From Bacilli bacterium (GTDB taxonomy: Bacteria; Bacillota_I; Bacilli_A; RF39; UBA660): a stretch of DNA of 59,878 nt. A program made the position numbers and the translations under genes. Below, piece after piece: positions 1 through 59,878 of the stretch. Position 1 is the first letter of the stretch, and each line of letters opens with the position of its first letter. A model generated the notes under the pieces. It was not told the DNA's origin. It was given only the letters and a program-made list of their open reading frames with translations, and did no database searches. The stretch lies in assembly GCA_051872655.1 (NCBI GenBank), contig JBJEEB010000005.1, forward strand, positions 1 to 59,878, in the 5' to 3' direction.

Positions 1-2621
1 CTTCAAAAGCAACTGATAATACTTCATTTACTATTAAACCAGTAGATGGATTAGATGCAGGAACATATACAGCAACAATAACTGTTACTGATATGTCAGA
101 TAAGATATATACAGCAACTGTAACATTTATAGTGGAAAAAGCTGATATTACACCAACAGTAAGTGTAAGTAATGTAGAATATGGTACGCCAGTAGATCCA
201 ACAATAAATGGTAATACTGGAAGTGGTACAGTAGAATATCACTATATTGATTCAGAAGATAATGATACTACTACAAAACCAACAAATGCTGGTAGTTATA
301 AAGTATATGCTATAATTGGTGAGACTACTAATTATAAAGGTGCAACAACTAGCAAAGTGGATTTCACAATTAATCCAAAATCAATAACTATAGCAGTTGA
401 TCCTATTGCTGATCAAACATATACTGGCTCAGAAATAACACCAACAGTTGTTGTAAAAGATGGATCAACAACATTAACAAAAGGAACTGATTATGAAGTT
501 GTATATTCAGATAATAAAAATGCTGGAACAGCTAAAGCTATAATTTCTAAGGCAACTAATGGAAATTATACTTTTAGCGATAAGGAAGTAAATTTTACAA
601 TTAAAAAAGTTCAATTAGAAAAAGTAACTTTAATGACTGATGAAATTGTATATAATGGTTTAGGAAGTTTCCCAGGTACAGATAATTATAATAGTAGTTT
701 ACAAGAATTATCTGGAACACTTGGTGCTGTTAATGTAGGTGATTATACAACTACAGTAGCATTAAAAGATAGTGCCAATTATGAATGGGTTGATGGTACT
801 ACAGGAAATTTAACTCTTAATTGGAAAATTATTCAAGCAACTATTACTGATGCAAGTGTAACATTACCACAAGCAGCATATAGAGTAACAGGTAGTGAAA
901 TTACACCAAATCCAACAGTAGTAGTAAATGGTAGAATATTAACACAATATACTGATTATACAGTAAGTTATACTGATAATACTAGTATAGGTACAGCAAC
1001 TGTAACTGTTACTGGTAAAAATAATTATAAAGGTACAGGAATAGCAACATTTGAAATAGCCGATAAAGAAGTTTTAACTATCAGTGGACTAAACAATAAT
1101 GAAGAGTTCACTTATGATGGAACTTCAAAAACTCCAACTGGAACTTTAACTATAACAGATGATAAAGTTTCTGTAAGTGAATTAGAAGTATTATATGAAG
1201 GAACTGATAATAGCTATAATTCTACTATTGCACCAGTTAATGCAGGTTCTTATAAAGTAACTTATAAGATAGCAGATACCAATGTGGATTATTCTGGAAG
1301 CGTTAGTTATAACTTTAAAATTAAAAAAGTTCAATTAGAAAAAGTTACTCTAAGAACTAATGAAATTGTATATAATGGTTTAGGAAGTTTCCCAGCAATG
1401 GATAATTATAATAGTAGTTTACAAGAATTATCTGGAACACTTGGTGCTACTAATGCAGGTGATTATACAACTACAGTATCATTAAAAGATAAAAACAATT
1501 ATGAATGGGTTGATGGTACTACAGGAAATTTAACTCTTAGTTGGAAAATTGTTCAAGCAACTCCAACTTATGAACTTCCTACTAATTTAACAGGTGTTAA
1601 AGGAGATACTCTTGCAGATATTACTTTAAGTGGAAGATTTACTTGGAATGTACCTAGTACAGCACTTGTTGTTGGAACACATACTTATAAAGCAACTTAT
1701 ACACCAGAAGATACTTTAAATTATAAAACTATTACTGATATTGATATAACAGTAGTTACAAAAGATTTATTTGATGTTAATACTTCAGTTAATGGAGGTA
1801 ATGGTACAATTACTTCTTCTAAAACTAATGTAATAGAAGGAAGTGTTGTAGAACTAACATTTACTCCAGATACTGGTTATATGATTGATAAAGTACTAGT
1901 AAATTCAGTAGAAACTAATGTAACAAGTAATAGAATTAATCTTACTGTAGATAAAAATTATAATGTTGAAGTAAGTTATAAAAAAATTCCATTTGTTGTA
2001 ACTGTTAAGGAAGTTACAGGAGCAACTGTTACACCTAATGGTGCAATAAGTGTTAATTATGGAGATAATAAAGAGTTTACTATTTCTGTAAATAGTGGTT
2101 ATAGATTAATTAAAGTATTAGTTGATGGTACTGATAAAACTTCAGATATGGTTGGTGATAATTTAACTCTTACTAATATAACTTCTAATATGGAACTTGA
2201 AGTAGTCGTTGAAAAAATCATCTATGAAGTAACAGAAGGTGCTAATCAAAAATACACAATCACTAAAAATACTGAAGCTAAATTTAGAATAGATGCTAAT
2301 TATGATTTGTTTGATGGAGAAGTGTATATTGATAATGTATTAGTAGATTCTGAAAACTATACTTCTGAAAGTGGTAGTACAGTTATAACATTTAAACAAA
2401 GTTATATTGATACATTATCAGAAGGAGAACATACTTTAAAAGTTGTTTTCTCAGATGGTGGAGAAGCAACTACTAAATTCACTGTAGCAAGTGTTATTCC
2501 AGAAATTGATAATCCAAAAACAGGGGATAATGTTATATTCTATGTAGTAACTGGCATCCTATCTTTATTGGGATTAGCTGGAGCTGGAGCATTTGTTATT
2601 AGAAGAAAACAAACAAATTAA
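1..2621 (+). CDS. Large sortase-anchored surface protein (MBG-like and InlB-B-like repeats, X2-like C-terminal domain); 5' truncated by the window edge
   Basis: Frame is open from base 3 (SKATDNTSFTIKPVDGLDAGTYTATITVTDM...), so the Met at 93 is not the true start. Repeated Ig-like modules (PTNAGSYKV / PVNAGSYKV; DYxVxYxDNxxxGTA). C-terminal NPKTG + hydrophobic helix + RRK tail. Confidence 0.85.
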   Translation, partial: SKATDNTSFTIKPVDGLDAGTYTATITVTDMSDKIYTATVTFIVEKADITPTVSVSNVEYGTPVDPTINGNTGSGTVEYHYIDSEDNDTTTKPTNAGSYKVYAIIGETTNYKGATTSKVDFTINPKSITIAVDPIADQTYTGSEITPTVVVKDGSTTLTKGTDYEVVYSDNKNAGTAKAIISKATNGNYTFSDKEVNFTIKKVQLEKVTLMTDEIVYNGLGSFPGTDNYNSSLQELSGTLGAVNVGDYTTTVALKDSANYEWVDGTTGNLTLNWKIIQATITDASVTLPQAAYRVTGSEITPNPTVVVNGRILTQYTDYTVSYTDNTSIGTATVTVTGKNNYKGTGIATFEIADKEVLTISGLNNNEEFTYDGTSKTPTGTLTITDDKVSVSELEVLYEGTDNSYNSTIAPVNAGSYKVTYKIADTNVDYSGSVSYNFKIKKVQLEKVTLRTNEIVYNGLGSFPAMDNYNSSLQELSGTLGATNAGDYTTTVSLKDKNNYEWVDGTTGNLTLSWKIVQATPTYELPTNLTGVKGDTLADITLSGRFTWNVPSTALVVGTHTYKATYTPEDTLNYKTITDIDITVVTKDLFDVNTSVNGGNGTITSSKTNVIEGSVVELTFTPDTGYMIDKVLVNSVETNVTSNRINLTVDKNYNVEVSYKKIPFVVTVKEVTGATVTPNGAISVNYGDNKEFTISVNSGYRLIKVLVDGTDKTSDMVGDNLTLTNITSNMELEVVVEKIIYEVTEGANQKYTITKNTEAKFRIDANYDLFDGEVYIDNVLVDSENYTSESGSTVITFKQSYIDTLSEGEHTLKVVFSDGGEATTKFTVASVIPEIDNPKTGDNVIFYVVTGILSLLGLAGAGAFVIRRKQTN
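601..1562 (+). repeat. Two ~242-bp direct repeats (601-842 and 1321-1562) inside the surface-protein gene
   Basis: Offset exactly 720 nt; 19 mismatches in 242 nt by my count (~92% identity). Confidence 0.95.
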
Positions 2622-2625
2622 AAAT

Positions 2626-2655
2626 GGGTTAGAGTTTTCTCTAACTCCTTTTTTT
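2626..2655 (+). terminator. Intrinsic terminator
   Basis: gggttagag-tttt-ctctaactc followed by a T tract, just after the stop at 2621. Confidence 0.75.
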
Positions 2656-2675
2656 GTAAAAGAAAGGATGATAAT

Positions 2676-3161
2676 GTGAATAAGAAAAAAAGTAAATTAA
2701 AATTCAAGAAAAAACAAATTATCATTATTTCAAGTATTCTTTTAGTGATTATAGTATTTGCTATAATAATGATTACTAAAACTCCTAATGTGGGTAGTAT
2801 TAAAAATGGCAAAGCTAATTATATTGACAGAATTGTAAATGTTACTAAAAGTGAAGATAATATTGTCATAGAGTTTAAAAACAATGAAGAACTAATTGAT
2901 AATTGCATTATGACTAAAGAAATTTATGATAAATTTAAAGCAAATGATCCTTTATATAATATAAGTATTAAAGACTATGCTAATTTATCTACTATTAGTT
3001 CAAAGGAAAGTTATAACATAAATAAAGCGATTCAATTAAAATTAGTTTCAGAAGACACTAGCTATACTGAATTTTTTGCAATGACTTGTGGCTTTAAAAA
3101 TAAAAAGGAACTTATGAAATACACAAAAGCAGTAATAAAATTATCAAATAAAGAAAAGTAA
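2676..3161 (+). CDS. Hypothetical protein with N-terminal membrane anchor
   Basis: RBS gaaagga, GTG start, Lys-rich N-terminus then IIIISSILLVIIVFAIIMI. Confidence 0.7.
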   Translation: MNKKKSKLKFKKKQIIIISSILLVIIVFAIIMITKTPNVGSIKNGKANYIDRIVNVTKSEDNIVIEFKNNEELIDNCIMTKEIYDKFKANDPLYNISIKDYANLSTISSKESYNINKAIQLKLVSEDTSYTEFFAMTCGFKNKKELMKYTKAVIKLSNKEK

Positions 3162-3180
3162 AATAATCAATTTAAGAATT

Positions 3181-3207
3181 AGGTAGTGTTTTCACTACCT
3201 TATTTTT
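3181..3207. terminator. Hairpin between convergent genes (probably bidirectional terminator)
   Basis: aggtagtg-tttt-cactacct, perfect 8-bp stem. Confidence 0.7.
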
Positions 3208-3255
3208 AATTAATATTAGCAATCCTATTTTTTAAAATAAAAAAGATTCAATTAT

Positions 3256-3702
3256 CTAATTTTTTGAATCTTTTATTTTTCCACATATCCAATCAATAGA
3301 TACTTTATAGTATTTAGCAAACTCTATCAATGGATAAGTATGAATTAAAATTTTTCCCATTTCATATTTTGAATAATTAGATTGATCTACTTTAATTATT
3401 TCAGAAATTTTATCTTGGGTATCATTATTTTCCATTCTAATAGTCTTTAAATTGTTTCCTATAATTTTTTTATCAATATTATCGTTAATAGTATCATATT
3501 TCTTAATATTTGTAAGACCGCATATATAATCTAAACTAATGCCATAATAATTACAAAAATCATTTAATTTCGTCAATGGAATAATATCAATACCATTTTC
3601 CCAACCGGCATATGTTGATCTTGTTGTCTTTAAACTTTGGGCAACTTCTTTTTGTGTATTATCAAAGTATTCTCTAATCTCTTTCATTCTTTCATATATC
3701 AT
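3256..3702 (-). CDS. XRE-family regulator with two tandem HTH domains
   Basis: Two cHTH repeats (TQKEVAQSL..RSTYAGWENG; TQDKISEII..QSNYSKYEMG). Start moved to the ATG at 3702, which follows RBS gaggtgg. Confidence 0.85.
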   Translation of the reverse strand: MIYERMKEIREYFDNTQKEVAQSLKTTRSTYAGWENGIDIIPLTKLNDFCNYYGISLDYICGLTNIKKYDTINDNIDKKIIGNNLKTIRMENNDTQDKISEIIKVDQSNYSKYEMGKILIHTYPLIEFAKYYKVSIDWICGKIKDSKN

Positions 3703-3809
3703 AAGTACCACCTCATAATATAATTTTCTCAAATAAAAAAATAATATTAAAAAAGTGTCGGGACATTACCTAAAAATATGATATACTTATTAAGAAAGGA
3801 GCGATTATT

Positions 3810-4118
3810 GTGTATAAACTTGATTTTGAAGATTATATTACTATTATTTTTAAGTCTTTATTAATAACTTTAATACATACACCATTAATTATTGGATCAG
3901 TCTATCTTATTGATATGAATATTAATTTTTCCAATATTATTTGTAGTATTAGTGGAATTCCAAAGGATTTAGCTTTAACAGTTATGAGTCCTGGATTTGG
4001 TAATGAAATTATTTTTTTGACTACGGTTTTTGAATTTGGTATTATCTTTTATGTAATTAATAAATTTACAAAAACAAAATTATTTAACACTGTTTATGAA
4101 TTTATTTACTATTTATAA
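3810..4118 (+). CDS. Small membrane protein
   Basis: RBS aaggag; two to three hydrophobic segments; divergent from the XRE gene. Confidence 0.65.
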   Translation: MYKLDFEDYITIIFKSLLITLIHTPLIIGSVYLIDMNINFSNIICSISGIPKDLALTVMSPGFGNEIIFLTTVFEFGIIFYVINKFTKTKLFNTVYEFIYYL

Positions 4119-4213
4119 TTTATGTTATAAATAATAATTTTATGTGATACAATAATTTATATAAAGAACCGTTATTATTAAAATTTATTAATTTTTGAAA
4201 AGAGGATGTATAT

Positions 4214-4729
4214 ATGATAGATATTAAATTTAAAAATATTTATGAATTATCAAAAGAACTTCAACAAAAATACTATAAACAAGACTATGATAGATTATTG
4301 CAAATAGACACCAACATTGGTACTTTTAATGAGTTTGTTGAAAATGAGAATACAAAACTAAAAAATATATCTTCTGATAAGAATCAAAATCTAAATGATA
4401 TTTATATATCAAAAGATAATATTCAAAAAGATAATATAACTTTTGAATTGTATTTGATTCATTATATGCATACTGATCCAACTATGTTGGATGAAAATTA
4501 TCATGTACTCCCTTTAACTGAAAAAGAAGTTTTTGAATATGGTGCCATTGTATCATTAACAGATGACAATGGTTTCTATGATATTAGTGGTGTATTTGGA
4601 GGAATAGAAGATAATAAAGAAGATGCTATTTTAAAATATAATATATTAAAAGATATGATAGAAAAAAAATCTATAACAGAACTTCTTGATGAAATAGAAG
4701 ATTCAATTTTGCAACAATTAAATGGTTAA
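4214..4729 (+). CDS. Hypothetical acidic protein
   Basis: RBS agagga; 171-aa ORF with no motif I recognise. Confidence 0.65.
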   Translation: MIDIKFKNIYELSKELQQKYYKQDYDRLLQIDTNIGTFNEFVENENTKLKNISSDKNQNLNDIYISKDNIQKDNITFELYLIHYMHTDPTMLDENYHVLPLTEKEVFEYGAIVSLTDDNGFYDISGVFGGIEDNKEDAILKYNILKDMIEKKSITELLDEIEDSILQQLNG

Positions 4730-4751
4730 AAACGCTTAATTTAAGTGTTGG

Positions 4752-4823
4752 CACAAATTGTACACAAAATGACATGAATTGGTCATGAATTGAGCTTGAC
4801 TTTGTCTTGTCAAGTGATATAAT
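4752..4823 (+). promoter_or_regulatory. sigmaA-like promoter P1 with upstream phased direct repeats and an overlapping inverted repeat
   Basis: TTGACT 4796-4801, extended -10 TGnTATAAT 4815-4823. cacaaa x2 and catgaattg x2, each with 11-bp period. cttgac...gtcaag IR over the -35. Confidence 0.7.
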
Positions 4824-4885
4824 GTAGTAAAATGAATTAATTATGCAAAGAGATTACTTTATTATTCATTTTTATAAAAAAATTA

Positions 4886-4914
4886 TTGACATATTTTCCT
4901 AAAAATATTAGAAT
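4886..4914 (+). promoter_or_regulatory. sigmaA-like promoter P2
   Basis: TTGACA-17 nt-TAGAAT. Confidence 0.7.
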
Positions 4915-4980
4915 AGGTAACAATTAGTTTAAAGTTATTGGTAGTTCTGCTATCTATAACGAATTTATATTTAATTTTTT

Positions 4981-5046
4981 AGGGTAGAAGAAGCAGTATC
5001 AATTTCTATTTTAAGATTAGTTACTGGATTTCTTCTCCCTTTTTTT
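4981..5046 (+). terminator. Long leader hairpin with U tract (terminator/attenuator or sRNA 3' end)
   Basis: agggtagaagaa...ttcttctccct arms with inner cagta/tactg pairing, then tttttt. Confidence 0.65.
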
Positions 5047-5065
5047 AGGGAATGAGGTTGACTGT

Positions 5066-5191
5066 ATGAATTACAATAAAATTGTTTATTCGTCTAAAAC
5101 TATATTTAGAAATTATGATTTTGGTGATAATTCACTTGTTTTAAATGCCTCTGAAAAAAATATGTTAAATCTTATTAAGAGAGAAAGTTAG
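5066..5191 (+). CDS. 41-aa upstream ORF (candidate leader peptide)
   Basis: RBS gagg; MNYNKIVYSSKTIFRNYDFGDNSLVLNASEKNMLNLIKRES. Its stop codon lies in the 5' arm of the 5177-5222 hairpin. Confidence 0.45.
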   Translation: MNYNKIVYSSKTIFRNYDFGDNSLVLNASEKNMLNLIKRES

Positions 5192-5222
5192 GGTTTTGCC
5201 CCAATTTTCTCTCTTTTATTTT
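5177..5222 (+). terminator. 17-bp hairpin with U-rich tail immediately before the RBS of the ArpU-like gene
   Basis: aagagagaaagttaggg-ttttg-ccccaattttctctctt; one mismatch, one G-U pair. Confidence 0.7.
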
Positions 5223-5230
5223 AGGAAAGG

Positions 5231-5716
5231 GTGGTTACTATGGATTTAAAATTAGAACCAAATATTCAAGATGAATTTGCTGACAATTTTACATTAACAA
5301 AAGAAGAAATGGTAATATATGATATACCTGCTACTTTTGAGAAAGTTGTTGAAAAATTAAGAGAGTTAAAAATAGCAAGAAATAAGTATATTAATGGATA
5401 TCATGTACGATTAACTCCAAATTATAGACCAAGATTAGAACAATTTACTCAAAATATTTCTGATCCTGTTGGTAAAGCAGTAGAATATAAATTAGATAAT
5501 GAACAAGAATATAACTTATTTAATATTCAACTAAACAAATTATATTCTATTATGTCAAAAGAAGAAAATGCTTATATAAATGATTGCTTACTATGTGGCA
5601 AATCAGAATCATCAGTTAAATCTAAATTTGATATTCCTAGAAGAACTTTTGATGTAATAAAGGATAGTGCAATAGTAAGATTTGGAATAGTCTTTAATAT
5701 AATAGTTTACAAATAA
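5231..5716 (+). CDS. Phage ArpU/RinA-like transcriptional regulator
   Basis: RBS ggaaaggg. Size and C-terminal sigma4-like HTH pattern (YINDCLLCGKSESSVKSKFDIPRRTFDVIKDSAIVRF). Confidence 0.55.
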   Translation: MVTMDLKLEPNIQDEFADNFTLTKEEMVIYDIPATFEKVVEKLRELKIARNKYINGYHVRLTPNYRPRLEQFTQNISDPVGKAVEYKLDNEQEYNLFNIQLNKLYSIMSKEENAYINDCLLCGKSESSVKSKFDIPRRTFDVIKDSAIVRFGIVFNIIVYK

Positions 5717-5739
5717 TAAAATTGAAGTAGTAGCCATAG

Positions 5740-5761
5740 GAGTCGTATTGACTCTTTTTTT
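5740..5761 (+). terminator. Intrinsic terminator
   Basis: gagtc-gtatt-gactc-ttttttt. Confidence 0.55.
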
Positions 5762-5890
5762 GTGCATTAAGTTACGAGTTTATAGGGATCTCGTTAAAAA
5801 AACTAATATTTAAGAAAGGAGTGATAAACTTGAAGTATATTATAAAAGTTAAATTAAAAATACCATAAATACTAATATTTGAAAAATTTT

Positions 5891-5930
5891 AAAAAAACTC
5901 TTGCAAAATTTCATTTTTTAAGTGATAAAT
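5891..5930 (+). promoter_or_regulatory. 40-bp promoter-like element, copy 1 (copy 2 at 32458-32497)
   Basis: aaaaaaactcttgcaaaatttcattttttaagtgataaat; 38/40 identical to copy 2; contains TTGCAA and a TG-ATAAAT box. Confidence 0.75.
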
Positions 5931-6004
5931 AGAATAGTAAAAATCTTTTATATTTACCTATTTTTAGCCATTATAAGAGATTTAAGGGTAGGAGTTGATA
6001 TACT

Positions 6005-6733
6005 ATGAGAGAAACATTTAAAGGTCGTATTAAATGGATTATTTTGATTAGTGTAGTAGTAGTTGGAATAGGTATTATATTTACATTAGTGTTTAGTGAT
6101 TCCAATAAAAATTATGATACTAAAAGAAATTCAAAAATTACTTCTGATGTTAAAGAAGAATTAAAAGAAAATAAAGTATTAGAAGAACAAAAAATAGAAG
6201 AAGATAAGGGAGAGGAAAGTATTGATGTTGTAGAAAAAGAAACAACTACAAATAACACTCCAAAAACTAATGATAAAAATAGTTCTTCAACTAATTCTAA
6301 ACCTAATAATGTAACATCAAGTAATAAAACTAATACTAACTCAAATCAAACAACGACCAATAACAATAATAGTGTAAATTCTAATACGAATAGTAATTCT
6401 AATAATAATAATAATATATCAAATAATACTGAACCACCAAAGCAAGATCCACCAATTAATAAACCTAGTGAAGACTTAACTAAAATTGCTAACCCAAATG
6501 ACTTTTTTTATTCAATAACTGGTGGTAATGTTGAGTTTTCAACTAATGCAGGTTGTATGAAAGCAGGAGAAGACATTGCTTTTATAGATGTAGTAGATAT
6601 TCAGTATTTTAGATGTTATGAGGTAACTTCAAAAGCAAATACTATAATGGGTTATTACTTAAATATATTTTGTGAGAATGGAAATTGTAATTCAAGATAC
6701 AAATCAATGATTAATATAAACGATTATGATTAA
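6005..6733 (+). CDS. Membrane-anchored protein with Asn/Thr/Ser-rich linker and Cys-containing C-terminal domain
   Basis: N-terminal TM helix, low-complexity NNNN linker, 4 Cys near the C-terminus; has its own promoter and terminator. Confidence 0.75.
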   Translation: MRETFKGRIKWIILISVVVVGIGIIFTLVFSDSNKNYDTKRNSKITSDVKEELKENKVLEEQKIEEDKGEESIDVVEKETTTNNTPKTNDKNSSSTNSKPNNVTSSNKTNTNSNQTTTNNNNSVNSNTNSNSNNNNNISNNTEPPKQDPPINKPSEDLTKIANPNDFFYSITGGNVEFSTNAGCMKAGEDIAFIDVVDIQYFRCYEVTSKANTIMGYYLNIFCENGNCNSRYKSMININDYD

Positions 6734-6738
6734 TCTAT

Positions 6739-6765
6739 ATGCACCTAGAAAGGTGTATTTTTTTT
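6739..6765 (+). terminator. Intrinsic terminator
   Basis: atgcacct-agaa-aggtgtat followed by a T tract. Confidence 0.65.
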
Positions 6766-6787
6766 ATAAGGAGGAAGATGAATACAA

Positions 6788-9520
6788 ATGAAAATTAATT
6801 TAAAGAAATGTGCATTAGTATTAGCACTAACAATTGGTGCGTTTATTGGTGTTCAAAATGTTCATGCAGCCACATTAACAATGGAAGATTCAGGTTATTT
6901 TTATGATAGAAATAATGCAAGTGGAAATGATAGACACTCATGGTATTGGAGATTATACACTGTAGATGGGCAAGTTGCATATTGTATTGAGCCAGGTACT
7001 CCAGAGGGGACTTCAATGATAGAAGGAAATTGGTCAAATACAGGTTTATCTGATTCAATAAAAGAAAGAATTACATTAATTGGATATTATGGTTATACTT
7101 ATCCAGGACATCAAACTTTAAAATATCGAGCAGCTACACAAGGAATGATTTGGCAAACAATTATAGGTAGTGGTTATGTAAATTTTTCTACTGAAAGATG
7201 GGGAGCAGGAACTCAATTAGATATATCAGCAGAAACTGCTGAAATTGAAAGATTAATAGCTACCCATTATACTAGACCAAGTTTTAATGGTGGAACATAT
7301 AGTTTACAAGTGGGAGAAACTATTACACTAACTGATACAAATAATGTACTAGGAAATTATGATATTTTAGTAAATGGTGCAGATTATAGTGTAAATGGAA
7401 ATAATTTAATTATAAAACCTACTACAAGTGGAACTATCACAGTAAATTTAAAAAAGAAAATGCCTTATTCATCAAATTATAAAATATTTTATGGAGATGG
7501 AGTTCAGAATATGTTTGTTGCAGGTTCGACTGATCCTGTTGTTAGTCAATTTAAAATAAATTCATATTATGGACAAGTTGAGATGAATAAAAAAGATGTT
7601 GAAACAGGTTCTACTGCTCAAGGACAAGCGACATTAAAGAATGCTATATATGGAGTATATAAAACTGATGGATCATTAGTAACAAAAATTACGACTGATG
7701 AAAATGGATATGCCATAAGTGATTCGGTATTAAGTTATGGAACATATTATTTACAAGAAATAAGTGCTAGTAATGGATATGAAATAAATAATGAAAAGAT
7801 TTTCTTTGATATTAAGGGAAAGAGTCTAGTTAAAGCCGAAGATTCAAAAGAAACAGTAGTAAAAAATTATATAAGTATATTGAAACAATATGATTTTGTA
7901 GATGGTAACACTACTTTTTTAAATGCTGAAAAAGGTATAAAATTTGAAATTTATTATCCGAATGGAGAAAAGTTTGATGAAATAATTACTGATAAAAATG
8001 GTTATGCAACTATTAATCTACCTTATGGAGTATGGAAATTTCATCAAGTAAATTCAACAACAGGATTTGAAAAAATTTATGATTTTTATATTACAGTTGA
8101 TTATAATTCAGAAAAAGAACAATATTATAATATTTTAAACAATGCTTTATCTGCTTATTTACAAGTTTTTAAAACTGATGTTGAAACAGGAAAAACAATT
8201 GCTTTTGCTGATACTACATTTAAAATCTATAACAAAGATACAAAACAATATGTATCTCAATATGTGGGTGGAAAAGTATATAGTGAATTTAAAACTGATA
8301 AAGATGGTAAATTTATAACTTATCTTAAATTAGTTGCAGGAAATTATACTTTATATGAAATATCTAGTCCAAAAGGTTATTTATTAGATGAAAAAGGGAT
8401 AGATTTTACTATTGGAAATGATACGCATTATTCATATACTACTTATGAACCATTTATTACAGTATACTTTAATAATAGTCCAATAAAAGGACAAATTGAA
8501 GTAATAAAGGATGGGGAAGTTTTCACAATAGAAGATGGAACTTTTAATTATAATGATAGAATTACATTAGAGGGTATTGTTTATAATATCTATGCTGATG
8601 AAGATATTAAATCATCAGATGGAACTCATATTTATTATAATAAAGGAGATTTAGTTGGAACAATTACTACTAATAAAGATGGATATGCTATAAGTGAGGA
8701 GTTACCATTAGGAAAATATAAAGTAGTAGAAGTAAGAACAAATGATGAATATTTACTTGATGAAACTGAATATTTTGTAGAGCTAATTGAAAAAGATAAT
8801 AAAACAGCAATTGTTTATAGTTCTATTAAAATGACTAATACTTTAAAAAAGGCAAAGGTGGAAATAACAAAGACTGATCTTATCAATGGAGATGTTATTC
8901 CTAATACAATTTTAGAAGTATATACTGAAAATGATGAATTGATTTTTACAGGAAAAACTGATAAAGAAGGTAAAATCATTATTGATGGATTGAAATTAGG
9001 TAAATATTATATTTTAGAGAAAGAGGCATCATTAGGTTATGTTATAACTAACGAAAAAATCTATTTTGAATTAAAAGATAATGGAGAAATAGTAAAAGCC
9101 GAAATGAAGAATAAACCTATAACATCAACAGTAGAAATAACAAAAATTGATGTTTCAAATAGTGAGCCATTACCTAATACTATTATTGAAGTTTACAATG
9201 ATAAAGATGAATTAATTTATAGTGGTAAAACAAATGAAGAAGGTAAAATTGTCATTGAAGAATTAAGGTATGGAAAATATTATTTTATAGAAAAAGAAGC
9301 ACCAGAGGGTTATCAGTTTAATAGTGAAAAAATGTATTTTGAAGTTCTTGAAGATGGAGAAATTATAAAATGCACTATGACAGATGAAAAAATTGTAATT
9401 GAAGTGCCTAATACTTTAAAAAATGATTATATACCATTTATCATGTTTGGAATGTCAGTTATAGGAATGGGAGCAGTTGCTTATGGATTCATCAAAAGTA
9501 AAAAAGCAAAGAAAAAATAA
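6788..9520 (+). CDS. Thioester-domain (TED) adhesin with SpaA/CnaB isopeptide repeats
   Basis: Signal peptide; YCIEPG and ATQGMIW thioester motifs; repeated G.Y...E..AP.GY CnaB motifs; VPNT sorting signal + TM + Lys tail. Confidence 0.85.
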   Translation: MKINLKKCALVLALTIGAFIGVQNVHAATLTMEDSGYFYDRNNASGNDRHSWYWRLYTVDGQVAYCIEPGTPEGTSMIEGNWSNTGLSDSIKERITLIGYYGYTYPGHQTLKYRAATQGMIWQTIIGSGYVNFSTERWGAGTQLDISAETAEIERLIATHYTRPSFNGGTYSLQVGETITLTDTNNVLGNYDILVNGADYSVNGNNLIIKPTTSGTITVNLKKKMPYSSNYKIFYGDGVQNMFVAGSTDPVVSQFKINSYYGQVEMNKKDVETGSTAQGQATLKNAIYGVYKTDGSLVTKITTDENGYAISDSVLSYGTYYLQEISASNGYEINNEKIFFDIKGKSLVKAEDSKETVVKNYISILKQYDFVDGNTTFLNAEKGIKFEIYYPNGEKFDEIITDKNGYATINLPYGVWKFHQVNSTTGFEKIYDFYITVDYNSEKEQYYNILNNALSAYLQVFKTDVETGKTIAFADTTFKIYNKDTKQYVSQYVGGKVYSEFKTDKDGKFITYLKLVAGNYTLYEISSPKGYLLDEKGIDFTIGNDTHYSYTTYEPFITVYFNNSPIKGQIEVIKDGEVFTIEDGTFNYNDRITLEGIVYNIYADEDIKSSDGTHIYYNKGDLVGTITTNKDGYAISEELPLGKYKVVEVRTNDEYLLDETEYFVELIEKDNKTAIVYSSIKMTNTLKKAKVEITKTDLINGDVIPNTILEVYTENDELIFTGKTDKEGKIIIDGLKLGKYYILEKEASLGYVITNEKIYFELKDNGEIVKAEMKNKPITSTVEITKIDVSNSEPLPNTIIEVYNDKDELIYSGKTNEEGKIVIEELRYGKYYFIEKEAPEGYQFNSEKMYFEVLEDGEIIKCTMTDEKIVIEVPNTLKNDYIPFIMFGMSVIGMGAVAYGFIKSKKAKKK

Positions 9521-10136
9521 AAGATACTCATTAATAATTTGTATGGGTATCTTTTTATTCTTTTTAAGTACATTATATTTTATTTATAATTACTGTCAAA
9601 ATAGAAAACAAGATATTCAAGAAAATCAAATGATAGAAGAATTTTTTGAAATTACAAATGAAGATGAAGAAGAAATAGTAATTGAAGAAAATGACAAGGA
9701 TCAAGAAATTGTTATTCAAAAGGAAACAGTTAATTATATGGCAATATTAGAAATACCTAAAATAAATTTAAAAATAGGACTATTTGATAAAAATAGTTCT
9801 AATAACAATGTGGATAAAAATATTTACATATTAAATGAAACTACTTTACCAGATGAGCAAATTAATAGTCATATTATTTTAGCTGCTCATTCTGGTAATA
9901 GTTATATATCATTTTTTAGAAACTTAAAAAAATTAGATATGAAAGACAAAGTTTATTTTTATTATAAAGGTGTTAAATATATCTACGAAGTATCTAATAA
10001 ATATGAAATTGAAAAAACAGGAACGACTGAATTAAAGCAAACTAATACATCTGATATTACACTTATTACTTGTATTAGTGGAACTAACAAACAAGTTGTT
10101 TATGTGGCAACATTGATAGATAAACAAAACTATTAA
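9477..10136 (+). CDS. Sortase
   Basis: N-terminal TM; ILEIPKINL, LAAHSG and TLITC catalytic motifs. Confidence 0.9.
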   Translation: MLMDSSKVKKQRKNKRYSLIICMGIFLFFLSTLYFIYNYCQNRKQDIQENQMIEEFFEITNEDEEEIVIEENDKDQEIVIQKETVNYMAILEIPKINLKIGLFDKNSSNNNVDKNIYILNETTLPDEQINSHIILAAHSGNSYISFFRNLKKLDMKDKVYFYYKGVKYIYEVSNKYEIEKTGTTELKQTNTSDITLITCISGTNKQVVYVATLIDKQNY

Positions 10137-10151
10137 AGAAAGGAAAAATTT

Positions 10152-10529
10152 ATGGAGAAGGTTGCAGTATATGCTAGTTTCAAAAATCATAACAGACAAT
10201 CAATTGATTATTTTTTAAGGCAAATATCAGATTGGTGTCTTATGAAAAATTATGATTATACACTCTATTTTGATAAAGTTCAAAATCGATTGGATTTGAA
10301 TAGAAAAGAATTAAATAATTTGAAAGAAGACATTGAAAATAAAGAATATTCAAAAGTAATTATAAAAGACATAACTCAGTTATCAAGAAATACTATTTAC
10401 AATATAAATTTTTTACAATTTCTAGAAGATAATAATTGCAAAATAGAAAGTATGGATGGAACTGATTTGAATTTATATAAAAAGATATTTGATAGATTTA
10501 ACAAAAATAAGGAGGAAAGAGAAAGATGA
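10152..10529 (+). CDS. Stand-alone resolvase-like catalytic domain, probably inactive
   Basis: Serine-recombinase fold pattern (VAVYA..., RKELNNLKEDI, VIIKDITQLSRN), but YASFK replaces YxRVS and there is no DNA-binding domain. Confidence 0.65.
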   Translation: MEKVAVYASFKNHNRQSIDYFLRQISDWCLMKNYDYTLYFDKVQNRLDLNRKELNNLKEDIENKEYSKVIIKDITQLSRNTIYNINFLQFLEDNNCKIESMDGTDLNLYKKIFDRFNKNKEERER

Positions 10530-10939
10530 ATAACGAAGTTGAAAGAGAAGTAAAAAATTCAAAAAATAAATTTGAATTAGAAGGGAATGTTGCTAATATC
10601 AATGATATTTATACTAATCAAAATGGTAAAAAAATATTAAGATTTGATTTAGCCCAAAATAATAATGGGAATACACAGTTTGTTCCTATTGTATTAAGAG
10701 GAGAATTAGTAAACTCTTATGGTAATGAAATTCAAAAAGGAGATTGGATTTCTGTAAAAGGTAGAATATCTACTTATCAAAAAGATGTTGAAAGAGATGG
10801 TAAAACATATAAAGATAAAGCAATAGATATTCTTGGTTTTGAAATTACTGATAGAACAAATAATAAAGTTTATACTTCTGATGGTCAAGTTCATGAATTA
10901 ACAAATAAAGAAAAAAACCAAACAGAAATGGAAAGATAA
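10526..10939 (+). CDS. ssb: Single-stranded DNA-binding protein
   Basis: OB-fold pattern (LEGNVAN...RFDLA...FVPIV...KGDWISVKGRISTYQ). Confidence 0.8.
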   Translation: MNNEVEREVKNSKNKFELEGNVANINDIYTNQNGKKILRFDLAQNNNGNTQFVPIVLRGELVNSYGNEIQKGDWISVKGRISTYQKDVERDGKTYKDKAIDILGFEITDRTNNKVYTSDGQVHELTNKEKNQTEMER

Positions 10940-10942
10940 ATA

Positions 10943-11446
10943 ATGAAATATCAATATGAATTATTAAATTATTGGAATGACTCTGATGATTTATATGTTA
11001 ATTACATAGTAGAAGATTTAGAATCTCATAAGAAAGCAAATGTAATCAATTATTTTAATACTTCTGATATAGGTTGCAATTATAATACTGCATCAATAGA
11101 AGTAATAGAAAGTTCATTATATAAACTTATTAAAAAAAACAATGGTGTAGAATTTAATATGCCAAAGGTAAGTGAATTAAGCCCATTATTAAAATATGTA
11201 TATGACTGTGTATGTGATAGTGAATCAAATATGTGTCATATAGACTATAACGATTGGGAAGAATTAAAAGATTATAATGATTTTATCGAAGAAGATATTG
11301 CCACATTAAAGAAAGAAATTGATAAATATAATTTAGACGATTATATTACTATTGACGATGGAGAATATAAAATATGTGGTTATGGTGGATTACAATGTTG
11401 CTTTAATGATGATAGAGATAAAGGAAGTGATGAACTTGAAAGATGA
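10943..11446 (+). CDS. Acidic, Cys-rich hypothetical protein
   Basis: 167 aa; ends DELER. Confidence 0.7.
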   Translation: MKYQYELLNYWNDSDDLYVNYIVEDLESHKKANVINYFNTSDIGCNYNTASIEVIESSLYKLIKKNNGVEFNMPKVSELSPLLKYVYDCVCDSESNMCHIDYNDWEELKDYNDFIEEDIATLKKEIDKYNLDDYITIDDGEYKICGYGGLQCCFNDDRDKGSDELER

Positions 11447-12101
11447 ATTAAAAAAAGGTCAAGCATTCATAGGATTGGATGATAATAAATATTATTTTTT
11501 AGGATTTGATTATGATGACCAAATATTTTTCACAACATTGGATTTATGGAGTGATAAAGAACAGGGTTATATGTCAAAAAGTAATATATTTATAAAAGAA
11601 ATTTTAGATGAAAAATCTGATGTCATAGAAAATTGTACTTGGTATTATCAATCTATGAAAGAATTAGATAATTCATCTATGGAAGAAAAAATTAAAAGAT
11701 GTTTAGATATTATTAAAAATTCAAATACTAATGACTTTGAATTAAGACCTACTGAAATAGGTCCATTAGTTAGAGGACAAGCATATAGTAAGGAATTTAA
11801 TCAATATTATGAAGTTATTGGATTTATTGTTGATAATAATATTTATGTTGATGATAATTTAAAGTCGAAGCAAAAAGGATTTTTTGCAATATATCACTCA
11901 AATTGTGAAAGCACTGTACCATTAATATTTGAAAGAAATTTTAGTGATAAAGATAATTCTTTTGATGGTAAACATTTTGTTGCAGGTAATGATGATAGAG
12001 TTGATATAGAAGATATTATTTGTAATAAAGATTTAGTTGAATCTTATATGAATGATAATTTAATAGAAAGATTAGAAAATAATAAAGAAATGTCAAAATA
12101 A
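11430..12101 (+). CDS. Hypothetical protein
   Basis: Likely start is the ATG at 11430 after aagga, overlapping the previous stop (the ORF track starts at 11352). Confidence 0.65.
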   Translation: MNLKDELKKGQAFIGLDDNKYYFLGFDYDDQIFFTTLDLWSDKEQGYMSKSNIFIKEILDEKSDVIENCTWYYQSMKELDNSSMEEKIKRCLDIIKNSNTNDFELRPTEIGPLVRGQAYSKEFNQYYEVIGFIVDNNIYVDDNLKSKQKGFFAIYHSNCESTVPLIFERNFSDKDNSFDGKHFVAGNDDRVDIEDIICNKDLVESYMNDNLIERLENNKEMSK

Positions 12102-12131
12102 AAAATAACTGATGTTCTTTGAAAATTAGGT

Positions 12132-12245
12132 TAATAGCTACACATTCTAAAATGGTGTAGTGTTTATATTTTTAAAGGACAACTCTTTCTTGGAACTGTG
12201 TAGTTATTAATCAATGTTATTGATGATTACACAGTTCTTTTTTTT
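12132..12245 (+). promoter_or_regulatory. Attenuator-like leader: terminator 12193-12245 with an alternative antiterminator pairing
   Basis: gaactgtgta/tacacagttc stem + T8. taatagctacaca (12132-12144) is complementary to tgtgtagttatta (12197-12209) and its ctacac core also pairs with gtgtag (12155-12160). Confidence 0.7.
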
Positions 12246-12276
12246 ATGGCAAAAAACAAAAGAAAGGGTGAATATA

Positions 12277-12558
12277 ATGAAAAATTTATTTAATGTATTA
12301 GCAATACAACAATTAGAAGGTGGAACTTATACAGTGGATACAGTATTAAAGGTTATTAAACAAATAACTGATTGGGCATTGGCAGTTGGTATATCACTTG
12401 CAGGTGTTGCTCTTGTTATTAGTTTTATAATGTATGCAGTTGTAGATGTTGACCAAAAACCGAGAGTTAAAACAAGAATATTGCAAACACTACTTGGTAT
12501 ATTTGGAATTATTTTAGCAATTTCATTAGTTAATATTATAATTAGATTATTCACATAG
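12277..12558 (+). CDS. VirB2/TrbC-like pilin
   Basis: Start after RBS gaaagggtg; two hydrophobic helices; first gene of the T4SS block. Confidence 0.65.
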   Translation: MKNLFNVLAIQQLEGGTYTVDTVLKVIKQITDWALAVGISLAGVALVISFIMYAVVDVDQKPRVKTRILQTLLGIFGIILAISLVNIIIRLFT

Positions 12559-12569
12559 GTATATACTTT

Positions 12570-13955
12570 ATGATGACAAAAGTTTTTGATTTATTAAGAA
12601 GTCTAGGTTGGTATGTAATTAGTTTTATATATGATTTAATAGATGGACTTTTACAAATAATAAAAAAATTAAATACTTTTGATATAATCAATTCACTATC
12701 TAATAATCAAACTTTTAGAAGTTTTTATACAGGAGTTATGGCAATAGCGGTAACATTATTTGCGTTGTTTATTATATGGAAATTTGTAAATAAACTTTTA
12801 GATCCAGATGAAGAAACAACTTTTAAAATGATAATAATGGAAATAGTAAAATGTGGAACGCTCATTATGATGTCCACATTTTTATTTGTTCAAGTATCAA
12901 ACTTTTCTATAACACTTTCAAATTATACAGGTAATATATTCGAAAGCAGTACAAATTCAAAAATGAGTGATTCAATGCTTACAATGTTTATATCGTATAG
13001 AGATGGTTATAAGAATAGTGATAAATTTAAAGAAGATAAAAGTATAGAACAATTAGTAACAAGTGGTTCTTTTGATAGTGACGAATTATATCTATCAAAG
13101 TATGTAACTAAATCACGAATAATATTATCTGATGAAAAAGATTATAAATATGATGTTAATTGGATTATGGCAATTATAAGTGGAGGATTCTTTTTATATA
13201 GTTTATTCTTTGCAGGAATTATGCTCGGTAGAAGACAAATAGAATTTCTATTTCTATTTTCAATATCTCCGATTGTATTTGCAACAAGTGTTTGTAATAA
13301 GCAAAGGAGAGGGGCAGTAATTGAACAACTTGTATCATTAGCACTTCAAAGTGCTGTTGTTATGTTGATAGTTAGTCTAACAGTTATGGTAATGCAAGAA
13401 ATTAATACAACAACTTTCTTTACTAATACATTTATGAATTTAACAACAAAATCACTTTTATATTTAGGTTGTGCTACATTTATATTAACAGGAAGTCAAG
13501 TTATTAATAGATTTATTGGTGCAAATGTAAGTGCAGCAAGTGGTAGAGAACAATTAATGTCATTAATGGGTTATGGAAAAATGGCAGGAATTGGAGCTAC
13601 TCTTGGAGCAGGAGCAGTAGTAGGAGGAAGTCTTTTAGCAACAGGTGGAGCAATGAAAGCAGGAAAAAGAGTTGGATCAGAGGTTTTATCACAGGCAGGA
13701 ATTGCACTTGGAACAATGGGAACTACCGGCGAGGGACAACCTCAAAGTAGAATGCAAAGATTTGCAACTGCTATGGGTAGTAGAATGTATGCAACAGGAC
13801 AACGAATGGGAAGAAAAACTGATTCTAATAAATTTAGTGCAAGTGATGCTTTCATTAATGCAGGTGCTAGTAGTTTAAATAATACTGTTCGAAAAGTAAT
13901 GCCACGAGCAAGTTATAATACTTCTTATTATAGAAGAAGAAATAATATGATATAG
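12570..13955 (+). CDS. VirB6/TrbL-like polytopic T4SS membrane protein
   Basis: Multiple TMs, RQIEFLFLFSISPIVFA motif, Gly/Ala-rich C-terminal tail. Confidence 0.75.
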   Translation: MMTKVFDLLRSLGWYVISFIYDLIDGLLQIIKKLNTFDIINSLSNNQTFRSFYTGVMAIAVTLFALFIIWKFVNKLLDPDEETTFKMIIMEIVKCGTLIMMSTFLFVQVSNFSITLSNYTGNIFESSTNSKMSDSMLTMFISYRDGYKNSDKFKEDKSIEQLVTSGSFDSDELYLSKYVTKSRIILSDEKDYKYDVNWIMAIISGGFFLYSLFFAGIMLGRRQIEFLFLFSISPIVFATSVCNKQRRGAVIEQLVSLALQSAVVMLIVSLTVMVMQEINTTTFFTNTFMNLTTKSLLYLGCATFILTGSQVINRFIGANVSAASGREQLMSLMGYGKMAGIGATLGAGAVVGGSLLATGGAMKAGKRVGSEVLSQAGIALGTMGTTGEGQPQSRMQRFATAMGSRMYATGQRMGRKTDSNKFSASDAFINAGASSLNNTVRKVMPRASYNTSYYRRRNNMI

Positions 13956-13967
13956 GAGGAATGAATT

Positions 13968-14270
13968 ATGTATATAACTGTAAAATCAATAAAAAGAAAT
14001 TTAGGATTTAAAGGTATAGAAATATCAGATATTGTTATTGCTTTACCAATAATAATATTATTTATAGTTTTATTTTGTTTTACTCCACTTAAAATACCTG
14101 CAATAGTAGGTTTAATGATAGGAATATTTTGTTTACTTCCTATCAATGTTAGTAAGAAAAATAGAATGTATAAAGTTATGGGACTTATATTTAAATTCTT
14201 AATAAAAGAAAAAATATATGTATATCAAAAGGAAGGAGAGGTGAGCAAAGTTGAAGAAAGAGAAAATTAG
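13968..14270 (+). CDS. VirB3/PrgI-like membrane protein
   Basis: Two TMs; position directly before VirB4. Confidence 0.6.
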   Translation: MYITVKSIKRNLGFKGIEISDIVIALPIIILFIVLFCFTPLKIPAIVGLMIGIFCLLPINVSKKNRMYKVMGLIFKFLIKEKIYVYQKEGEVSKVEEREN

Positions 14271-16761
14271 TAAAGAACAAAAAAGAATAAATAAAGAACA
14301 TAAAGTTATTGAGAAATTTATTAAGAAAAAAGATAAAATGAAGAAAAAATATATAACTAAAAGTGTTCTTAAAAGAAAGTTCAAAAATGCTCAAACTTTT
14401 AATAATGCAGAATTTGTAAATGCTGATGGAATTATAAAACTTCGAGATAATAGTTATGCAAGAGTATTTTCAGTAGATGCAATAGATTTATCTTTAACAT
14501 CAAATACACAAAAAAATAATTTTTTTAATCAACTTAAATATCTATATCAATTAAAAGACTTAAATTTAAGAATATATAAATTGGATGATAAAATTGATCT
14601 TAATGCAAACAAAGATTATTATACAAAACTAATAGAAGAATATTCTAACGATGAAGAAAAAGTCAAATTTTTAAAAGAAAGATATGATAGATTAGAATTA
14701 TTAGAAGAACAAAATTTAACAACTACAAGTAGATACTATTTTGTATTAGTAAGTGATAATGATAAAGCACTAGAACATATATCAGAAGAATTAAAAATGC
14801 ACTGTTATAATATGACACCTAGACTTAATGTTCAAACTATAACTAATAAATTAGAAGTATATCAATTTCTTGTTAATCTTTATTTATCTACTGCAAGTAT
14901 TGAACAATTAATGTGGAGTGATTTAGTAGAATTAATCTCTCCATTTTTTGTGCAAGAAAGTATGGGATATATAAAAGCAGATGAAGAAGAAATTCAAGTT
15001 GTTACAATAAAAAAAATACCACCATTTATTGATGAATTGTTTTTTGAAGAACTATTTAATGTTCCAGATACTAGAAGTTGTATTCATATAAAAGATACTA
15101 TTCCTACTGATGAATTAGTCAGAAGATTAGATAGTAATTATGAGTTTTTAATTTCTGAAAGAAGTACAACAAGGAAATTATCTGATGCAACCCAAATGGA
15201 TACTGAAAGAGAAAACTTTCAAGCACTTATGACTCAAATAAAAAATGGAGACGAAAAAATAAAAGAAGTAGATTTTATTGTCATAATAAATGGTACTAGA
15301 AAACAAAGAGAAGAAAAGATAAAGGAACTTAAAAAAATAGCAGATGTTTTTCATATAAAATTAGATGCTCCTCGTATGAGGCAAATGGAAGGTTGGCAGT
15401 CATTTGATATATCAAAAAATGGATTTGAAGATTACCATAATTATTTACCAAGTTTAACTCTTGCAGCATCTTTTCCATTAACAATTACACATTTTAATGA
15501 TGAAACAGGATATATGATAGGATCAGATATTCATACTGCATTACCTACAATATTTGACTTGTTTCATAAAGATGCGACAAGACCATCAAGTAATTTAGCA
15601 ATAATAGCATCCACAGGAGGAGGTAAAAGTTTTACTTTGAAGAAAATGATTATCAATGAAATTAATCGTGGAAATAAGTGCTTTTTATTTGATGCAGAGG
15701 GAGAATATGAAAAACTGATTAGAAAAAATAAAGGAGAATATATAGATATGTATTCTGCTAGTGGAGGTATAATAAATCCTCTGCAAGTTAGATTTCTTCC
15801 AAGTGATAAAGAAGAAAAAGAAGATAGTGAAGTAAATACAATTAATTATGAAGACTGTCCTCTTGCAAAACATCTTGGATCACTTGAAACATTTATTAAG
15901 TGTGCTTTTGAAGAAATAAAAGAAAGTGAAGTTGTTGTTATGCTTGATATGATAGAAAAATTATATAAAAGATTTGGTATAACAAAGAATACAAAAATAT
16001 CTAGTTTAGAAAAATTAGAAAATACAGATTATCCAATATTTTCAGATTTAATTGATTTCTTACCAGATTATCGTAATATGATTACTAATCCAGAACAATT
16101 AAAAATAGTTGATAAACTAGAAATATTATTAGATAGATTTAAAGTAGGAACTGATGCCATGTTATTTAATGGATATACATCAGTAAACCTTGACTCTAAT
16201 CTAATAGCATTTAATGTAAAAGATTTATTGTATAGTAAAAACAAAAGGATTATTACAACTCAATTAGTAAATTTATTAACTTATCTAAATAACATTATTG
16301 TAAGAAATAAGATTGTTAATGATAAGACAAAAAATAAAAAAAGAATTAAGAATATAGCAGTAATTGTTGATGAATTTCATTTGTATTTAAAAAATACTGA
16401 TAGTGAAGTTCTTTTAACATTTGAACAAATAGCTCGTAGAATTAGAAAATATCATGGAGCATTTATACCTGCAACACAAAGTATTCATGACTTTTTGGGA
16501 GATGATGATAGTGTTAGAAGTGCTACTGCAATATTTAATAACTGTCAATATCAATTAGTAGGTATGTTAAAAGAAGATGACCTAACTACATATTTAAAAT
16601 TGTTTTATCAAAATCCATTGACTGATACACAAAAAGAATTTTTGATGCAAGCAGAAATGGGAGAGTTCTTACTTACTATTAATTCTAAAAATAGAATCAG
16701 AGTTAAGATACTTGCAACACCTATTGAAGTTGACTTGATGGGAGAAGAACTTAAAGTATGA
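14251..16761 (+). CDS. virB4: VirB4-family conjugative ATPase
   Basis: Walker A ASTGGGKS, DAEGEY, Walker B IVDEFH, ARRIRKY, ATQSIHDF. Confidence 0.9.
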   Translation: MKKEKISKEQKRINKEHKVIEKFIKKKDKMKKKYITKSVLKRKFKNAQTFNNAEFVNADGIIKLRDNSYARVFSVDAIDLSLTSNTQKNNFFNQLKYLYQLKDLNLRIYKLDDKIDLNANKDYYTKLIEEYSNDEEKVKFLKERYDRLELLEEQNLTTTSRYYFVLVSDNDKALEHISEELKMHCYNMTPRLNVQTITNKLEVYQFLVNLYLSTASIEQLMWSDLVELISPFFVQESMGYIKADEEEIQVVTIKKIPPFIDELFFEELFNVPDTRSCIHIKDTIPTDELVRRLDSNYEFLISERSTTRKLSDATQMDTERENFQALMTQIKNGDEKIKEVDFIVIINGTRKQREEKIKELKKIADVFHIKLDAPRMRQMEGWQSFDISKNGFEDYHNYLPSLTLAASFPLTITHFNDETGYMIGSDIHTALPTIFDLFHKDATRPSSNLAIIASTGGGKSFTLKKMIINEINRGNKCFLFDAEGEYEKLIRKNKGEYIDMYSASGGIINPLQVRFLPSDKEEKEDSEVNTINYEDCPLAKHLGSLETFIKCAFEEIKESEVVVMLDMIEKLYKRFGITKNTKISSLEKLENTDYPIFSDLIDFLPDYRNMITNPEQLKIVDKLEILLDRFKVGTDAMLFNGYTSVNLDSNLIAFNVKDLLYSKNKRIITTQLVNLLTYLNNIIVRNKIVNDKTKNKKRIKNIAVIVDEFHLYLKNTDSEVLLTFEQIARRIRKYHGAFIPATQSIHDFLGDDDSVRSATAIFNNCQYQLVGMLKEDDLTTYLKLFYQNPLTDTQKEFLMQAEMGEFLLTINSKNRIRVKILATPIEVDLMGEELKV

Positions 16762-16940
16762 AAGCATTAACTATTAAGCAAGTAAGGGATATGTTTAAAA
16801 AAATATATTTTGAAGAATTTGATGATCCTAACGAATCGTTTATGGATTTTTTGTTAGATTTAATTCCAAAGGAAAAATTAATTGAAATTATAAATAAAGG
16901 GGAGAATTATTATTCTTCTCTTTTCTATAAATATAAATAA
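16758..16940 (+). CDS. Small hypothetical protein in the T4SS operon
   Basis: Start and stop overlap the flanking genes (translational coupling). Confidence 0.55.
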   Translation: MKALTIKQVRDMFKKIYFEEFDDPNESFMDFLLDLIPKEKLIEIINKGENYYSSLFYKYK

Positions 16941-17869
16941 TGAAGAAGAAAAAGAAAAATATTTTCTTAAAGATTATAGGTGGTAGTAGTATTTTATCAA
17001 TAGCATTTGCAATGGTAATTTTAATTTGTGTTCTGATGATTTTTGATTTTTTTGGAACAAAACTCACAAAGGAAAAAGTACAAAATAATGCAGAATTTGC
17101 TGATGCTTATACGAGTGCAGTAAATAAATATTTAATGGATGGATATGTGCCACTACAAAGACTTTTATATTTTCATTTGGAAGATACAAGTTTAACATTA
17201 GATGCTTTATATACAATGAATCAAAATAAAGAACAAAAAACTGCAAGAGAAATATTGTCAGTATGTGAAGATCAGAGAGTAAAAAATATGGTTGCCTGTA
17301 CTGAAAGTAATATAAATGAAAATAAGGATTATTTAGAAGTAAGTACAGGACATTTTAATTTACCTTTGGATAAAGATTTTACTATAACAAGTTTTTTTAA
17401 TGAACAAAGAGTAATTTATGGAGAGACTAATGTTCATAGTGGTTGGGATTTATCTGTACCTGCAAAGACTCCTGTTTATTCAGTATGTAGTGGGACAGTT
17501 GATAAAGTAACATTCACACAAAACGAGAATATCCCATACGATCAAAGTGGGAATAAAGTTGGTAATCTAATTACAATTAAATGTGATGAAGATTATGATG
17601 AAACTTATTATGTAGTATTTGCACATCTTTATCCAAATAGTGCAAAAGTAAAAGTTGGAGATAAAGTAAATCATTGGACAGAAATTGCAAGTGTTGGAAC
17701 GACAGGACACTCAACAGGAAATCATTTACATTACCAAGTTGAAAATGCAAATAGAGAAAAAATAGATGGTATGCAATTTATAGATTTTACTTTAAAAAGT
17801 CCTAACTATCATTTGAAATTAGAAAAGCCAAATAATATTCTAAATGAAAATGATTTTATAATTCAATAA
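16940..17869 (+). CDS. M23-family peptidoglycan endopeptidase (VirB1 analogue)
   Basis: N-terminal TM; HSGWD and GHSTGNHLHY zinc motifs. Confidence 0.9.
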   Translation: MKKKKKNIFLKIIGGSSILSIAFAMVILICVLMIFDFFGTKLTKEKVQNNAEFADAYTSAVNKYLMDGYVPLQRLLYFHLEDTSLTLDALYTMNQNKEQKTAREILSVCEDQRVKNMVACTESNINENKDYLEVSTGHFNLPLDKDFTITSFFNEQRVIYGETNVHSGWDLSVPAKTPVYSVCSGTVDKVTFTQNENIPYDQSGNKVGNLITIKCDEDYDETYYVVFAHLYPNSAKVKVGDKVNHWTEIASVGTTGHSTGNHLHYQVENANREKIDGMQFIDFTLKSPNYHLKLEKPNNILNENDFIIQ

Positions 17870-17917
17870 TACACTTTTAAAAAGTATTGGAAGCACAAAA
17901 AAAGAGGTTATTTTTAC

Positions 17918-18169
17918 AAAGTAGCCACTTTCAAATAAAAGAGTAGCCATACAAATTGTTGATATTAAAGGTATTTTCAATATAGAGTAGCCACTTTCAA
18001 ATGAAAAAGTGGTCATTTTTGCAAGTGCAAAAATAGTTATGCCACCCATTTTATCCTAGTAATTATAAAGGATTAAATAGTTTTGGGTGGCATTTACCTT
18101 ATGCCCATTAAAAATATGCAATATTTTTATTAAGAAAAATACCTTAAAAATGTAGAAAGTGGCTACTCT
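17918..18169. other. Candidate oriT with iterons and inverted repeats
   Basis: gtagccactttcaaat exact at 17921 and 17987, partial copy at 17941, inverted copy at 18156-18168; atgccaccca/tgggtggcat IR (18039-18093); directly upstream of the RHH-relaxase operon. Confidence 0.7.
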
Positions 18170-18193
18170 TAAAATTAAAATAAGGAGGTTTAT

Positions 18194-18406
18194 ATGGTAA
18201 AAGGAACTAAAAAGTTTTCAATAAGAATGGATGAGAACTTAAAAACAAGAATTGAGTTGTTAGCCATAAAGAATAATTTAAGTTTTACAAAAATGCTTAT
18301 CTATATTTGTGAACTAGGTTATCAAACTTATGTAGAAAGATTTGATAAGTATTATGAAGAACAAAATAAAAAATTAGAAAATGAGGGAAAGAATTATTAT
18401 GAATAA
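18194..18406 (+). CDS. Arc-like ribbon-helix-helix relaxosome auxiliary protein
   Basis: KKFSIRMDENLKTRIELLAIKNNLSFTKML RHH pattern; RBS aggagg. Confidence 0.75.
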   Translation: MVKGTKKFSIRMDENLKTRIELLAIKNNLSFTKMLIYICELGYQTYVERFDKYYEEQNKKLENEGKNYYE

Positions 18407-18839
18407 GATTAGAGTTTATAATGAAGAAGAAATTAAAATATTATTAAGTAATCCTAATGTTGAGAGAATAAGAAATAAAAGTCAAATAGTTTATAAGAAT
18501 AGTTTTAAATTGTGGGCGGTTAAAGAAAAGTTATCTGATACTTCAAAAACTGCAAGACAAATTTTTGTTGCAGGTGGTTTTGATATGAATATATTAGATG
18601 ATAGAACTCCACAAAAAAGATTATGTTCTTGGGTAAAGAAATATAAAAAGTTTGGAGAAGATTATTTTACTGATAAAAATAAATATTCATATAAGGCAAT
18701 TCAAAAAACTAAATATATATTTTTAAGTAAAACATTTAACGATCCAAATTTTCTTGCTTTCATAATTGAGAAAAAAGATAATGGAACTTTTGATTATAGA
18801 GTTATTAGGAAGATGAAAGATGAAAAAACTAACAGTTAG
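18399..18839 (+). CDS. IS3-family OrfA-like HTH protein without a transposase partner
   Basis: YNEEEIKILLSNPNV...IVYKNSFK...RQIFVAGGFD...W.KKYKKFG matches the Firmicute IS3 OrfA pattern; overlaps both neighbours. Confidence 0.65.
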   Translation: MNKIRVYNEEEIKILLSNPNVERIRNKSQIVYKNSFKLWAVKEKLSDTSKTARQIFVAGGFDMNILDDRTPQKRLCSWVKKYKKFGEDYFTDKNKYSYKAIQKTKYIFLSKTFNDPNFLAFIIEKKDNGTFDYRVIRKMKDEKTNS

Positions 18840-19149
18840 AGTTGAAGATTATATTTATGATAGATTATTTCTTGTAGCAAAAGATAATTCTACTTCTACT
18901 AATAAAATTATTAATGCAATTATTGAAAAGTATATTAATGAGCCAAGAGAGATAAATTATTTAAAAGAAATAAATGAGAAGTTGCAAGAGCTAGTTGAAC
19001 TTGAAGATAAAATTGCAAAAAGACAATATAAACATTTTAGATTATCACAACAACACTTTGCTAACTTTGGTTATTTATCTAATGCAGACATTAAAGAAGA
19101 TAAATGTCTTAATGAGATTTTAAATAATAAGGACAATTTCAATGAGTAA
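18820..19149 (+). CDS. Second RHH relaxosome auxiliary protein
   Basis: KKLTVRVEDYIYDRLFLVAKDNSTSTNKIINAIIEKYI. Confidence 0.7.
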   Translation: MKKLTVRVEDYIYDRLFLVAKDNSTSTNKIINAIIEKYINEPREINYLKEINEKLQELVELEDKIAKRQYKHFRLSQQHFANFGYLSNADIKEDKCLNEILNNKDNFNE

Positions 19150-20506
19150 GAAAAGTCCGAAAGTAGTTTTTAAAAGTAAATATTGTTTAGCTCTTAACTC
19201 ACGAGATACTAAAAATAAATCTTTAAATTATAAAGAAGATAGATTAAAAGATATAGATGATATGGTTGATTACTTTTCTAATGAAAAGAAAAAGACAGTA
19301 GGTATGTTTGAATATTATATGGGACATACAAGAAAAGAAAAATATAATCTTATATTAGAAGATGGTAGTAGTGCCACTAAAAAAGATATTGCAGAAATTA
19401 AAACTAAATATAAAAAGTATATAGAAAATTCTAATTTGTGGAAAGGTATTTTAAGTTTTAAAAGAGAATATTTAGATGAAAACATTGATATTAAAACTTT
19501 GGAACAAAAAATAGCAAAAGAAGTAATGCCACAATTTTTAAAGTATTGTGGTTTTAAAGATATAAAAAATATGAGTTATGTTTTTTCGATTCATACAAAC
19601 AGAAAACATCAACCTCATATACATTTTGCTTTTGTAGAAAAGAAACCGAATTTTATATGTGCTAATAATAAAATAGGATATAGAAGAAAAGGTAAAATTA
19701 GTATTGATGAACAAAACTATTTAAAAAGATTAGTTGAACTTGCCATTGAAAGAGAAAAGTATTATACACCACTTTTAAAAAAGACTAATGAAGATATTGA
19801 TTATTTAAAATCATATTTTAATCCAAAAGAAAGAAACTTTACTTTAAGAAATGTTAGTGAGATATATATTGAGGAAGATATTTTAAAACTTGGAGAGTTA
19901 GTAAAACAATATAGGGAACATAATAATCAAACTTCTAAAAAAATAAAATATAATTCAATTAAGAATGATGAACTTGGCAAAGAAATTAAATCTTTAACAA
20001 GAAAAATTAAAAAATATTTGTTTAGTGATGATACATCTATTTTGTATGCTAGTAAGAAAGATATAAATAAAGATTTAGAAAAATTAAATGATTACTTTGA
20101 TGAATTAAATAGAAATAATAATATTGAAGAACTAACGGCTAATAATATTATCGTTAATAAAAAGCAAGAATATATAGATAATTATATTTATAATTCAATA
20201 GTAAATCATTCATTATATAAATATGAGCATATATCAATGGTTGTAAAAAATAAAAATAATATTGATAAGATTACTTTTGAAGATTTAATACAAGAAGTTG
20301 CTTATCAAAATAGTAAAAGAAATAAATACTCTGATAAGCAAAGAAGAAAAATTGTATTAGATAATTATTTTAAGGGTAATAGTAATATGACAAAATTTCC
20401 TAGTAAGCATAAAATGGAAAAAGCATTAAAGAATATTAATTATGAAATGGAAAAAGCATCGCAAGAATTTAGTAAATTATTTAATTATGATGTTAAAGAT
20501 AAATGA
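19142..20506 (+). CDS. MobL-type relaxase
   Basis: SPKVVFKSKY, EYYMG, LWKGILSF and IHTNRKHQPHIHFAFVE (HUH) motifs. Confidence 0.8.
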   Translation: MSKKSPKVVFKSKYCLALNSRDTKNKSLNYKEDRLKDIDDMVDYFSNEKKKTVGMFEYYMGHTRKEKYNLILEDGSSATKKDIAEIKTKYKKYIENSNLWKGILSFKREYLDENIDIKTLEQKIAKEVMPQFLKYCGFKDIKNMSYVFSIHTNRKHQPHIHFAFVEKKPNFICANNKIGYRRKGKISIDEQNYLKRLVELAIEREKYYTPLLKKTNEDIDYLKSYFNPKERNFTLRNVSEIYIEEDILKLGELVKQYREHNNQTSKKIKYNSIKNDELGKEIKSLTRKIKKYLFSDDTSILYASKKDINKDLEKLNDYFDELNRNNNIEELTANNIIVNKKQEYIDNYIYNSIVNHSLYKYEHISMVVKNKNNIDKITFEDLIQEVAYQNSKRNKYSDKQRRKIVLDNYFKGNSNMTKFPSKHKMEKALKNINYEMEKASQEFSKLFNYDVKDK

Positions 20507-20527
20507 TTATAAAATTAATTTGTTCGA

Positions 20528-20556
20528 TTGTTTTATGAACAAATGTTTGATATAAT
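20528..20556 (+). promoter_or_regulatory. sigmaA promoter with a Gram-positive SOS (Cheo)-like box in the spacer
   Basis: TTGTTT-17-TATAAT; GAACaaatGTTT at 20537-20548 (one mismatch to GAAC-N4-GTTC). Confidence 0.7.
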
Positions 20557-20576
20557 GTTTAAAAATGGAGGTTGAA

Positions 20577-22076
20577 ATGAAAAAAGTTTATATGTGTATA
20601 GATTTAAAAAGTTTTTATGCCTCTGTTGAATGTATTGAAAGAGGTTTAGATCCTTTAAATACTAATTTAGTGGTTGCAGATGAAAGTAGAACAGAAAAAA
20701 CTGTTTGTCTTGCAATAACACCAAGTTTAAAACAATATGGTCTAGGAGGTAGAGCAAGACTTTTTGAAGTCATTCAAAAAGTTAAAAGTATTAACTATGA
20801 AAGAAGAAAGAATAATAATTATAAAAAATTTAATTCGAAATCATTTTTTGATAGTGAACTAAAAAAAGATAGAACATTGGAATTAGATTTTATAATTGCT
20901 CCACCTCAAATGAAAAAATACATGAAATATAGTACCAATATTTATAAAATATATTTAAAATATTTAGCACCAGAAGATATTTTTGTTTATTCAATAGATG
21001 AAGTTTTTTGTGATATAACTACTTATTTAAGTATGTATCAGATGACAGCAAAAGAATTAGTTTCTAAAATAATAAAAGATGTTTATGATACAACTGGAAT
21101 AACTGCAACTGCCGGAATAGGAACTAATATGTATTTGGCAAAAGTATGTATGGACATAGTTGCTAAACATGCAGAACCTAATGAAATTGGTGTTAGAATT
21201 GCAGAACTAAACGAGATGTCATATAGAAAATTATTATGGAATCATAAGCCATTAACATCATTTTGGAGAGTTGGCAAAGGTATAGCAGATAAATTAGAAA
21301 AGAATGGATTATATACTATGGGAGATGTTGCAAGATGTTCTTTAAATAACGAAAATTTATTATATAAATTATTTGGAGTAAATGCAGAATTATTAATTGA
21401 TCATGCTTGGGGTTGGGAACCGACAACAATAAAAGAAGTTAAAGCATATAAACCCGAAAGAAATAGCATATCTTCTGGACAAGTTTTACATTGTCCATAT
21501 AAATATGAAAAAGCTAAATTAATTGTTAGAGAAATGATAGACTTATTATCATTAGATTTAACTGATAAGCATTTAGTTACAAAGCAATTAGTATTAGATA
21601 TAGGTTATGACATTGAAAATTTAAACAATCCTTTAATCAAAAAATTGTATAATGGAGAAATAACAATAGATAATTATGGAAGAGAAGTTCCTAAACATTC
21701 TCATGGAACGATAAATTTGGATTACAATACTTCTTCATCAAAAGTCCTATCAAAAAAATGTATTGAATTATATGATAGAATAGTAAATAAAAATTTATTA
21801 ATTAGAAAAATAAATATTACTGCTTGTAATATAATTGATGAAGATATAGTAAAAAAAGAAGTAGTCCATGAGCAATTAAATCTTTTTTCATCAAGTGATG
21901 ATTCTGAACAGGAAATTGAAGATAAAAAAAGACAAAAAGAAGATAATAAATTACAACATGTTTTATTAGATATTAAAAATAAATATGGAAAAAACTCTAT
22001 CTTAAAAGGTATGAACTTAGAAGAAGGTGGAACAACAATTGATAGAAATAATCAGGTTGGAGGTCATAAAGGATAA
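20577..22076 (+). CDS. Y-family DNA polymerase (UmuC/UvrX-like)
   Basis: CIDLKSFYASVEC, YSIDEVF, GIGTNMYLAK; start after RBS ggagg. Confidence 0.9.
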   Translation: MKKVYMCIDLKSFYASVECIERGLDPLNTNLVVADESRTEKTVCLAITPSLKQYGLGGRARLFEVIQKVKSINYERRKNNNYKKFNSKSFFDSELKKDRTLELDFIIAPPQMKKYMKYSTNIYKIYLKYLAPEDIFVYSIDEVFCDITTYLSMYQMTAKELVSKIIKDVYDTTGITATAGIGTNMYLAKVCMDIVAKHAEPNEIGVRIAELNEMSYRKLLWNHKPLTSFWRVGKGIADKLEKNGLYTMGDVARCSLNNENLLYKLFGVNAELLIDHAWGWEPTTIKEVKAYKPERNSISSGQVLHCPYKYEKAKLIVREMIDLLSLDLTDKHLVTKQLVLDIGYDIENLNNPLIKKLYNGEITIDNYGREVPKHSHGTINLDYNTSSSKVLSKKCIELYDRIVNKNLLIRKINITACNIIDEDIVKKEVVHEQLNLFSSSDDSEQEIEDKKRQKEDNKLQHVLLDIKNKYGKNSILKGMNLEEGGTTIDRNNQVGGHKG

Positions 22077-22483
22077 TGGATAAATATGACGATATAATTA
22101 ATCTTTCTCATTATGAGCCAAAATATCATCCTAGAATGAGTATGTATAAAAGGTCGGCACAATTCGCTCCTTTTTCAGCGTTAGTTGGGTATGATGAACA
22201 AGTTCGGGAATGTTCAAGATTAACCGACAAAAGATTGGAAATGGATGATGATTCAAAAGAAATAATAAATAATAAATTAAACAAGATAAATGAGTTTATA
22301 AAAAATAATCCAGAAGTAGAAATAACATATTTTATACCTGATGAAAAAAAAGCAGGTGGTAAATATGTTACTGAAAATGTAAATGTAAAAAGAATTGATT
22401 TTATAAATAGATTTATAAAACTTACTGATAATAAAAAAATAGTCTTAGATGACATTATAGAAATAAATATCAAAGATAAGTGA
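22076..22483 (+). CDS. YolD-like protein (UmuD-analogue partner)
   Basis: YDDIINL...HPRMS...RSAQFAPFSALVGY; coupled to the polymerase gene. Confidence 0.8.
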   Translation: MDKYDDIINLSHYEPKYHPRMSMYKRSAQFAPFSALVGYDEQVRECSRLTDKRLEMDDDSKEIINNKLNKINEFIKNNPEVEITYFIPDEKKAGGKYVTENVNVKRIDFINRFIKLTDNKKIVLDDIIEINIKDK

Positions 22484-22488
22484 ATTAA

Positions 22489-22512
22489 AATCGTAGAAAT
22501 ACGATTTTTTTT
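22489..22512 (+). terminator. Intrinsic terminator, identical to 33402-33425
   Basis: aatcgta-gaaa-tacgatt followed by a T tract. Confidence 0.8.
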
Positions 22513-22536
22513 AATACAAAGAAAGGAGAATTATTA

Positions 22537-22728
22537 ATGAAAGAAGAAGATGAAATAAAGATTTATCATAAAGTTTGTGATATTTCTAGGATATGTAAAA
22601 AATATTTTTACGAGAGAAAATATTTGCCAAGTTACGCTTGGTCAATGGATAAAGTTGTTGAATCTATTTATTCAACTTCAAAAGAATTAAAAAAGCAATA
22701 TGATGAATTAAAGAAAAATAATAAATAG
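22537..22728 (+). CDS. Small hypothetical protein
   Basis: Strong RBS aaggag; 63 aa. Confidence 0.6.
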   Translation: MKEEDEIKIYHKVCDISRICKKYFYERKYLPSYAWSMDKVVESIYSTSKELKKQYDELKKNNK

Positions 22729-22739
22729 GAGGTTTTAAA

Positions 22740-22868
22740 ATGTTATTGATTATATTTGGTGCAATAGGATTATTCTTATTGCTTTTTATTTATTCTGCTT
22801 GTGTTGTATCAAGTAGATGTTCAAGAATGGAGGAAAGCTATGAAAGAAAAATTAGTAAAAGAAATTAA
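22740..22868 (+). CDS. 42-aa single-TM peptide (not in the ORF track)
   Basis: RBS aggagg; MLLIIFGAIGLFLLLFIYSACVVSSRCSRMEESYERKISKRN. Confidence 0.55.
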   Translation: MLLIIFGAIGLFLLLFIYSACVVSSRCSRMEESYERKISKRN

Positions 22869-23103
22869 AAAGGAATTGGAAAAGTCTGATTATTTTTTTG
22901 ATGGTGAGATAGAACAAATAATAACTATCGTTAGAAAAGCATTAAATAAGTATATTCATGATGAAAAAATAATTAGCAGAAAAGATAAACTTTTAAAAGT
23001 GATAGAAAAATATTTAATAAAGATAAGAGTAATTATAAAAAGAATATCTTTTAAAAAAAGATCAGTAGAGGAGGAAAACGATGAACACATTAGAAATGTA
23101 TAA
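22840..23103 (+). CDS. Basic hypothetical protein
   Basis: Likely start ATG at 22840 after ggagg. Confidence 0.55.
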   Translation: MKEKLVKEIKKELEKSDYFFDGEIEQIITIVRKALNKYIHDEKIISRKDKLLKVIEKYLIKIRVIIKRISFKKRSVEEENDEHIRNV

Positions 23104-23419
23104 AAGATTATCAGATGAGGATAAATCTCATTTAACAGTGTATTGTATTTACGATAGCATTTACGATGTTGCAAGAAATAATAATATAGAAATTAGTGAT
23201 GAACTTGCTATGAATATTCAAGAACTTGCTCATGATTTGTATCTTGAAGATGAATATATGAATTTATCTGCATCACAAATTGCTTTCTTTTTAACAGAGT
23301 GTTATACAAAAGATAATACATTTATGGATAAAGTAGAAGATATGGATTACGATGACATATTACAAGCAGTTGAAGATAATAATCATGAATTTTATATTGA
23401 AGAAGAAATGGAAAGGTAG
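23081..23419 (+). CDS. Highly acidic small protein (DNA-mimic candidate)
   Basis: About 29 D/E vs 7 K/R in 112 aa; ends EEEMER. Confidence 0.7.
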   Translation: MNTLEMYKRLSDEDKSHLTVYCIYDSIYDVARNNNIEISDELAMNIQELAHDLYLEDEYMNLSASQIAFFLTECYTKDNTFMDKVEDMDYDDILQAVEDNNHEFYIEEEMER

Positions 23420-23429
23420 GTAATAAATT

Positions 23430-23705
23430 ATGGATTTTACAAAGTTAAATGTTGAGTTTGCTAATATGCAAAATACTATTACTAAGTATAATAATATTTT
23501 GAATGAAATAAAGAATAGAATTAAAAACAATTTAAGAGATATTAGTAAATATGAAACAAAAATAAAAAATACAAAGAATAATTTAGAAAAAGAGAGTTAT
23601 AAAATACTAGTTATTTCATTAAAAAATGAAACTTCATTTTTAGAAAATATTATAAAGGAGGATGAACAAAATGAACGAGAAACAGGGGTTACTAAAACAG
23701 TATAA
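23430..23705 (+). CDS. Coiled-coil hypothetical protein
   Basis: Heptad-like pattern, 91 aa. Confidence 0.6.
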   Translation: MDFTKLNVEFANMQNTITKYNNILNEIKNRIKNNLRDISKYETKIKNTKNNLEKESYKILVISLKNETSFLENIIKEDEQNERETGVTKTV

Positions 23706-24069
23706 TGAAGAAGAAATTAAGCAATTACTTAAAGATAAAGTAAAAATGGTTTATATTGATAATGGAAGTGAAGAATTTGTAGCAAGATATGATGATTTAC
23801 CAGACATTATCGTAGATGTAAACGAAAAACTTGGACATACTGAAAATTTAAAGGTATATGATTTTGAAAATCCAATTGCATATAAACCGATTTTAACAAC
23901 AATAGGTTATTTTTTAGATAAATGTGATCCAGAGATAAGAAAAGATATAATAGATAGATTAGTTGGATTACAAAAAGGAGAAATTGAAGTAAAAGATTAT
24001 AAGGTAATTGATGAAGATATGTTAGATGATGTAAGAATTGCTATGGAAAAAGAAGAAATGGATAGATAA
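23662..24069 (+). CDS. Acidic hypothetical protein
   Basis: RBS ggagg upstream; ends KEEMDR. Confidence 0.65.
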   Translation: MNKMNEKQGLLKQYNEEEIKQLLKDKVKMVYIDNGSEEFVARYDDLPDIIVDVNEKLGHTENLKVYDFENPIAYKPILTTIGYFLDKCDPEIRKDIIDRLVGLQKGEIEVKDYKVIDEDMLDDVRIAMEKEEMDR

Positions 24070-24071
24070 TT

Positions 24072-26045
24072 ATGTCAATGATATATATAGTTATTTTAGT
24101 TTTAGTGGCTTTAATAATTATATTTTTGTATTTTATTGAGCCACTAATAACTAGGCAAAAAATAAAAGATAATAATGAGCATGGTAGTGCAAGATGGGCT
24201 ACTAAACAAGAAATAGAAAAGCATTTTAGAAAAGAGCAAATAAGTCATATTGTAAAAAGTGGATTTCCTGTATATTATTCAAAGGATAATAGATATGTAT
24301 GGTTTGATATGGAAACACCACATTGGATTTATTTAGGTTCCACAGGAAGTGGCAAAAGCGCTACTGCAGTAATTCCTGAATGTAGCTTTATTGCTACTGC
24401 TGAAAATAAAAAAAGTGTTTTTATTACAGATCCAAAAGGAGAAATATTTTCTACAACAAGTAAAATGTTTAAAGACAATGGTTATCATGTGTTTACATTG
24501 GATTTTAGAAATCCAGAATTTTCTAATCATGCTAATTTATTAGAAACTGCAATTAATGAATATGAATTGTATGATAAAAATGAGAAATTGAGTGAACAGG
24601 AAAACGATGAGAAATTAAAAATTAAGTATAAAAATGAATCAATAACACATTTTGCACAATGTAATCAAATAGTAAATGATATATGTACTATGATTATGTC
24701 AGATAAAACTGCAAAAGAGGCATTTTGGAATAATAGTGCAAGTGATTTGTTATATGGAATCATTTTTTTATTTTTGGAAGATTATGCTGATGGAAAAATT
24801 AAAAGAGAACAAATTACTTTAACTTCAATGAAAAAATTTCAAAATAGTTCAATGACTGAAAAGAATATTAAAGTATTAAGAAAATATGTGGAGGCAAAAC
24901 CTTATGGTTATAGAAGTAAAGATAAATTAATACCAATTATATCTACTAGTGAAAATACATATAAGAGTATTACTTCAATTTTTAATGAAAGAATGACTTT
25001 ATTTGATGATGTAAATGTAGAAAATATAACATCAAATTCAGATTTTGATTTTGATATTTTAGGAAAAGAGCCATCGGTGTTATATTGTTGCATACCTGAT
25101 GAATCAAAAATATATTATACACTCGTATCGGTAGTAGTTTCCTTAGTATATAAAAGATTAGTATTATTATGTAATATGCAACCAAATAAAAAACTACCTA
25201 CTGAACTTGTATTTTTACTTGACGAGTTTGCAAATACTCCACCACTACAAGACATTGAAACGATAGTATCAGTAGCTAGAAGTAGAGGTATGTATTTTCA
25301 ATTCTTTTTACAAAGTTTTGCCCAACTAGATAATTTGTATGGTAAGGAAGTTAGTCAAATAATTCAAGATAACTGTGGTTTGGCTTATCTTAAAACAAAT
25401 ACACAAGAAACTGCGGAAGCAATTAGTTCTAGATTAGGTACTCATGGAGTTGAGACTACTTCATTAAATTATTCAATGAGTTTTTTAAATAATAATGGTA
25501 GTAAGGGAACAAGTCTTATTTCTAGAAGATTATTAACTGCTGATGAAATTAAACAATTACATTACAAGACAATTATCTTTCCAACAATAGGTTACCCAAT
25601 TTTTCGTGATACTGTTATTTATCAAAAATTTAGTTGTTATAAAAAAGGTTATGTTGAAAGAAATATAAGACCACTTGAAAGATTAGTTGATACTTACTAT
25701 ACAGTAGAACAGTTGAAGTTTGAAGATAAAAATAGTAATCAAGAGCCAAAACTAAATACTTATGAATCACAAATGAAAACAAGGTTAGTATCCATTATAA
25801 ATGAAGTAATAAAAATATTTGGGAAAATAGATTTTAATGTAGAATATACAAAAGAAAATAATAATATAATTGCAGAGTTATATTTAGCACCACCATTATC
25901 AATCAATGATTTAAAAGGACTTGAAGAATTAAGTAGTAAATTAGATTTTGGATATAATGCCATATCTGATAAAGAAAAAGTTAATAGAAAAAATAGAAAC
26001 TCTTTAATAGAGATTTTTTTAAATGATAGAGAAAAAGAAATGTGA
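24072..26045 (+). CDS. virD4: VirD4/TraG type IV coupling protein
   Basis: N-terminal TM, HGSARWA, Walker A GSTGSGKS, DPKGE, LLDEFAN, ARSRG. Confidence 0.9.
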   Translation: MSMIYIVILVLVALIIIFLYFIEPLITRQKIKDNNEHGSARWATKQEIEKHFRKEQISHIVKSGFPVYYSKDNRYVWFDMETPHWIYLGSTGSGKSATAVIPECSFIATAENKKSVFITDPKGEIFSTTSKMFKDNGYHVFTLDFRNPEFSNHANLLETAINEYELYDKNEKLSEQENDEKLKIKYKNESITHFAQCNQIVNDICTMIMSDKTAKEAFWNNSASDLLYGIIFLFLEDYADGKIKREQITLTSMKKFQNSSMTEKNIKVLRKYVEAKPYGYRSKDKLIPIISTSENTYKSITSIFNERMTLFDDVNVENITSNSDFDFDILGKEPSVLYCCIPDESKIYYTLVSVVVSLVYKRLVLLCNMQPNKKLPTELVFLLDEFANTPPLQDIETIVSVARSRGMYFQFFLQSFAQLDNLYGKEVSQIIQDNCGLAYLKTNTQETAEAISSRLGTHGVETTSLNYSMSFLNNNGSKGTSLISRRLLTADEIKQLHYKTIIFPTIGYPIFRDTVIYQKFSCYKKGYVERNIRPLERLVDTYYTVEQLKFEDKNSNQEPKLNTYESQMKTRLVSIINEVIKIFGKIDFNVEYTKENNNIIAELYLAPPLSINDLKGLEELSSKLDFGYNAISDKEKVNRKNRNSLIEIFLNDREKEM

Positions 26046-26060
26046 AAGAAGGTGTAAAAA

Positions 26061-29000
26061 GTGAATAACAAATTTATAAATGAATACTTTGAAACAAGAG
26101 ATAATACTTTACGAGATATACAAAGTAGTTCATATAATTGGAATAAGTTTATTACTTATTGGTCAAAAATATTAGATAAATATAGCGTTGATAATGTTTT
26201 AAATCTGTATTCTTATAATTCAAGTGGAAGAACTTTTATGACTTTTGATGAATGGAATAGCGAAGAAGTTGATAGAAGAATAAAACCTAAAAGTAAAGGA
26301 ATACCAATAATTGAAGATGATCATAAAATATATGTATTTGATATTAGACAAACTTATGGAAAAGATTATAAGCTATGGAATTATAATCATTATGTAGATA
26401 AGTCAATACTTAATTATTATCAATTTAGTGTTGACATTATAAATGATGATAATAAAACAATAAATGAAAATTTTTATGATACCTTCTATGAAATATCGTT
26501 AAAACAAATAATGAATAATTATATGACTATGTCAGAAGAAGAAGTGGAGTTTGTTGCTAAAACAATGACTTCACTTTTTTTATCAAAGTCTAACTTTAAT
26601 ATATATAATCTTCCGAATTCTTATGAAATGTTAGAAGAAATGGATACAGATGATATTTTAAAATGTATGCAAATTGCTAATAAGGAAACTGCAATTATAT
26701 ATAAAGATTTTGTAGAAAAAACAAATAGTCTTGAATCAGTTCAAAATTATATTCAAAGTAATGTATTATTTCAGTTTAAAGATGGTAAATATTTTAATGA
26801 AGAAGAAAAACAAAACTTTTTATCTGGTATAGAAAATAATACTTTCTTTAACAATAAATTTTTAGAAAATATTTATGATAGTTATGTTAATAAGTATGAA
26901 CATTCATTTAAAAGAAAAGTTGATAAAGTTGAAAATATTATTAGTTTTGATAAAGATAAAGTTTATATAAATAATGAAGAAGTTAGTGAAGAAGAATTTG
27001 ATAATGCATTTGAAGAAATTGAAGAAGAACATTTTAATAATGAAAATAATCTAAATGTTATAAATAAAAATAACTATGTAGAACAAATGTCTCTATTTGC
27101 CCCAAGAGAAGAAGAACTAGCAAGTAAGATTTGCGATATATTTAATTCTTTTGACACTAAATATCAAAATACATTTGAAGTACATAATGTTGAATTACAA
27201 AGATGGGAACATATATCAAGTAAAAAAAGAAATCTTACAATATTATTAAAAAGTTCATTAATAGATAGTTTAGCAGATAGAGAAAATAGTTTTACATATT
27301 TTAATACTGATAAAACTGATGAAAAGAAACTTAATGAGGGATTATTAAATAATGCTTTTATTCAGTCATTATATAAAGATAAAGATTTTTCAATTTCTTT
27401 TACACCAGATATGATACATATATATTGGCATAACTTTGATGACAAGCAATTTGATATGTCTATTCCAAGTACTAAATTAATAAATCAAGATGAAATAGAT
27501 AGTAAAGAATTAGAACAAATAGATAAAGAAGTTTCTAATATTACTGATGATGTAATTGATTATAAAGTAACTACTGCTGAAATAATACCAACTCGTAATG
27601 GTATAGAAACTAATGTTATAGAAGAACATAGTTATAACAGTAATGGAGAAGAAGTAAAAGAAAAATATCCACCAATTAATTATCATATTAGTGATGATAA
27701 AATTGATACAAGTTTTGGTGCTAAATCAAGATTTGAAGATAATATAAAAGCAATAGAACTCTTAAAAAAATTAGAAAATGAAGATAGAAATGCAACCGAA
27801 GAAGAACAAGAAATTTTATCTCGTTATGTAGGTTGGGGTGGAATTGCTGATGCTTTTGATGAAAGAAAAGAAAATTGGAAAGAGGAAAGAGAGAAATTAA
27901 AATTACTCTTAAATGAAGAAGAATATAAAGCAGCTGCACATTCAACATTATCTTCTTTTTATACTCCAAATATAGCAATAGATGGGATTTATAAAGCATT
28001 AAAACAATTTGGATTTGAAAAAGGAAATGTTTTAGAGCCAAGTTGTGGTATTGGTAATTTTTTTGGAAGACTTCCTAGTGAGTTTGATAAATCTAAATTA
28101 TATGGTGTCGAGTTAGATAGTATAAGTGGAAGAATTGCTAAAAAACTTTATCCAAATGCTAAAATAGAAATAACAGGTTATGAAGATTCAAAGGTTGCAG
28201 ATAATTTATTTGATATTGCAATTGGTAATGTACCTTTTGGAAGTAATACTGTATATGATAAAAGATATAAAGATAGATTTTTAATTCATGATTACTTTTT
28301 TCAAAAAACATTAGATAAAGTAAGAGATGGAGGAATTATTGCTTTTATTACTACTGATGGGACACTTGATAAGAAAGATACAAGAGTAAGAGAATACATT
28401 GCAAAAAGAGCAGAATTTTTAGGAGCAATAAGATTACCTAACAATACATTTACAGGAAACGCAAATGCCAAAGTTACATCTGATATTATTTTTTTGAAAA
28501 AGAGAGATGAATTAAAGTTAGATATAAGTGATGAAAGTTGGATATATACGAGTGAATATGATGATGGAATTACAATAAACAATTATTATATTGATAATCC
28601 AAATATGATGCTTGGTAAAATGGAAACAACAACTCATTTTGATATGGCGACTTGTATTCCATTTGAAGATAGAGATATAAATGTTTTAATGAATCAAGCA
28701 ATAGAACATCTACCAACTAATATATATGAGCAAAGTAGTTTTATAGAAAATAATGATACTAATTATGAAGTATTAGATGCAGATGATAGTCTTAAAAATA
28801 ATGCTTTTACTGTAATAAATAAAGATGGTAAAGACATTATTTATCAAAGGTCATTTTCAAGTTTAGTACCATACAGTATTCAAGATGGCATGACTGCTAA
28901 AAGAATTATTGGTTTGTGTAAAATTAAAGATGCTTTAAGAGAAGTATTTAATATACAACTTCGAGATGGAAGTGATGAAGAATTAAAATTTGCACAAGAA

Positions 29001-32000
29001 ACATTAAGTAAAGAATATGATGATTTCAATAAAAGATATGGTTATATTAATGATAGTGTAAATGCACGAGCATTTGATAGTGATCCAGATTATTATTTGC
29101 TTACTTCTATTGAAAATAAAATTAGTAAGGATGAAGAAGATGATAAACCTAAATATGAAAAGGGAGATGTCTTTACTAAAAGGACAATAAGAAAAAGCAA
29201 AACTATTACAAGTGCTGAAAACGCTGAACAAGCATTAAGGTATTCTCTTAATAATCGTGGTTGTGTTGATTTTGAATATATGAAAACATTATATCCAAAA
29301 GAAGATAATGAAATTATAGAGGAGTTAGATAATTTAATATATCAAGATCCAGCAAAGATAAATGATTTTAATAATGGATGGGTAATTGCTAGTGAATATT
29401 TAAGTGGTAATGTAAAGCAAAAACTTAATTATGCTAAATCAGTAAATGAAGATAATAAGTTTGATAAAAATATTGAGGCATTAGAAAAAGTACAACCTAT
29501 ACCACTTGAATATGATGAAATTAGTGTAAAATTAGGTTCAACTTGGATTCCAGAAGATGTCTATCATGAGTTTTGTTGCGAACTTTTAGATATACCAAAA
29601 TATAATAGAAGTTATTTGAAAATAAAATATGCAAAAGAAGTAAATACTTGGTTATTTCAAGCAAGTGGATTATATGGTTATGGTGTAAAAAATACTAATA
29701 CTTGGGGAACTGATAGAGCAGATGCTTTATCAATAATAAAGAATACTCTTAATCTTCAAAGTATAACTATTTATGACAAATTAGAAGATGAAAGACGAGT
29801 TGTAAATCCAATTGAAACTGCTAATGCAAGAGAAAAACAAGAGGCAATAAAACAAGAATTTAAAGAGTGGATTTGGAAAGATGAAGATAGAAGAAATAGA
29901 CTTGTTAAACTATATAATGAAAATTTTAATTGCATGAGAGAAAGGGAATTTGATGGAAGTCATTTAACATTCGATGGAATGAATCCCAATATAGAATTAC
30001 GACCTCATCAAAAAGATGCAGTAGCAAGAGTTTTGTATGGAGGTAATACATTACTTGCTCATGCTGTTGGTGCAGGAAAAACTTATGAATGTATTGCAAG
30101 TGCTATGGAATTGAAAAGATTGGGAATTGTAAGTAAGCCAATGTTTGTTGTCCCTAATCATTTATTAGGACAATGGGCAAATGAAGTTTTAAAATTGTAT
30201 CCTACTGCAAATATTTTAGTAGCAACTCAAAAAGATTTTGAAAAAACTAGAAGAAAAAAACTAATGGCAAGAATTGCAACAGGAGAATGGGATGCAGTTT
30301 TAATTGCTCATTCTAGTTTTGGTTTAATTCCAATGAGTAAAGAATATGAAAAGAAACATATTGAAAAAGAAATAGAAGAAGTTGTTAGTGCCATTGAAAG
30401 AATAAAAGCAGAATCAGGTGATGGTTTAAGTGTAAAGAAACTTGAACAAATAAAAACGAGTATGGATACTAAATTAAAAGTATTATTAGATGCACCGAAA
30501 GATGATGTTGTTACATTTGAAGAATTGGGAGTAGATGAACTAATAGTAGATGAGGCACATATGTTTAAAAATCTTCCAATGTTTTCAAAAATAAGAAATG
30601 TTGCAGGTATAAATAACAGTGAATCTAAAAAAGCAACTGACTTGTTTATGAAGATAAGTTACATATTAGAAAATAATGGTGGTAAAGGTGCAGTATTTGC
30701 AACAGGTACTCCAATTTCAAACTCTATGGGAGAATTATTTGCAATGCAAAAATATCTTCAAATTGATAGATTAAGAGAAATGGGATTAGAACATTTTGAT
30801 GAGTGGGCTTCAACATTTGGAGAAGTAGTTAATAGTTTTGAAATTGCACCAGACGGTAGTGGTTTTAGAACAAAAGCAAGATTTGCTCAATTTTTTAATA
30901 TTCCTGAACTTATGACTTTATTTAAAGAAGTAGCTGATATTAAAACATCAAAAATGTTGGATTTACCTGTTCCTAAATTAAAAGGTGGAGATTATAAAAC
31001 AATAGTTGCTCCTAAAAGTGTTGAATTAGGAGAATATGTAGATAAACTTGCTGAAAGAAGTGAAATAATTAGAAATGGTTGTGATCCACGAATTGATAAT
31101 ATGCTTTTAGTAACAAACGATGGAAGAAAAGCAGCACTCGATTTAAGAATGATAGATCCGAATATGCCAGACTTACCTAATTCAAAAATTAATTTAGCAG
31201 TAGAAAATATTTATAGAATATGGTTAGAAAATAAAGAGGACAAGTTAACGCAACTTGTCTTTTGTGATTTATCAACACCAAAGAATGATGGTACTTTCAA
31301 TGTATATGATGACATTAAGAATAAGTTAATTCAAAAAGGAATACCAGAAGATGAAATAGAATTTATTCATAATGCAAAAACTAATCCTCAAAAATTAAAA
31401 TTATTTGAAGATATGAGAAATGGAAATAAAAGAATTTTAATAGGTTCAACTTCTAAAATGGGAGCCGGAATGAATGTTCAAGATAAATTAATTGCTCTCC
31501 ATCATCTTGACTGTCCATGGCGACCAAGTGATATTGAACAAAGAGAAGGAAGAATTTTAAGACAGGGAAATCAAAATGAAGAAGTAGAAATATATAGATA
31601 TGTAACCGAAGGTAGTTTTGATGCCTATTCATATCAATTAATTCAAACAAAATCAACTTTTATAAATCAAATAATGGCAAACTCAAATGGTGGTGGAAGA
31701 ACTGCTGAAGATTTGGATAGAGATACACTTACTTATGCAGAAGTTAAAGCACTTGCAAGTGGTAATCCATTGATATTAGAAAAATTTAAAGTTGAAAATG
31801 AATTAAAACAATTATATTTATCAAAAAGTAGATATGATAGATCACATATTGAACTAGAATCAAAATATAACAGAGAATTGCCAAGACAATTAAAATATCA
31901 AAAACAATATTTAACAGGTTTAGAAGAAGATATCAAAAAAGTGGAAGATTTATCTGCTGATAATTTTAAGATAATTATAAGAGATCAATTTTTTAATTCT

Positions 32001-32438
32001 AGAAAAGATGCTAGTACAAAATTTTACCAATCGTTATCTTTATTAAAGACAGGAGAAGAAATCAAAATAGGAGAGATAAGTGGATTTGATATAATTGGTA
32101 CACGAGAAGAACTAAGGTTTACTCCTGTTGTTTATATTAAGGGTATTGGTAAATATAAGGTTGAAATAAACAACATGGATGAAATAGGTAATATTTTAAA
32201 ATTAGAAAATATGCTCAAAAGTTTTGATAATAAAATAAATACTGTTAAAGAGCAAATCGCCTATACTGAAAAACAACTTGTAGATGTAAAGGAAGAACTA
32301 GATAAGCCATTTGCAAGTCAAGAAAGAATACGAGAATTACAAAAAGAAAAAGCACGAATTGATAGTGAGCTTGATTTAGATAAACAAGAAAACACAAGAG
32401 AAATAGAAGAAAATAATGAAGAAGAAATAGAAAGATAA
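26061..32438 (+). CDS. DarB-like ArdC-N / N6-adenine methyltransferase / SNF2 helicase fusion
   Basis: N-terminal YSxxNxL...TFDEW...R.IK.KSKGI.I (ArdC-N-like); [11 protein letters not shown] and GNVPF MTase motifs; [13 protein letters not shown] and [11 protein letters not shown] helicase motifs. Confidence 0.9.
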
Positions 32439-32457
32439 AAGTTTTTAATTTTTTTGC

Positions 32458-32497
32458 AAAAAAACTCTTGCAAAATTTGCTTTTTTAAGTGATAAAT
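32458..32497 (+). promoter_or_regulatory. 40-bp promoter-like element, copy 2
   Basis: 38/40 identical to 5891-5930. Confidence 0.75.
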
Positions 32498-32555
32498 GGA
32501 ACGAAGAAAAAAAGTCATTAAATATATCTAATTTAAGCACTGTTAAACTTAGAGT

Positions 32556-32867
32556 ATGGGGTTGAACAGTTATAAGTATAAAAAAATAAAACCTCTTAAA
32601 ATGGCTTTAATTCGTTATTTGAAAGGAGATGCTTTTTTGGAACAGAAAATTACATTAAATTATCGGCTATTAGATTGGTTATCATCAGTAATTAAAGATA
32701 TTATTGAAGATACTATAGAAGATGAACCGAACAAAATATCAACATTTATAGCAGTAAACAATATGATTAATCAATTGGATAATGATACTGCAAGTGATGA
32801 TATATCTAACTTAATCAGTGAAACATTAATTAATAAATTATTTGATGAGATTAAAAATAGTATATAA
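32556..32867 (+). CDS. Hypothetical protein (start uncertain)
   Basis: 103-aa ORF with weak RBS; basic N-half and acidic C-half. Confidence 0.55.
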   Translation: MGLNSYKYKKIKPLKMALIRYLKGDAFLEQKITLNYRLLDWLSSVIKDIIEDTIEDEPNKISTFIAVNNMINQLDNDTASDDISNLISETLINKLFDEIKNSI

Positions 32868-32881
32868 GGGAGGAATGAATT

Positions 32882-33388
32882 ATGTATATTACAGATACTA
32901 CTGAAAATGTTAGAAAATTAATATTAGAATTAGAACAAAAAGATGATTTAAACAAATTAAAGTTTCTTATTTATATATTTGGTTTACTAAACAATGATCA
33001 AATAAATGATAAGAATGAAGCAAATCCAAATATTATTGAAGACGATAATATAAAGATATTTTCACTCGAATTATTTGGATTGCCAATGAATGCTTGTACT
33101 ATATTATTACAATATTTTGCAATGCTTTATAATAAATTAACAAATACCAAAGATGCTTATGAAGATAATGGAAATGTTTTGGGTATTAAAGTTACTGATG
33201 AAGACATTTATTTAGCATCACAATTTGAAAAATTGAATTTTAATGAAAAATTAGATTTATTTAGTGAAATTTTTATTAGGTATGATAATGAAACATATTT
33301 TAGTCAAAAAATAACAATTATTACTCTTGATCCGAAATCAAATGGATTTGATTTTGCTAAAATCATAAAAGATTTTAAAAGTAAGTAG
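32882..33388 (+). CDS. Hypothetical protein
   Basis: RBS gggagg; 168 aa; no motif I recognise. Confidence 0.7.
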   Translation: MYITDTTENVRKLILELEQKDDLNKLKFLIYIFGLLNNDQINDKNEANPNIIEDDNIKIFSLELFGLPMNACTILLQYFAMLYNKLTNTKDAYEDNGNVLGIKVTDEDIYLASQFEKLNFNEKLDLFSEIFIRYDNETYFSQKITIITLDPKSNGFDFAKIIKDFKSK

Positions 33389-33401
33389 TATTTAAAAAAA
33401 T

Positions 33402-33425
33402 AATCGTAGAAATACGATTTTTTTT
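33402..33425 (+). terminator. Intrinsic terminator, identical to 22489-22512
   Basis: aatcgta-gaaa-tacgatt followed by a T tract. Confidence 0.8.
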
Positions 33426-33492
33426 TGTCTAAAAAAGTAGGTATATAAGATGAAAAAAAATTTAATATCAAGAGTAATAGGAGCAGTTAATT

Positions 33493-33669
33493 ATGAATGT
33501 TGTAGTAAATAAGAAAATTTTAAATTTAGATGAAACATCAAAAAATAAACTAAATGCAAGGATAATTATTGCTCTATTTAAAAATATGTACAATCAAAAT
33601 AAGATTACAAAAAAAGAGTATGATTCTCTAATTTCAAGTGTTAATCGCACATTTAATTTAAATAAATAA
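33493..33669 (+). CDS. 58-aa SHOCT-like protein upstream of the recombinase (not in the ORF track)
   Basis: RBS ggag; MNVVVNKKILNLDETSKNKLNARIIIALFKNMYNQNKITKKEYDSLISSVNRTFNLNK. Confidence 0.6.
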   Translation: MNVVVNKKILNLDETSKNKLNARIIIALFKNMYNQNKITKKEYDSLISSVNRTFNLNK

Positions 33670-33708
33670 TTATGATAAAGTTCTATTAAAGAAAGTGGGT
33701 GAAATATT

Positions 33709-35451
33709 ATGGTAAGAAATGTGGCGATATATGCAAGAGTATCTACTGAACATGAGGCACAATTATCTGCTCTTGAAAATCAAGTACAATATTATGATAA
33801 TATTTTAGCCCAACATCCAGATTGGAAATTGTATAAAAGATATATAGATGAGGGAATTACAGGAACTTCTGTCAAAAAAAGAACAAACTTCTTAAAAATG
33901 TTAAAAGATGCAGAAAGTGGTCTTTTTGACTTAATAATTACTCGAGAGGTATCAAGATTTGCAAGAAATACTGTAGATACACTTCAAGAAACTAGAAAAT
34001 TAAAAAAAATAGGAGTAGAAGTTTATTTCACTGAAGATAATATATGGACTTTTAATGATGAAGATGGTGAACTAAAACTTACTATAATGGCAACACTTGC
34101 CCAGAATGAAAGTAAAAAAACTTCTCAAAGAGTTAAAGCAGGTCAACAAATTTCTTTTGAAAATGGTGTTTATTATGGAAATGGTAATATTCTTGGATAT
34201 GATAAAGTAGGAAATCAAATGATTGTCAATGAAGAACAAGCTAAAATCGTTCGTTTTATTTTCTCATCCTTTCTTAATGGTAAAGGTTCTACAGAAATTA
34301 AATATGAATTAGAAAAGAAGGGATGTCTCACTTCTACAGGGTTAAAGACTTGGAGTGCATCATACATTACAAGAGTTGTAAAAAATCCATTTTATTGTGG
34401 TACTATTGTTTATAGAAAAAGTTTTATTCCAGATTTTCTTGAACAAAAGGCAAAAATAAATAGGGGAGAAGTTGAACAAGTGATTATTGAAGGAAAACAC
34501 GAACCTCTAATTTCAAAAGATGAATTTGAAAGAGTTCAAGAAATTATAAATAAAAGATCTTCTAAAATTAAAGAAAAAAGCAGAGTTGGTCAAGGAATTC
34601 CTAAAAGTATTTGGACTAAAAAACTCGTATGTAATTGTGGTGCATCATTTAATAAAAAACTATACCATAAAAAGAAAGATGGAACTAAATCTTATTGTTA
34701 TCAATGTTACAATCAAAAGAACTTTGGCTCAAAACAAACTAGATTGAAAAAAGGTCTTGATATTTCAAATGCTTGTGATATTAAATTGGTGCAAGAAGAT
34801 AAATTGAAATTAATGGCAAAAGTTGTATTTGATACTATATGGAATGATAAAGAGCAAATTATAAGCATGGCTAATAAATTAATAGACGAAAATATTAAAG
34901 AAGAAAATAATAATGAAGAAATTGACATTGAAATTAAAGAAATTAATAAAAAAATAGATAATATTAATAATAAGATTAATAAACTACTAGATTTATATTT
35001 AGCAGAATCATTATCAAAAGAAATGTATATAAAAAAGAAAGAAGAATTAGATAATACTATCATTAACCTAAATAATAAATTGGAACTTATAGAATCTGAA
35101 CGAACAATTCCAAAAAGTACATTAAAAGAAAAAATAGAAGATTTAAAACAATTTATTTCATATAATTTAAGTATCGATATTGATAAACCAGTAGCTGATG
35201 AATTAATAGATGCATTTGTTGAAAAAATAATTGTGAAAAATGATTGCTTTGAATGGAAATTAAATTGTTTTGATGATATAATTGATATGGATGTAATAAA
35301 AACGCAAAACAATTTATCAAATAAGGTTTTAGATATGCGTGTCAAAAAAACTACTCCCGAACTTGACTGTAACACAAGCCGCAATACGCGAAAATGGAAA
35401 CAAATAGTTCACATTAGAGTACCTGTTGTAAATGGTAAAATAAAATGTTGA
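33709..35451 (+). CDS. Large serine recombinase (ICE integrase)
   Basis: IYARVST, DEGITG, REVSRFARN, recombinase domain NPFYCG, zinc ribbon (CNCG...CYQC), coiled coil. Confidence 0.95.
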   Translation: MVRNVAIYARVSTEHEAQLSALENQVQYYDNILAQHPDWKLYKRYIDEGITGTSVKKRTNFLKMLKDAESGLFDLIITREVSRFARNTVDTLQETRKLKKIGVEVYFTEDNIWTFNDEDGELKLTIMATLAQNESKKTSQRVKAGQQISFENGVYYGNGNILGYDKVGNQMIVNEEQAKIVRFIFSSFLNGKGSTEIKYELEKKGCLTSTGLKTWSASYITRVVKNPFYCGTIVYRKSFIPDFLEQKAKINRGEVEQVIIEGKHEPLISKDEFERVQEIINKRSSKIKEKSRVGQGIPKSIWTKKLVCNCGASFNKKLYHKKKDGTKSYCYQCYNQKNFGSKQTRLKKGLDISNACDIKLVQEDKLKLMAKVVFDTIWNDKEQIISMANKLIDENIKEENNNEEIDIEIKEINKKIDNINNKINKLLDLYLAESLSKEMYIKKKEELDNTIINLNNKLELIESERTIPKSTLKEKIEDLKQFISYNLSIDIDKPVADELIDAFVEKIIVKNDCFEWKLNCFDDIIDMDVIKTQNNLSNKVLDMRVKKTTPELDCNTSRNTRKWKQIVHIRVPVVNGKIKC

Positions 35452-35484
35452 AAAACTTTATTCTTTTGAATAGAGTTTTCTTTT
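35452..35484 (+). terminator. Intrinsic terminator
   Basis: aaaactttattc-tttt-gaatagagtttt followed by T-rich sequence. Confidence 0.6.
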
Positions 35485-35706
35485 ATTTTATTATAAAATA
35501 ATTATAGAATAATATTATGATAATAAATCATATGATTATATTGGATGTTTTTTATTTGAGCAGTATTCTTTCATATAAAAATAAATATTATATACATAGT
35601 TGAAAATTAATTATGTAATAATTTGTATTTGTGATATAATAAAAATATAATTATTGAGAATATTAATTATTTATTTTTAATTAAATAATATGGTGGTGAT
35701 GCAATT

Positions 35707-38184
35707 ATGAAAAATATTTCTAGTGAAATTTTAAAAAATATAAATGGATTAACTGATGATGAAGTAATATTATCAAGAAAGAATAATGGTTCGAATGAAT
35801 TATCTAAGAAGAAGAGAGAACCATTAATATTGAAAATAGTGAATATATTTAAAGAACCAATGTTTTTGCTACTGATAATTGCTGCAAGTGTATATTTTAT
35901 TGTAGGCGAATATGGTGATGGTATTATAATGTTAGTTTTTGTAATTGCTGTTTGCTTTATAGAATTTATTCAAGAAACAAAAACAGACAAAGCATTAGAA
36001 GAATTAAATAAATTATCTTCTTTGAGTGTTAGTGTAATTAGAAATGGAAATCAAAGAGTAATTTCAAGTGAAGAGGTAGTAGTTGGTGATATTGTTATAC
36101 TTGAAGAGGGGGATAAAGTTCCTGCGGATGGTGAAATTTTGTATGCTCAAAGTTTAGGAGTTAATGAGTCTTCTTTAACTGGAGAATCAGAGATTGTTTA
36201 TAAAAATACGAAAATAGATAAAGATAATCATTTTAAATTAAACATGTGTTATTCAGGAACAGATATAACAAATGGTATGGGAATTATTAGAATAACTTCT
36301 GTTGGAAATAAAACAGAAATAGGTTTAATTGGAGACTCTCTTAATTTAGTGAAAAAAGAGAAAAGCCCATTGGAAAAGCAAATAAATAAATTGGTTTTTA
36401 TTTGTACTATAATAAGTGCAATAATATTTTTTATGACATTAATAATTACTTATATAAATAATTCTGAATTAGTCTTTTCACAAAGAATAGTAGAATCTTT
36501 ATTAGCGGGTATTACAATAGCAATGGCAACGATACCTGAAGAAATTCCAGTTATATTGACTGTATTTTTAGCTATGGGTGCTTGGGAATTGACTAAAGAA
36601 AAAACATTAACTAAAAATATGAAAACAATTGAAAATCTTGGAACTGTTAATGTTTTATGTACAGATAAAACTGGTACTATAACAGAAAATAAAATGAAGG
36701 TACAAGACATTTATTCATTTGATAAAGAAATTTTAGATACTTTATATTATGCATGTCCTGTTGTTGCATATGATCCTATGGAGATTGCTATAAAAAAATA
36801 TTGTGAAGAAAAAGAAAAGTTTGATATGAAAGTTAAGATTACAAAAGAATATGCTTTTACTCCTGAAACAAAAATGATGGGTCAGGTATTGAATGATAAA
36901 ATATTGTGTGTAAAAGGTGCATATGAAAGTATTATACCGCTTTGTAATTTGATCGAAGAAGATTATAAAGTAATTGTAAATAAAATAAATGAATTTGCTA
37001 GTGAAGGATATAGGGTATTGGCTGTAGCAAGAAATGATAATTTAGAGGAAATTCCAGATAATTTATTAAATTCTAGATTATCATTTCAGGGATTAGTTGC
37101 ATTATATGATCCACCTAGATATGGTGTTAAATCATCAATAGAAAAATGTCATTCAGCTGGAATTAGAGTTATTATGATTACTGGTGATAATGGTGAGACT
37201 GCTAGAGGGATTGCTAAAAAAATAAATCTTGAAAACTATGATGAGGTTATTACTGGAAAAGAGTTAGAAAAAATGACTGATGAAGAGTTATTTGAAAAAG
37301 TTAAGAAAGTTAATATTTTTGCTAGAGTTTATCCAAATCACAAAATGAGAATAGTGGAGTCTTTACAAAAAGATAATAAAATAGTGGCAATGACTGGTGA
37401 TGGAATAAATGATGCTCCTGCATTAAAAAAGGCAAATATAGGAATTGCTATGGGACAAAGAGGAACTAATGTTGCAAAAGAATCTGCGGATTTAATTCTT
37501 TTAGACGATAATTTTAATACGATTATTAAGGCTATTGAAAATGGTAGAAATATATATTCAAATATAAAAAAGGCTATTTCTTATGTTATTGCAATTCATA
37601 TTCCCATTGCACTTTTATCATTAATTGTACCTATATTTAAACTTCCAACTTTACTATTACCAATTCATGTTATGTTATTGGAATTATTAATAGATCCAAC
37701 GTCTTCTATTATTTTTCAAAGAATTAAATCTAGTAAGAATTTAATGGAATGTAAGCCAAGGAGAATTGATGAACCAATATTAAATTTAAAAAATATAATT
37801 ATGAATTTAGCTCAGGGATTTCTTATTTTTATTGTTGTTTTTGTAATTTATATGTTTTTAATTAAGAATAATATTGATACTAATTTATCTATAACTATTG
37901 CATATTCAATATTAACTTTATCTATAATGTTAATTGCATATCAATTAAAAAATAATGAGACTACAATATCAAATTTTTTAAGAAGTTTTAGAGATAAAGT
38001 TTCTTTAATTGTTAACATTGGTATATTAATAATATTGTTAATATATATATACTTACCATTTTTTAATAAACTGGCTAATACTAGTCCATTATCAATTAAA
38101 TGGTGGCTATTTATACTATTATTTGTTTTACTAGCAGTATTACCATTTGATATATTTAAAATATTAAAAAGTAAAAATAAATAG
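35707..38184 (+). CDS. Cation-transporting P-type ATPase
   Basis: TGES, PEEIP, DKTGT, TGDN and MTGDGINDAPALK motifs. Confidence 0.95.
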   Translation: MKNISSEILKNINGLTDDEVILSRKNNGSNELSKKKREPLILKIVNIFKEPMFLLLIIAASVYFIVGEYGDGIIMLVFVIAVCFIEFIQETKTDKALEELNKLSSLSVSVIRNGNQRVISSEEVVVGDIVILEEGDKVPADGEILYAQSLGVNESSLTGESEIVYKNTKIDKDNHFKLNMCYSGTDITNGMGIIRITSVGNKTEIGLIGDSLNLVKKEKSPLEKQINKLVFICTIISAIIFFMTLIITYINNSELVFSQRIVESLLAGITIAMATIPEEIPVILTVFLAMGAWELTKEKTLTKNMKTIENLGTVNVLCTDKTGTITENKMKVQDIYSFDKEILDTLYYACPVVAYDPMEIAIKKYCEEKEKFDMKVKITKEYAFTPETKMMGQVLNDKILCVKGAYESIIPLCNLIEEDYKVIVNKINEFASEGYRVLAVARNDNLEEIPDNLLNSRLSFQGLVALYDPPRYGVKSSIEKCHSAGIRVIMITGDNGETARGIAKKINLENYDEVITGKELEKMTDEELFEKVKKVNIFARVYPNHKMRIVESLQKDNKIVAMTGDGINDAPALKKANIGIAMGQRGTNVAKESADLILLDDNFNTIIKAIENGRNIYSNIKKAISYVIAIHIPIALLSLIVPIFKLPTLLLPIHVMLLELLIDPTSSIIFQRIKSSKNLMECKPRRIDEPILNLKNIIMNLAQGFLIFIVVFVIYMFLIKNNIDTNLSITIAYSILTLSIMLIAYQLKNNETTISNFLRSFRDKVSLIVNIGILIILLIYIYLPFFNKLANTSPLSIKWWLFILLFVLLAVLPFDIFKILKSKNK

Positions 38185-38253
38185 GTTGTTTTTTAATAAT
38201 ATTATAATTTTTATTAAATAAGAAGGATACTAAAAAAATTATAAGTATTCTTC

Positions 38254-38538
38254 TTATAATTTATTTATTTCTCTATTTATAATATTACCTGTTTTTCTTA
38301 AGGTTTCTTTTGTGACATTGGTATTATTTCCTATGTGATTTTTCCAGTCTTTATTAAAAGTATAACTTCCATTGGTGCATAGAGTTTGAGCTATTAACAT
38401 GATCCAGTTACCTACAGCATTTTGTTCAGTACTAGATAGATTATCTATTAAAGTTAAACCTATTACAAATGCTAGGGTAGTTAATGATTTATCTTCTAAA
38501 TTTTGATTATTCATATTAAATTTTATTCTTTTTTTCAT
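38254..38538 (-). CDS. Small hypothetical protein
   Basis: 94-aa ORF with LSSTEQNAVGNWIMLIAQ segment. Confidence 0.55.
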   Translation of the reverse strand: MKKRIKFNMNNQNLEDKSLTTLAFVIGLTLIDNLSSTEQNAVGNWIMLIAQTLCTNGSYTFNKDWKNHIGNNTNVTKETLRKTGNIINREINKL

Positions 38539-38578
38539 AGATTAGTAGTATAAAGTATAAAAAATATTATTTTAGTAG

Positions 38579-38607
38579 TTGACACTAATCTTTAAAAATG
38601 GTATACT
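38579..38607 (+). promoter_or_regulatory. sigmaA promoter of the tRNA pair
   Basis: TTGACA-17-TATACT. Confidence 0.75.
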
Positions 38608-38695
38608 TATTTTGTTATTCAAACAGAGAAAACTTAGTATATTTTATAGTAATAGTTAATTCCTGTTTTGAAAAAAATTATATAAGATAGTTAAT

Positions 38696-38772
38696 GGACC
38701 CTTAGCTCAGTTGGTTAGAGCATCCGGCTCATAACCGGGCGGTCGCAGGTTCGAGTCCTGCAGGGTCCACCA
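38696..38772 (+). tRNA. tRNA with CAT anticodon, most likely tRNA-Ile2 (lysidine)
   Basis: Cloverleaf, loop CTCATAA, GGACC acceptor typical of Firmicute Ile2, encoded CCA. Confidence 0.9.
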
Positions 38773-38785
38773 ATTAAAATTTTAT

Positions 38786-38869
38786 GCGGGTGTGGCGAAA
38801 TTGGCAGACGCGCTAGACTTAGGATCTAGTGGTTCATCCGTGGGGGTTCAAGTCCCTTCACCCGCACCA
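38786..38869 (+). tRNA. tRNA-Leu(TAG)
   Basis: ctaga-cttagga-tctag anticodon arm, long variable arm, TTCAAGT loop, CCA. Confidence 0.95.
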
Positions 38870-39018
38870 CTTAAGGTTAATATACGTACACTATTATAGA
38901 TGTGCGTTTTTTTATAAAATAAATATATTCATAGTATTTAATATTATGGCTTTTTTGTGCTTAAAAGTTTTACTTAACATTTGCTATAGAAGAATTAAAG
39001 CTTTAACTATAGTTTGAA

Positions 39019-39912
39019 TTAATATTTTTTTGTAATGATTTCAATAAGTTTCTTAGTACTAAAGTTTGGTATATGATTTTTTGATAATGCAATACCTATA
39101 TATCTACTAGGAATTTTTTCTTTTATATTTAATTCAAATAATTCTTTATTTTTTATTGCATCTTTTATATATTCCTTAGTCACATATCCAATTCCTAGTC
39201 CAATTTTAGAAAATTCAACAACTAATGAATAACTTGCTAATTCAATATTAGGCTTAAGTATAATATCATTTTCTTTTGCAATATTATCTAAAAATTCTCT
39301 AGTGTTGGAACCTTTTGCTTGTAAAATTAAAGGATAATTATTTAAATCTTTTAGAGATATTTCTTTACCAATTAAATCATTATATTTATTATTTACTACA
39401 AAGCAATCATTTATCTTCCTACATTTAATAATATCAATATCATTCCCATAATTTTTATCATTTAAATTTAAGATTACAATATCTATTAATCCATTTCTTA
39501 ATTTTGGCATCAAATCAGAAGTTAAATTAGTTATTATTTGTATATCTATTTTAGGATATAAGGAATGAAATTCTTCTAAATATGGAAGTAAAAATTCTTT
39601 TGTTAATGTTGTACTAATACCAATTTTAATACATCCTGTTTCTAGATTAATTAAATCTGTAAATTTATTTTCAGCATTATTAATATATTCAATTGCTTGC
39701 TTTATATAATTATAAAACTCTTTCCCTTCTTCAGTAAGAACAACACCTCGTTTAGTTCTAACAAATAATTGACCACCTAATTGTTCTTCTAGATTTTTAA
39801 TTGATTTACTTATTGCAGGTTGAGATATACTTAATTCTTCACTTGCTTTAGTAATATTGCAATGATTTGCTACTACATAAAATATTCTATATAATTCAAA
39901 GTTTATATTCAT
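39019..39912 (-). CDS. LysR-family regulator
   Basis: NITKASEELSISQPAISKSIKNLEEQLG...RTKRGVVLTEEG. Confidence 0.95.
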   Translation of the reverse strand: MNINFELYRIFYVVANHCNITKASEELSISQPAISKSIKNLEEQLGGQLFVRTKRGVVLTEEGKEFYNYIKQAIEYINNAENKFTDLINLETGCIKIGISTTLTKEFLLPYLEEFHSLYPKIDIQIITNLTSDLMPKLRNGLIDIVILNLNDKNYGNDIDIIKCRKINDCFVVNNKYNDLIGKEISLKDLNNYPLILQAKGSNTREFLDNIAKENDIILKPNIELASYSLVVEFSKIGLGIGYVTKEYIKDAIKNKELFELNIKEKIPSRYIGIALSKNHIPNFSTKKLIEIITKKY

Positions 39913-39997
39913 GATAACCTCCCGTTATGACAAACATAATAAATATGTATTTTAATTATATCAAAAAATGCAATATAATACAAGTAGATGGAGGAAA

Positions 39998-40558
39998 AGT
40001 ATGATTATAGGTATTTGTGGTAAATCGGGTTGTGGTAAAAGTACATTAACAAATCAAATAATAGAATTAACAAATAATAAAGCAATACATTTAGACATTG
40101 ATAAAGTTGGACATAGCGTATTATTACTGCCAGAGGTTAAAGAAGAATTAATAAATTCATTTGGAGAATCTATTATTAAAGAAAACATGGTTGATAGAAA
40201 AAAACTTGGCGAAATAGTTTTTGATTCTAGAAATGAAATGAGCAAACTATCTGATATTACATGGAAATATATGCAAATAGAAATTGATAACTTTTTATAT
40301 CTTCATAAAGATAAAATTATTATTCTAGATTGGTTATTGCTATCAATTACAAAATACTTTGATATGTGTGATATAAAAATACTTTTAGATATCCCATACG
40401 AAGTAAGAAAACAAAGAGCAATGAAAAGAGATAACATATCAGAAGAAGCATTTGATTTAAGAGAAAAAGCAAGTATTGATTTTGATGAAAGTGCTTTTGA
40501 TTATGTTTTAAAAGCAAGTGATAAAGAAATAGTTAAAAGGTTGGTGAAATCATTATGA
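39998..40558 (+). CDS. coaE: Dephospho-CoA kinase-like protein
   Basis: MIIGICGKSGCGKST; D.D...H; VDRKKLGEIVF; start after RBS ggagg. Confidence 0.75.
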   Translation, partial: SMIIGICGKSGCGKSTLTNQIIELTNNKAIHLDIDKVGHSVLLLPEVKEELINSFGESIIKENMVDRKKLGEIVFDSRNEMSKLSDITWKYMQIEIDNFLYLHKDKIIILDWLLLSITKYFDMCDIKILLDIPYEVRKQRAMKRDNISEEAFDLREKASIDFDESAFDYVLKASDKEIVKRLVKSL

Positions 40559-41049
40559 CAAAAGTTTTATATCCAGGAAGTTTTGATCCAATGACAAAAG
40601 GACATATGAATATTGTTGAACAAGCAAGTGATTTATTTGATGAAGTAATAATAGCAGTTATGCAAAATCCTTTAAAAAAATCTGGATTATTTACTCTAGA
40701 AGAAAGAATGGAAATAATTAAAGAGTTATATCAAAGAATGAATAATGTAAAAGTTATATCTGGTAGTGGTGCTGCAGTTGATATTGCACTTCTTAATCAA
40801 TGTAAAGCAATTATTAGGGGACTTAGGAGTTTAAGTGATTATGATTATGAGGTTCAATTACAACAAATGAATAAAGAAATATCAAATAATAAAGTAAATA
40901 CAATTTGTTTATTTGCAGACAAAGAATATCAATTTGTATCATCAAGTATGGTTAAAGAAGTTCTTAATCTTGATAAAGATATTTCAAGATATGTAGATCC
41001 TATTGTTGAAGAAAGAATGTTAGTAAAGAAAAGGAGTTTAATAAAATGA
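40555..41049 (+). CDS. coaD: Phosphopantetheine adenylyltransferase
   Basis: YPGSFDPMTKGH, IIRGLRSLSDYDYE, VSSSMVKE. Confidence 0.9.
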   Translation: MTKVLYPGSFDPMTKGHMNIVEQASDLFDEVIIAVMQNPLKKSGLFTLEERMEIIKELYQRMNNVKVISGSGAAVDIALLNQCKAIIRGLRSLSDYDYEVQLQQMNKEISNNKVNTICLFADKEYQFVSSSMVKEVLNLDKDISRYVDPIVEERMLVKKRSLIK

Positions 41050-41807
41050 GTAAAATTATAATTACATCACTTGGAACAATATCCCCTTATACAAAAAGAA
41101 ATATGAATTGTCCTGGATTTTTAGTTGAATATAATAATAAAAAAATATTATTAGATTGTGGTAATGGTATAACAAGATTATTAAATCTTCTAGAAGATTT
41201 AAAAGATTTAAGTGTAATAGTTACTCATTATCATAAAGACCATTTTGGCGATATAGGCGCTTTACAATATACTTCTTATGTTTACCATAACTTAGGACTA
41301 CTTGATAAAAAGATAAGGATATATTTACCTAAGAATGATATTGGATTTAATAAAGCTTCAATTATCTCTAATAATGAAAGTTATTCAGATTATTACGATA
41401 TAAATGATTCATATTCATTTTCAATAGATGATTTAAATATAACTTTTGAAAATAACAACTCACATACTATTGAATCATATATGGTTAAATTACAAAACAA
41501 AGATTTTAAAATTGTTTATACTTCTGATATAGGTACAACTAATTTAAGTAAGTTAGTAGATTTCTGTAAAGATTCCGATTTAATAATTTGTGAAAGTTCC
41601 TTTTTAAGAAAACATAATGCTAATAGTAGAACTCATATGACTGCTTATGATGCTGGTATTTTAGCAAGTAAATCTAATGCGCAAAAATTGTTGTTAACTC
41701 ATTTTTGGCCTGAAGAAGATAAAAAATTATATTTAGAGGAAGCAAAACAAAACTTTGAAAATGTAGAAGTTGCAGAAGAAGGTAAAAAACTTATATTAAG
41801 GAGATGA
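41046..41807 (+). CDS. MBL-fold metallo-hydrolase (RNase Z/AtsA-like)
   Basis: LLDCG, THYHKDHFGD, YTSD, LLTHF. Confidence 0.85.
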   Translation: MSKIIITSLGTISPYTKRNMNCPGFLVEYNNKKILLDCGNGITRLLNLLEDLKDLSVIVTHYHKDHFGDIGALQYTSYVYHNLGLLDKKIRIYLPKNDIGFNKASIISNNESYSDYYDINDSYSFSIDDLNITFENNNSHTIESYMVKLQNKDFKIVYTSDIGTTNLSKLVDFCKDSDLIICESSFLRKHNANSRTHMTAYDAGILASKSNAQKLLLTHFWPEEDKKLYLEEAKQNFENVEVAEEGKKLILRR

Positions 41808-42787
41808 TAACTATGGAAAAAACTGCTAGTGAAATTTATTATGATATGGAAAAATATGAAAATGACTTAGCAATAGACACATTAAATATAATGTATTTTG
41901 ATAAAATAATTAATCCATATAGAAATAGTAAAAAAATAATTGATATGCATGTTCATACAAATTATTCAGATGGTGATTTATCTCCACAAGAATTAATCAG
42001 ATTAGCAATAAATAAAAGAATTGGTACACTTGCTATTACTGATCATGATACAATTGAAGGAATTAAGACAGTAGATAGAAGCGATAATTTAATTGTAGAT
42101 AGTGGAATAGAAATAATTAATGGTATTGAACTATCAGTAAAAGCAAATAAAGGAAGAATGCATATTTTAGGTTATGGCATTGATTTAAATAACGAATCAC
42201 TAAATAAAAAAATGATAGATTTAAAAGATAATAGTATAAATTCAGTTTTATCAATTATGGAACAAATTAAAAGAGATTACGGAATTAGATTTGGATATGA
42301 GGATATAAAAAAACTTGTTAATACTAATCATAATTTAGGTCGTCCAGATTTAGCAAAACTTTGTGTTAAATATGGATATGCAACTACACCACAAGATGCA
42401 TTTGATAAGTATTTAATAGATGCACACAATAAAACAAGACAAACGAGTAAAGGGCTACAATATCAAGAATGTTTAGAATTAATAACTAATAGTTGTGGTA
42501 TTCCAGTTTTAGCTCATCCAAAGTCATTAGAATTATCAGAAAAAGAATTTCTAATATTAATAAAAGATATGATTAATTGTGGGTTAAAAGGTATTGAAGT
42601 ATTTCATTCAAGCCATACAAAAGAAGAAATGCAATATTATTTAGAAATTGCAAATAAATATAATTTATTAACTAGTGGTGGTAGTGATTTTCATGGAAAA
42701 ACAGTTAAACCTGATATTGAATTGGGAAGTGGTAAAGACAATAACATTAAAATTAAAAAATTATCATTACTCGATAAATTGCACTAA
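41804..42787 (+). CDS. PHP-domain phosphoesterase (TrpH/YciV-like)
   Basis: DMHVHTNYSDG, AITDHDT, HILGY, LAHP, GGSDFHG. Confidence 0.9.
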   Translation: MITMEKTASEIYYDMEKYENDLAIDTLNIMYFDKIINPYRNSKKIIDMHVHTNYSDGDLSPQELIRLAINKRIGTLAITDHDTIEGIKTVDRSDNLIVDSGIEIINGIELSVKANKGRMHILGYGIDLNNESLNKKMIDLKDNSINSVLSIMEQIKRDYGIRFGYEDIKKLVNTNHNLGRPDLAKLCVKYGYATTPQDAFDKYLIDAHNKTRQTSKGLQYQECLELITNSCGIPVLAHPKSLELSEKEFLILIKDMINCGLKGIEVFHSSHTKEEMQYYLEIANKYNLLTSGGSDFHGKTVKPDIELGSGKDNNIKIKKLSLLDKLH

Positions 42788-42903
42788 TTCATATTCAAAA
42801 AAATAATAATTCATGGTATATTCTATATAGTACTGATATTTATTAGTTATATCTTTATAGGTGAGTTCAAAATAAGCTCTTATATCGTACCAATATTGTA
42901 TTA

Positions 42904-42930
42904 AAAAGTCCTTTTTGGACTTTTTATTTT
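42904..42930 (+). terminator. Intrinsic terminator
   Basis: aaaaagtcc-tttt-tggacttttt hairpin followed by T-rich sequence. Confidence 0.65.
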
Positions 42931-43027
42931 GAATATAAAAATTATTAAAAAATTTAATTATGATATGATAAAACTAAAAAATGTGATAAAATAGTATATG
43001 TAGATATTACTTATAGGAAGTGAAGAG

Positions 43028-43723
43028 ATGGATCAGAATAAAATTGGTAATTTAATTAAAGAACTTCGTAAAAAAAATAATTTAACACAAGAAAAATTTG
43101 CAGAAAAATATGGTGTTACTTATCAAGCTGTTAGTAAATGGGAGAATGGTAAAAATATTCCTGATATTTCATTATTAAAGCAAATATGTGATGATTATAA
43201 TATTAATATTGATGATTTACTTGATGGTAGAACTAGTCATAAAAAAAATAAAAGGAAGTTATTAATTATCAGTGTAATTGTTAGTGTTATATTTATATTG
43301 TTATTAGTATTATTTTTAGTATTTCATGATGATAGTTTTACTTTTAAAACACTTACTTCTAATTGTTCTAATTTTGAGATATCTGGAAGTATTGCTTATA
43401 ATAAAAGTAAATCTTATTTATATATATCTAATATAGATTATTGTGGTGGTAAAGATGATAATTTATATACAAAGATAGAATGTAATTTATATGAAGAGAT
43501 TGGTACTGTTAAGAAAAAAATAGGAAATTATAACTATGATGATAATGTTTTGATTAAACTAAATGATTTTTTAAAAAATGTTAATTTTAATATAGATAAT
43601 TTTTCTAGAGAATGTAAAAATATTGAGAGTAGTAATATTTTATTAGAAATTAATGCTACTTTAGAAGATGGTAGTATTACTACTTATAAAGTTCCTCTTT
43701 CATTAAATGGCAATTGTTCTTAA
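43028..43723 (+). CDS. XRE HTH regulator with a TM helix and extracellular domain
   Basis: LTQEKFAEKYGVTYQAVSKWENGKNIPD followed by a hydrophobic helix. Confidence 0.85.
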   Translation: MDQNKIGNLIKELRKKNNLTQEKFAEKYGVTYQAVSKWENGKNIPDISLLKQICDDYNINIDDLLDGRTSHKKNKRKLLIISVIVSVIFILLLVLFLVFHDDSFTFKTLTSNCSNFEISGSIAYNKSKSYLYISNIDYCGGKDDNLYTKIECNLYEEIGTVKKKIGNYNYDDNVLIKLNDFLKNVNFNIDNFSRECKNIESSNILLEINATLEDGSITTYKVPLSLNGNCS

Positions 43724-43807
43724 ATTCAACTTAAAGTTTAGTTATTTCAACTTGTATTTTATAGATTTGTTAATATGTTTATTTTATAATGTCATTGAGG
43801 TGAGAAA

Positions 43808-44404
43808 ATGAAAAAGAAATTAGTTATTATTGTTGTTAGTATTGTTATTATTTTATTAGGAGTTTTTGCTTTATGGTATTTTTATTTTAATAAAGAAAGT
43901 GATAATGAGAAATTTGCTGAAGAATATAGTACTGTAACTAGTGATAATGTTTTTGTATATAAAAATATTGATGAAATTATTAAAATACTTGAACATGGTA
44001 CTGGTGTAGTTTATTTGGGATTTCCTGAATGTCCTTGGTGTAAAGCTTATGTTGTTTATTTAAATGAGGTTGCTAAAGAAAATGATGTTGAACAAATTTA
44101 TTATTATAATATTTTAGAGGCTAGAAAGAATAATACTGATGAATATAAGAAAATTGTTAATATTTTGTCTGATTATTTACAATATGATGATGAGGGTAAT
44201 AAGAGAGTATATGTTCCTGCAGTAATTGGTGTTAATGATGGTGAGATTGTGTCTTTTGATGATGAGACTGCTTGGGATACTAAAGGCTATGAAACTCCAA
44301 AAGAATATTGGGATAATGAGGATCTTTCTGGATTAAAGGATAGACTAGATAATATGTTTGAACTTACTAATGATAATATTTGTACTTCTGGTTGCAATAA
44401 GTAA
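43808..44404 (+). CDS. Membrane-anchored thioredoxin-fold protein
   Basis: N-terminal TM; FPECPWC CxxC motif. Confidence 0.75.
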   Translation: MKKKLVIIVVSIVIILLGVFALWYFYFNKESDNEKFAEEYSTVTSDNVFVYKNIDEIIKILEHGTGVVYLGFPECPWCKAYVVYLNEVAKENDVEQIYYYNILEARKNNTDEYKKIVNILSDYLQYDDEGNKRVYVPAVIGVNDGEIVSFDDETAWDTKGYETPKEYWDNEDLSGLKDRLDNMFELTNDNICTSGCNK

Positions 44405-44490
44405 AATAATAATTAATTTATATTAAAGATAATATGATTTTATAGTCATATTATTTTTATTAAAAAAAGCCCTTAGATAAGGCTTATATA

Positions 44491-45306
44491 TTATCCTAAT
44501 GCTATATCTAATATCATCATTACTGAGAATCCGATCAGAGTAAATAGTGCCATTAGTTCTTTTTTCTTATTTGTTTGTGATTCTGGAATTAATTCTTGGA
44601 CAACAACATAGATCATAGCTCCTGCTGCAAAAGAAAGTAGAAAAGGAAGAAGTAATCTTATTTTTAGAACTAATAATGCTCCTATTACTCCAGATATTGG
44701 TTCTACGATTCCACTTAATTGTCCCCAGAAGAAGGCCTTTTTTCTACTCATACCTTCACGTCTTAGTGGTACGCTGACAGCAGTTCCTTCTGGAAAATTT
44801 TGTAATCCTATTCCTAGAGCTAAGAGAAATGCTGATGAAAGTGTTGCTCCCTCTAAACCATAAATTACTGAGCCAAAGGCAACACCTACTGCAAGGCCTT
44901 CAGGAATATTATGTAGTGTTATAGATGTAATTAGCATTAAACATCTTTTGAAACTATTGTTTTTATTCTCTTTATTAGTTTTTTTAGATAATTTTTTATC
45001 AAATATATTGAATATTTTATCTCCAATATAAAGGAAAAATCCTCCACTAAAGAAACCAATGAATAGAATAATTGTTACATTCATATTTAAATTTTCAGCC
45101 ATACTTCTAGCAGGGGATAATAGCGAAAAATAAGATGCTGCGATCATTACACCTGCAGCAAATCCTAACATGGCATCCATAATATTTTTATTTATTTTTT
45201 TAAACATGAATACTAAGGCAGCTCCAATAGCGGTGACACTATATGTAAATAGAGTAGCTATAAATGCTAATAATATAGGATTTAAGCCTTTTATGTATTC
45301 TATCAT
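44491..45306 (-). CDS. ZIP-family metal transporter
   Basis: ITLHNIPEGLAVG, IGLQNFPEG, ELIPES. Confidence 0.9.
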   Translation of the reverse strand: MIEYIKGLNPILLAFIATLFTYSVTAIGAALVFMFKKINKNIMDAMLGFAAGVMIAASYFSLLSPARSMAENLNMNVTIILFIGFFSGGFFLYIGDKIFNIFDKKLSKKTNKENKNNSFKRCLMLITSITLHNIPEGLAVGVAFGSVIYGLEGATLSSAFLLALGIGLQNFPEGTAVSVPLRREGMSRKKAFFWGQLSGIVEPISGVIGALLVLKIRLLLPFLLSFAAGAMIYVVVQELIPESQTNKKKELMALFTLIGFSVMMILDIALG

Positions 45307-45340
45307 AAAATATCAACTCCACACTAATAAATTATGATAT

Positions 45341-45622
45341 TTATTTTTTATTGTATGGGCTATTTATATATTTCTTTATTTTTTTAAATGATTTAATTGT
45401 TATTTTTACACTATTATCTAAATAAGTAAATATTAATTCATTATCACTAAATGTATCATCTTTCATAAGAATTCTTTCAGTTATATATTTGAAATATAAT
45501 ATGTCGAATACTTTGATATCTATTTTACCATTGTCTTCTTTATAAAATAATAATTCTTTATTTTGAATTATTTCTTCAAGTATATAACCATCACTTTCTA
45601 TTTTTATTAGCTTTCTATTCAT
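45341..45622 (-). CDS. Hypothetical protein
   Basis: RBS gaggt; 93 aa. Confidence 0.55.
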   Translation of the reverse strand: MNRKLIKIESDGYILEEIIQNKELLFYKEDNGKIDIKVFDILYFKYITERILMKDDTFSDNELIFTYLDNSVKITIKSFKKIKKYINSPYNKK

Positions 45623-45736
45623 ATTCTACCTCAAATAATGAAGAGATTACTTTAAGTAATCTCTTTATCTAAACAACAGTATTATTAACTGTTGTATTAA
45701 TATTATATGTTAAATTACTATTATTATACATCTTTA

Positions 45737-46816
45737 TTATTTTTTTAATTTCTTTTTTAGTATTGCTCCAACAAATATTATAACATAGATTATTAATAGA
45801 GGCAATAATGTGGTATATGGATACATTTTGTATAAATACTGATTAAAACTAGTATTGTTTTTAAATAGAAAATATGCTAATAATATCATTATTATTGCTA
45901 TAATTAAGTTTAATATTTTATTATCTTTCTTTTTTACATTTTTACTGATTGAGTAAATGGTCATAGAAATAGTTATTAATCCCGATAGAATCCATTGTAG
46001 TGATAGGAAATTTTCTATTCTATCAATAAATTTAAAGAATGATATTCTTTTTAATGTTATATATACTGGATATTGGTAAATATTAAGTAAATATTTTCCT
46101 AATATAGCACTTGTTACTACTGCTATTGATAGTATTATTACTATTGATAATATGTACGTTAATAATAAATATTTTGTTGCTTTTTTATTATTTTCTATTT
46201 CTGTTTTTGGTAATGATAATAATGTATAAATAGGGATAGAAAGATTTAAACTATTTATTAATCCTGCGATTAAAGGTTTTTTTATTCCAAATTCAAGTAT
46301 TGGTTTTAAATTATCTATTTTTACTTCTGGTAATAATCCTAATACTGCTATTACAAATATTATTAAGATTATTATTGCATAGATAAAGCTTGTTTTAGTA
46401 ATGATTTTTATACCTTTATTTGCTATATATAATGATGTTAATGCTATGACACTTATTATTATTATTAATGGTGTATTAGTTAGATACTGTGATATAACAA
46501 AATTACTTATGTTAAATAATTGGGTAATACCTAGAAGTAAGATAAATGGTATACTTAAAAAATTTATGATGGTACCTAGTACTTTTCCAAATATTATTTT
46601 TGTTTTTTCATTAATTGGTTTATCTATTTCATAGTTAAATATATATAAAAAGATACATAATGGAATAATTCCTATTAATGCTCCTATTAGAATGCTTATG
46701 TAAGAATTTATACCACATATTCTTATACTTATTAGTGGTGCTATACCTAAAGTACAAGAAAATATTAAAAGGAAAAGAGTACTTGATAGTTCTAAGTTAT
46801 TTATTTTTGTTTTCAT
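45737..46816 (-). CDS. Spore germination receptor B subunit (GerKB/GerAB-like)
   Basis: Polytopic membrane protein; NLKPILE, YPVY...RIS...DRIE motifs. Confidence 0.8.
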   Translation of the reverse strand: MKTKINNLELSSTLFLLIFSCTLGIAPLISIRICGINSYISILIGALIGIIPLCIFLYIFNYEIDKPINEKTKIIFGKVLGTIINFLSIPFILLLGITQLFNISNFVISQYLTNTPLIIIISVIALTSLYIANKGIKIITKTSFIYAIIILIIFVIAVLGLLPEVKIDNLKPILEFGIKKPLIAGLINSLNLSIPIYTLLSLPKTEIENNKKATKYLLLTYILSIVIILSIAVVTSAILGKYLLNIYQYPVYITLKRISFFKFIDRIENFLSLQWILSGLITISMTIYSISKNVKKKDNKILNLIIAIIMILLAYFLFKNNTSFNQYLYKMYPYTTLLPLLIIYVIIFVGAILKKKLKK

Positions 46817-47987
46817 ATTCTACTCCTCCTAGGGTATTTCCTTTTTCATATAATTTAAGATTTATATCTGTTTCTAATTCTAGATTTGGGAAGATTTCTC
46901 CATACCAATTATTTTCATAGTTTTCTTTATAATATTTAGGGTTGGTTTTATAGTATAGTTGTCTAAATTTAAATACATCTGTGTTATATTCTTTTCTTAT
47001 TTTATTAAAAGTGTTTTCTATTTTTTCTTCAATAATTTTATTTAATAGTTTATTTATTTCATCTATTTCTTTTATATCTTTTATATTTGCATTACTATGA
47101 AATTCTTTTATTTTAGCATTTCCTTGTAATTTTATAGTTACTTTATTTTTTTTTACATCTGCTGATGATTCTGCTTTTACTCTATATAGTTCAAATACTC
47201 CATAATTATCTTTATAATCAAATTTTATAATGCTTTGACTGGCATTGCCTGTCATTATATTTAATATTTTAGAATCTTCTTCTTCTAGATATCCTAATAA
47301 CTCTGTATTTTTGAATATAGCAGTAGTTCCAATTTTGGTTATGGCTTTAGGACTTGATGTAGTAATATTTTCTTTTTCATCACCAATTTCTTCATCTCCA
47401 TAGACCATTATTGATGGAAGTGTTATTTCAAGATTAGGGTCTAAATACATGTTTAGTAATTCATTTAAAGTATATACTGGAGTTAATCCTAATACTTTAC
47501 TTTGTACTTCAAGAGATTGAACGATATTTGATGATGAGAAATTCGTTAGTAGGGTTTGAAAAGTTATTGATTTAAGGCTTTCTTTTCCTCTTGCTATAAT
47601 AAATTTTAATTCAGTTCTTGGCTCTGTTTCTCTAGAAAAGAATTCTAATATTTCTGCTATATGATTTTGTGCGGCTTCTTCACTTATAATTATCATTTCT
47701 AATTGAGCAGCGTATAGTTGTCTTGGCGACTCTAAAACGATATTTCGAAATGCTTCTTGAAGTGATGATGCAGTAGAGTAGTAGTTTACAAAAGGAGAAT
47801 TGTTAGCACTTATGGCATCTTGCTGTTTAGTAGGATTTACTACTTCTGCAATGACATTGAAATTATTGTCGCTATAATCAATACTAACAGAGGTTGTTAT
47901 AGCTAATTCATTTAGTTCTCTATAGTTATAGCAGCCAGTTAATAATGGTATAAGTAATATTAGGCTGTAGTATTTAATTTTTTTCAT
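46797..47987 (-). CDS. Spore germination receptor C subunit lipoprotein (GerKC-like)
   Basis: Lipobox LLTGC followed by YNYRELNELAI; GTTAIFK...LLGYL. Confidence 0.9.
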   Translation of the reverse strand: MKKIKYYSLILLIPLLTGCYNYRELNELAITTSVSIDYSDNNFNVIAEVVNPTKQQDAISANNSPFVNYYSTASSLQEAFRNIVLESPRQLYAAQLEMIIISEEAAQNHIAEILEFFSRETEPRTELKFIIARGKESLKSITFQTLLTNFSSSNIVQSLEVQSKVLGLTPVYTLNELLNMYLDPNLEITLPSIMVYGDEEIGDEKENITTSSPKAITKIGTTAIFKNTELLGYLEEEDSKILNIMTGNASQSIIKFDYKDNYGVFELYRVKAESSADVKKNKVTIKLQGNAKIKEFHSNANIKDIKEIDEINKLLNKIIEEKIENTFNKIRKEYNTDVFKFRQLYYKTNPKYYKENYENNWYGEIFPNLELETDINLKLYEKGNTLGGVEYENKNK

Positions 47988-49416
47988 TATTAACCTCCTT
48001 TGTAATATTTTTTGTTAAATATTTATTTCTTTTTGTTCTATTTAATAAAGGAAATTTTATTATACTGTTTTTTATATCAGCATTTATTGATACAAAGGGC
48101 ATCATATATGAATATCCAAAGGAATTTATACTACATAAATTTGTAATAAATATCATAAATACAATAAAGATGCCAAACATTCCAATTGAGGTTCCACCAA
48201 TCATGAATAGAATACGATACCATTTGATAGCATTAGATAATTCTGGTTCGGTTATTATTAAAGCACTTATAGCGGTAATTGCTACAATTATAATCATAAT
48301 TGGTGATACTATTCCTGCATTAACAGCGGCTTCACCTAGAATAAGAGCTCCAACTATTGATAGGGCAGAGTTAGATATATTAGGTATTCGATAATCACTT
48401 TCTCTTAGTATTTCAAATGATAAAAACATTAAGATTGCTTCAAATATAGCAGGAAATGGTACTGTACTTCTTTGTGAGGCAAAACTAGTTAATAAGTCTA
48501 GTGGTATCATTTCTTGATTAAATGTGGTTAGAGCTATATATACTCCTGGTGTCATAATTGTTATAATAAAAGCTATATATCTTAGTACTCTAATGAATGT
48601 ACCACTAAAACATTTAAAATCTTTATCGTCTTGAGATAAGAAAAAATCATTTAGAAATACTGGTAATATAAGTACAAAAGGGCAGTTATCTATTATTATT
48701 ACTGTTTTGCCATTTAGAAGATTACTTACTGCTTTATCTGGTCTTTCAGTAGTCATTATTGTTGGAAATATACTTTTTGTTTCTCTTTCAATTAGATGTT
48801 TTAGGGTACCTGAATCGGTTACATTATCAATTTCAATACTATTTAGTTTTTTTATTATGTTATCTTTAATACTACTATCGGTAATACCATCTATAGTAAG
48901 AATACTAATTTTATTTTTAGTATATTTTCCTAATTCTATATCGTAATTCCATAATTTATTTGATTTAATTCTTCTTTTTATTAATCCTATATTAGTTTCT
49001 ATATTTTCGGTAAAAGAATCCATTGGACCACGAATTGTTGTTTCTGTAATTGATTTTTCTATATTTCTAGTAAGATTTTTTTTCACTTCTAAGGCTAGTG
49101 AATAATCATCTTCTATTAGTAATATTAAAAAGCCATTATTTAGATATTTACAAATATCTTCATAGTTTTTTATTTCTTTTATTTTTATATTACTTATATT
49201 ATTCTTGATAGTATCATATAATGAATCTTTATCATTATATATTTTTTCAATATGATCTAAACTTCGATAAATAAAATCAGACATTTTATTTTGATCTGTT
49301 AGTGTTTCATTATATATCAAATCTATTTTTATGTCTTTAATTTTTTTTTCTCTGTATATTATATAGCTACTTGTATTAGTATCTTGTTTTAGTTTTTTTA
49401 TTATTTTATTGTTCAT
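47974..49416 (-). CDS. Spore germination receptor A subunit (GerKA-like)
   Basis: RGPMDSFTE, TERPD, IVGALILGEAAVNAGIVSP. Confidence 0.9.
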   Translation of the reverse strand: MNNKIIKKLKQDTNTSSYIIYREKKIKDIKIDLIYNETLTDQNKMSDFIYRSLDHIEKIYNDKDSLYDTIKNNISNIKIKEIKNYEDICKYLNNGFLILLIEDDYSLALEVKKNLTRNIEKSITETTIRGPMDSFTENIETNIGLIKRRIKSNKLWNYDIELGKYTKNKISILTIDGITDSSIKDNIIKKLNSIEIDNVTDSGTLKHLIERETKSIFPTIMTTERPDKAVSNLLNGKTVIIIDNCPFVLILPVFLNDFFLSQDDKDFKCFSGTFIRVLRYIAFIITIMTPGVYIALTTFNQEMIPLDLLTSFASQRSTVPFPAIFEAILMFLSFEILRESDYRIPNISNSALSIVGALILGEAAVNAGIVSPIMIIIVAITAISALIITEPELSNAIKWYRILFMIGGTSIGMFGIFIVFMIFITNLCSINSFGYSYMMPFVSINADIKNSIIKFPLLNRTKRNKYLTKNITKEVNNEKN

Positions 49417-49585
49417 AGATAATTCACCTAATATTATTATGATTAAAATTATTTATATTATAATTATTTTTAATGATTTTAATATTAAAATTTTAATATG
49501 AAGCAATAATAATATGTGTAAAATTTCTTATATTAATTGACAAAAAATGCAAAAAAAATTATAATTATACTAGAGGTGGTTTAGT

Positions 49586-51460
49586 GTGAACTATACTAAT
49601 AGAGAAGTAGTAAGAAGATTGAAACAATATGATATGTTTTTGAATAGTTTAGAGTTAACTAATGATAGTCTTCAGAGAGAAAGAATATGTGATCAGTTAG
49701 ATAAAATAGAAAAACAAATACTATTAGAGACTAATACTGAGTATGAAGAAGAATATATGGCTTTAATTAGTGAAGAGCCAAAGTTATTTTCCGAGGAAAA
49801 AGCACGTCTTAGAAGTATTATATCTTTAATTGAAAATAGAAAAAAATACTTAGAGGAAAGAAAATTAAAACATAAAAAAATAACTGGTTCACTAGTGGAA
49901 TTGACTACTTTTCTTGGTGAAGATAAATTACTAGACTTTAAGAATAGACTTAGAATAATAGAAAAATATGAAGATAATAAAGCTAAACAAGAGAAGATAA
50001 TTAGAGAAATGAAATCTCTTGATATAAAGATTAGTGAGGCTTCACGTAATGTTAAAGCTAATACTAGATTAAATGATAGTTTAGAAAATAAAATGATTAA
50101 AAAAGTAGGAGATGCTTTAGAAGAATTAGATTTGTATGCTTTAGTTGAACAAAAAAATGATATTACTATGAAACAAGAGACTCTTAAGTATGCTCTTGAT
50201 ATGGCTAAAGATAATTTAAAGAAAGCTAGGTCTTTAGGAGATGCTTCAACTATATTAGAGTGTGATAGTATGTTATCAGAAATAACTATTGAATATTCTA
50301 AATATAATGAAGAATTAAATATATTAAAATTAATTGATATTTATGATAAGACAGTTTCTAGTTATGATGAATTACTTTCTAAGAGAGAAAAAATGGATAA
50401 TATATTAAAAAATATTAGTGAAAGTGAACTATATAGAAAAATTAATGATGAATTATCTAAACAGTATAATACTATTAAATTAGAAAAAAGAGATATAGAA
50501 ACTTATGAGTCATTGAAAAATGAAAGAGAAATTAAAAATAGGACTTTATATGATATTGATGAAGAAAATAATTCTAAAGAATTTAAACTTGTTCTTAGCG
50601 AGTTAATTAGAAATGAAGATAGAATTAAAGAGGAAAAAATAAGACTTGCTAAAAGAAATGAATTTAATGAAAGACAAAAGAGAATAGCGGAAGAACAAAA
50701 GATTGAAGCTGCTAGAGTTAGAAGACAAAAACTAATTGAAGAAGCTAGATTAAAGGAACAACTAGAAAGTACAGAGAGACTTAAGAAACTACAAGAAGAA
50801 ACTGTTATTAGTCCTATAAAAGAAGAAAAAGAAGAAAATTTGAAAATATCTAATCCTCTTAAAGGAAAATCATTTGATGATGTTATTTTGAATAATGATT
50901 TTGATACTGATGAATTATTTGGTAAAACTAAACTTGTTCCTAATAAAGTAGATACATCTGATGTAGAAGACTTAAAAATGGTAGAGGAAGTAAAAAAATC
51001 TGATGAGGAAGTACCATTATGGGAGCCTTCGGTTGATGATAGTTTTAGTTCTAATGAGTTATCTTTAAGTGATAAAATAGATGAAAATGCTAGAGATAAT
51101 GATGAAAAACTAACTAGTTTATATTTTGATGATAATAGTTTACCTAAAGTATCTGATTTTGTAGATGAGGAAAAAGTAGAAGATTTATTTAAAGAAGAAG
51201 ATAATAAGGTGGATTTGGATATTGATGGTAATAAAGAAGAAAGAAATGCTAGTAATAGTATATATGATATATTAGAAAATAATAAAAATATTATTTGGAA
51301 GAGTACTGATACTAGTAATAAAATCAATAATGGATCTATACCAGTAATTGGAAATAATAATTTAAAGCCTGAGATACTTGGAAGTAGTAAAGCTCAAGAT
51401 TTGTCATTTCCAGATATGAATAAAAAGGAAGGTGAAATATTATGGAAGGAAACAATGTAA
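49586..51460 (+). CDS. Coiled-coil protein with acidic low-complexity tail (paralog 1)
   Basis: Extended E/K/L heptads; no Walker motif; Trp/Pro motifs in the tail. Confidence 0.75.
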   Translation: MNYTNREVVRRLKQYDMFLNSLELTNDSLQRERICDQLDKIEKQILLETNTEYEEEYMALISEEPKLFSEEKARLRSIISLIENRKKYLEERKLKHKKITGSLVELTTFLGEDKLLDFKNRLRIIEKYEDNKAKQEKIIREMKSLDIKISEASRNVKANTRLNDSLENKMIKKVGDALEELDLYALVEQKNDITMKQETLKYALDMAKDNLKKARSLGDASTILECDSMLSEITIEYSKYNEELNILKLIDIYDKTVSSYDELLSKREKMDNILKNISESELYRKINDELSKQYNTIKLEKRDIETYESLKNEREIKNRTLYDIDEENNSKEFKLVLSELIRNEDRIKEEKIRLAKRNEFNERQKRIAEEQKIEAARVRRQKLIEEARLKEQLESTERLKKLQEETVISPIKEEKEENLKISNPLKGKSFDDVILNNDFDTDELFGKTKLVPNKVDTSDVEDLKMVEEVKKSDEEVPLWEPSVDDSFSSNELSLSDKIDENARDNDEKLTSLYFDDNSLPKVSDFVDEEKVEDLFKEEDNKVDLDIDGNKEERNASNSIYDILENNKNIIWKSTDTSNKINNGSIPVIGNNNLKPEILGSSKAQDLSFPDMNKKEGEILWKETM

Positions 51461-53232
51461 AGTCTTTTGAAAATTTATGTAAAATATTTGAAATGCGTAT
51501 TAAATTAGATAAAGAAAAAAAGATTAAAACTCCTAGTGATGTTTTAATTAATTATGAAAAATATGCTAAGAAAATAGATAATATATATAATGAAGAATTT
51601 GAAAAAGAAATAAGACCATTAATTACACCTTCAAAAACTATTGAAGAAGAAAAAGAAAGATTAGAAAATTTAATTAAGTTACTTGAAGATAGATTAGATA
51701 AAAGAAATGATTTAGAGGATAGATATTATATTGCTACTGGTGATTATATATCTGGACTTCAGGTTATAATATCTGATAAGGAATTGGATGAAAAAAGACA
51801 AAGACTTAGTCTGATTAACAGATATTTGGAAACCAATAGTGAAATTGATAGTGTTCATGATAATATAGCTAAATTAAAAGTGCTACTTAGTGAAGAAGAA
51901 GAAAAGAAAGAAGATTATAAGACTAAGAATCAAATTATGGAAGATGACTTATATACCGAATTTATGAAGGTTATAAAAGAAGATTCTTCATTTAATAATA
52001 TTACAGAGGATAATGTTGATGATGAACTTAATAATATTATATCAATAGTTAAAGAAAGTAAGGAAACACTTGATGTAACTAGAGAAAGTGTTAAGAATTT
52101 AATTAATAATGGTTTAGAAGATGATTATACTTCTTATGTAAATGAAGCTGAAAAAAGTTATTTTGTTGTAAAAAATAAAGAACTATATTTAAAACTATAT
52201 AGATTAGTTGTTAATTTTGAGGATGATTTTAATAGTATATTTGTTAAGAGAGATAATATTAAGGAACTTATTGAAGAAAGAAAAGATTTGAGAAGAGATC
52301 TTGGTATTACTGATATTGATGAATTATTATCTTTTGAAAAGAAAATATTGGAACAAATTGATATTATTAATAATGAAAAGAAAGTACTTGAGAATATTTC
52401 TAATTATACTAGTAGAATTGAGTTTAAAGAAAATAGATTAGAGGAACTTGAAAATGATAATAATTCGGTTGAGATACTTTCTATATTAAGAGAATTTCAT
52501 TTGATTGATACTTATGATAATCATGATGAGGTTTTAGATACTTCTGAAGAGTCTCAAGATGAAGAAAAAAATGAAGATGTTTCTGAAGATAGTGTAATTA
52601 AAGATTTTATTGATCCTTATAGAATTAAAGAGATAAAGGAAGCACCATTGACGCTTAATTTGGGTCTTGCTAAACTTAAGGGTGAGGCAGTAAGAGAAAA
52701 AGTTAATAAGAAATTAAATCCTAAACCTATATCTTTTGATGATGTACTATCTAATGATAATAATGTTTATCTTGAAAAAAATAATGACGATATAAAGGAA
52801 CCTTTAATTTGGGAATTACCTAAATCTAATGAACTAGATAGTTTAACTGGTGATTTAACTGATACTAATAAAAATAAAGTTGATGAGGTTTCTATAGTTA
52901 ATGATGTGAAAGAAGAAACTCCAATTTGGAATGTTCCGAGTGATGCAGAAGCATTACCTAATCAAAGTATAAATAATCCTATTCCTTTATGGGAAAATAT
53001 TCAACCTAAATTTAATGATGTAAGTAATAATATGAGTAATAATAATCAAGAATTGTCTAGTATTGATATTACTTCTAGTAATGAAAGTAGTGTTTCTGAT
53101 AGTAGTCCTTTTTGGATACCTGTATCTGATGAAAAATTAGAAACCAGTTCTTTTCCAAATATAAATATTCCTATAACTGATAATTTATCTAGTAATGATA
53201 ATTTTGGTTTTCCAGATTTAAATAATAATTAG
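51442..53232 (+). CDS. Coiled-coil protein with acidic low-complexity tail (paralog 2)
   Basis: EEEKERLENLIKLLEDR aligns with paralog 1 SEEKARLRSIISLIENR. Confidence 0.75.
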   Translation: MEGNNVKSFENLCKIFEMRIKLDKEKKIKTPSDVLINYEKYAKKIDNIYNEEFEKEIRPLITPSKTIEEEKERLENLIKLLEDRLDKRNDLEDRYYIATGDYISGLQVIISDKELDEKRQRLSLINRYLETNSEIDSVHDNIAKLKVLLSEEEEKKEDYKTKNQIMEDDLYTEFMKVIKEDSSFNNITEDNVDDELNNIISIVKESKETLDVTRESVKNLINNGLEDDYTSYVNEAEKSYFVVKNKELYLKLYRLVVNFEDDFNSIFVKRDNIKELIEERKDLRRDLGITDIDELLSFEKKILEQIDIINNEKKVLENISNYTSRIEFKENRLEELENDNNSVEILSILREFHLIDTYDNHDEVLDTSEESQDEEKNEDVSEDSVIKDFIDPYRIKEIKEAPLTLNLGLAKLKGEAVREKVNKKLNPKPISFDDVLSNDNNVYLEKNNDDIKEPLIWELPKSNELDSLTGDLTDTNKNKVDEVSIVNDVKEETPIWNVPSDAEALPNQSINNPIPLWENIQPKFNDVSNNMSNNNQELSSIDITSSNESSVSDSSPFWIPVSDEKLETSSFPNINIPITDNLSSNDNFGFPDLNNN

Positions 53233-53241
53233 GAGGATATT

Positions 53242-53484
53242 ATGTTAAATGTTAATAAAGTGATTATTCTTGAAAATAATGAAGAATATTTAGTTCTTGA
53301 CAAAGTTAAATATAATGATAATGAATATTATTATATTGCAAGAGTTAATAGTACTGAAACTGATATTGAAAATGATTACAAATTGGTAACCGTTGAAGAA
53401 AGAGATAATAATAAAGTTATTTCTGAAGTTACTGGTGAAGATAAACTTAAAGAAATACTTCCTTTATTTGAGAATAATATATAA
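53242..53484 (+). CDS. DUF1292-like small acidic protein
   Basis: EEYLVLDKVKYNDNEYYYI...VTGED.LKEILPLF pattern. Confidence 0.55.
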   Translation: MLNVNKVIILENNEEYLVLDKVKYNDNEYYYIARVNSTETDIENDYKLVTVEERDNNKVISEVTGEDKLKEILPLFENNI

Positions 53485-53513
53485 ATAATAAAACCTTAGA
53501 TTTTCTAAGGCTT

Positions 53514-53720
53514 TTATCTATATTTTTCTAATTTAAATGGATTTGGTATAATGTCATATCCTTTTTTTGCTATTTCATAAATTACTTCATTTAGTAATTC
53601 ATCACTATATGTAATATTTAATTTTTTTAATATTTCATTTAATACTTTTAACCATGATAATTTATCTTTATTGTTATAATTAATTAATTCTGTTACTATT
53701 TGTTCAATATTATTATTCAT
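53514..53720 (-). CDS. Small hypothetical protein
   Basis: RBS gagggtg; 68 aa. Confidence 0.55.
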   Translation of the reverse strand: MNNNIEQIVTELINYNNKDKLSWLKVLNEILKKLNITYSDELLNEVIYEIAKKGYDIIPNPFKLEKYR

Positions 53721-53856
53721 TATGTCACCCTCTATAGAGAGTATATTATAAATATATAATAAAATATGTAACCAAATAGGTTACATTTACTTATATTTTT
53801 CCTTATTTACTTATATTCTTTTATTTGGTATAATTAATTAGGATGGTGTTAGATAT

Positions 53857-54564
53857 ATGGATTATATTTCTATTGATAATTTTGAAGGACCTCTTGATTT
53901 ACTTCTTCATTTAGTAAAAGAATCTAATATTGATATATGTGATATTAAGATAGATGAAATTACTGATAAGTATTTGGATTATATTAGGAAGCAAGATGAA
54001 CTTAATATTAATATTTCTTCTTCTTATTTAGTTATGGCTTCAGAACTTATGTATATTAAATCTAAATCTTTGTTACCAGTAATTAAAGATGATAATGAAA
54101 ATGATGAAGAAGAATTAACAAGAGAAAATTTAATTAATAAATTGATAGAATATAAAAAGTATAAAGAAATTACTCCTACTTTTAAGAAGTTAGAAGAAGA
54201 TAGAAAGAATATTTATATTAAGGCTCCTGAAAAAGTTAGAGAATATACTGATAATCATGAATATGGAGTATTATCTAGTAGTGATTTACTTGAGGCCTTT
54301 AAGAAATTTTTAGAAAGAAAAGAAAAAGAAAAACCTCTTAGTACTACTGTTACTAATAAAGAGTATTCTGTTAGAGATAGAAAGAAAAGTATTATAAATA
54401 TTTTACATAGTAAAAAAAGGGCATACTTAGATGATTTAATTGAGGAATTTAATAGGCCATATTTAGTGGTTACTTTTCTTGGTATACTTGAGATGGTAAA
54501 AGAAAAAGAAGTTATTATTAAGCAAGATAGGAATTTTGATAAGATTCTTATAGAATTGAGGTAA
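53857..54564 (+). CDS. scpA: Segregation and condensation protein A
   Basis: FEGPLDLLLHLV, YLVMASEL..IKSK.LLP, VVTFLGILEM. Confidence 0.95.
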   Translation: MDYISIDNFEGPLDLLLHLVKESNIDICDIKIDEITDKYLDYIRKQDELNINISSSYLVMASELMYIKSKSLLPVIKDDNENDEEELTRENLINKLIEYKKYKEITPTFKKLEEDRKNIYIKAPEKVREYTDNHEYGVLSSSDLLEAFKKFLERKEKEKPLSTTVTNKEYSVRDRKKSIINILHSKKRAYLDDLIEEFNRPYLVVTFLGILEMVKEKEVIIKQDRNFDKILIELR

Positions 54565-54567
54565 AGT

Positions 54568-55146
54568 ATGGAAGCTATTATAGAAGGTCTTTTATATGTT
54601 CAAGGAGATATTGGTCTTACTATAAAAGATATTATGAATATATTAGAAATTGATGAAGATACTGCAAAAAGGGCGGTTCTTAGTTTAAAAAATTACTATG
54701 ATGAGAATAAAAGGGGACTTAGAATTAATTTTTTGGGTAATACTATTAAACTTACTACAAGAGAAGAACATAAGGAATATTATGCAAAATTATTAGAGAA
54801 TACTAGTAGTAATGGTTTATCTAATTCAGCGATTGAGACACTGGCAGTTATTGCTTATAATGAACCAATTACTAGAGGTGAAGTTGATGCTTTTAGAGGT
54901 GTTGATTCTTCTTATGTTATGAGAAGACTTTTAGCTAAAGGTTTAATTAAAGAATGTGGTAAATCTGATGCTCCTGGTAGACCTATTTTGTATAAGACTA
55001 CTGATGAATTTTTAGATTATTTTGGTCTTGCTTCAAAGGAAGATTTACCTAGTATAGAGATGTTAACAGAGGATAAGGAAGAAAAAGATTTATACACATC
55101 AATTTATAAGGAGGGGGATACTTATGGAAGAGAGAGTAGTAACTAA
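54568..55146 (+). CDS. scpB: Segregation and condensation protein B
   Basis: [32 protein letters not shown]. Confidence 0.95.
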
Positions 55147-56110
55147 TATAGAACTTGATGAAGATAAGGATAATAGTATTAGACCTAGTACTTTGGAAGA
55201 GTATGTTGGTCAAAGTGAAATTAAAGAAAATTTAAATGTATTTATTAAATCTTCTCTTATGAGAGGAGAAAGTTTAGATCATATTTTATTATATGGTCCT
55301 CCAGGACTTGGAAAAACTACACTTGCTTATATTATTGCTAATGAACTTGGTACTAACATTAAAACTGCTAGTGGACCATCGATAGAGAAAACAGGCGATT
55401 TGGCCGCAATACTTTCTACTTTAGAAGAGGGTGATGTTTTATTTATTGATGAGATACATAGAATACCTAGATATATTGAAGAGGTATTGTATCCTGCTAT
55501 GGAAGATTTTTATCTTGATATAGTGGTAGGAAGTGAAGGCTCTTCAAGGAATATTAAGATTAATTTACCTCATTTTACTTTGGTAGGTGCTACTACTAGA
55601 GCGGGTGATTTATCTAGTCCTTTAAGAGATAGATTTGGTATTATTGCTAAACTTAATTATTATACTGAAGAAGAGTTATATAGAATTATTAAAAGAACTA
55701 GTAGAGTTTTAGATACTCCTATTACTGATGATGCTGCTAGAGAATTAGCAAGAAGAAGTAGAGGTACTCCAAGAATTGCTAATAGATTATTTAAAAGAGT
55801 AAGAGATTTTGCCTTAGTCTATGGTGATGGTATTATTAATGAAGATATATTAACTACTTCATTAGATAGATTAAAAGTAGATAAAACTGGGTTAGATGAA
55901 ACTGATAGACTACTTCTTACTGCAATTATTGAAAGATTTAATGGGGGACCAGTTGGACTTGAAGCACTTGCTTCATCTATTGGAGAAGAAGCTTCTACCA
56001 TTGAAGATGTATATGAACCTTATTTATTACAACATGGGTATTTAAAGAGAACTACAAGAGGTAGAATGGTTACTGATAAGACTTATGAATATTTGGGAAT
56101 AGAGAGATAA
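55124..56110 (+). CDS. ruvB: Holliday junction branch migration helicase RuvB
   Basis: [44 protein letters not shown]. Confidence 0.97.
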
Positions 56111-56136
56111 ATACAGTATGGCTATCGTTAGATCAA

Positions 56137-56991
56137 ATGGCAAGATTATTTGACAGGGATAAATCTGTTATTTCAAGACATATTAAAAATATATTAAGAG
56201 AAGAATTGAATAATGAAGTGGTTGTTGCAAATTTTGCAACAACTGCTAAAGATGGTAAAACTTATCAAGTCGATTATTATAATTTAGATATGATAATTTC
56301 AGTTGGTTATCGTGTTAATAGTAAACAAGGTATAATATTTAGAAAATGGGCTAATAAAGTATTGAAAGATTATATAATAAATGGATATGCAGTTAATCAA
56401 AAAAGATTAGAATATCTTGAAAAAACAATTAAATTAATTGATATTGCAGGAAGAATTGATACTGAATTAAAAGGTAATGAGGCGCAAGATATAATTAAAG
56501 TTATAAATTATTATTCTAATGCTTTAAATTTACTTGATGATTATGATTATAAAAGAATATCTAAACCTAAGGGAACTATTGATAATAAAAAAATAACTTA
56601 TGAAAATTGCATTAATGTTATTGATAAATTAAAGTTTAATAGCGATAGTGATTTATTTGCACTTGAAAGAAATAATGGATTAAAAGAAATTATAGGTACT
56701 ATTTATGCTTCTTTTGATGGAAAAGACTTATATCTTACAATAGAAGAAAAAGCTGCAAATTTTTTATATTTAATAACTAAAAATCATGTATTTATAGATG
56801 GTAATAAGAGAATTGCGGCAACTTTATTTATATATTTTTTAGATTTTTATAATTTACTGTATACTGAAAATGGACAAGTTATTGATAATAATACTTTGGT
56901 TGCTGTAACAATACTAATAGCACAGTCTAATCCAAAAGAAAAGGATATATTAATTGATTTGGTAATGAATTTCTTAAGAAATGATAAATAG
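56137..56991 (+). CDS. RhuM-Fic/Doc fusion protein, apparently 5' truncated
   Basis: MARLFDRDKSVISRHIKNI, YNLDMIISVGYRVNS (RhuM); NHVFIDGNKR (Doc-type Fic). Upstream in-frame TVWLSLDQ begins at the ruvB stop. Confidence 0.85.
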   Translation: MARLFDRDKSVISRHIKNILREELNNEVVVANFATTAKDGKTYQVDYYNLDMIISVGYRVNSKQGIIFRKWANKVLKDYIINGYAVNQKRLEYLEKTIKLIDIAGRIDTELKGNEAQDIIKVINYYSNALNLLDDYDYKRISKPKGTIDNKKITYENCINVIDKLKFNSDSDLFALERNNGLKEIIGTIYASFDGKDLYLTIEEKAANFLYLITKNHVFIDGNKRIAATLFIYFLDFYNLLYTENGQVIDNNTLVAVTILIAQSNPKEKDILIDLVMNFLRNDK

Positions 56992-57151
56992 TATTTAAGA
57001 ATAAAAAAATAATGTTTTGGGTAAAATTTAATTATAGTTGTGAAATAATTAAATTATTTTATATTAAAGTGATATTACTTAATAATTTATATACAAAAAA
57101 TATCATAAATTACTTTACAAAAGATAAAATATATTGTATTATTAATATGTT

Positions 57152-57197
57152 CCTTGAACTTTGTTATCGGTACCTCTTACCATGACTAGGTTTAGGG
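57152..57197 (+). ncRNA. Ribosomal protein S15 autoregulatory leader (hairpin core)
   Basis: ccttgaactt/aggtttaggg, gttat/atgac and ggta/tacc stacked stems between a TTTACA-17-TATTAT promoter and the rpsO RBS. Confidence 0.65.
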
Positions 57198-57224
57198 TGA
57201 AAATATTGTAAGGAGGAAAATATA

Positions 57225-57494
57225 ATGGCTTTAAATAAAGAAGTTAAAACTAAGATCATTAAGGATTTTGCAAGAGATGAGAAAGATACAGGGTCTCCTG
57301 AAGTTCAAATTGCAATTTTAACTAATGAGATTAATGCTCTTACTGAACATTTAAAGAATAATAAGCAAGATAAGTCTTCTAAAAGAGGATTACTTATTAA
57401 AGTTGGTAAGAGAAGAAGTTTATTAAACTATCTTTTAAAAACTGATGTTAAGAGATATAGAGCAGTAGTTGAAAAACTAGGACTTAGAAAATAA
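57225..57494 (+). CDS. rpsO: 30S ribosomal protein S15
   Basis: [35 protein letters not shown]. Confidence 0.97.
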
Positions 57495-57506
57495 ATATTT
57501 AAAAGT

Positions 57507-57531
57507 AGGCACTCTTTTTTGAGTGCCTTTA
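57507..57531 (+). terminator. Hairpin after rpsO
   Basis: aggcactc-T-loop-gagtgcct. Confidence 0.65.
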
Positions 57532-57565
57532 AATTAAGAAGATAATTAAAATTGGAGGTATAATA

Positions 57566-59704
57566 ATGGAAAAAAAAGTATTTGAGTTAGATTTTTATGG
57601 AAGGAAGATAGTAGTAGAGAATGGAGAACTTGCTAAACAAGCTGATGGTGCAGTACTAGTAAGATATGGTGATACTGTAGTACTCAGTACAGCAGTAGTT
57701 AGTAAAACCGCTAATTTATTATCTGATTTCTTTCCACTTATGGTTTTATATCAGGAAAAGTTATATTCTGTTGGTAAAATACCAGGTGGATTTATTAAAA
57801 GGGAAGGAAAGCCTACTGATGCTGCAACACTTGCTGCAAGAATGATTGATAGACCTCTTAGACCTTTATTTCCAGAGGATTTTAAGAATGAAGTTCAAAT
57901 TGTAAATACAGTATTATCTGTGGATCAAAATAATTCTCCGGAATTGACTGCACTTCTTGGTTCTTCTCTTGCAGTATCAATAAGTAAGATACCATTTAAT
58001 GGTCCAGTAGCAGCAGTTAAAGTTGGTAGAGTAGACGGTGAATTTGTTATTAATCCTACTGTAGAGGAAGCAGAAAAATCAGATATTGATTTAACAGTGG
58101 CTGGTACTTGTGATGCTATTAATATGGTTGAAGCAGGAGCAAGAGAGGTTTCTGAAGATGATATGCTTGAGGCTTTAATGTTTGGTCATGAGGCAATTAA
58201 GAAATTAATAGCTTTTGAAGAAGAGATAATTGCTTCAATAGGTCAAGAGACTATGGAATATGATAAGTTAGAAATAACTGATGAATTAAGAAATGAAGTA
58301 GATAATTACATTAGAGAAAGACTAGATAGTGCTCTTAGAATTAAAGATAAATTAGAAAAATATGCTGCTATTGATAATTTAGAAAATGAGGTAGTAGAGA
58401 AATATAAATTAGAAAACGAAGACACTATGAAAACTGATGAATTAAATGAATTACTTACTAAGGTTGCTTTAATTTTTCATAGTGTAGAGTATGAATTATT
58501 TAGAAATATTGTAGTTAAAGAAAAAACTAGAGCTGATGGTAGAAAGATGGATGAGATAAGACCATTATCTACAGACATTGATTTATTACCTAGATGTCAT
58601 GGTAGTGCATTATTTACAAGAGGACAAACTCAAAGTTTGGCTACAGTAACTTTAGGTGCTTTAGGTGAACATCAGATATTAGATGGTCTAGGAATTGAAG
58701 ATACTAAGAGATTTATGCTACATTATAATTTCCCTGCATTTTCAGTTGGTGAAACTGGTAGATATGGTGCTCCAGGTAGAAGAGAAATTGGTCATGGTGC
58801 ATTAGGAGAAAGAGCATTATCTTATGTTATTCCTAGCGAAGAAGAATTTCCTTATACTATAAGAGTAGTTAGTGAAATACTTGAAAGTAATGGTTCTAGT
58901 AGCCAAGCTACTATATGTGCTGGTACAATGGCACTTATGGCAGCAGGTGTTCCAATTAAAAAACCTGTTGCAGGAATAGCTATGGGACTTATTACTCATG
59001 AAGATGAATATACTATCCTTACTGATATACAAGGTATGGAAGATCATCTTGGTGATATGGATTTCAAAGTAGCAGGTACAAGAGATGGTATTACCGCTCT
59101 TCAAATGGATATTAAAATTGATGGTATTAATAGAAAAATATTAAAAGAAGCTTTAGCTCAGGCTAAAAAAGCTAGATTTGAAATACTAGATGTAATTGAA
59201 AAACAAATATCTAAACCTAGAGAAGATGTATCTAAGTATGCTCCTAAGACTGAGGTATTTATGATTAATCCAGATAAGATTAAAGATGTAATAGGTCGTG
59301 GTGGAGAAATGATTACTAAGATTATCTTAGAATGTAGTAATGTTAATACAGTTAATGATATTAATGCTGTTAAGGTTGATTTAGAAGATGATGGTAGAGT
59401 TATTATTTATCATAATGATAGAGATATTATTAATAAAACTGCTGAAAGAATTAAAAATATTGCTAGAGAAGTTGAATTTGGTAAAACTTATACTTGTAAA
59501 GTAGTAGATGTCGAAGATTTTGGTATTTTTGTAGAATTATGGCCTGGATGTGAAGGACTTATTCATGTTTCTCAACTTGATACTAAAAGAGTAGATAAAC
59601 CTAGTGATATGTTTAAAGTTGGAGATGAAGTAATAGCTATAGCTACTGGTTATGATAAAAAAGGTAAACTTAACTTATCTAGAAAAGAGTTATTAAAAAA
59701 ATAG
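57566..59704 (+). CDS. pnp: Polyribonucleotide nucleotidyltransferase
   Basis: [47 protein letters not shown] and S1 domains. Confidence 0.98.
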
Positions 59705-59717
59705 CATAATTTTATAG

Positions 59718-59750
59718 TAAGACTTGGATTAAAATTCAAGTCTTTTCTAT
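59718..59750 (+). terminator. Intrinsic terminator after pnp
   Basis: aagacttgga-ttaaaa-ttcaagtctt. Confidence 0.6.
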
Positions 59751-59878
59751 AATAATATTGTAAAAATTAAATAATTATATTGTTAAAAAAATATATTTAT
59801 GGTAAAATTAGTTTGTAATAAAGAGTAAAGAAAGAAGGTGACCCCTTATGAAAATAGTAAATATTTTTGTTAACTCCA

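Follow-up and report, generated by a model that had tools for sequence, protein, structure and literature searches.

The F-type T4SS of F and pED208 translocates SSB, ParB, PsiB, and other maintenance proteins (PMC8406263), and C-terminal translocation signals exist in conjugation systems, those of F-type systems being reported only as trends in charge or hydrophobicity (PMC11288057). The short acidic C-terminal tail of F TraD makes a specific contact with TraM, between coupling protein and relaxosome (PMC8406263), and the Dot/Icm coupling complex binds Glu-rich C-terminal signals (PMC5802825). For conjugative T4SSs in general, substrate signals are poorly defined, and Gram-positive systems have no established one. 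In the Dot/Icm signal of RalF, a hydrophobic residue near position -3 is important. The C-terminal tip of SSB, D-D-D-I/L-P-F, docks partner proteins, and T7 gp2.5 and gp4, which are unrelated to each other, share an acidic C-terminal tail.

We analyzed a window of 59,878 nucleotides (contig JBJEEB010000005.1, positions 1 to 59,878; assembly GCA_051872655.1) from a Bacilli bacterium. It carries an ICE of a gut bacterium in which a first-pass annotation had noticed that E-x-[E/D]-R-stop closes six unrelated plus-strand ORFs in the interval 10152-32438. Each of the six termini is as claimed. On the strength of sequence comparisons, we take the tail to be a short linear peptide motif under selection at the C terminus, in which [E/D]-hydrophobic(M/L/I)-[E/D]-Arg-COOH stands after a variable acidic linker. 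At least 11 unrelated accessory proteins, all soluble, would have gained it, among them SSB, a DarB-like enzyme, and several small acidic proteins.

Six Unrelated Proteins with a Common C-Terminal Tip

The resolvase-like protein (125 aa; 10152..10529, +), which has only the Resolvase N-terminal domain, ends in KEERER (E-R-E-R-stop, 10515-10529). Its description as "dead" proves apt: it has Lys in place of the catalytic Ser, its YASFKN aligning with YARVST of the ICE serine recombinase. The ICE SSB (137 aa; 10526..10939, +) ends in QTEMER (E-M-E-R-stop, 10925-10939), and an acidic 167-aa protein without an assigned family (10943..11446, +; pI 4.2), whose ORF runs into the following gene (start at ATG 11430 or TTG 11436), ends in SDELER (E-L-E-R-stop, 11432-11446). 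Another acidic protein without an assigned family (112 aa; 23081..23419, +; pI 4.1) ends in EEEMER (E-M-E-R-stop, 23405-23419), and the acidic protein directly upstream of VirD4 (23662..24069, +; the start is probably 23671, giving 132 aa) ends in KEEMDR (E-M-D-R-stop, 24055-24069). The sixth carrier, a DarB-like methyltransferase/SNF2-helicase antirestriction protein of 2125 aa (26061..32438, +), is encoded by the last gene of its operon and ends in EEEIER (E-I-E-R-stop, 32424-32438). Earlier family assignments agree with our profile searches, Pfam giving the Resolvase N-terminal domain, SSB, and VirD4, and PHROG giving DarB-like (E = 0).

All six carriers are soluble, with no TM segments, and have a Glu-rich stretch within their C-terminal ~20 residues, including acidic linkers such as MEKEEMDR. 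Over the last 15 residues, five of them have net charges of -1, -3, -6, -3, and -5, and only the resolvase-like protein is positive (+2). The latter, ending E-R/K-E-R (its relatives have EEKER termini), is the weakest and an ambiguous member of the set: it has no hydrophobic residue at -3, and its tail DNA (AAG GAG GAA AGA GAA AGA TGA) contains an AAGGAGG Shine-Dalgarno (SD) sequence (-11.1 kcal/mol) and shares an ATGA with the start of SSB.

The small acidic proteins yielded little by homology. PDB sequence searches, NCBIfam, and PHROGs returned nothing for the proteins encoded at 10943, 11430, 23081, and 23662; the 10943 protein also has no Pfam family, and its AF2 model, built without an alignment, is unusable (pLDDT 39). 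The AF2 model of the 23662 protein (pLDDT 84) has a C-terminal helix at 118-134 and no fold match in the PDB by Foldseek. Rfam and tRNA scans of the region gave no matches.

A check of termini confirmed that the tail is absent from the membrane T4SS subunits, adhesin, sortase, regulators, relaxase (19142-20506), and recombinase of the window, and structural T4SS proteins, relaxase, and VirD4 are likewise tail-free in 47 related loci. Two termini that had been read as degenerate forms of the tail, those of the 11430 protein (KEMSK) and of the VirD4-type coupling protein (24072..26045, +; Pfam T4SS-DNA_transf, TraG-D_C, and TrwB_AAD_bind; REKEM), are present in the sequence, but the tails of their relatives do not behave as the motif, those of the VirD4 family varying among EKEM, EKEI, SKLV, VKNE, and IFLN.

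Comparison with Described C-Terminal Signals

The Legionella E-block, which is bound by DotM, resembles the ICE tail in being C-terminal and glutamate-rich, with a key hydrophobic residue near the end; the Legionella signals are read by the type IV coupling complex (PMC5802825). Unlike the tail, a fixed terminal tetrapeptide ending in Arg, the E-block is loosely defined by composition, lies 10-17 residues before the C terminus, and belongs to the type IVB effector machinery of a Gram-negative pathogen; Pfam and NCBIfam scans of the proteins examined gave no DotM-like domain. With the signals of Agrobacterium VirB/VirD4 and the F plasmid the tail would share the principle that a VirD4-type receptor recognizes its substrates by their C-terminal residues (PMC8406263, PMC11288057), and it lies, as they do, within the last ~20-50 residues of soluble proteins. 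Those signals are, however, net positive or Arg-rich, or hydrophobic, without a discrete consensus, whereas the ICE tip is a defined motif, and the last 15 residues are net negative in five of six proteins. The tail of F TraD is short, acidic, and C-terminal, as here, but sits on the coupling protein itself; in the ICE the tip is on accessory proteins and the VirD4 tail is not the motif.

There is a parallel in architecture with the C termini of SSB and of the T7 proteins, which likewise end in a short conserved tip, acidic and hydrophobic, after a disordered variable linker. Among 120 homologs of the ICE SSB (133-139 aa), a linker of variable length is followed by EMER (78), EMVR (34), EIER, or DLER, and representatives at 42-50% identity retain an x-E-R tip. 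The canonical D-L-P-F occurs only in SSBs below ~38% identity, at the same position as E-M-E-R. The ICE tip thus occupies the place of the SSB tip without its hydrophobic-Pro-Phe-COOH ending; it ends in Arg (Leu in a second lineage, see below) rather than Phe, and it is found on at least 11 families, some of them without a DNA-processing signature. Our literature search found no description of such a motif, although its coverage was limited and novelty is not thereby proven.

Occurrence in Related Loci and in a Second ICE Lineage

Against a position-specific null built on 222 tail-less family representatives (6.3e-4 per ORF), 0.038 tail-bearing ORFs would be expected among the 61 of the window, and 6 are observed [P(>=6) = 4e-12]; a chance origin was on this basis rejected. 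The window and 28 related loci (L001-L028) together have 57 copies of the motif at the terminus, at offset 0 only, vs. 45 in 136,000 internal positions. The tail is found on 11 unrelated protein families in the 47 related loci. In the close set, 22 of 33 members of the 23081 family have the strict tail and 29 of 33 a looser form, with variants that include DEMER, EEMER, DEIER, EELER, ENYER, and EGLER. The 23662 protein has 362 homologs, and the terminus is EMER or EMDR in 113 of the 120 listed. Among host proteins, the tail occurs in none of the 61 unique ORFs sampled, a small background: a look-up by ribosomal protein S15 gave one redundant host region only, and an exact look-up of the host PNPase gave no match.

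A megablast search of 10000-33000 against plasmids found no relatives (the only match was 300 bp at 73% identity), and the closest plasmid VirD4s are 25-30% identical. The tail is not universal, since one of these plasmids, the Clostridioides difficile pLS20-like pCd5_2, whose VirD4 is of the same broad family, has no shared tail. More distant DarB-like loci (L050-L114; 35% identity, 44% GC) have E-Q/V-E-L tails almost solely on the DarB-like family, and we rejected them as independent evidence of sharing.

An ICE lineage in Clostridia has a different shared tip, EEMEL, on DUF3991-Toprim (primase-like), RadC, DarB-like, and pre-VirD4 proteins; its carriers, which also include a ParB-like protein, are DNA-processing proteins. 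In both lineages the relaxase lacks the tip and a tip-bearing gene stands directly upstream of VirD4, the upstream proteins of the two lineages being nonhomologous. Across Clostridia, DUF3991-Toprim homologs all end in an acidic run and a clade-specific hydrophobic tip.

Peptide Motif or Nucleic Acid Signal

If the tail were a by-product of translational coupling, the conserved entity would be RNA (an SD-like AGAAAUGGA or GAAAGG with the stop and the next start), and the amino acids would be incidental. Overlap between tail and ribosome-binding site (RBS) is real. In five of the six window cases the next start lies within -17 to +10 nt, and coupled tails are complementary to the anti-SD (-6.3 to -13.8 kcal/mol) at a proper spacing of 5-12 nt from the downstream start, taking an assumed rather than host-read 16S 3' end; the DarB-like gene and 14 uncoupled variants have no such pairing ahead of a start. 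At the upper end, AGG TAG G of the 23081 tail is the SD of the gene at 23430 (-13.8 kcal/mol), and at the lower end stands the weak SD encoded by the 23662 tail (-6.3 kcal/mol). As with embedded SDs in the 3' ends of upstream genes generally, codon choice follows spacing: where the next start is at +0 to +4 nt, the hydrophobic codon at -3 is ATG in 27 of 28 junctions, giving a moderate SD site; with spacings of +5 to +11, 12 of 15 junctions use AGG for the Arg, and TAG-G follows; and coupled DarB-like genes have the tail codons ATG GAG AGA. Against this reading stand, above all, the genes that keep the tail with nothing to couple to. The claim that no coupled gene follows the DarB-like ORF holds, in that no plus-strand ORF of at least 20 aa begins in the 117 nt past its stop. 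This intergenic region (32439..32555, +) contains a palindrome, TTTTTTGCAAAAAA (32450-32463), and a -35-like element, CTCTTGCAAAATT (32465-32477), indicating that the DarB-like stop is not translationally coupled, and in related loci the same intergenic sequence stands after whichever tail-bearing gene is last. The [ED]-M/L/I-E-R tip is retained, after a variable linker, in 12 of 14 DarB-like variants without a coupled gene; amino acid identity falls from 0.63 in the part before the linker to 0.34 within it and rises to 0.67 at the tip, where positions -2 and -1 each reach 0.86. DarB-like homologs are just 12-17% diverged over their last 300 residues, so the evolutionary depth for tip retention without coupling is limited. 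Another family, fam36 (fam26 in the first clustering), is also uncoupled yet tail-bearing. Conversely, at least 11 structural T4SS junctions of the same operons are translationally coupled yet tail-free; in the second lineage the SDs lie 3' of the stop codon, one DarB-like gene there being followed by a terminator hairpin; and the 18-mer is absent from ORF ends in viral contigs. Nor is the tail conserved solely at the DNA level: in 68 unique tails, synonymous codon and stop usage equals the background, CGA encodes one of the Arg residues, and the codon at -3 differs by two or three nucleotides (ATG, TTA, CTT, ATA) while the residue stays hydrophobic.

The same observations bear on whether the tail is a relic of module shuffling, in which a junction sequence of ~15-21 bp (GAAGAAGAAATGGAAAGATAA) was spread by recombination between gene cassettes without itself being selected. 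Unrelated tails are indeed similar at the DNA level over 15-21 nt, loci differ in gene order, and one downstream gene type (MNLKDEL...) stands behind different tail-bearing genes. Such a relic should decay at the neutral rate, the opposite of the retention of uncoupled tails; the multinucleotide changes of the hydrophobic codon and the different tip of the second lineage do not suit it either. Moreover, the tail is invariably in frame and terminal, and in DarB-like genes its nucleotide identity (0.82) is kept where the adjacent linker (0.55) and the downstream DNA (0.47) diverge. We considered and rejected both pure RBS overlap and the junction relic in view of uncoupled retention, background synonymous usage, and the strict terminal in-frame position; we regard the former as very improbable and the latter as more improbable still. 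The uncoupled genes and the codon data bear out the first-pass view that RBS overlap cannot explain all cases, and in our reading of them SD tuning is a secondary overlay and not the cause.

What Reads the Tip

A shared, lineage-specific tip points to one common receptor, probably encoded by the element. A recruitment signal for VirD4 and the T4SS is the leading reading of the tail, with VirD4 as candidate receptor; it is plausible because the cargo types resemble proteins translocated by F-type T4SSs (PMC8406263), because the second ICE lineage has its own shared tip, and because the tip occupies the position of the SSB interaction tip. The tip would be recognized by VirD4 or by a factor bound to it, the tagged proteins would be drawn to the conjugation channel and enter the recipient together with the ssDNA or alongside it, and the element would there be protected and established; where the next gene is tightly coupled, the tail codons would be tuned to serve also as its SD site. 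We hold this reading as a whole, from selected tip to an element-encoded receptor (likeliest VirD4 or a VirD4-bound factor) and the recruitment or delivery of tagged proteins, only tentatively, at a little short of an even chance. Counting against VirD4 are the absence of the tip from the relaxase, the obligatory canonical T4SS substrate; the acidity of the tip, vs. the positively charged or hydrophobic nature of characterized VirB/D4-type and F-type signals; and the lack of a shared tail in the C. difficile plasmid. The present data separate VirD4 from no other candidate common receptor.

Doubtful, though deserving of weight, is the idea that the tip docks its carriers on some hub distinct from the coupling protein, much as the C-terminal tip of SSB or the shared acidic tails of T7 gp2.5 and gp4 do. 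SSB, the DarB-like and primase-like proteins, and other DNA-processing proteins would then be brought together on the relaxosome, on ssDNA, or on one another, either in the donor or, once expressed there, in the recipient, without protein translocation. The replacement of the D-L-P-F of SSB by the tip after a variable linker, the DNA-processing character of the second-lineage carriers, and the ends of the clostridial DUF3991-Toprim homologs all suit such a hub, and the tip-free relaxase would fit the role of receptor; several carriers, however, are small and acidic and have no DNA-processing signature, and the nonhomologous tip-bearing genes directly upstream of VirD4 in both lineages count against it. 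The tip could also control stability, as a C-terminal degron or protective cap read by a host protease system that sets the lifetime of ICE accessory proteins. Like C-degrons it is short and strictly C-terminal, and it differs between lineages of different host classes. It is nevertheless unlike known ClpXP or SsrA-type C-degrons, charged C termini generally stabilize proteins, and the host ORFs sampled lack it, so that we consider such a role improbable.

Implications for Gram-Positive Conjugation

The tail is also a clean example of dual coding, with a peptide motif and an SD site in the same codons. A terminal consensus of four residues would provide a sequence-readable marker of the set of proteins coordinated or codelivered by an element, would help to find new antidefense and establishment factors among small acidic proteins, and, being deletable or swappable, would offer a simple experimental lever. 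Should VirD4 prove not to be the receptor, a common docking tip standing in for the C-terminal tip of SSB would still define a hub in Gram-positive conjugative DNA processing of which we found no description. It is possible, though we would put it below the VirD4 reading of the present element, that VirD4-type systems of Gram-positive bacteria pick the protein cargo that travels with DNA by a discrete C-terminal peptide code particular to each lineage. In this Bacilli ICE family the code would be hydrophobic-Glu-Arg, and in the Clostridia family hydrophobic-Glu-Leu, each after an acidic linker, with a cargo of SSB, DarB-like, primase-like, RadC, ParB-like, and small acidic proteins. If so, the cotransferred "conjutome" of an element would be readable from its sequence, and its specificity would be swappable by a change of the last residue.

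A Shared C-Terminal Tail on Unrelated Proteins of the Element

Six unrelated + strand ORFs between 10152 and 32438 end in E-x-[E/D]-R followed directly by a stop codon, as the first-pass annotation had claimed: a resolvase-like protein (10152–10529; ERER), an SSB (10526–10939; EMER), the 10943 protein (10943–11446; ELER), the 23081 protein (23081–23419; EMER), the 23662 protein (23662–24069; EMDR), and the 2125-aa DarB-like protein (26061–32438; EIER). The tail is missing from every protein with membrane segments and from VirB4, the UmuC-like polymerase, the relaxase candidate, the recombinase, and the regulators. Two further tails proposed as degenerate forms, those of the 11430 protein (E/D-M-S-K) and of VirD4 (24072–26045; EKEM, EKEI, SKLV, VKNE, IFLN), do not act like the motif in relatives.

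The tails lie in an ICE that extends from roughly 2.7 kb to a large serine recombinase (33709–35451), in a window with ~25% G+C and strong purine skew on the + strand. Earlier labels for the resolvase N-domain, SSB, and VirD4 were borne out by Pfam, the resolvase proposed to be dead indeed has Lys in place of the catalytic Ser, and the DarB-like label was upheld by a match to the PHROG “DarB-like antirestriction” family (E=0). The 454-aa protein at 19142–20506, initially called a MobL relaxase, had no match when compared with Pfam, NCBIfam, and PHROGs under the cutoffs applied and is a candidate relaxase from its position and conservation only. Between it and the tail-bearing small genes, the ICE carries a tail-less UmuC/ImpB-type Y-family polymerase homolog (20565–22076; Pfam IMS, IMS_C). 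Beyond the ICE are host genes encoding a P-type ATPase, a LysR regulator, ScpAB, RuvB, S15, and PNPase, with tRNA-Met and tRNA-Leu genes (38696–38869) ~3 kb past the recombinase; GerA/GerAC spore-germination genes (45737–49416) suggest that the host, an uncultured “Bacilli bacterium”, probably forms spores.

Starting from homologs of the 23662 protein and a subsequent genome scan, we collected 28 related ICE loci from MAGs of uncultured gut Bacilli. A metagenome scan with the DarB-like C terminus contributed 13 close loci, and look-up of an SSB homolog contributed 6 loci spanning the first gene cluster. Across these 47 loci and the window (823 ORFs in 234 families), the strict tail occurs on 94 ORFs from 11 unrelated families: the six from the window, a 132-aa protein encoded after the relaxase (fam27), a 186–281-aa protein encoded after the DarB-like gene (fam36; fam26 in the first clustering), and three further small proteins. 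Near-variants (NKMER, EQMER, ENYER, EGLER, DDLER) define the core as hydrophobic-Glu-Arg preceded by acidic residues. Among individual loci, L003 (9374–10399) has a truncated 23081 homolog (...SQIAFF) and a 23662 homolog that ends in QDEKEK rather than EMER and retains the AAGGAAAA Shine-Dalgarno (SD) site, while its DarB-like protein retains EKEMER. The T4SS operon of L034 contains, between the VirB6-like gene and the one following it, a 439-aa SLFN/AlbA_2-HATPase-MarR-type gene (13579–14898); neither the window nor its sister loci have this gene, which may have been inserted as a defence or cargo function.

A position-specific null model, built from the C termini of 222 tail-less protein families of this and related loci, gives a rate of 6.3e-4 per ORF, or 0.038 expected tails in the 61 window ORFs [P(≥6) ~4e-12]. 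In the window and L001–L028, E.[ED]R stands at the terminus of 57 ORFs vs. 45 matches in 136,000 internal positions, and is essentially absent at offsets 1–15 from the C terminus. On the host side, a small background of 61 unique ORFs contains 0 strict tails. At the DNA level, the 18-mer GAAGAAATGGAAAGATAA has 20 occurrences in IMG/VR, 18 of which do not close a real ORF; the sequence therefore shows no general tendency to terminate genes. One member may be coincidental: the resolvase-like tail (E-R/K-E-R) has no hydrophobic residue, and its DNA coincides with a perfect SD, AAGGAGG, as well as with an ATGA start.

Overlap with Ribosome-Binding Sites

Many tails overlap the ribosome-binding site (RBS) of the next gene, as a purely RBS-based origin would have it. 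Codon use tracks spacing: of 28 unique junctions (at least 5 families) with the next ATG at +0 to +4, 27 have ATG as the hydrophobic codon, and of 15 with the next start at +5 to +11, 12 encode Arg by AGG and continue with TAG-G or TAA-GG. Pairing with an assumed Firmicute anti-SD reaches −9 to −16 kcal/mol for typical SDs of the element; the corresponding values are −6.3 to −6.5 kcal/mol for the tail RNA AGAAAUGGA at +2/+3 junctions and −13.8 kcal/mol for GGAAAGGUAGGU at the +10 junction. The overlap is nevertheless a partial overlay and not the cause of the tail, consistent with the earlier claim that it could not explain all cases. At least 11 other junctions of these operons show tight coupling yet no tail. 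The window DarB-like gene is the last of its operon: neither an ORF of at least 20 aa (in the 117 nt after its stop) nor a terminator follows, in line with the first-pass remark that no coupled gene comes next. A second carrier at the end of an operon, also uncoupled, is fam36. The tip [ED]-M/L/I-E-R persists in 12 of 14 distinct uncoupled DarB-like ends; across the 14, the hydrophobic residue is L in six, M in six, and I in one, and the −2 codon is always GAA. The four coupled DarB-like lineages all have ATG GAG AGA, or ATG GAG CAT-TGA with an overlapping start. The tip of the uncoupled ends is an island of conservation, with amino-acid identity of 0.67 (0.86 at −2 and −1) vs. 0.34 in the 12-residue linker, and nucleotide identity of 0.82, compared with linker and downstream values of 0.55 and 0.47. 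In 68 unique tails, synonymous codon choice matches background (GAA 86% vs. 85%; AGA 78% vs. 77%; TAA/TAG/TGA 60/28/12 vs. 60/25/14), and one Arg codon is CGA.

An overlap of 11–17 nt joins the 10943 gene to its downstream neighbor (11414–11446). The neighbor may truly start at TTG 11436 instead of ATG 11430, since an extended, near-perfect SD (AAAGGAAGTGAT) is found 8 nt ahead of that TTG. After the DarB-like gene come a palindrome, TTTTTTGCAAAAAA, and then a −35-like CTCTTGCAAAATT (32450–32477); the latter also occurs upstream of the gene at 6005 (5898–5910). Related loci conserve this element behind whichever tail-bearing gene is last. It may serve several ICE operons as a common promoter/operator.

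The SSB Tip and a Second Lineage

In 120 SSB homologs (82–99% identity, 133–139 aa), the linker varies in sequence and length, and the tips are EMER (78), EMVR (34), EIER, or DLER. Among representatives clustered at 50% and searched exhaustively, relatives at 42–50% identity keep x-E-R (REEMER, KNEMER, SEEQER, EKEQER, NVIYER, NNDMER), and more distant ones have the canonical D-L-P-F or DDDF tip. The ICE tip thus occupies the position of the SSB protein-interaction tip, which argues for a docking peptide. One homolog (P0246, 133 aa) ends in ...NEMERENGKGR, placing EMER before a 6-residue extension as a naturally nonterminal tip.

Distant metagenome-scan matches (L048/L049; 36% G+C), followed by a homolog search and three contig look-ups, revealed a second lineage of Clostridia ICEs (Fusibacter and relatives; 36–39% GC), with VirD4 28% identical to that of the window. 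Its unrelated proteins have their own common tip, [DE][DE]-M/I-E-L (L048, 5453–7396 and 11839–12288; L146; L147, 2247–14559; L149). It is carried by DUF3991-Toprim (...EEEMEL), RadC (...DEEMEL, DDEMEL, or DEEMEM), DarB-like proteins (...NDEDMEL, with a terminator hairpin next, DDEEMTV, or DDTIEI), and a 149-aa protein encoded directly upstream of VirD4 (...DDGIEL) that has no homology to the 23662 protein; DUF6075 has EEMEL three residues before the C terminus. Downstream SDs are located past the stop codon (TAG GAGG, TGA AAGGAGG, TGA GGTGAT), which rules out RBS overlap in this lineage. DUF3991-Toprim primase-like homologs from many Clostridia (P0292–P0411; homologs of L048 6434–7396) all have an acidic run and hydrophobic tip, differing by clade (EEEMEL, E[ED]ELLISQ, PPDEYELG, EEDEYECSL, EE[ED]LAI, EEECMV). 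No shared tail was seen on a pLS20-like C. difficile plasmid, so the tip is a feature of particular lineages rather than a universal one. In a gut ICE family of 44% GC (L050–L114, 35% identity; e.g., L089 5457–7109), the DarB-like proteins have a different conserved tip, ...KKKHEQEL when uncoupled and ...HKKGEVEL with an ATGA overlap, preceded by basic, not acidic, residues.

Possible Function of the Tip

The tail is very probably a peptide-level motif, and a common receptor best explains why so many unrelated soluble proteins carry a short tip that is strictly terminal and lineage-specific. The likeliest receptor would be VirD4, or a factor bound to it. We tentatively favor such T4CP/T4SS recognition as the single best mechanism; the full version, a lineage-specific cargo code, is more doubtful. 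P1 DarB is delivered together with DNA, which counts for a T4SS role, as does the tip-bearing gene directly upstream of VirD4 in both lineages. F-type and other conjugation systems translocate proteins that match the candidate cargo types, namely SSB and ParB-like, primase-like, and antirestriction proteins (PMC8406263, PMC11288057), and the Dot/Icm coupling complex reads Glu-rich C-terminal signals (PMC5802825). Counting against it, the relaxase has no tip, and the acidic tip is unlike VirB/D4-type signals. The main rival is docking to a hub without translocation, as in SSB-Ct or in the tails of T7 gp2.5/gp4. A degron, a relic of gene junctions, or a pure-RBS origin is much less likely.

No description of a consensus of this kind turned up in full-text searches, and VirD4 of the nearest plasmid systems is only 25–30% identical. 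We class the tip, with putative function, among type IV C-terminal recruitment signals or SSB-Ct-like docking tips. Under T4SS recognition, tip-bearing proteins would be recruited to the T4SS and possibly translocated through it.

Follow-up and report, generated by a model that had tools for sequence, protein, structure and literature searches.

A conserved leader with the layout of a three-state transcription attenuator before the pilin gene of a putative integrative conjugative element from a Bacilli bacterium

The window, which is the whole 59,878-nt stretch of DNA that was analysed, has a G+C content of 23-29%, and its first ~35 kb look like an integrative conjugative element (ICE). A repressor-like gene lies on the - strand, and nearly all of the remaining element genes are on the + strand, including those for an SSB, a T4SS block, an M23 peptidase, and a VirD4-type coupling protein. 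The genes that frame the element and the leader considered here are the following:

3256-3732, - strand: HTH_3 repressor-like gene
11427-12101, + strand: upstream ORF of ~224 aa from the ORF list, without a family match, with its TAA stop at 12099-12101
12277-12558, + strand: T4SS pilin-like gene, 93 aa, with weak PF18895 and Mbov_0395-family matches
33709-35451: serine recombinase, followed by two tRNAs and host genes

The pilin-like gene matches PF18895 (T4SS_pilin) at E=1.5e-4 and the Mbov_0395 family at E=2.4e-3, both under the cut-off. It opens a block of pilin, VirB6-like, VirB3-like, and VirB4 genes that ends at 16761; the gene next to it encodes a pLS20_p028/Mbov_0396-like transmembrane protein, and those for the VirB3-like protein and the VirB4 ATPase follow. 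These T4SS assignments appear reasonable, and the matches behind them are weak; the VirB4 relatives that were found are distant (~25% identity) and belong to Spiroplasma/Mbov_0397-type elements, and PLSDB held no related plasmid DNA. The upstream ORF, which has no Pfam or NCBIfam match, is conserved at this place 5' of the pilin gene across most loci in the close group (pilin identity of at least 76%), whether or not the leader is present.

Cargo or accessory genes of the element lie within 6788-10136 and 20565-32438. They include genes for a surface adhesin with a thioester domain and SpaA repeats, with its own sortase alongside, and for a Y-family DNA polymerase with a YolD-like partner; a gene for an SNF2-helicase protein of 2125 aa adjoins that of the coupling protein.

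A 500-nt non-coding stretch at 4730-5230 contains the element's two best sigma-70-like promoters, TTGACT-16-TGaTATAAT (4796-4823) and TTGACA-17-TAGAAT (4886-4914). Two long hairpins with T runs lie 3' of both, at 4981-5040 (-18.8 kcal/mol) and 5177-5215 (-20.6 kcal/mol), the latter immediately 5' of the Shine-Dalgarno (SD) sequence of a 161-aa ORF without a family match. This stretch looks like the main conjugation promoter with a long structured leader, and its position is that at which pLS20 carries its attenuator; no upstream complement was found for the 5' arm of either hairpin.

The leader considered here lies ~7.4 kb 3' of these likely main promoters (4796-4914), between an internal ORF and the pilin gene. 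Its features, in order, are as follows:

12113-12126, + strand: 5' strand of the outer stem of hairpin P1, holding the near-invariant GTTCTTTGAAAA (12114-12125)
12129-12144, + strand: M1, the antiterminator strand, whose partner is the M2 core at 12197-12212
12155-12160, + strand: gtgtag, 3' strand of the inner hairpin, which sequesters the M1 core ctacac (12138-12143)
12168-12181, + strand: 3' strand of the P1 outer stem (14 bp with 12113-12126)
12182-12191, + strand: pyrimidine tract ACUCUUUCUU, which can pair with the SD region 12260-12269 (10 bp; MFE of 12100-12280)
12192-12238, + strand: intrinsic terminator (5' arm 12192-12211, loop 12212-12218, 3' arm 12219-12238)
12238-12245, + strand: U8 tract of the terminator (T-tract columns 0.96 conserved)
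12260-12271, + strand: extended SD sequence AAGAAAGGGTGA of the pilin gene (columns invariant or nearly so)

The initial annotation placed the terminator arms gaactgtgta and tacacagttc at 12193-12202 and 12228-12237 and the T8 run at 12238-12245, and all of these coordinates are right. By terminator scan and folding, the complete stem has 20 bp and a 7-nt loop (-22.8 kcal/mol), and the pilin ATG (12277) follows 31 nt 3' of the T run. The surrounding 181-nt region (12100-12280) folds with an MFE z of -7.3. The heptamer GTTCTTT occurs twice in the leader, at 12114-12120, where the invariant P1 5' strand starts, and at 12234-12240, where the 3' arm runs into the T tract. A separate promoter between 12245 and 12277, which the initial annotation named as something that would make a switch irrelevant, left no signal: there is no promoter-like site, nor room for one, from the T run to the pilin ATG.

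Homologues of the pilin, 217 in all, were found in metagenomes of human, pig, goat, rabbit, mouse, and chicken guts, from sources annotated at most as uncultured Bacilli. Gut metagenomes yielded 26 distinct homologous leaders, which form alignment A3; alignment A2 contains 21 leaders. A pattern scan of metagenomes returned at least seven real leaders among the matches listed, most of which are chance matches, and two scans of viral contigs returned no real leader. Metatranscriptome contigs from four runs, which are unstranded and carry no 3'-end information, cover both flanks at low depth and leave 12147-12257 uncovered; with the L021 leader as query, only trace RNA runs were found.

Terminator pairing is kept at 96.5% in the 26 leaders of A3, with three pairs altered on both sides, and 0-1 of 500 shuffles are equally good. 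Compensatory change is seen as GAACUG/CAGUUC becoming GAAUUG/CAAUUC in L177 and AAAUUG/CAAUUU in L368. The G-U pairs of the stem are valid solely in the + strand transcript, and variable columns are transition-only in 10 of 11 cases in the 3' arm vs 6 of 59 in spacers and loops. The alignment thus indicates that the intrinsic terminator before the pilin gene is real.

M1 is complementary to 12197-12212, the loop-proximal part of the terminator 5' arm. The initial annotation reported 13 bp with one G-U between taatagctacaca (12132-12144) and tgtgtagttatta (12197-12209), which holds; the real helix has 16 bp, including two G-U pairs (duplex -18.9 kcal/mol), and in the RNAfold structure it continues to 12150 with 12190. 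The observed helix is reached by none of 5000 dinucleotide-shuffled versions of the upstream 90 nt and by none of 2632 real 90-nt windows (mean best score 7 vs 15); among six intergenic terminator-like hairpins in the window, this one alone has an upstream complement of such quality. Complementarity of M1 by chance is therefore excluded.

Across the 26 leaders the antiterminator helix is 96.9% paired (416 cells), vs 25-52% with the partner shifted by 1-3 columns. In seven pairs one side alone varies, always through wobble-compatible transitions, and one terminal pair changes in a compensatory manner from G-C to A-U in three sequences. All five variable M1 columns are transition-only, and the variation is almost entirely A/G opposite U. 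The shuffle control for this helix is modest (21 of 500 as good), mismatches occur in four leaders (C.A in L348, A.C in L360 and L362, U.U in L028), and no compensatory double change lies inside the core in the 26 leaders. Covariation, which the initial annotation proposed as a check, amounts to three compensatory pairs in the terminator and to just the one terminal pair in the antiterminator. Compared with diverged relatives, identity is 0.69-1.0 for M1, 0.92-1.0 for the P1 5' strand, and 0.76-1.0 for the terminator 5' arm with M2 (0.90-1.0 when L015 is set aside); in the same comparison it is 0.61-0.75 at flanking third codon positions and 0.19-0.61 in inter-helix segments.

Exchange of A and G opposite U is neutral only for pairing in + strand RNA, which speaks against both a DNA site and selection for a structure in an antisense transcript. 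The region could nonetheless be imagined as a DNA-level element, either an oriT-like inverted repeat or an operator in which a protein binds three copies of a 13-16 bp motif; three such copies (M1 and M3 direct, M2 inverted) do lie in a conjugative element, and GTTCTTTGAA is a near-palindrome. We consider this very improbable, since pairing is kept via G-U wobble that only + strand RNA allows, the distance between the hairpin arms varies from 3 to ~17 nt among relatives, a T run and then an SD sequence always stand 3' of the hairpin, and the window contains no further copy of the motif.

A comparison of the upstream region across 76 species-level genome loci found the full leader in 19, in diverged lineages whose flanking proteins are 70-99% identical. 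Some ten others, class C, L027/29, and L033 among them, have the homologous hairpin without M1, and in one of these ten, L036, the terminator arms are M1 and M2 with no M3; these hairpins without M1, together with the L036 arrangement, imply that arms have been gained and lost. Other loci lack an intergenic region, so that the SD sequence comes straight after the stop codon, and the two most abundant pilin variants are of this kind. Further lineages carry unrelated plain terminators at the same spot. In L025 (2840-3000) there is a natural deletion in which GTTCTTTGAAAATTAGATTAATAA is kept and everything from the M1 core to the T run is gone, joining it directly to the SD region. A distant pilin family (L042-L070, 58-66% identity; for example L049:2870-3000) has a conserved composite hairpin, GCAAAGAAAAAGAGTTA...TAACTC...TTCTTTGC plus a T run, which is unrelated in sequence and occupies the same place before the pilin SD. 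In L385-L390 (L385:1-400), the pilin/T4SS block lies directly 3' of a host rpoA-like gene, with nothing but an ORF of 59 aa and a plain terminator (GGTTCTAAGAATTAGTCTTAGAA and its T run) in between; this junction may be an element boundary with an insulating terminator.

From this distribution, a terminator just before the pilin gene appears to be a recurrent feature of the element family and the M1/P1 leader an optional addition in several diverged lineages. Since relatives manage with a plain terminator or no intergenic region, a switch would be dispensable, and the leader family looks like a tunable brake on T4SS expression, not an essential element.

The same distribution bears on the simplest alternative, that the hairpin is a plain intrinsic terminator, which marks an operon boundary, insulates, or stops a fixed part of transcription, with M1 as the inert relic of a duplicated hairpin arm and the T4SS genes expressed via leak-through or general processive antitermination. 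The homologous hairpins without M1, the L036 arms, and the unrelated terminators of other lineages are what this explanation expects, the terminators that lack M1 having no upstream complement beyond chance; so is the zero count of compensatory changes in the antiterminator core, and terminators are common inside Gram-positive conjugation operons (PMC8955417; Tn916, PMC11658703). An inert relic, however, would not be expected to remain complementary in 26 leaders despite ~35% difference at flanking third positions and 40-80% between the helices, to vary in all five of its variable columns by A/G opposite U, as a true 3' arm does and spacers do not, or to match exactly the loop-proximal part of the 5' arm; and ConAn1 (PF17362) was not found among the scanned ORFs. 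On balance a plain terminator is an unlikely explanation.

M1 in turn is locked inside P1, a 69-nt hairpin (12113-12181, -20 kcal/mol) that begins 12 nt 3' of the TAA stop (12099-12101) of the upstream ORF. Its inner part is the ctacac/gtgtag hairpin (-7.3 kcal/mol), which the initial annotation identified correctly (12138-12143 with 12155-12160) while missing the 14-bp outer stem. In homologues the gtgtag pairing is kept at just 73.5%. The P1 3' strand is present in 15 of the 21 leaders of A2, where the outer stem is 90.7% paired and changes are one-sided only, and missing in 10 of the 26 leaders of A3. In L368 the 3' strand has four changes, all wobble-compatible, and the inner partner is a different sequence, GCUAUU, that sequesters the 5' half of M1; all three states are kept. 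The layout of anti-antiterminator, antiterminator, and terminator 5' of the pilin, VirB6-like, VirB3-like, and VirB4 genes, as first proposed for this locus, is conserved in the 26 leaders, with variation compatible with pairing.

The two strands of P1 differ in conservation. The 5' strand has a major-allele frequency of 0.97, vs 0.86 for its partner, and its motif is kept in eight of the ten leaders that lack the partner strand (L360 and L362 are without it); the loops and the 3' strand vary freely. In all leader variants the stop codon of the upstream ORF lies 10-16 nt 5' of GTTCTTTG. Because GUUCUUUGAAAA is conserved beyond its partner strand, and kept where that strand is gone, pairing alone is insufficient as the cause, which suggests that the invariant strand is a candidate site for a sequence-specific bound factor. 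Elsewhere in the window this motif has no repeat and no complement above chance, and copies of the M1-type motif elsewhere in the element are chance-level matches alone.

The initial annotation also raised an undescribed riboswitch, in which P1 would be the metabolite-binding aptamer. An expression platform of antiterminator plus terminator does resemble that of many riboswitches, and the GUUCUUUGAAAA strand is strongly conserved; but P1 is a single hairpin with no multi-helix junction, its loops and 3' strand are free to vary, and 10 of 26 leaders lack that strand altogether. In Rfam, the whole window gives two tRNAs alone at gathering score, and 12000-12350 matches no family to E<=10, with just sub-threshold miRNA-like hairpin noise. 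We therefore give a riboswitch almost no credence.

The pyrimidine tract between P1 and the terminator is a possible anti-SD sequence, by which the pilin SD would be occluded (by 12182-12191) in read-through transcripts that refold into the terminator. Its SD-pairing partner occurs mainly in window-like leaders and is absent in class B; anti-SD pairing was rejected as a conserved feature, being confined to window-like leaders and since a purine-rich SD sequence will pair trivially with any U run.

Folding of transcripts as they grow, a check that the initial annotation suggested, yields P1, then the antiterminator, then P1 with the terminator. As long as the transcript ends no later than 12192, it folds into P1 (-20.8 kcal/mol); for those ending at 12205-12228 the MFE structure is the M1:M2 antiterminator (-28.8 to -30 kcal/mol); and for the complete transcript it is P1 plus terminator (-43.8 kcal/mol). 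In each of the 21 A2 leaders, a transcript truncated ahead of the 3' arm has the antiterminator as its MFE structure, with 13 of 13 M1:M2 core pairs in 20 of them and 12 of 13 in L028. At equilibrium the terminator state is ~15 kcal/mol more stable. Direct-path estimates put the barrier from P1 to the antiterminator at ~17 kcal/mol in the window leader, at 15-21 kcal/mol in leaders with a full P1 (10.9 in L007 and 12.6 in L018, where P1 is weaker), and at 7-11 kcal/mol in those without the P1 3' strand.

These data are best accommodated by a cis-acting three-state transcription attenuator that acts in the + strand transcript of a long conjugation operon of the ICE, which we regard as a fairly likely reading. 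P1 (12113-12181) would form first on the emerging RNA and bury M1 (12129-12144); the 20-bp terminator with its U8 tract would then form, and transcription would stop 31 nt before the pilin start. If P1 were prevented, M1 would pair with 12197-12212, leaving no toehold for the 3' arm, and RNA polymerase would read into the pilin, VirB6-like, VirB3-like, and VirB4 genes. With P1 formed and a barrier of ~17 kcal/mol, the terminator should win; with P1 open, the competition is only between the -7.3 kcal/mol inner hairpin and the -18.9 kcal/mol duplex. Because the predicted barrier is 15-21 kcal/mol, termination would be the default of window-type leaders, and the window leader is probably off unless an input intervenes; for variants that lack the P1 3' strand, the predicted default is read-through. 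What is observed is that the three helices exist, exclude one another, arise in this order in silico, and are conserved in 26 leaders; conservation, pairing-compatible variation, and folding support the mutually exclusive antiterminator and its lock well, with no strong covariation in the core; control of mating-pore expression by the attenuator is what we infer from these observations.

Read-through would need an input that holds the P1 5' strand single-stranded, the likeliest candidate being a protein or RNA with affinity for the near-invariant GUUCUUUGAAAA. That a trans-acting factor (an RNA-binding protein or small RNA, encoded by the element or the host) recognises GUUCUUUGAAAA as it emerges from RNA polymerase is put forward tentatively. 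No leader-specific regulator gene neighbours the leader within 3 kb, local gene content being alike with and without it; no ConAn1 (PF17362) was detected at E<=0.01 among 38 scanned element ORFs of at least 60 aa; and no PyrR, TRAP, RAT, or ANTAR motif was recognisable by eye. A leader peptide, the mini-ORF ATG TTC TTT GAA AAT TAG (12111-12128), was rejected, its start being AAG in four leaders and lengths and frames differing. Opening of P1 by ribosomes seems unlikely, as a ribosome terminating at the stop 10-16 nt upstream would barely reach the first base pairs. The conserved TTGAAA was also considered by eye as a promoter -35 and has no -10 at the proper distance.

A more specific proposal for the input is a countertranscript, as in attenuators of the pT181, pIP501, and pCF10 IRS1/Anti-Q type, whereby an antisense RNA binds nascent M1/P1 and favours the terminator. 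The 1:2 / 2:3 / 3:4 layout of the leader is that of such systems (PMC3181467), and antisense control is also weighed by the pLS20 authors (PMC13401043). On the - strand there is a promoter-like site, TTGCCA-18-TGtAATCAT, from 12252 to 12223, and, by eye, a T-rich run stands 3' of the P1 complement. The site scores 9/12, however, such sites are not enriched over shuffles, and by eye its -35 is not conserved in other leader classes; the G-U pairs of the helices would, moreover, become A.C mismatches in an antisense transcript. We judge a countertranscript improbable.

Were a trans-acting factor at GUUCUUUGAAAA to keep P1 open, it would license the mating-pore genes separately from those for the adhesin, sortase, and SSB upstream, and the ICE operon would contain an antitermination checkpoint of local action that is new for Gram-positive bacteria. 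Uncultured low-GC gut Bacilli carry conjugative elements that are abundant in human and livestock microbiomes, and to our knowledge nothing is known of how transfer of these elements is switched on. The placement of a conserved brake ahead of the pilin and pore genes suggests that, once the element has been induced, a further checkpoint precedes the costly assembly of the secretion machine, in parallel with the attenuators of pLS20 and pCF10. The natural series of full leader, leader without P1, plain terminator, and none provides ready-made variants for tests of attenuator tuning, and the invariant 12-nt strand is a handle for finding the effector.

Several known leaders follow the same logic. 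The trp, pyr/PyrR, and bgl/LicT RAT leaders are built of an anti-antiterminator, an antiterminator, and a terminator, and those of pT181 and pIP501 are countertranscript-controlled attenuators with a four-segment layout. As in the trp, pyr/PyrR, and bgl/LicT RAT leaders, the antiterminator described here overlaps the terminator 5' arm; unlike them, the present leader has no conserved leader peptide and is operon-internal. The pCF10 conjugation operon is subject to antisense-driven attenuation through IRS1/Anti-Q (PMC3181467), and the leader of its prgQ likewise has four segments with mutually exclusive pre-emptor and terminator helices that gate a Gram-positive conjugation operon; pCF10-type systems, however, have a demonstrated antisense promoter and RNA, whereas here there is a weak, non-conserved - strand site alone.

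Internal terminators combined with processive antitermination are established in conjugation operons of Gram-positive bacteria (conAn, PMC8191782; Tn916 canT, PMC11658703; reviewed in PMC8955417); the ConAn1 family corresponds to Pfam pXO2-34, PF17362 (definition from PMC8191782). TerR of pLS20, a long-stem terminator of 15 bp where the Bacillus mean is 9 +/- 2 bp, resists conAn processive antitermination (PMC10325885). The present terminator is similar in its long stem (20 bp here vs 15 bp), its 7-nt loop, and its conjugation operon, but TerR stands at an operon end, whereas this one precedes essential T4SS genes and has a dedicated antiterminator strand; a stem exceeding the 15 bp of TerR would fit the idea that polymerase can pass only with a dedicated local antiterminator.

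The closest precedent is cATT of Bacillus subtilis plasmid pLS20, a zipper-type attenuator described in 2026 and predicted on hundreds of plasmids, for which an RNA-binding protein or antisense RNA is proposed as the trigger (PMC13401043). Both have an intrinsic terminator right before the SD sequence of a conjugation gene and a complementary upstream strand, in both a more stable upstream stem-loop favours termination (by prediction in the present leader), and in both the highest conservation falls on one strand of that stem-loop. The differences are several. The two have no sequence relationship, and no ConAn1 was detected in the present element; cATTpLS20 lies in the 5' leader of the first operon gene, conAn1, whereas the present leader is internal, before the pilin gene. 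The long central stem-loop of cATTpLS20 persists in both conformations and is lengthened when the upstream stem-loop strand pairs with the terminator 5' stem, whereas the present leader is without one, the 52-nt segment between M1 and M2 folding at only -6.2 kcal/mol and contributing to P1 when the terminator is formed. The hairpin that sequesters M1 has it as its 5' strand, a role held by the 3' strand in cATTpLS20, and the default of cATTpLS20 is antitermination, whereas that of the present leader is predicted to be termination. The initial annotation's description of the switch as undescribed thus stands for the sequence family and falls for the principle, as attenuators gating Gram-positive conjugation operons are known (PMC3181467, PMC13401043). 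Judged by its sequence, the leader seems similar in principle to the pCF10 and pLS20 attenuators, without the defining features of the zipper type; attenuation of conjugation operons was already known, and what is new here is the operon-internal position, the different topology, and the probable default off state.
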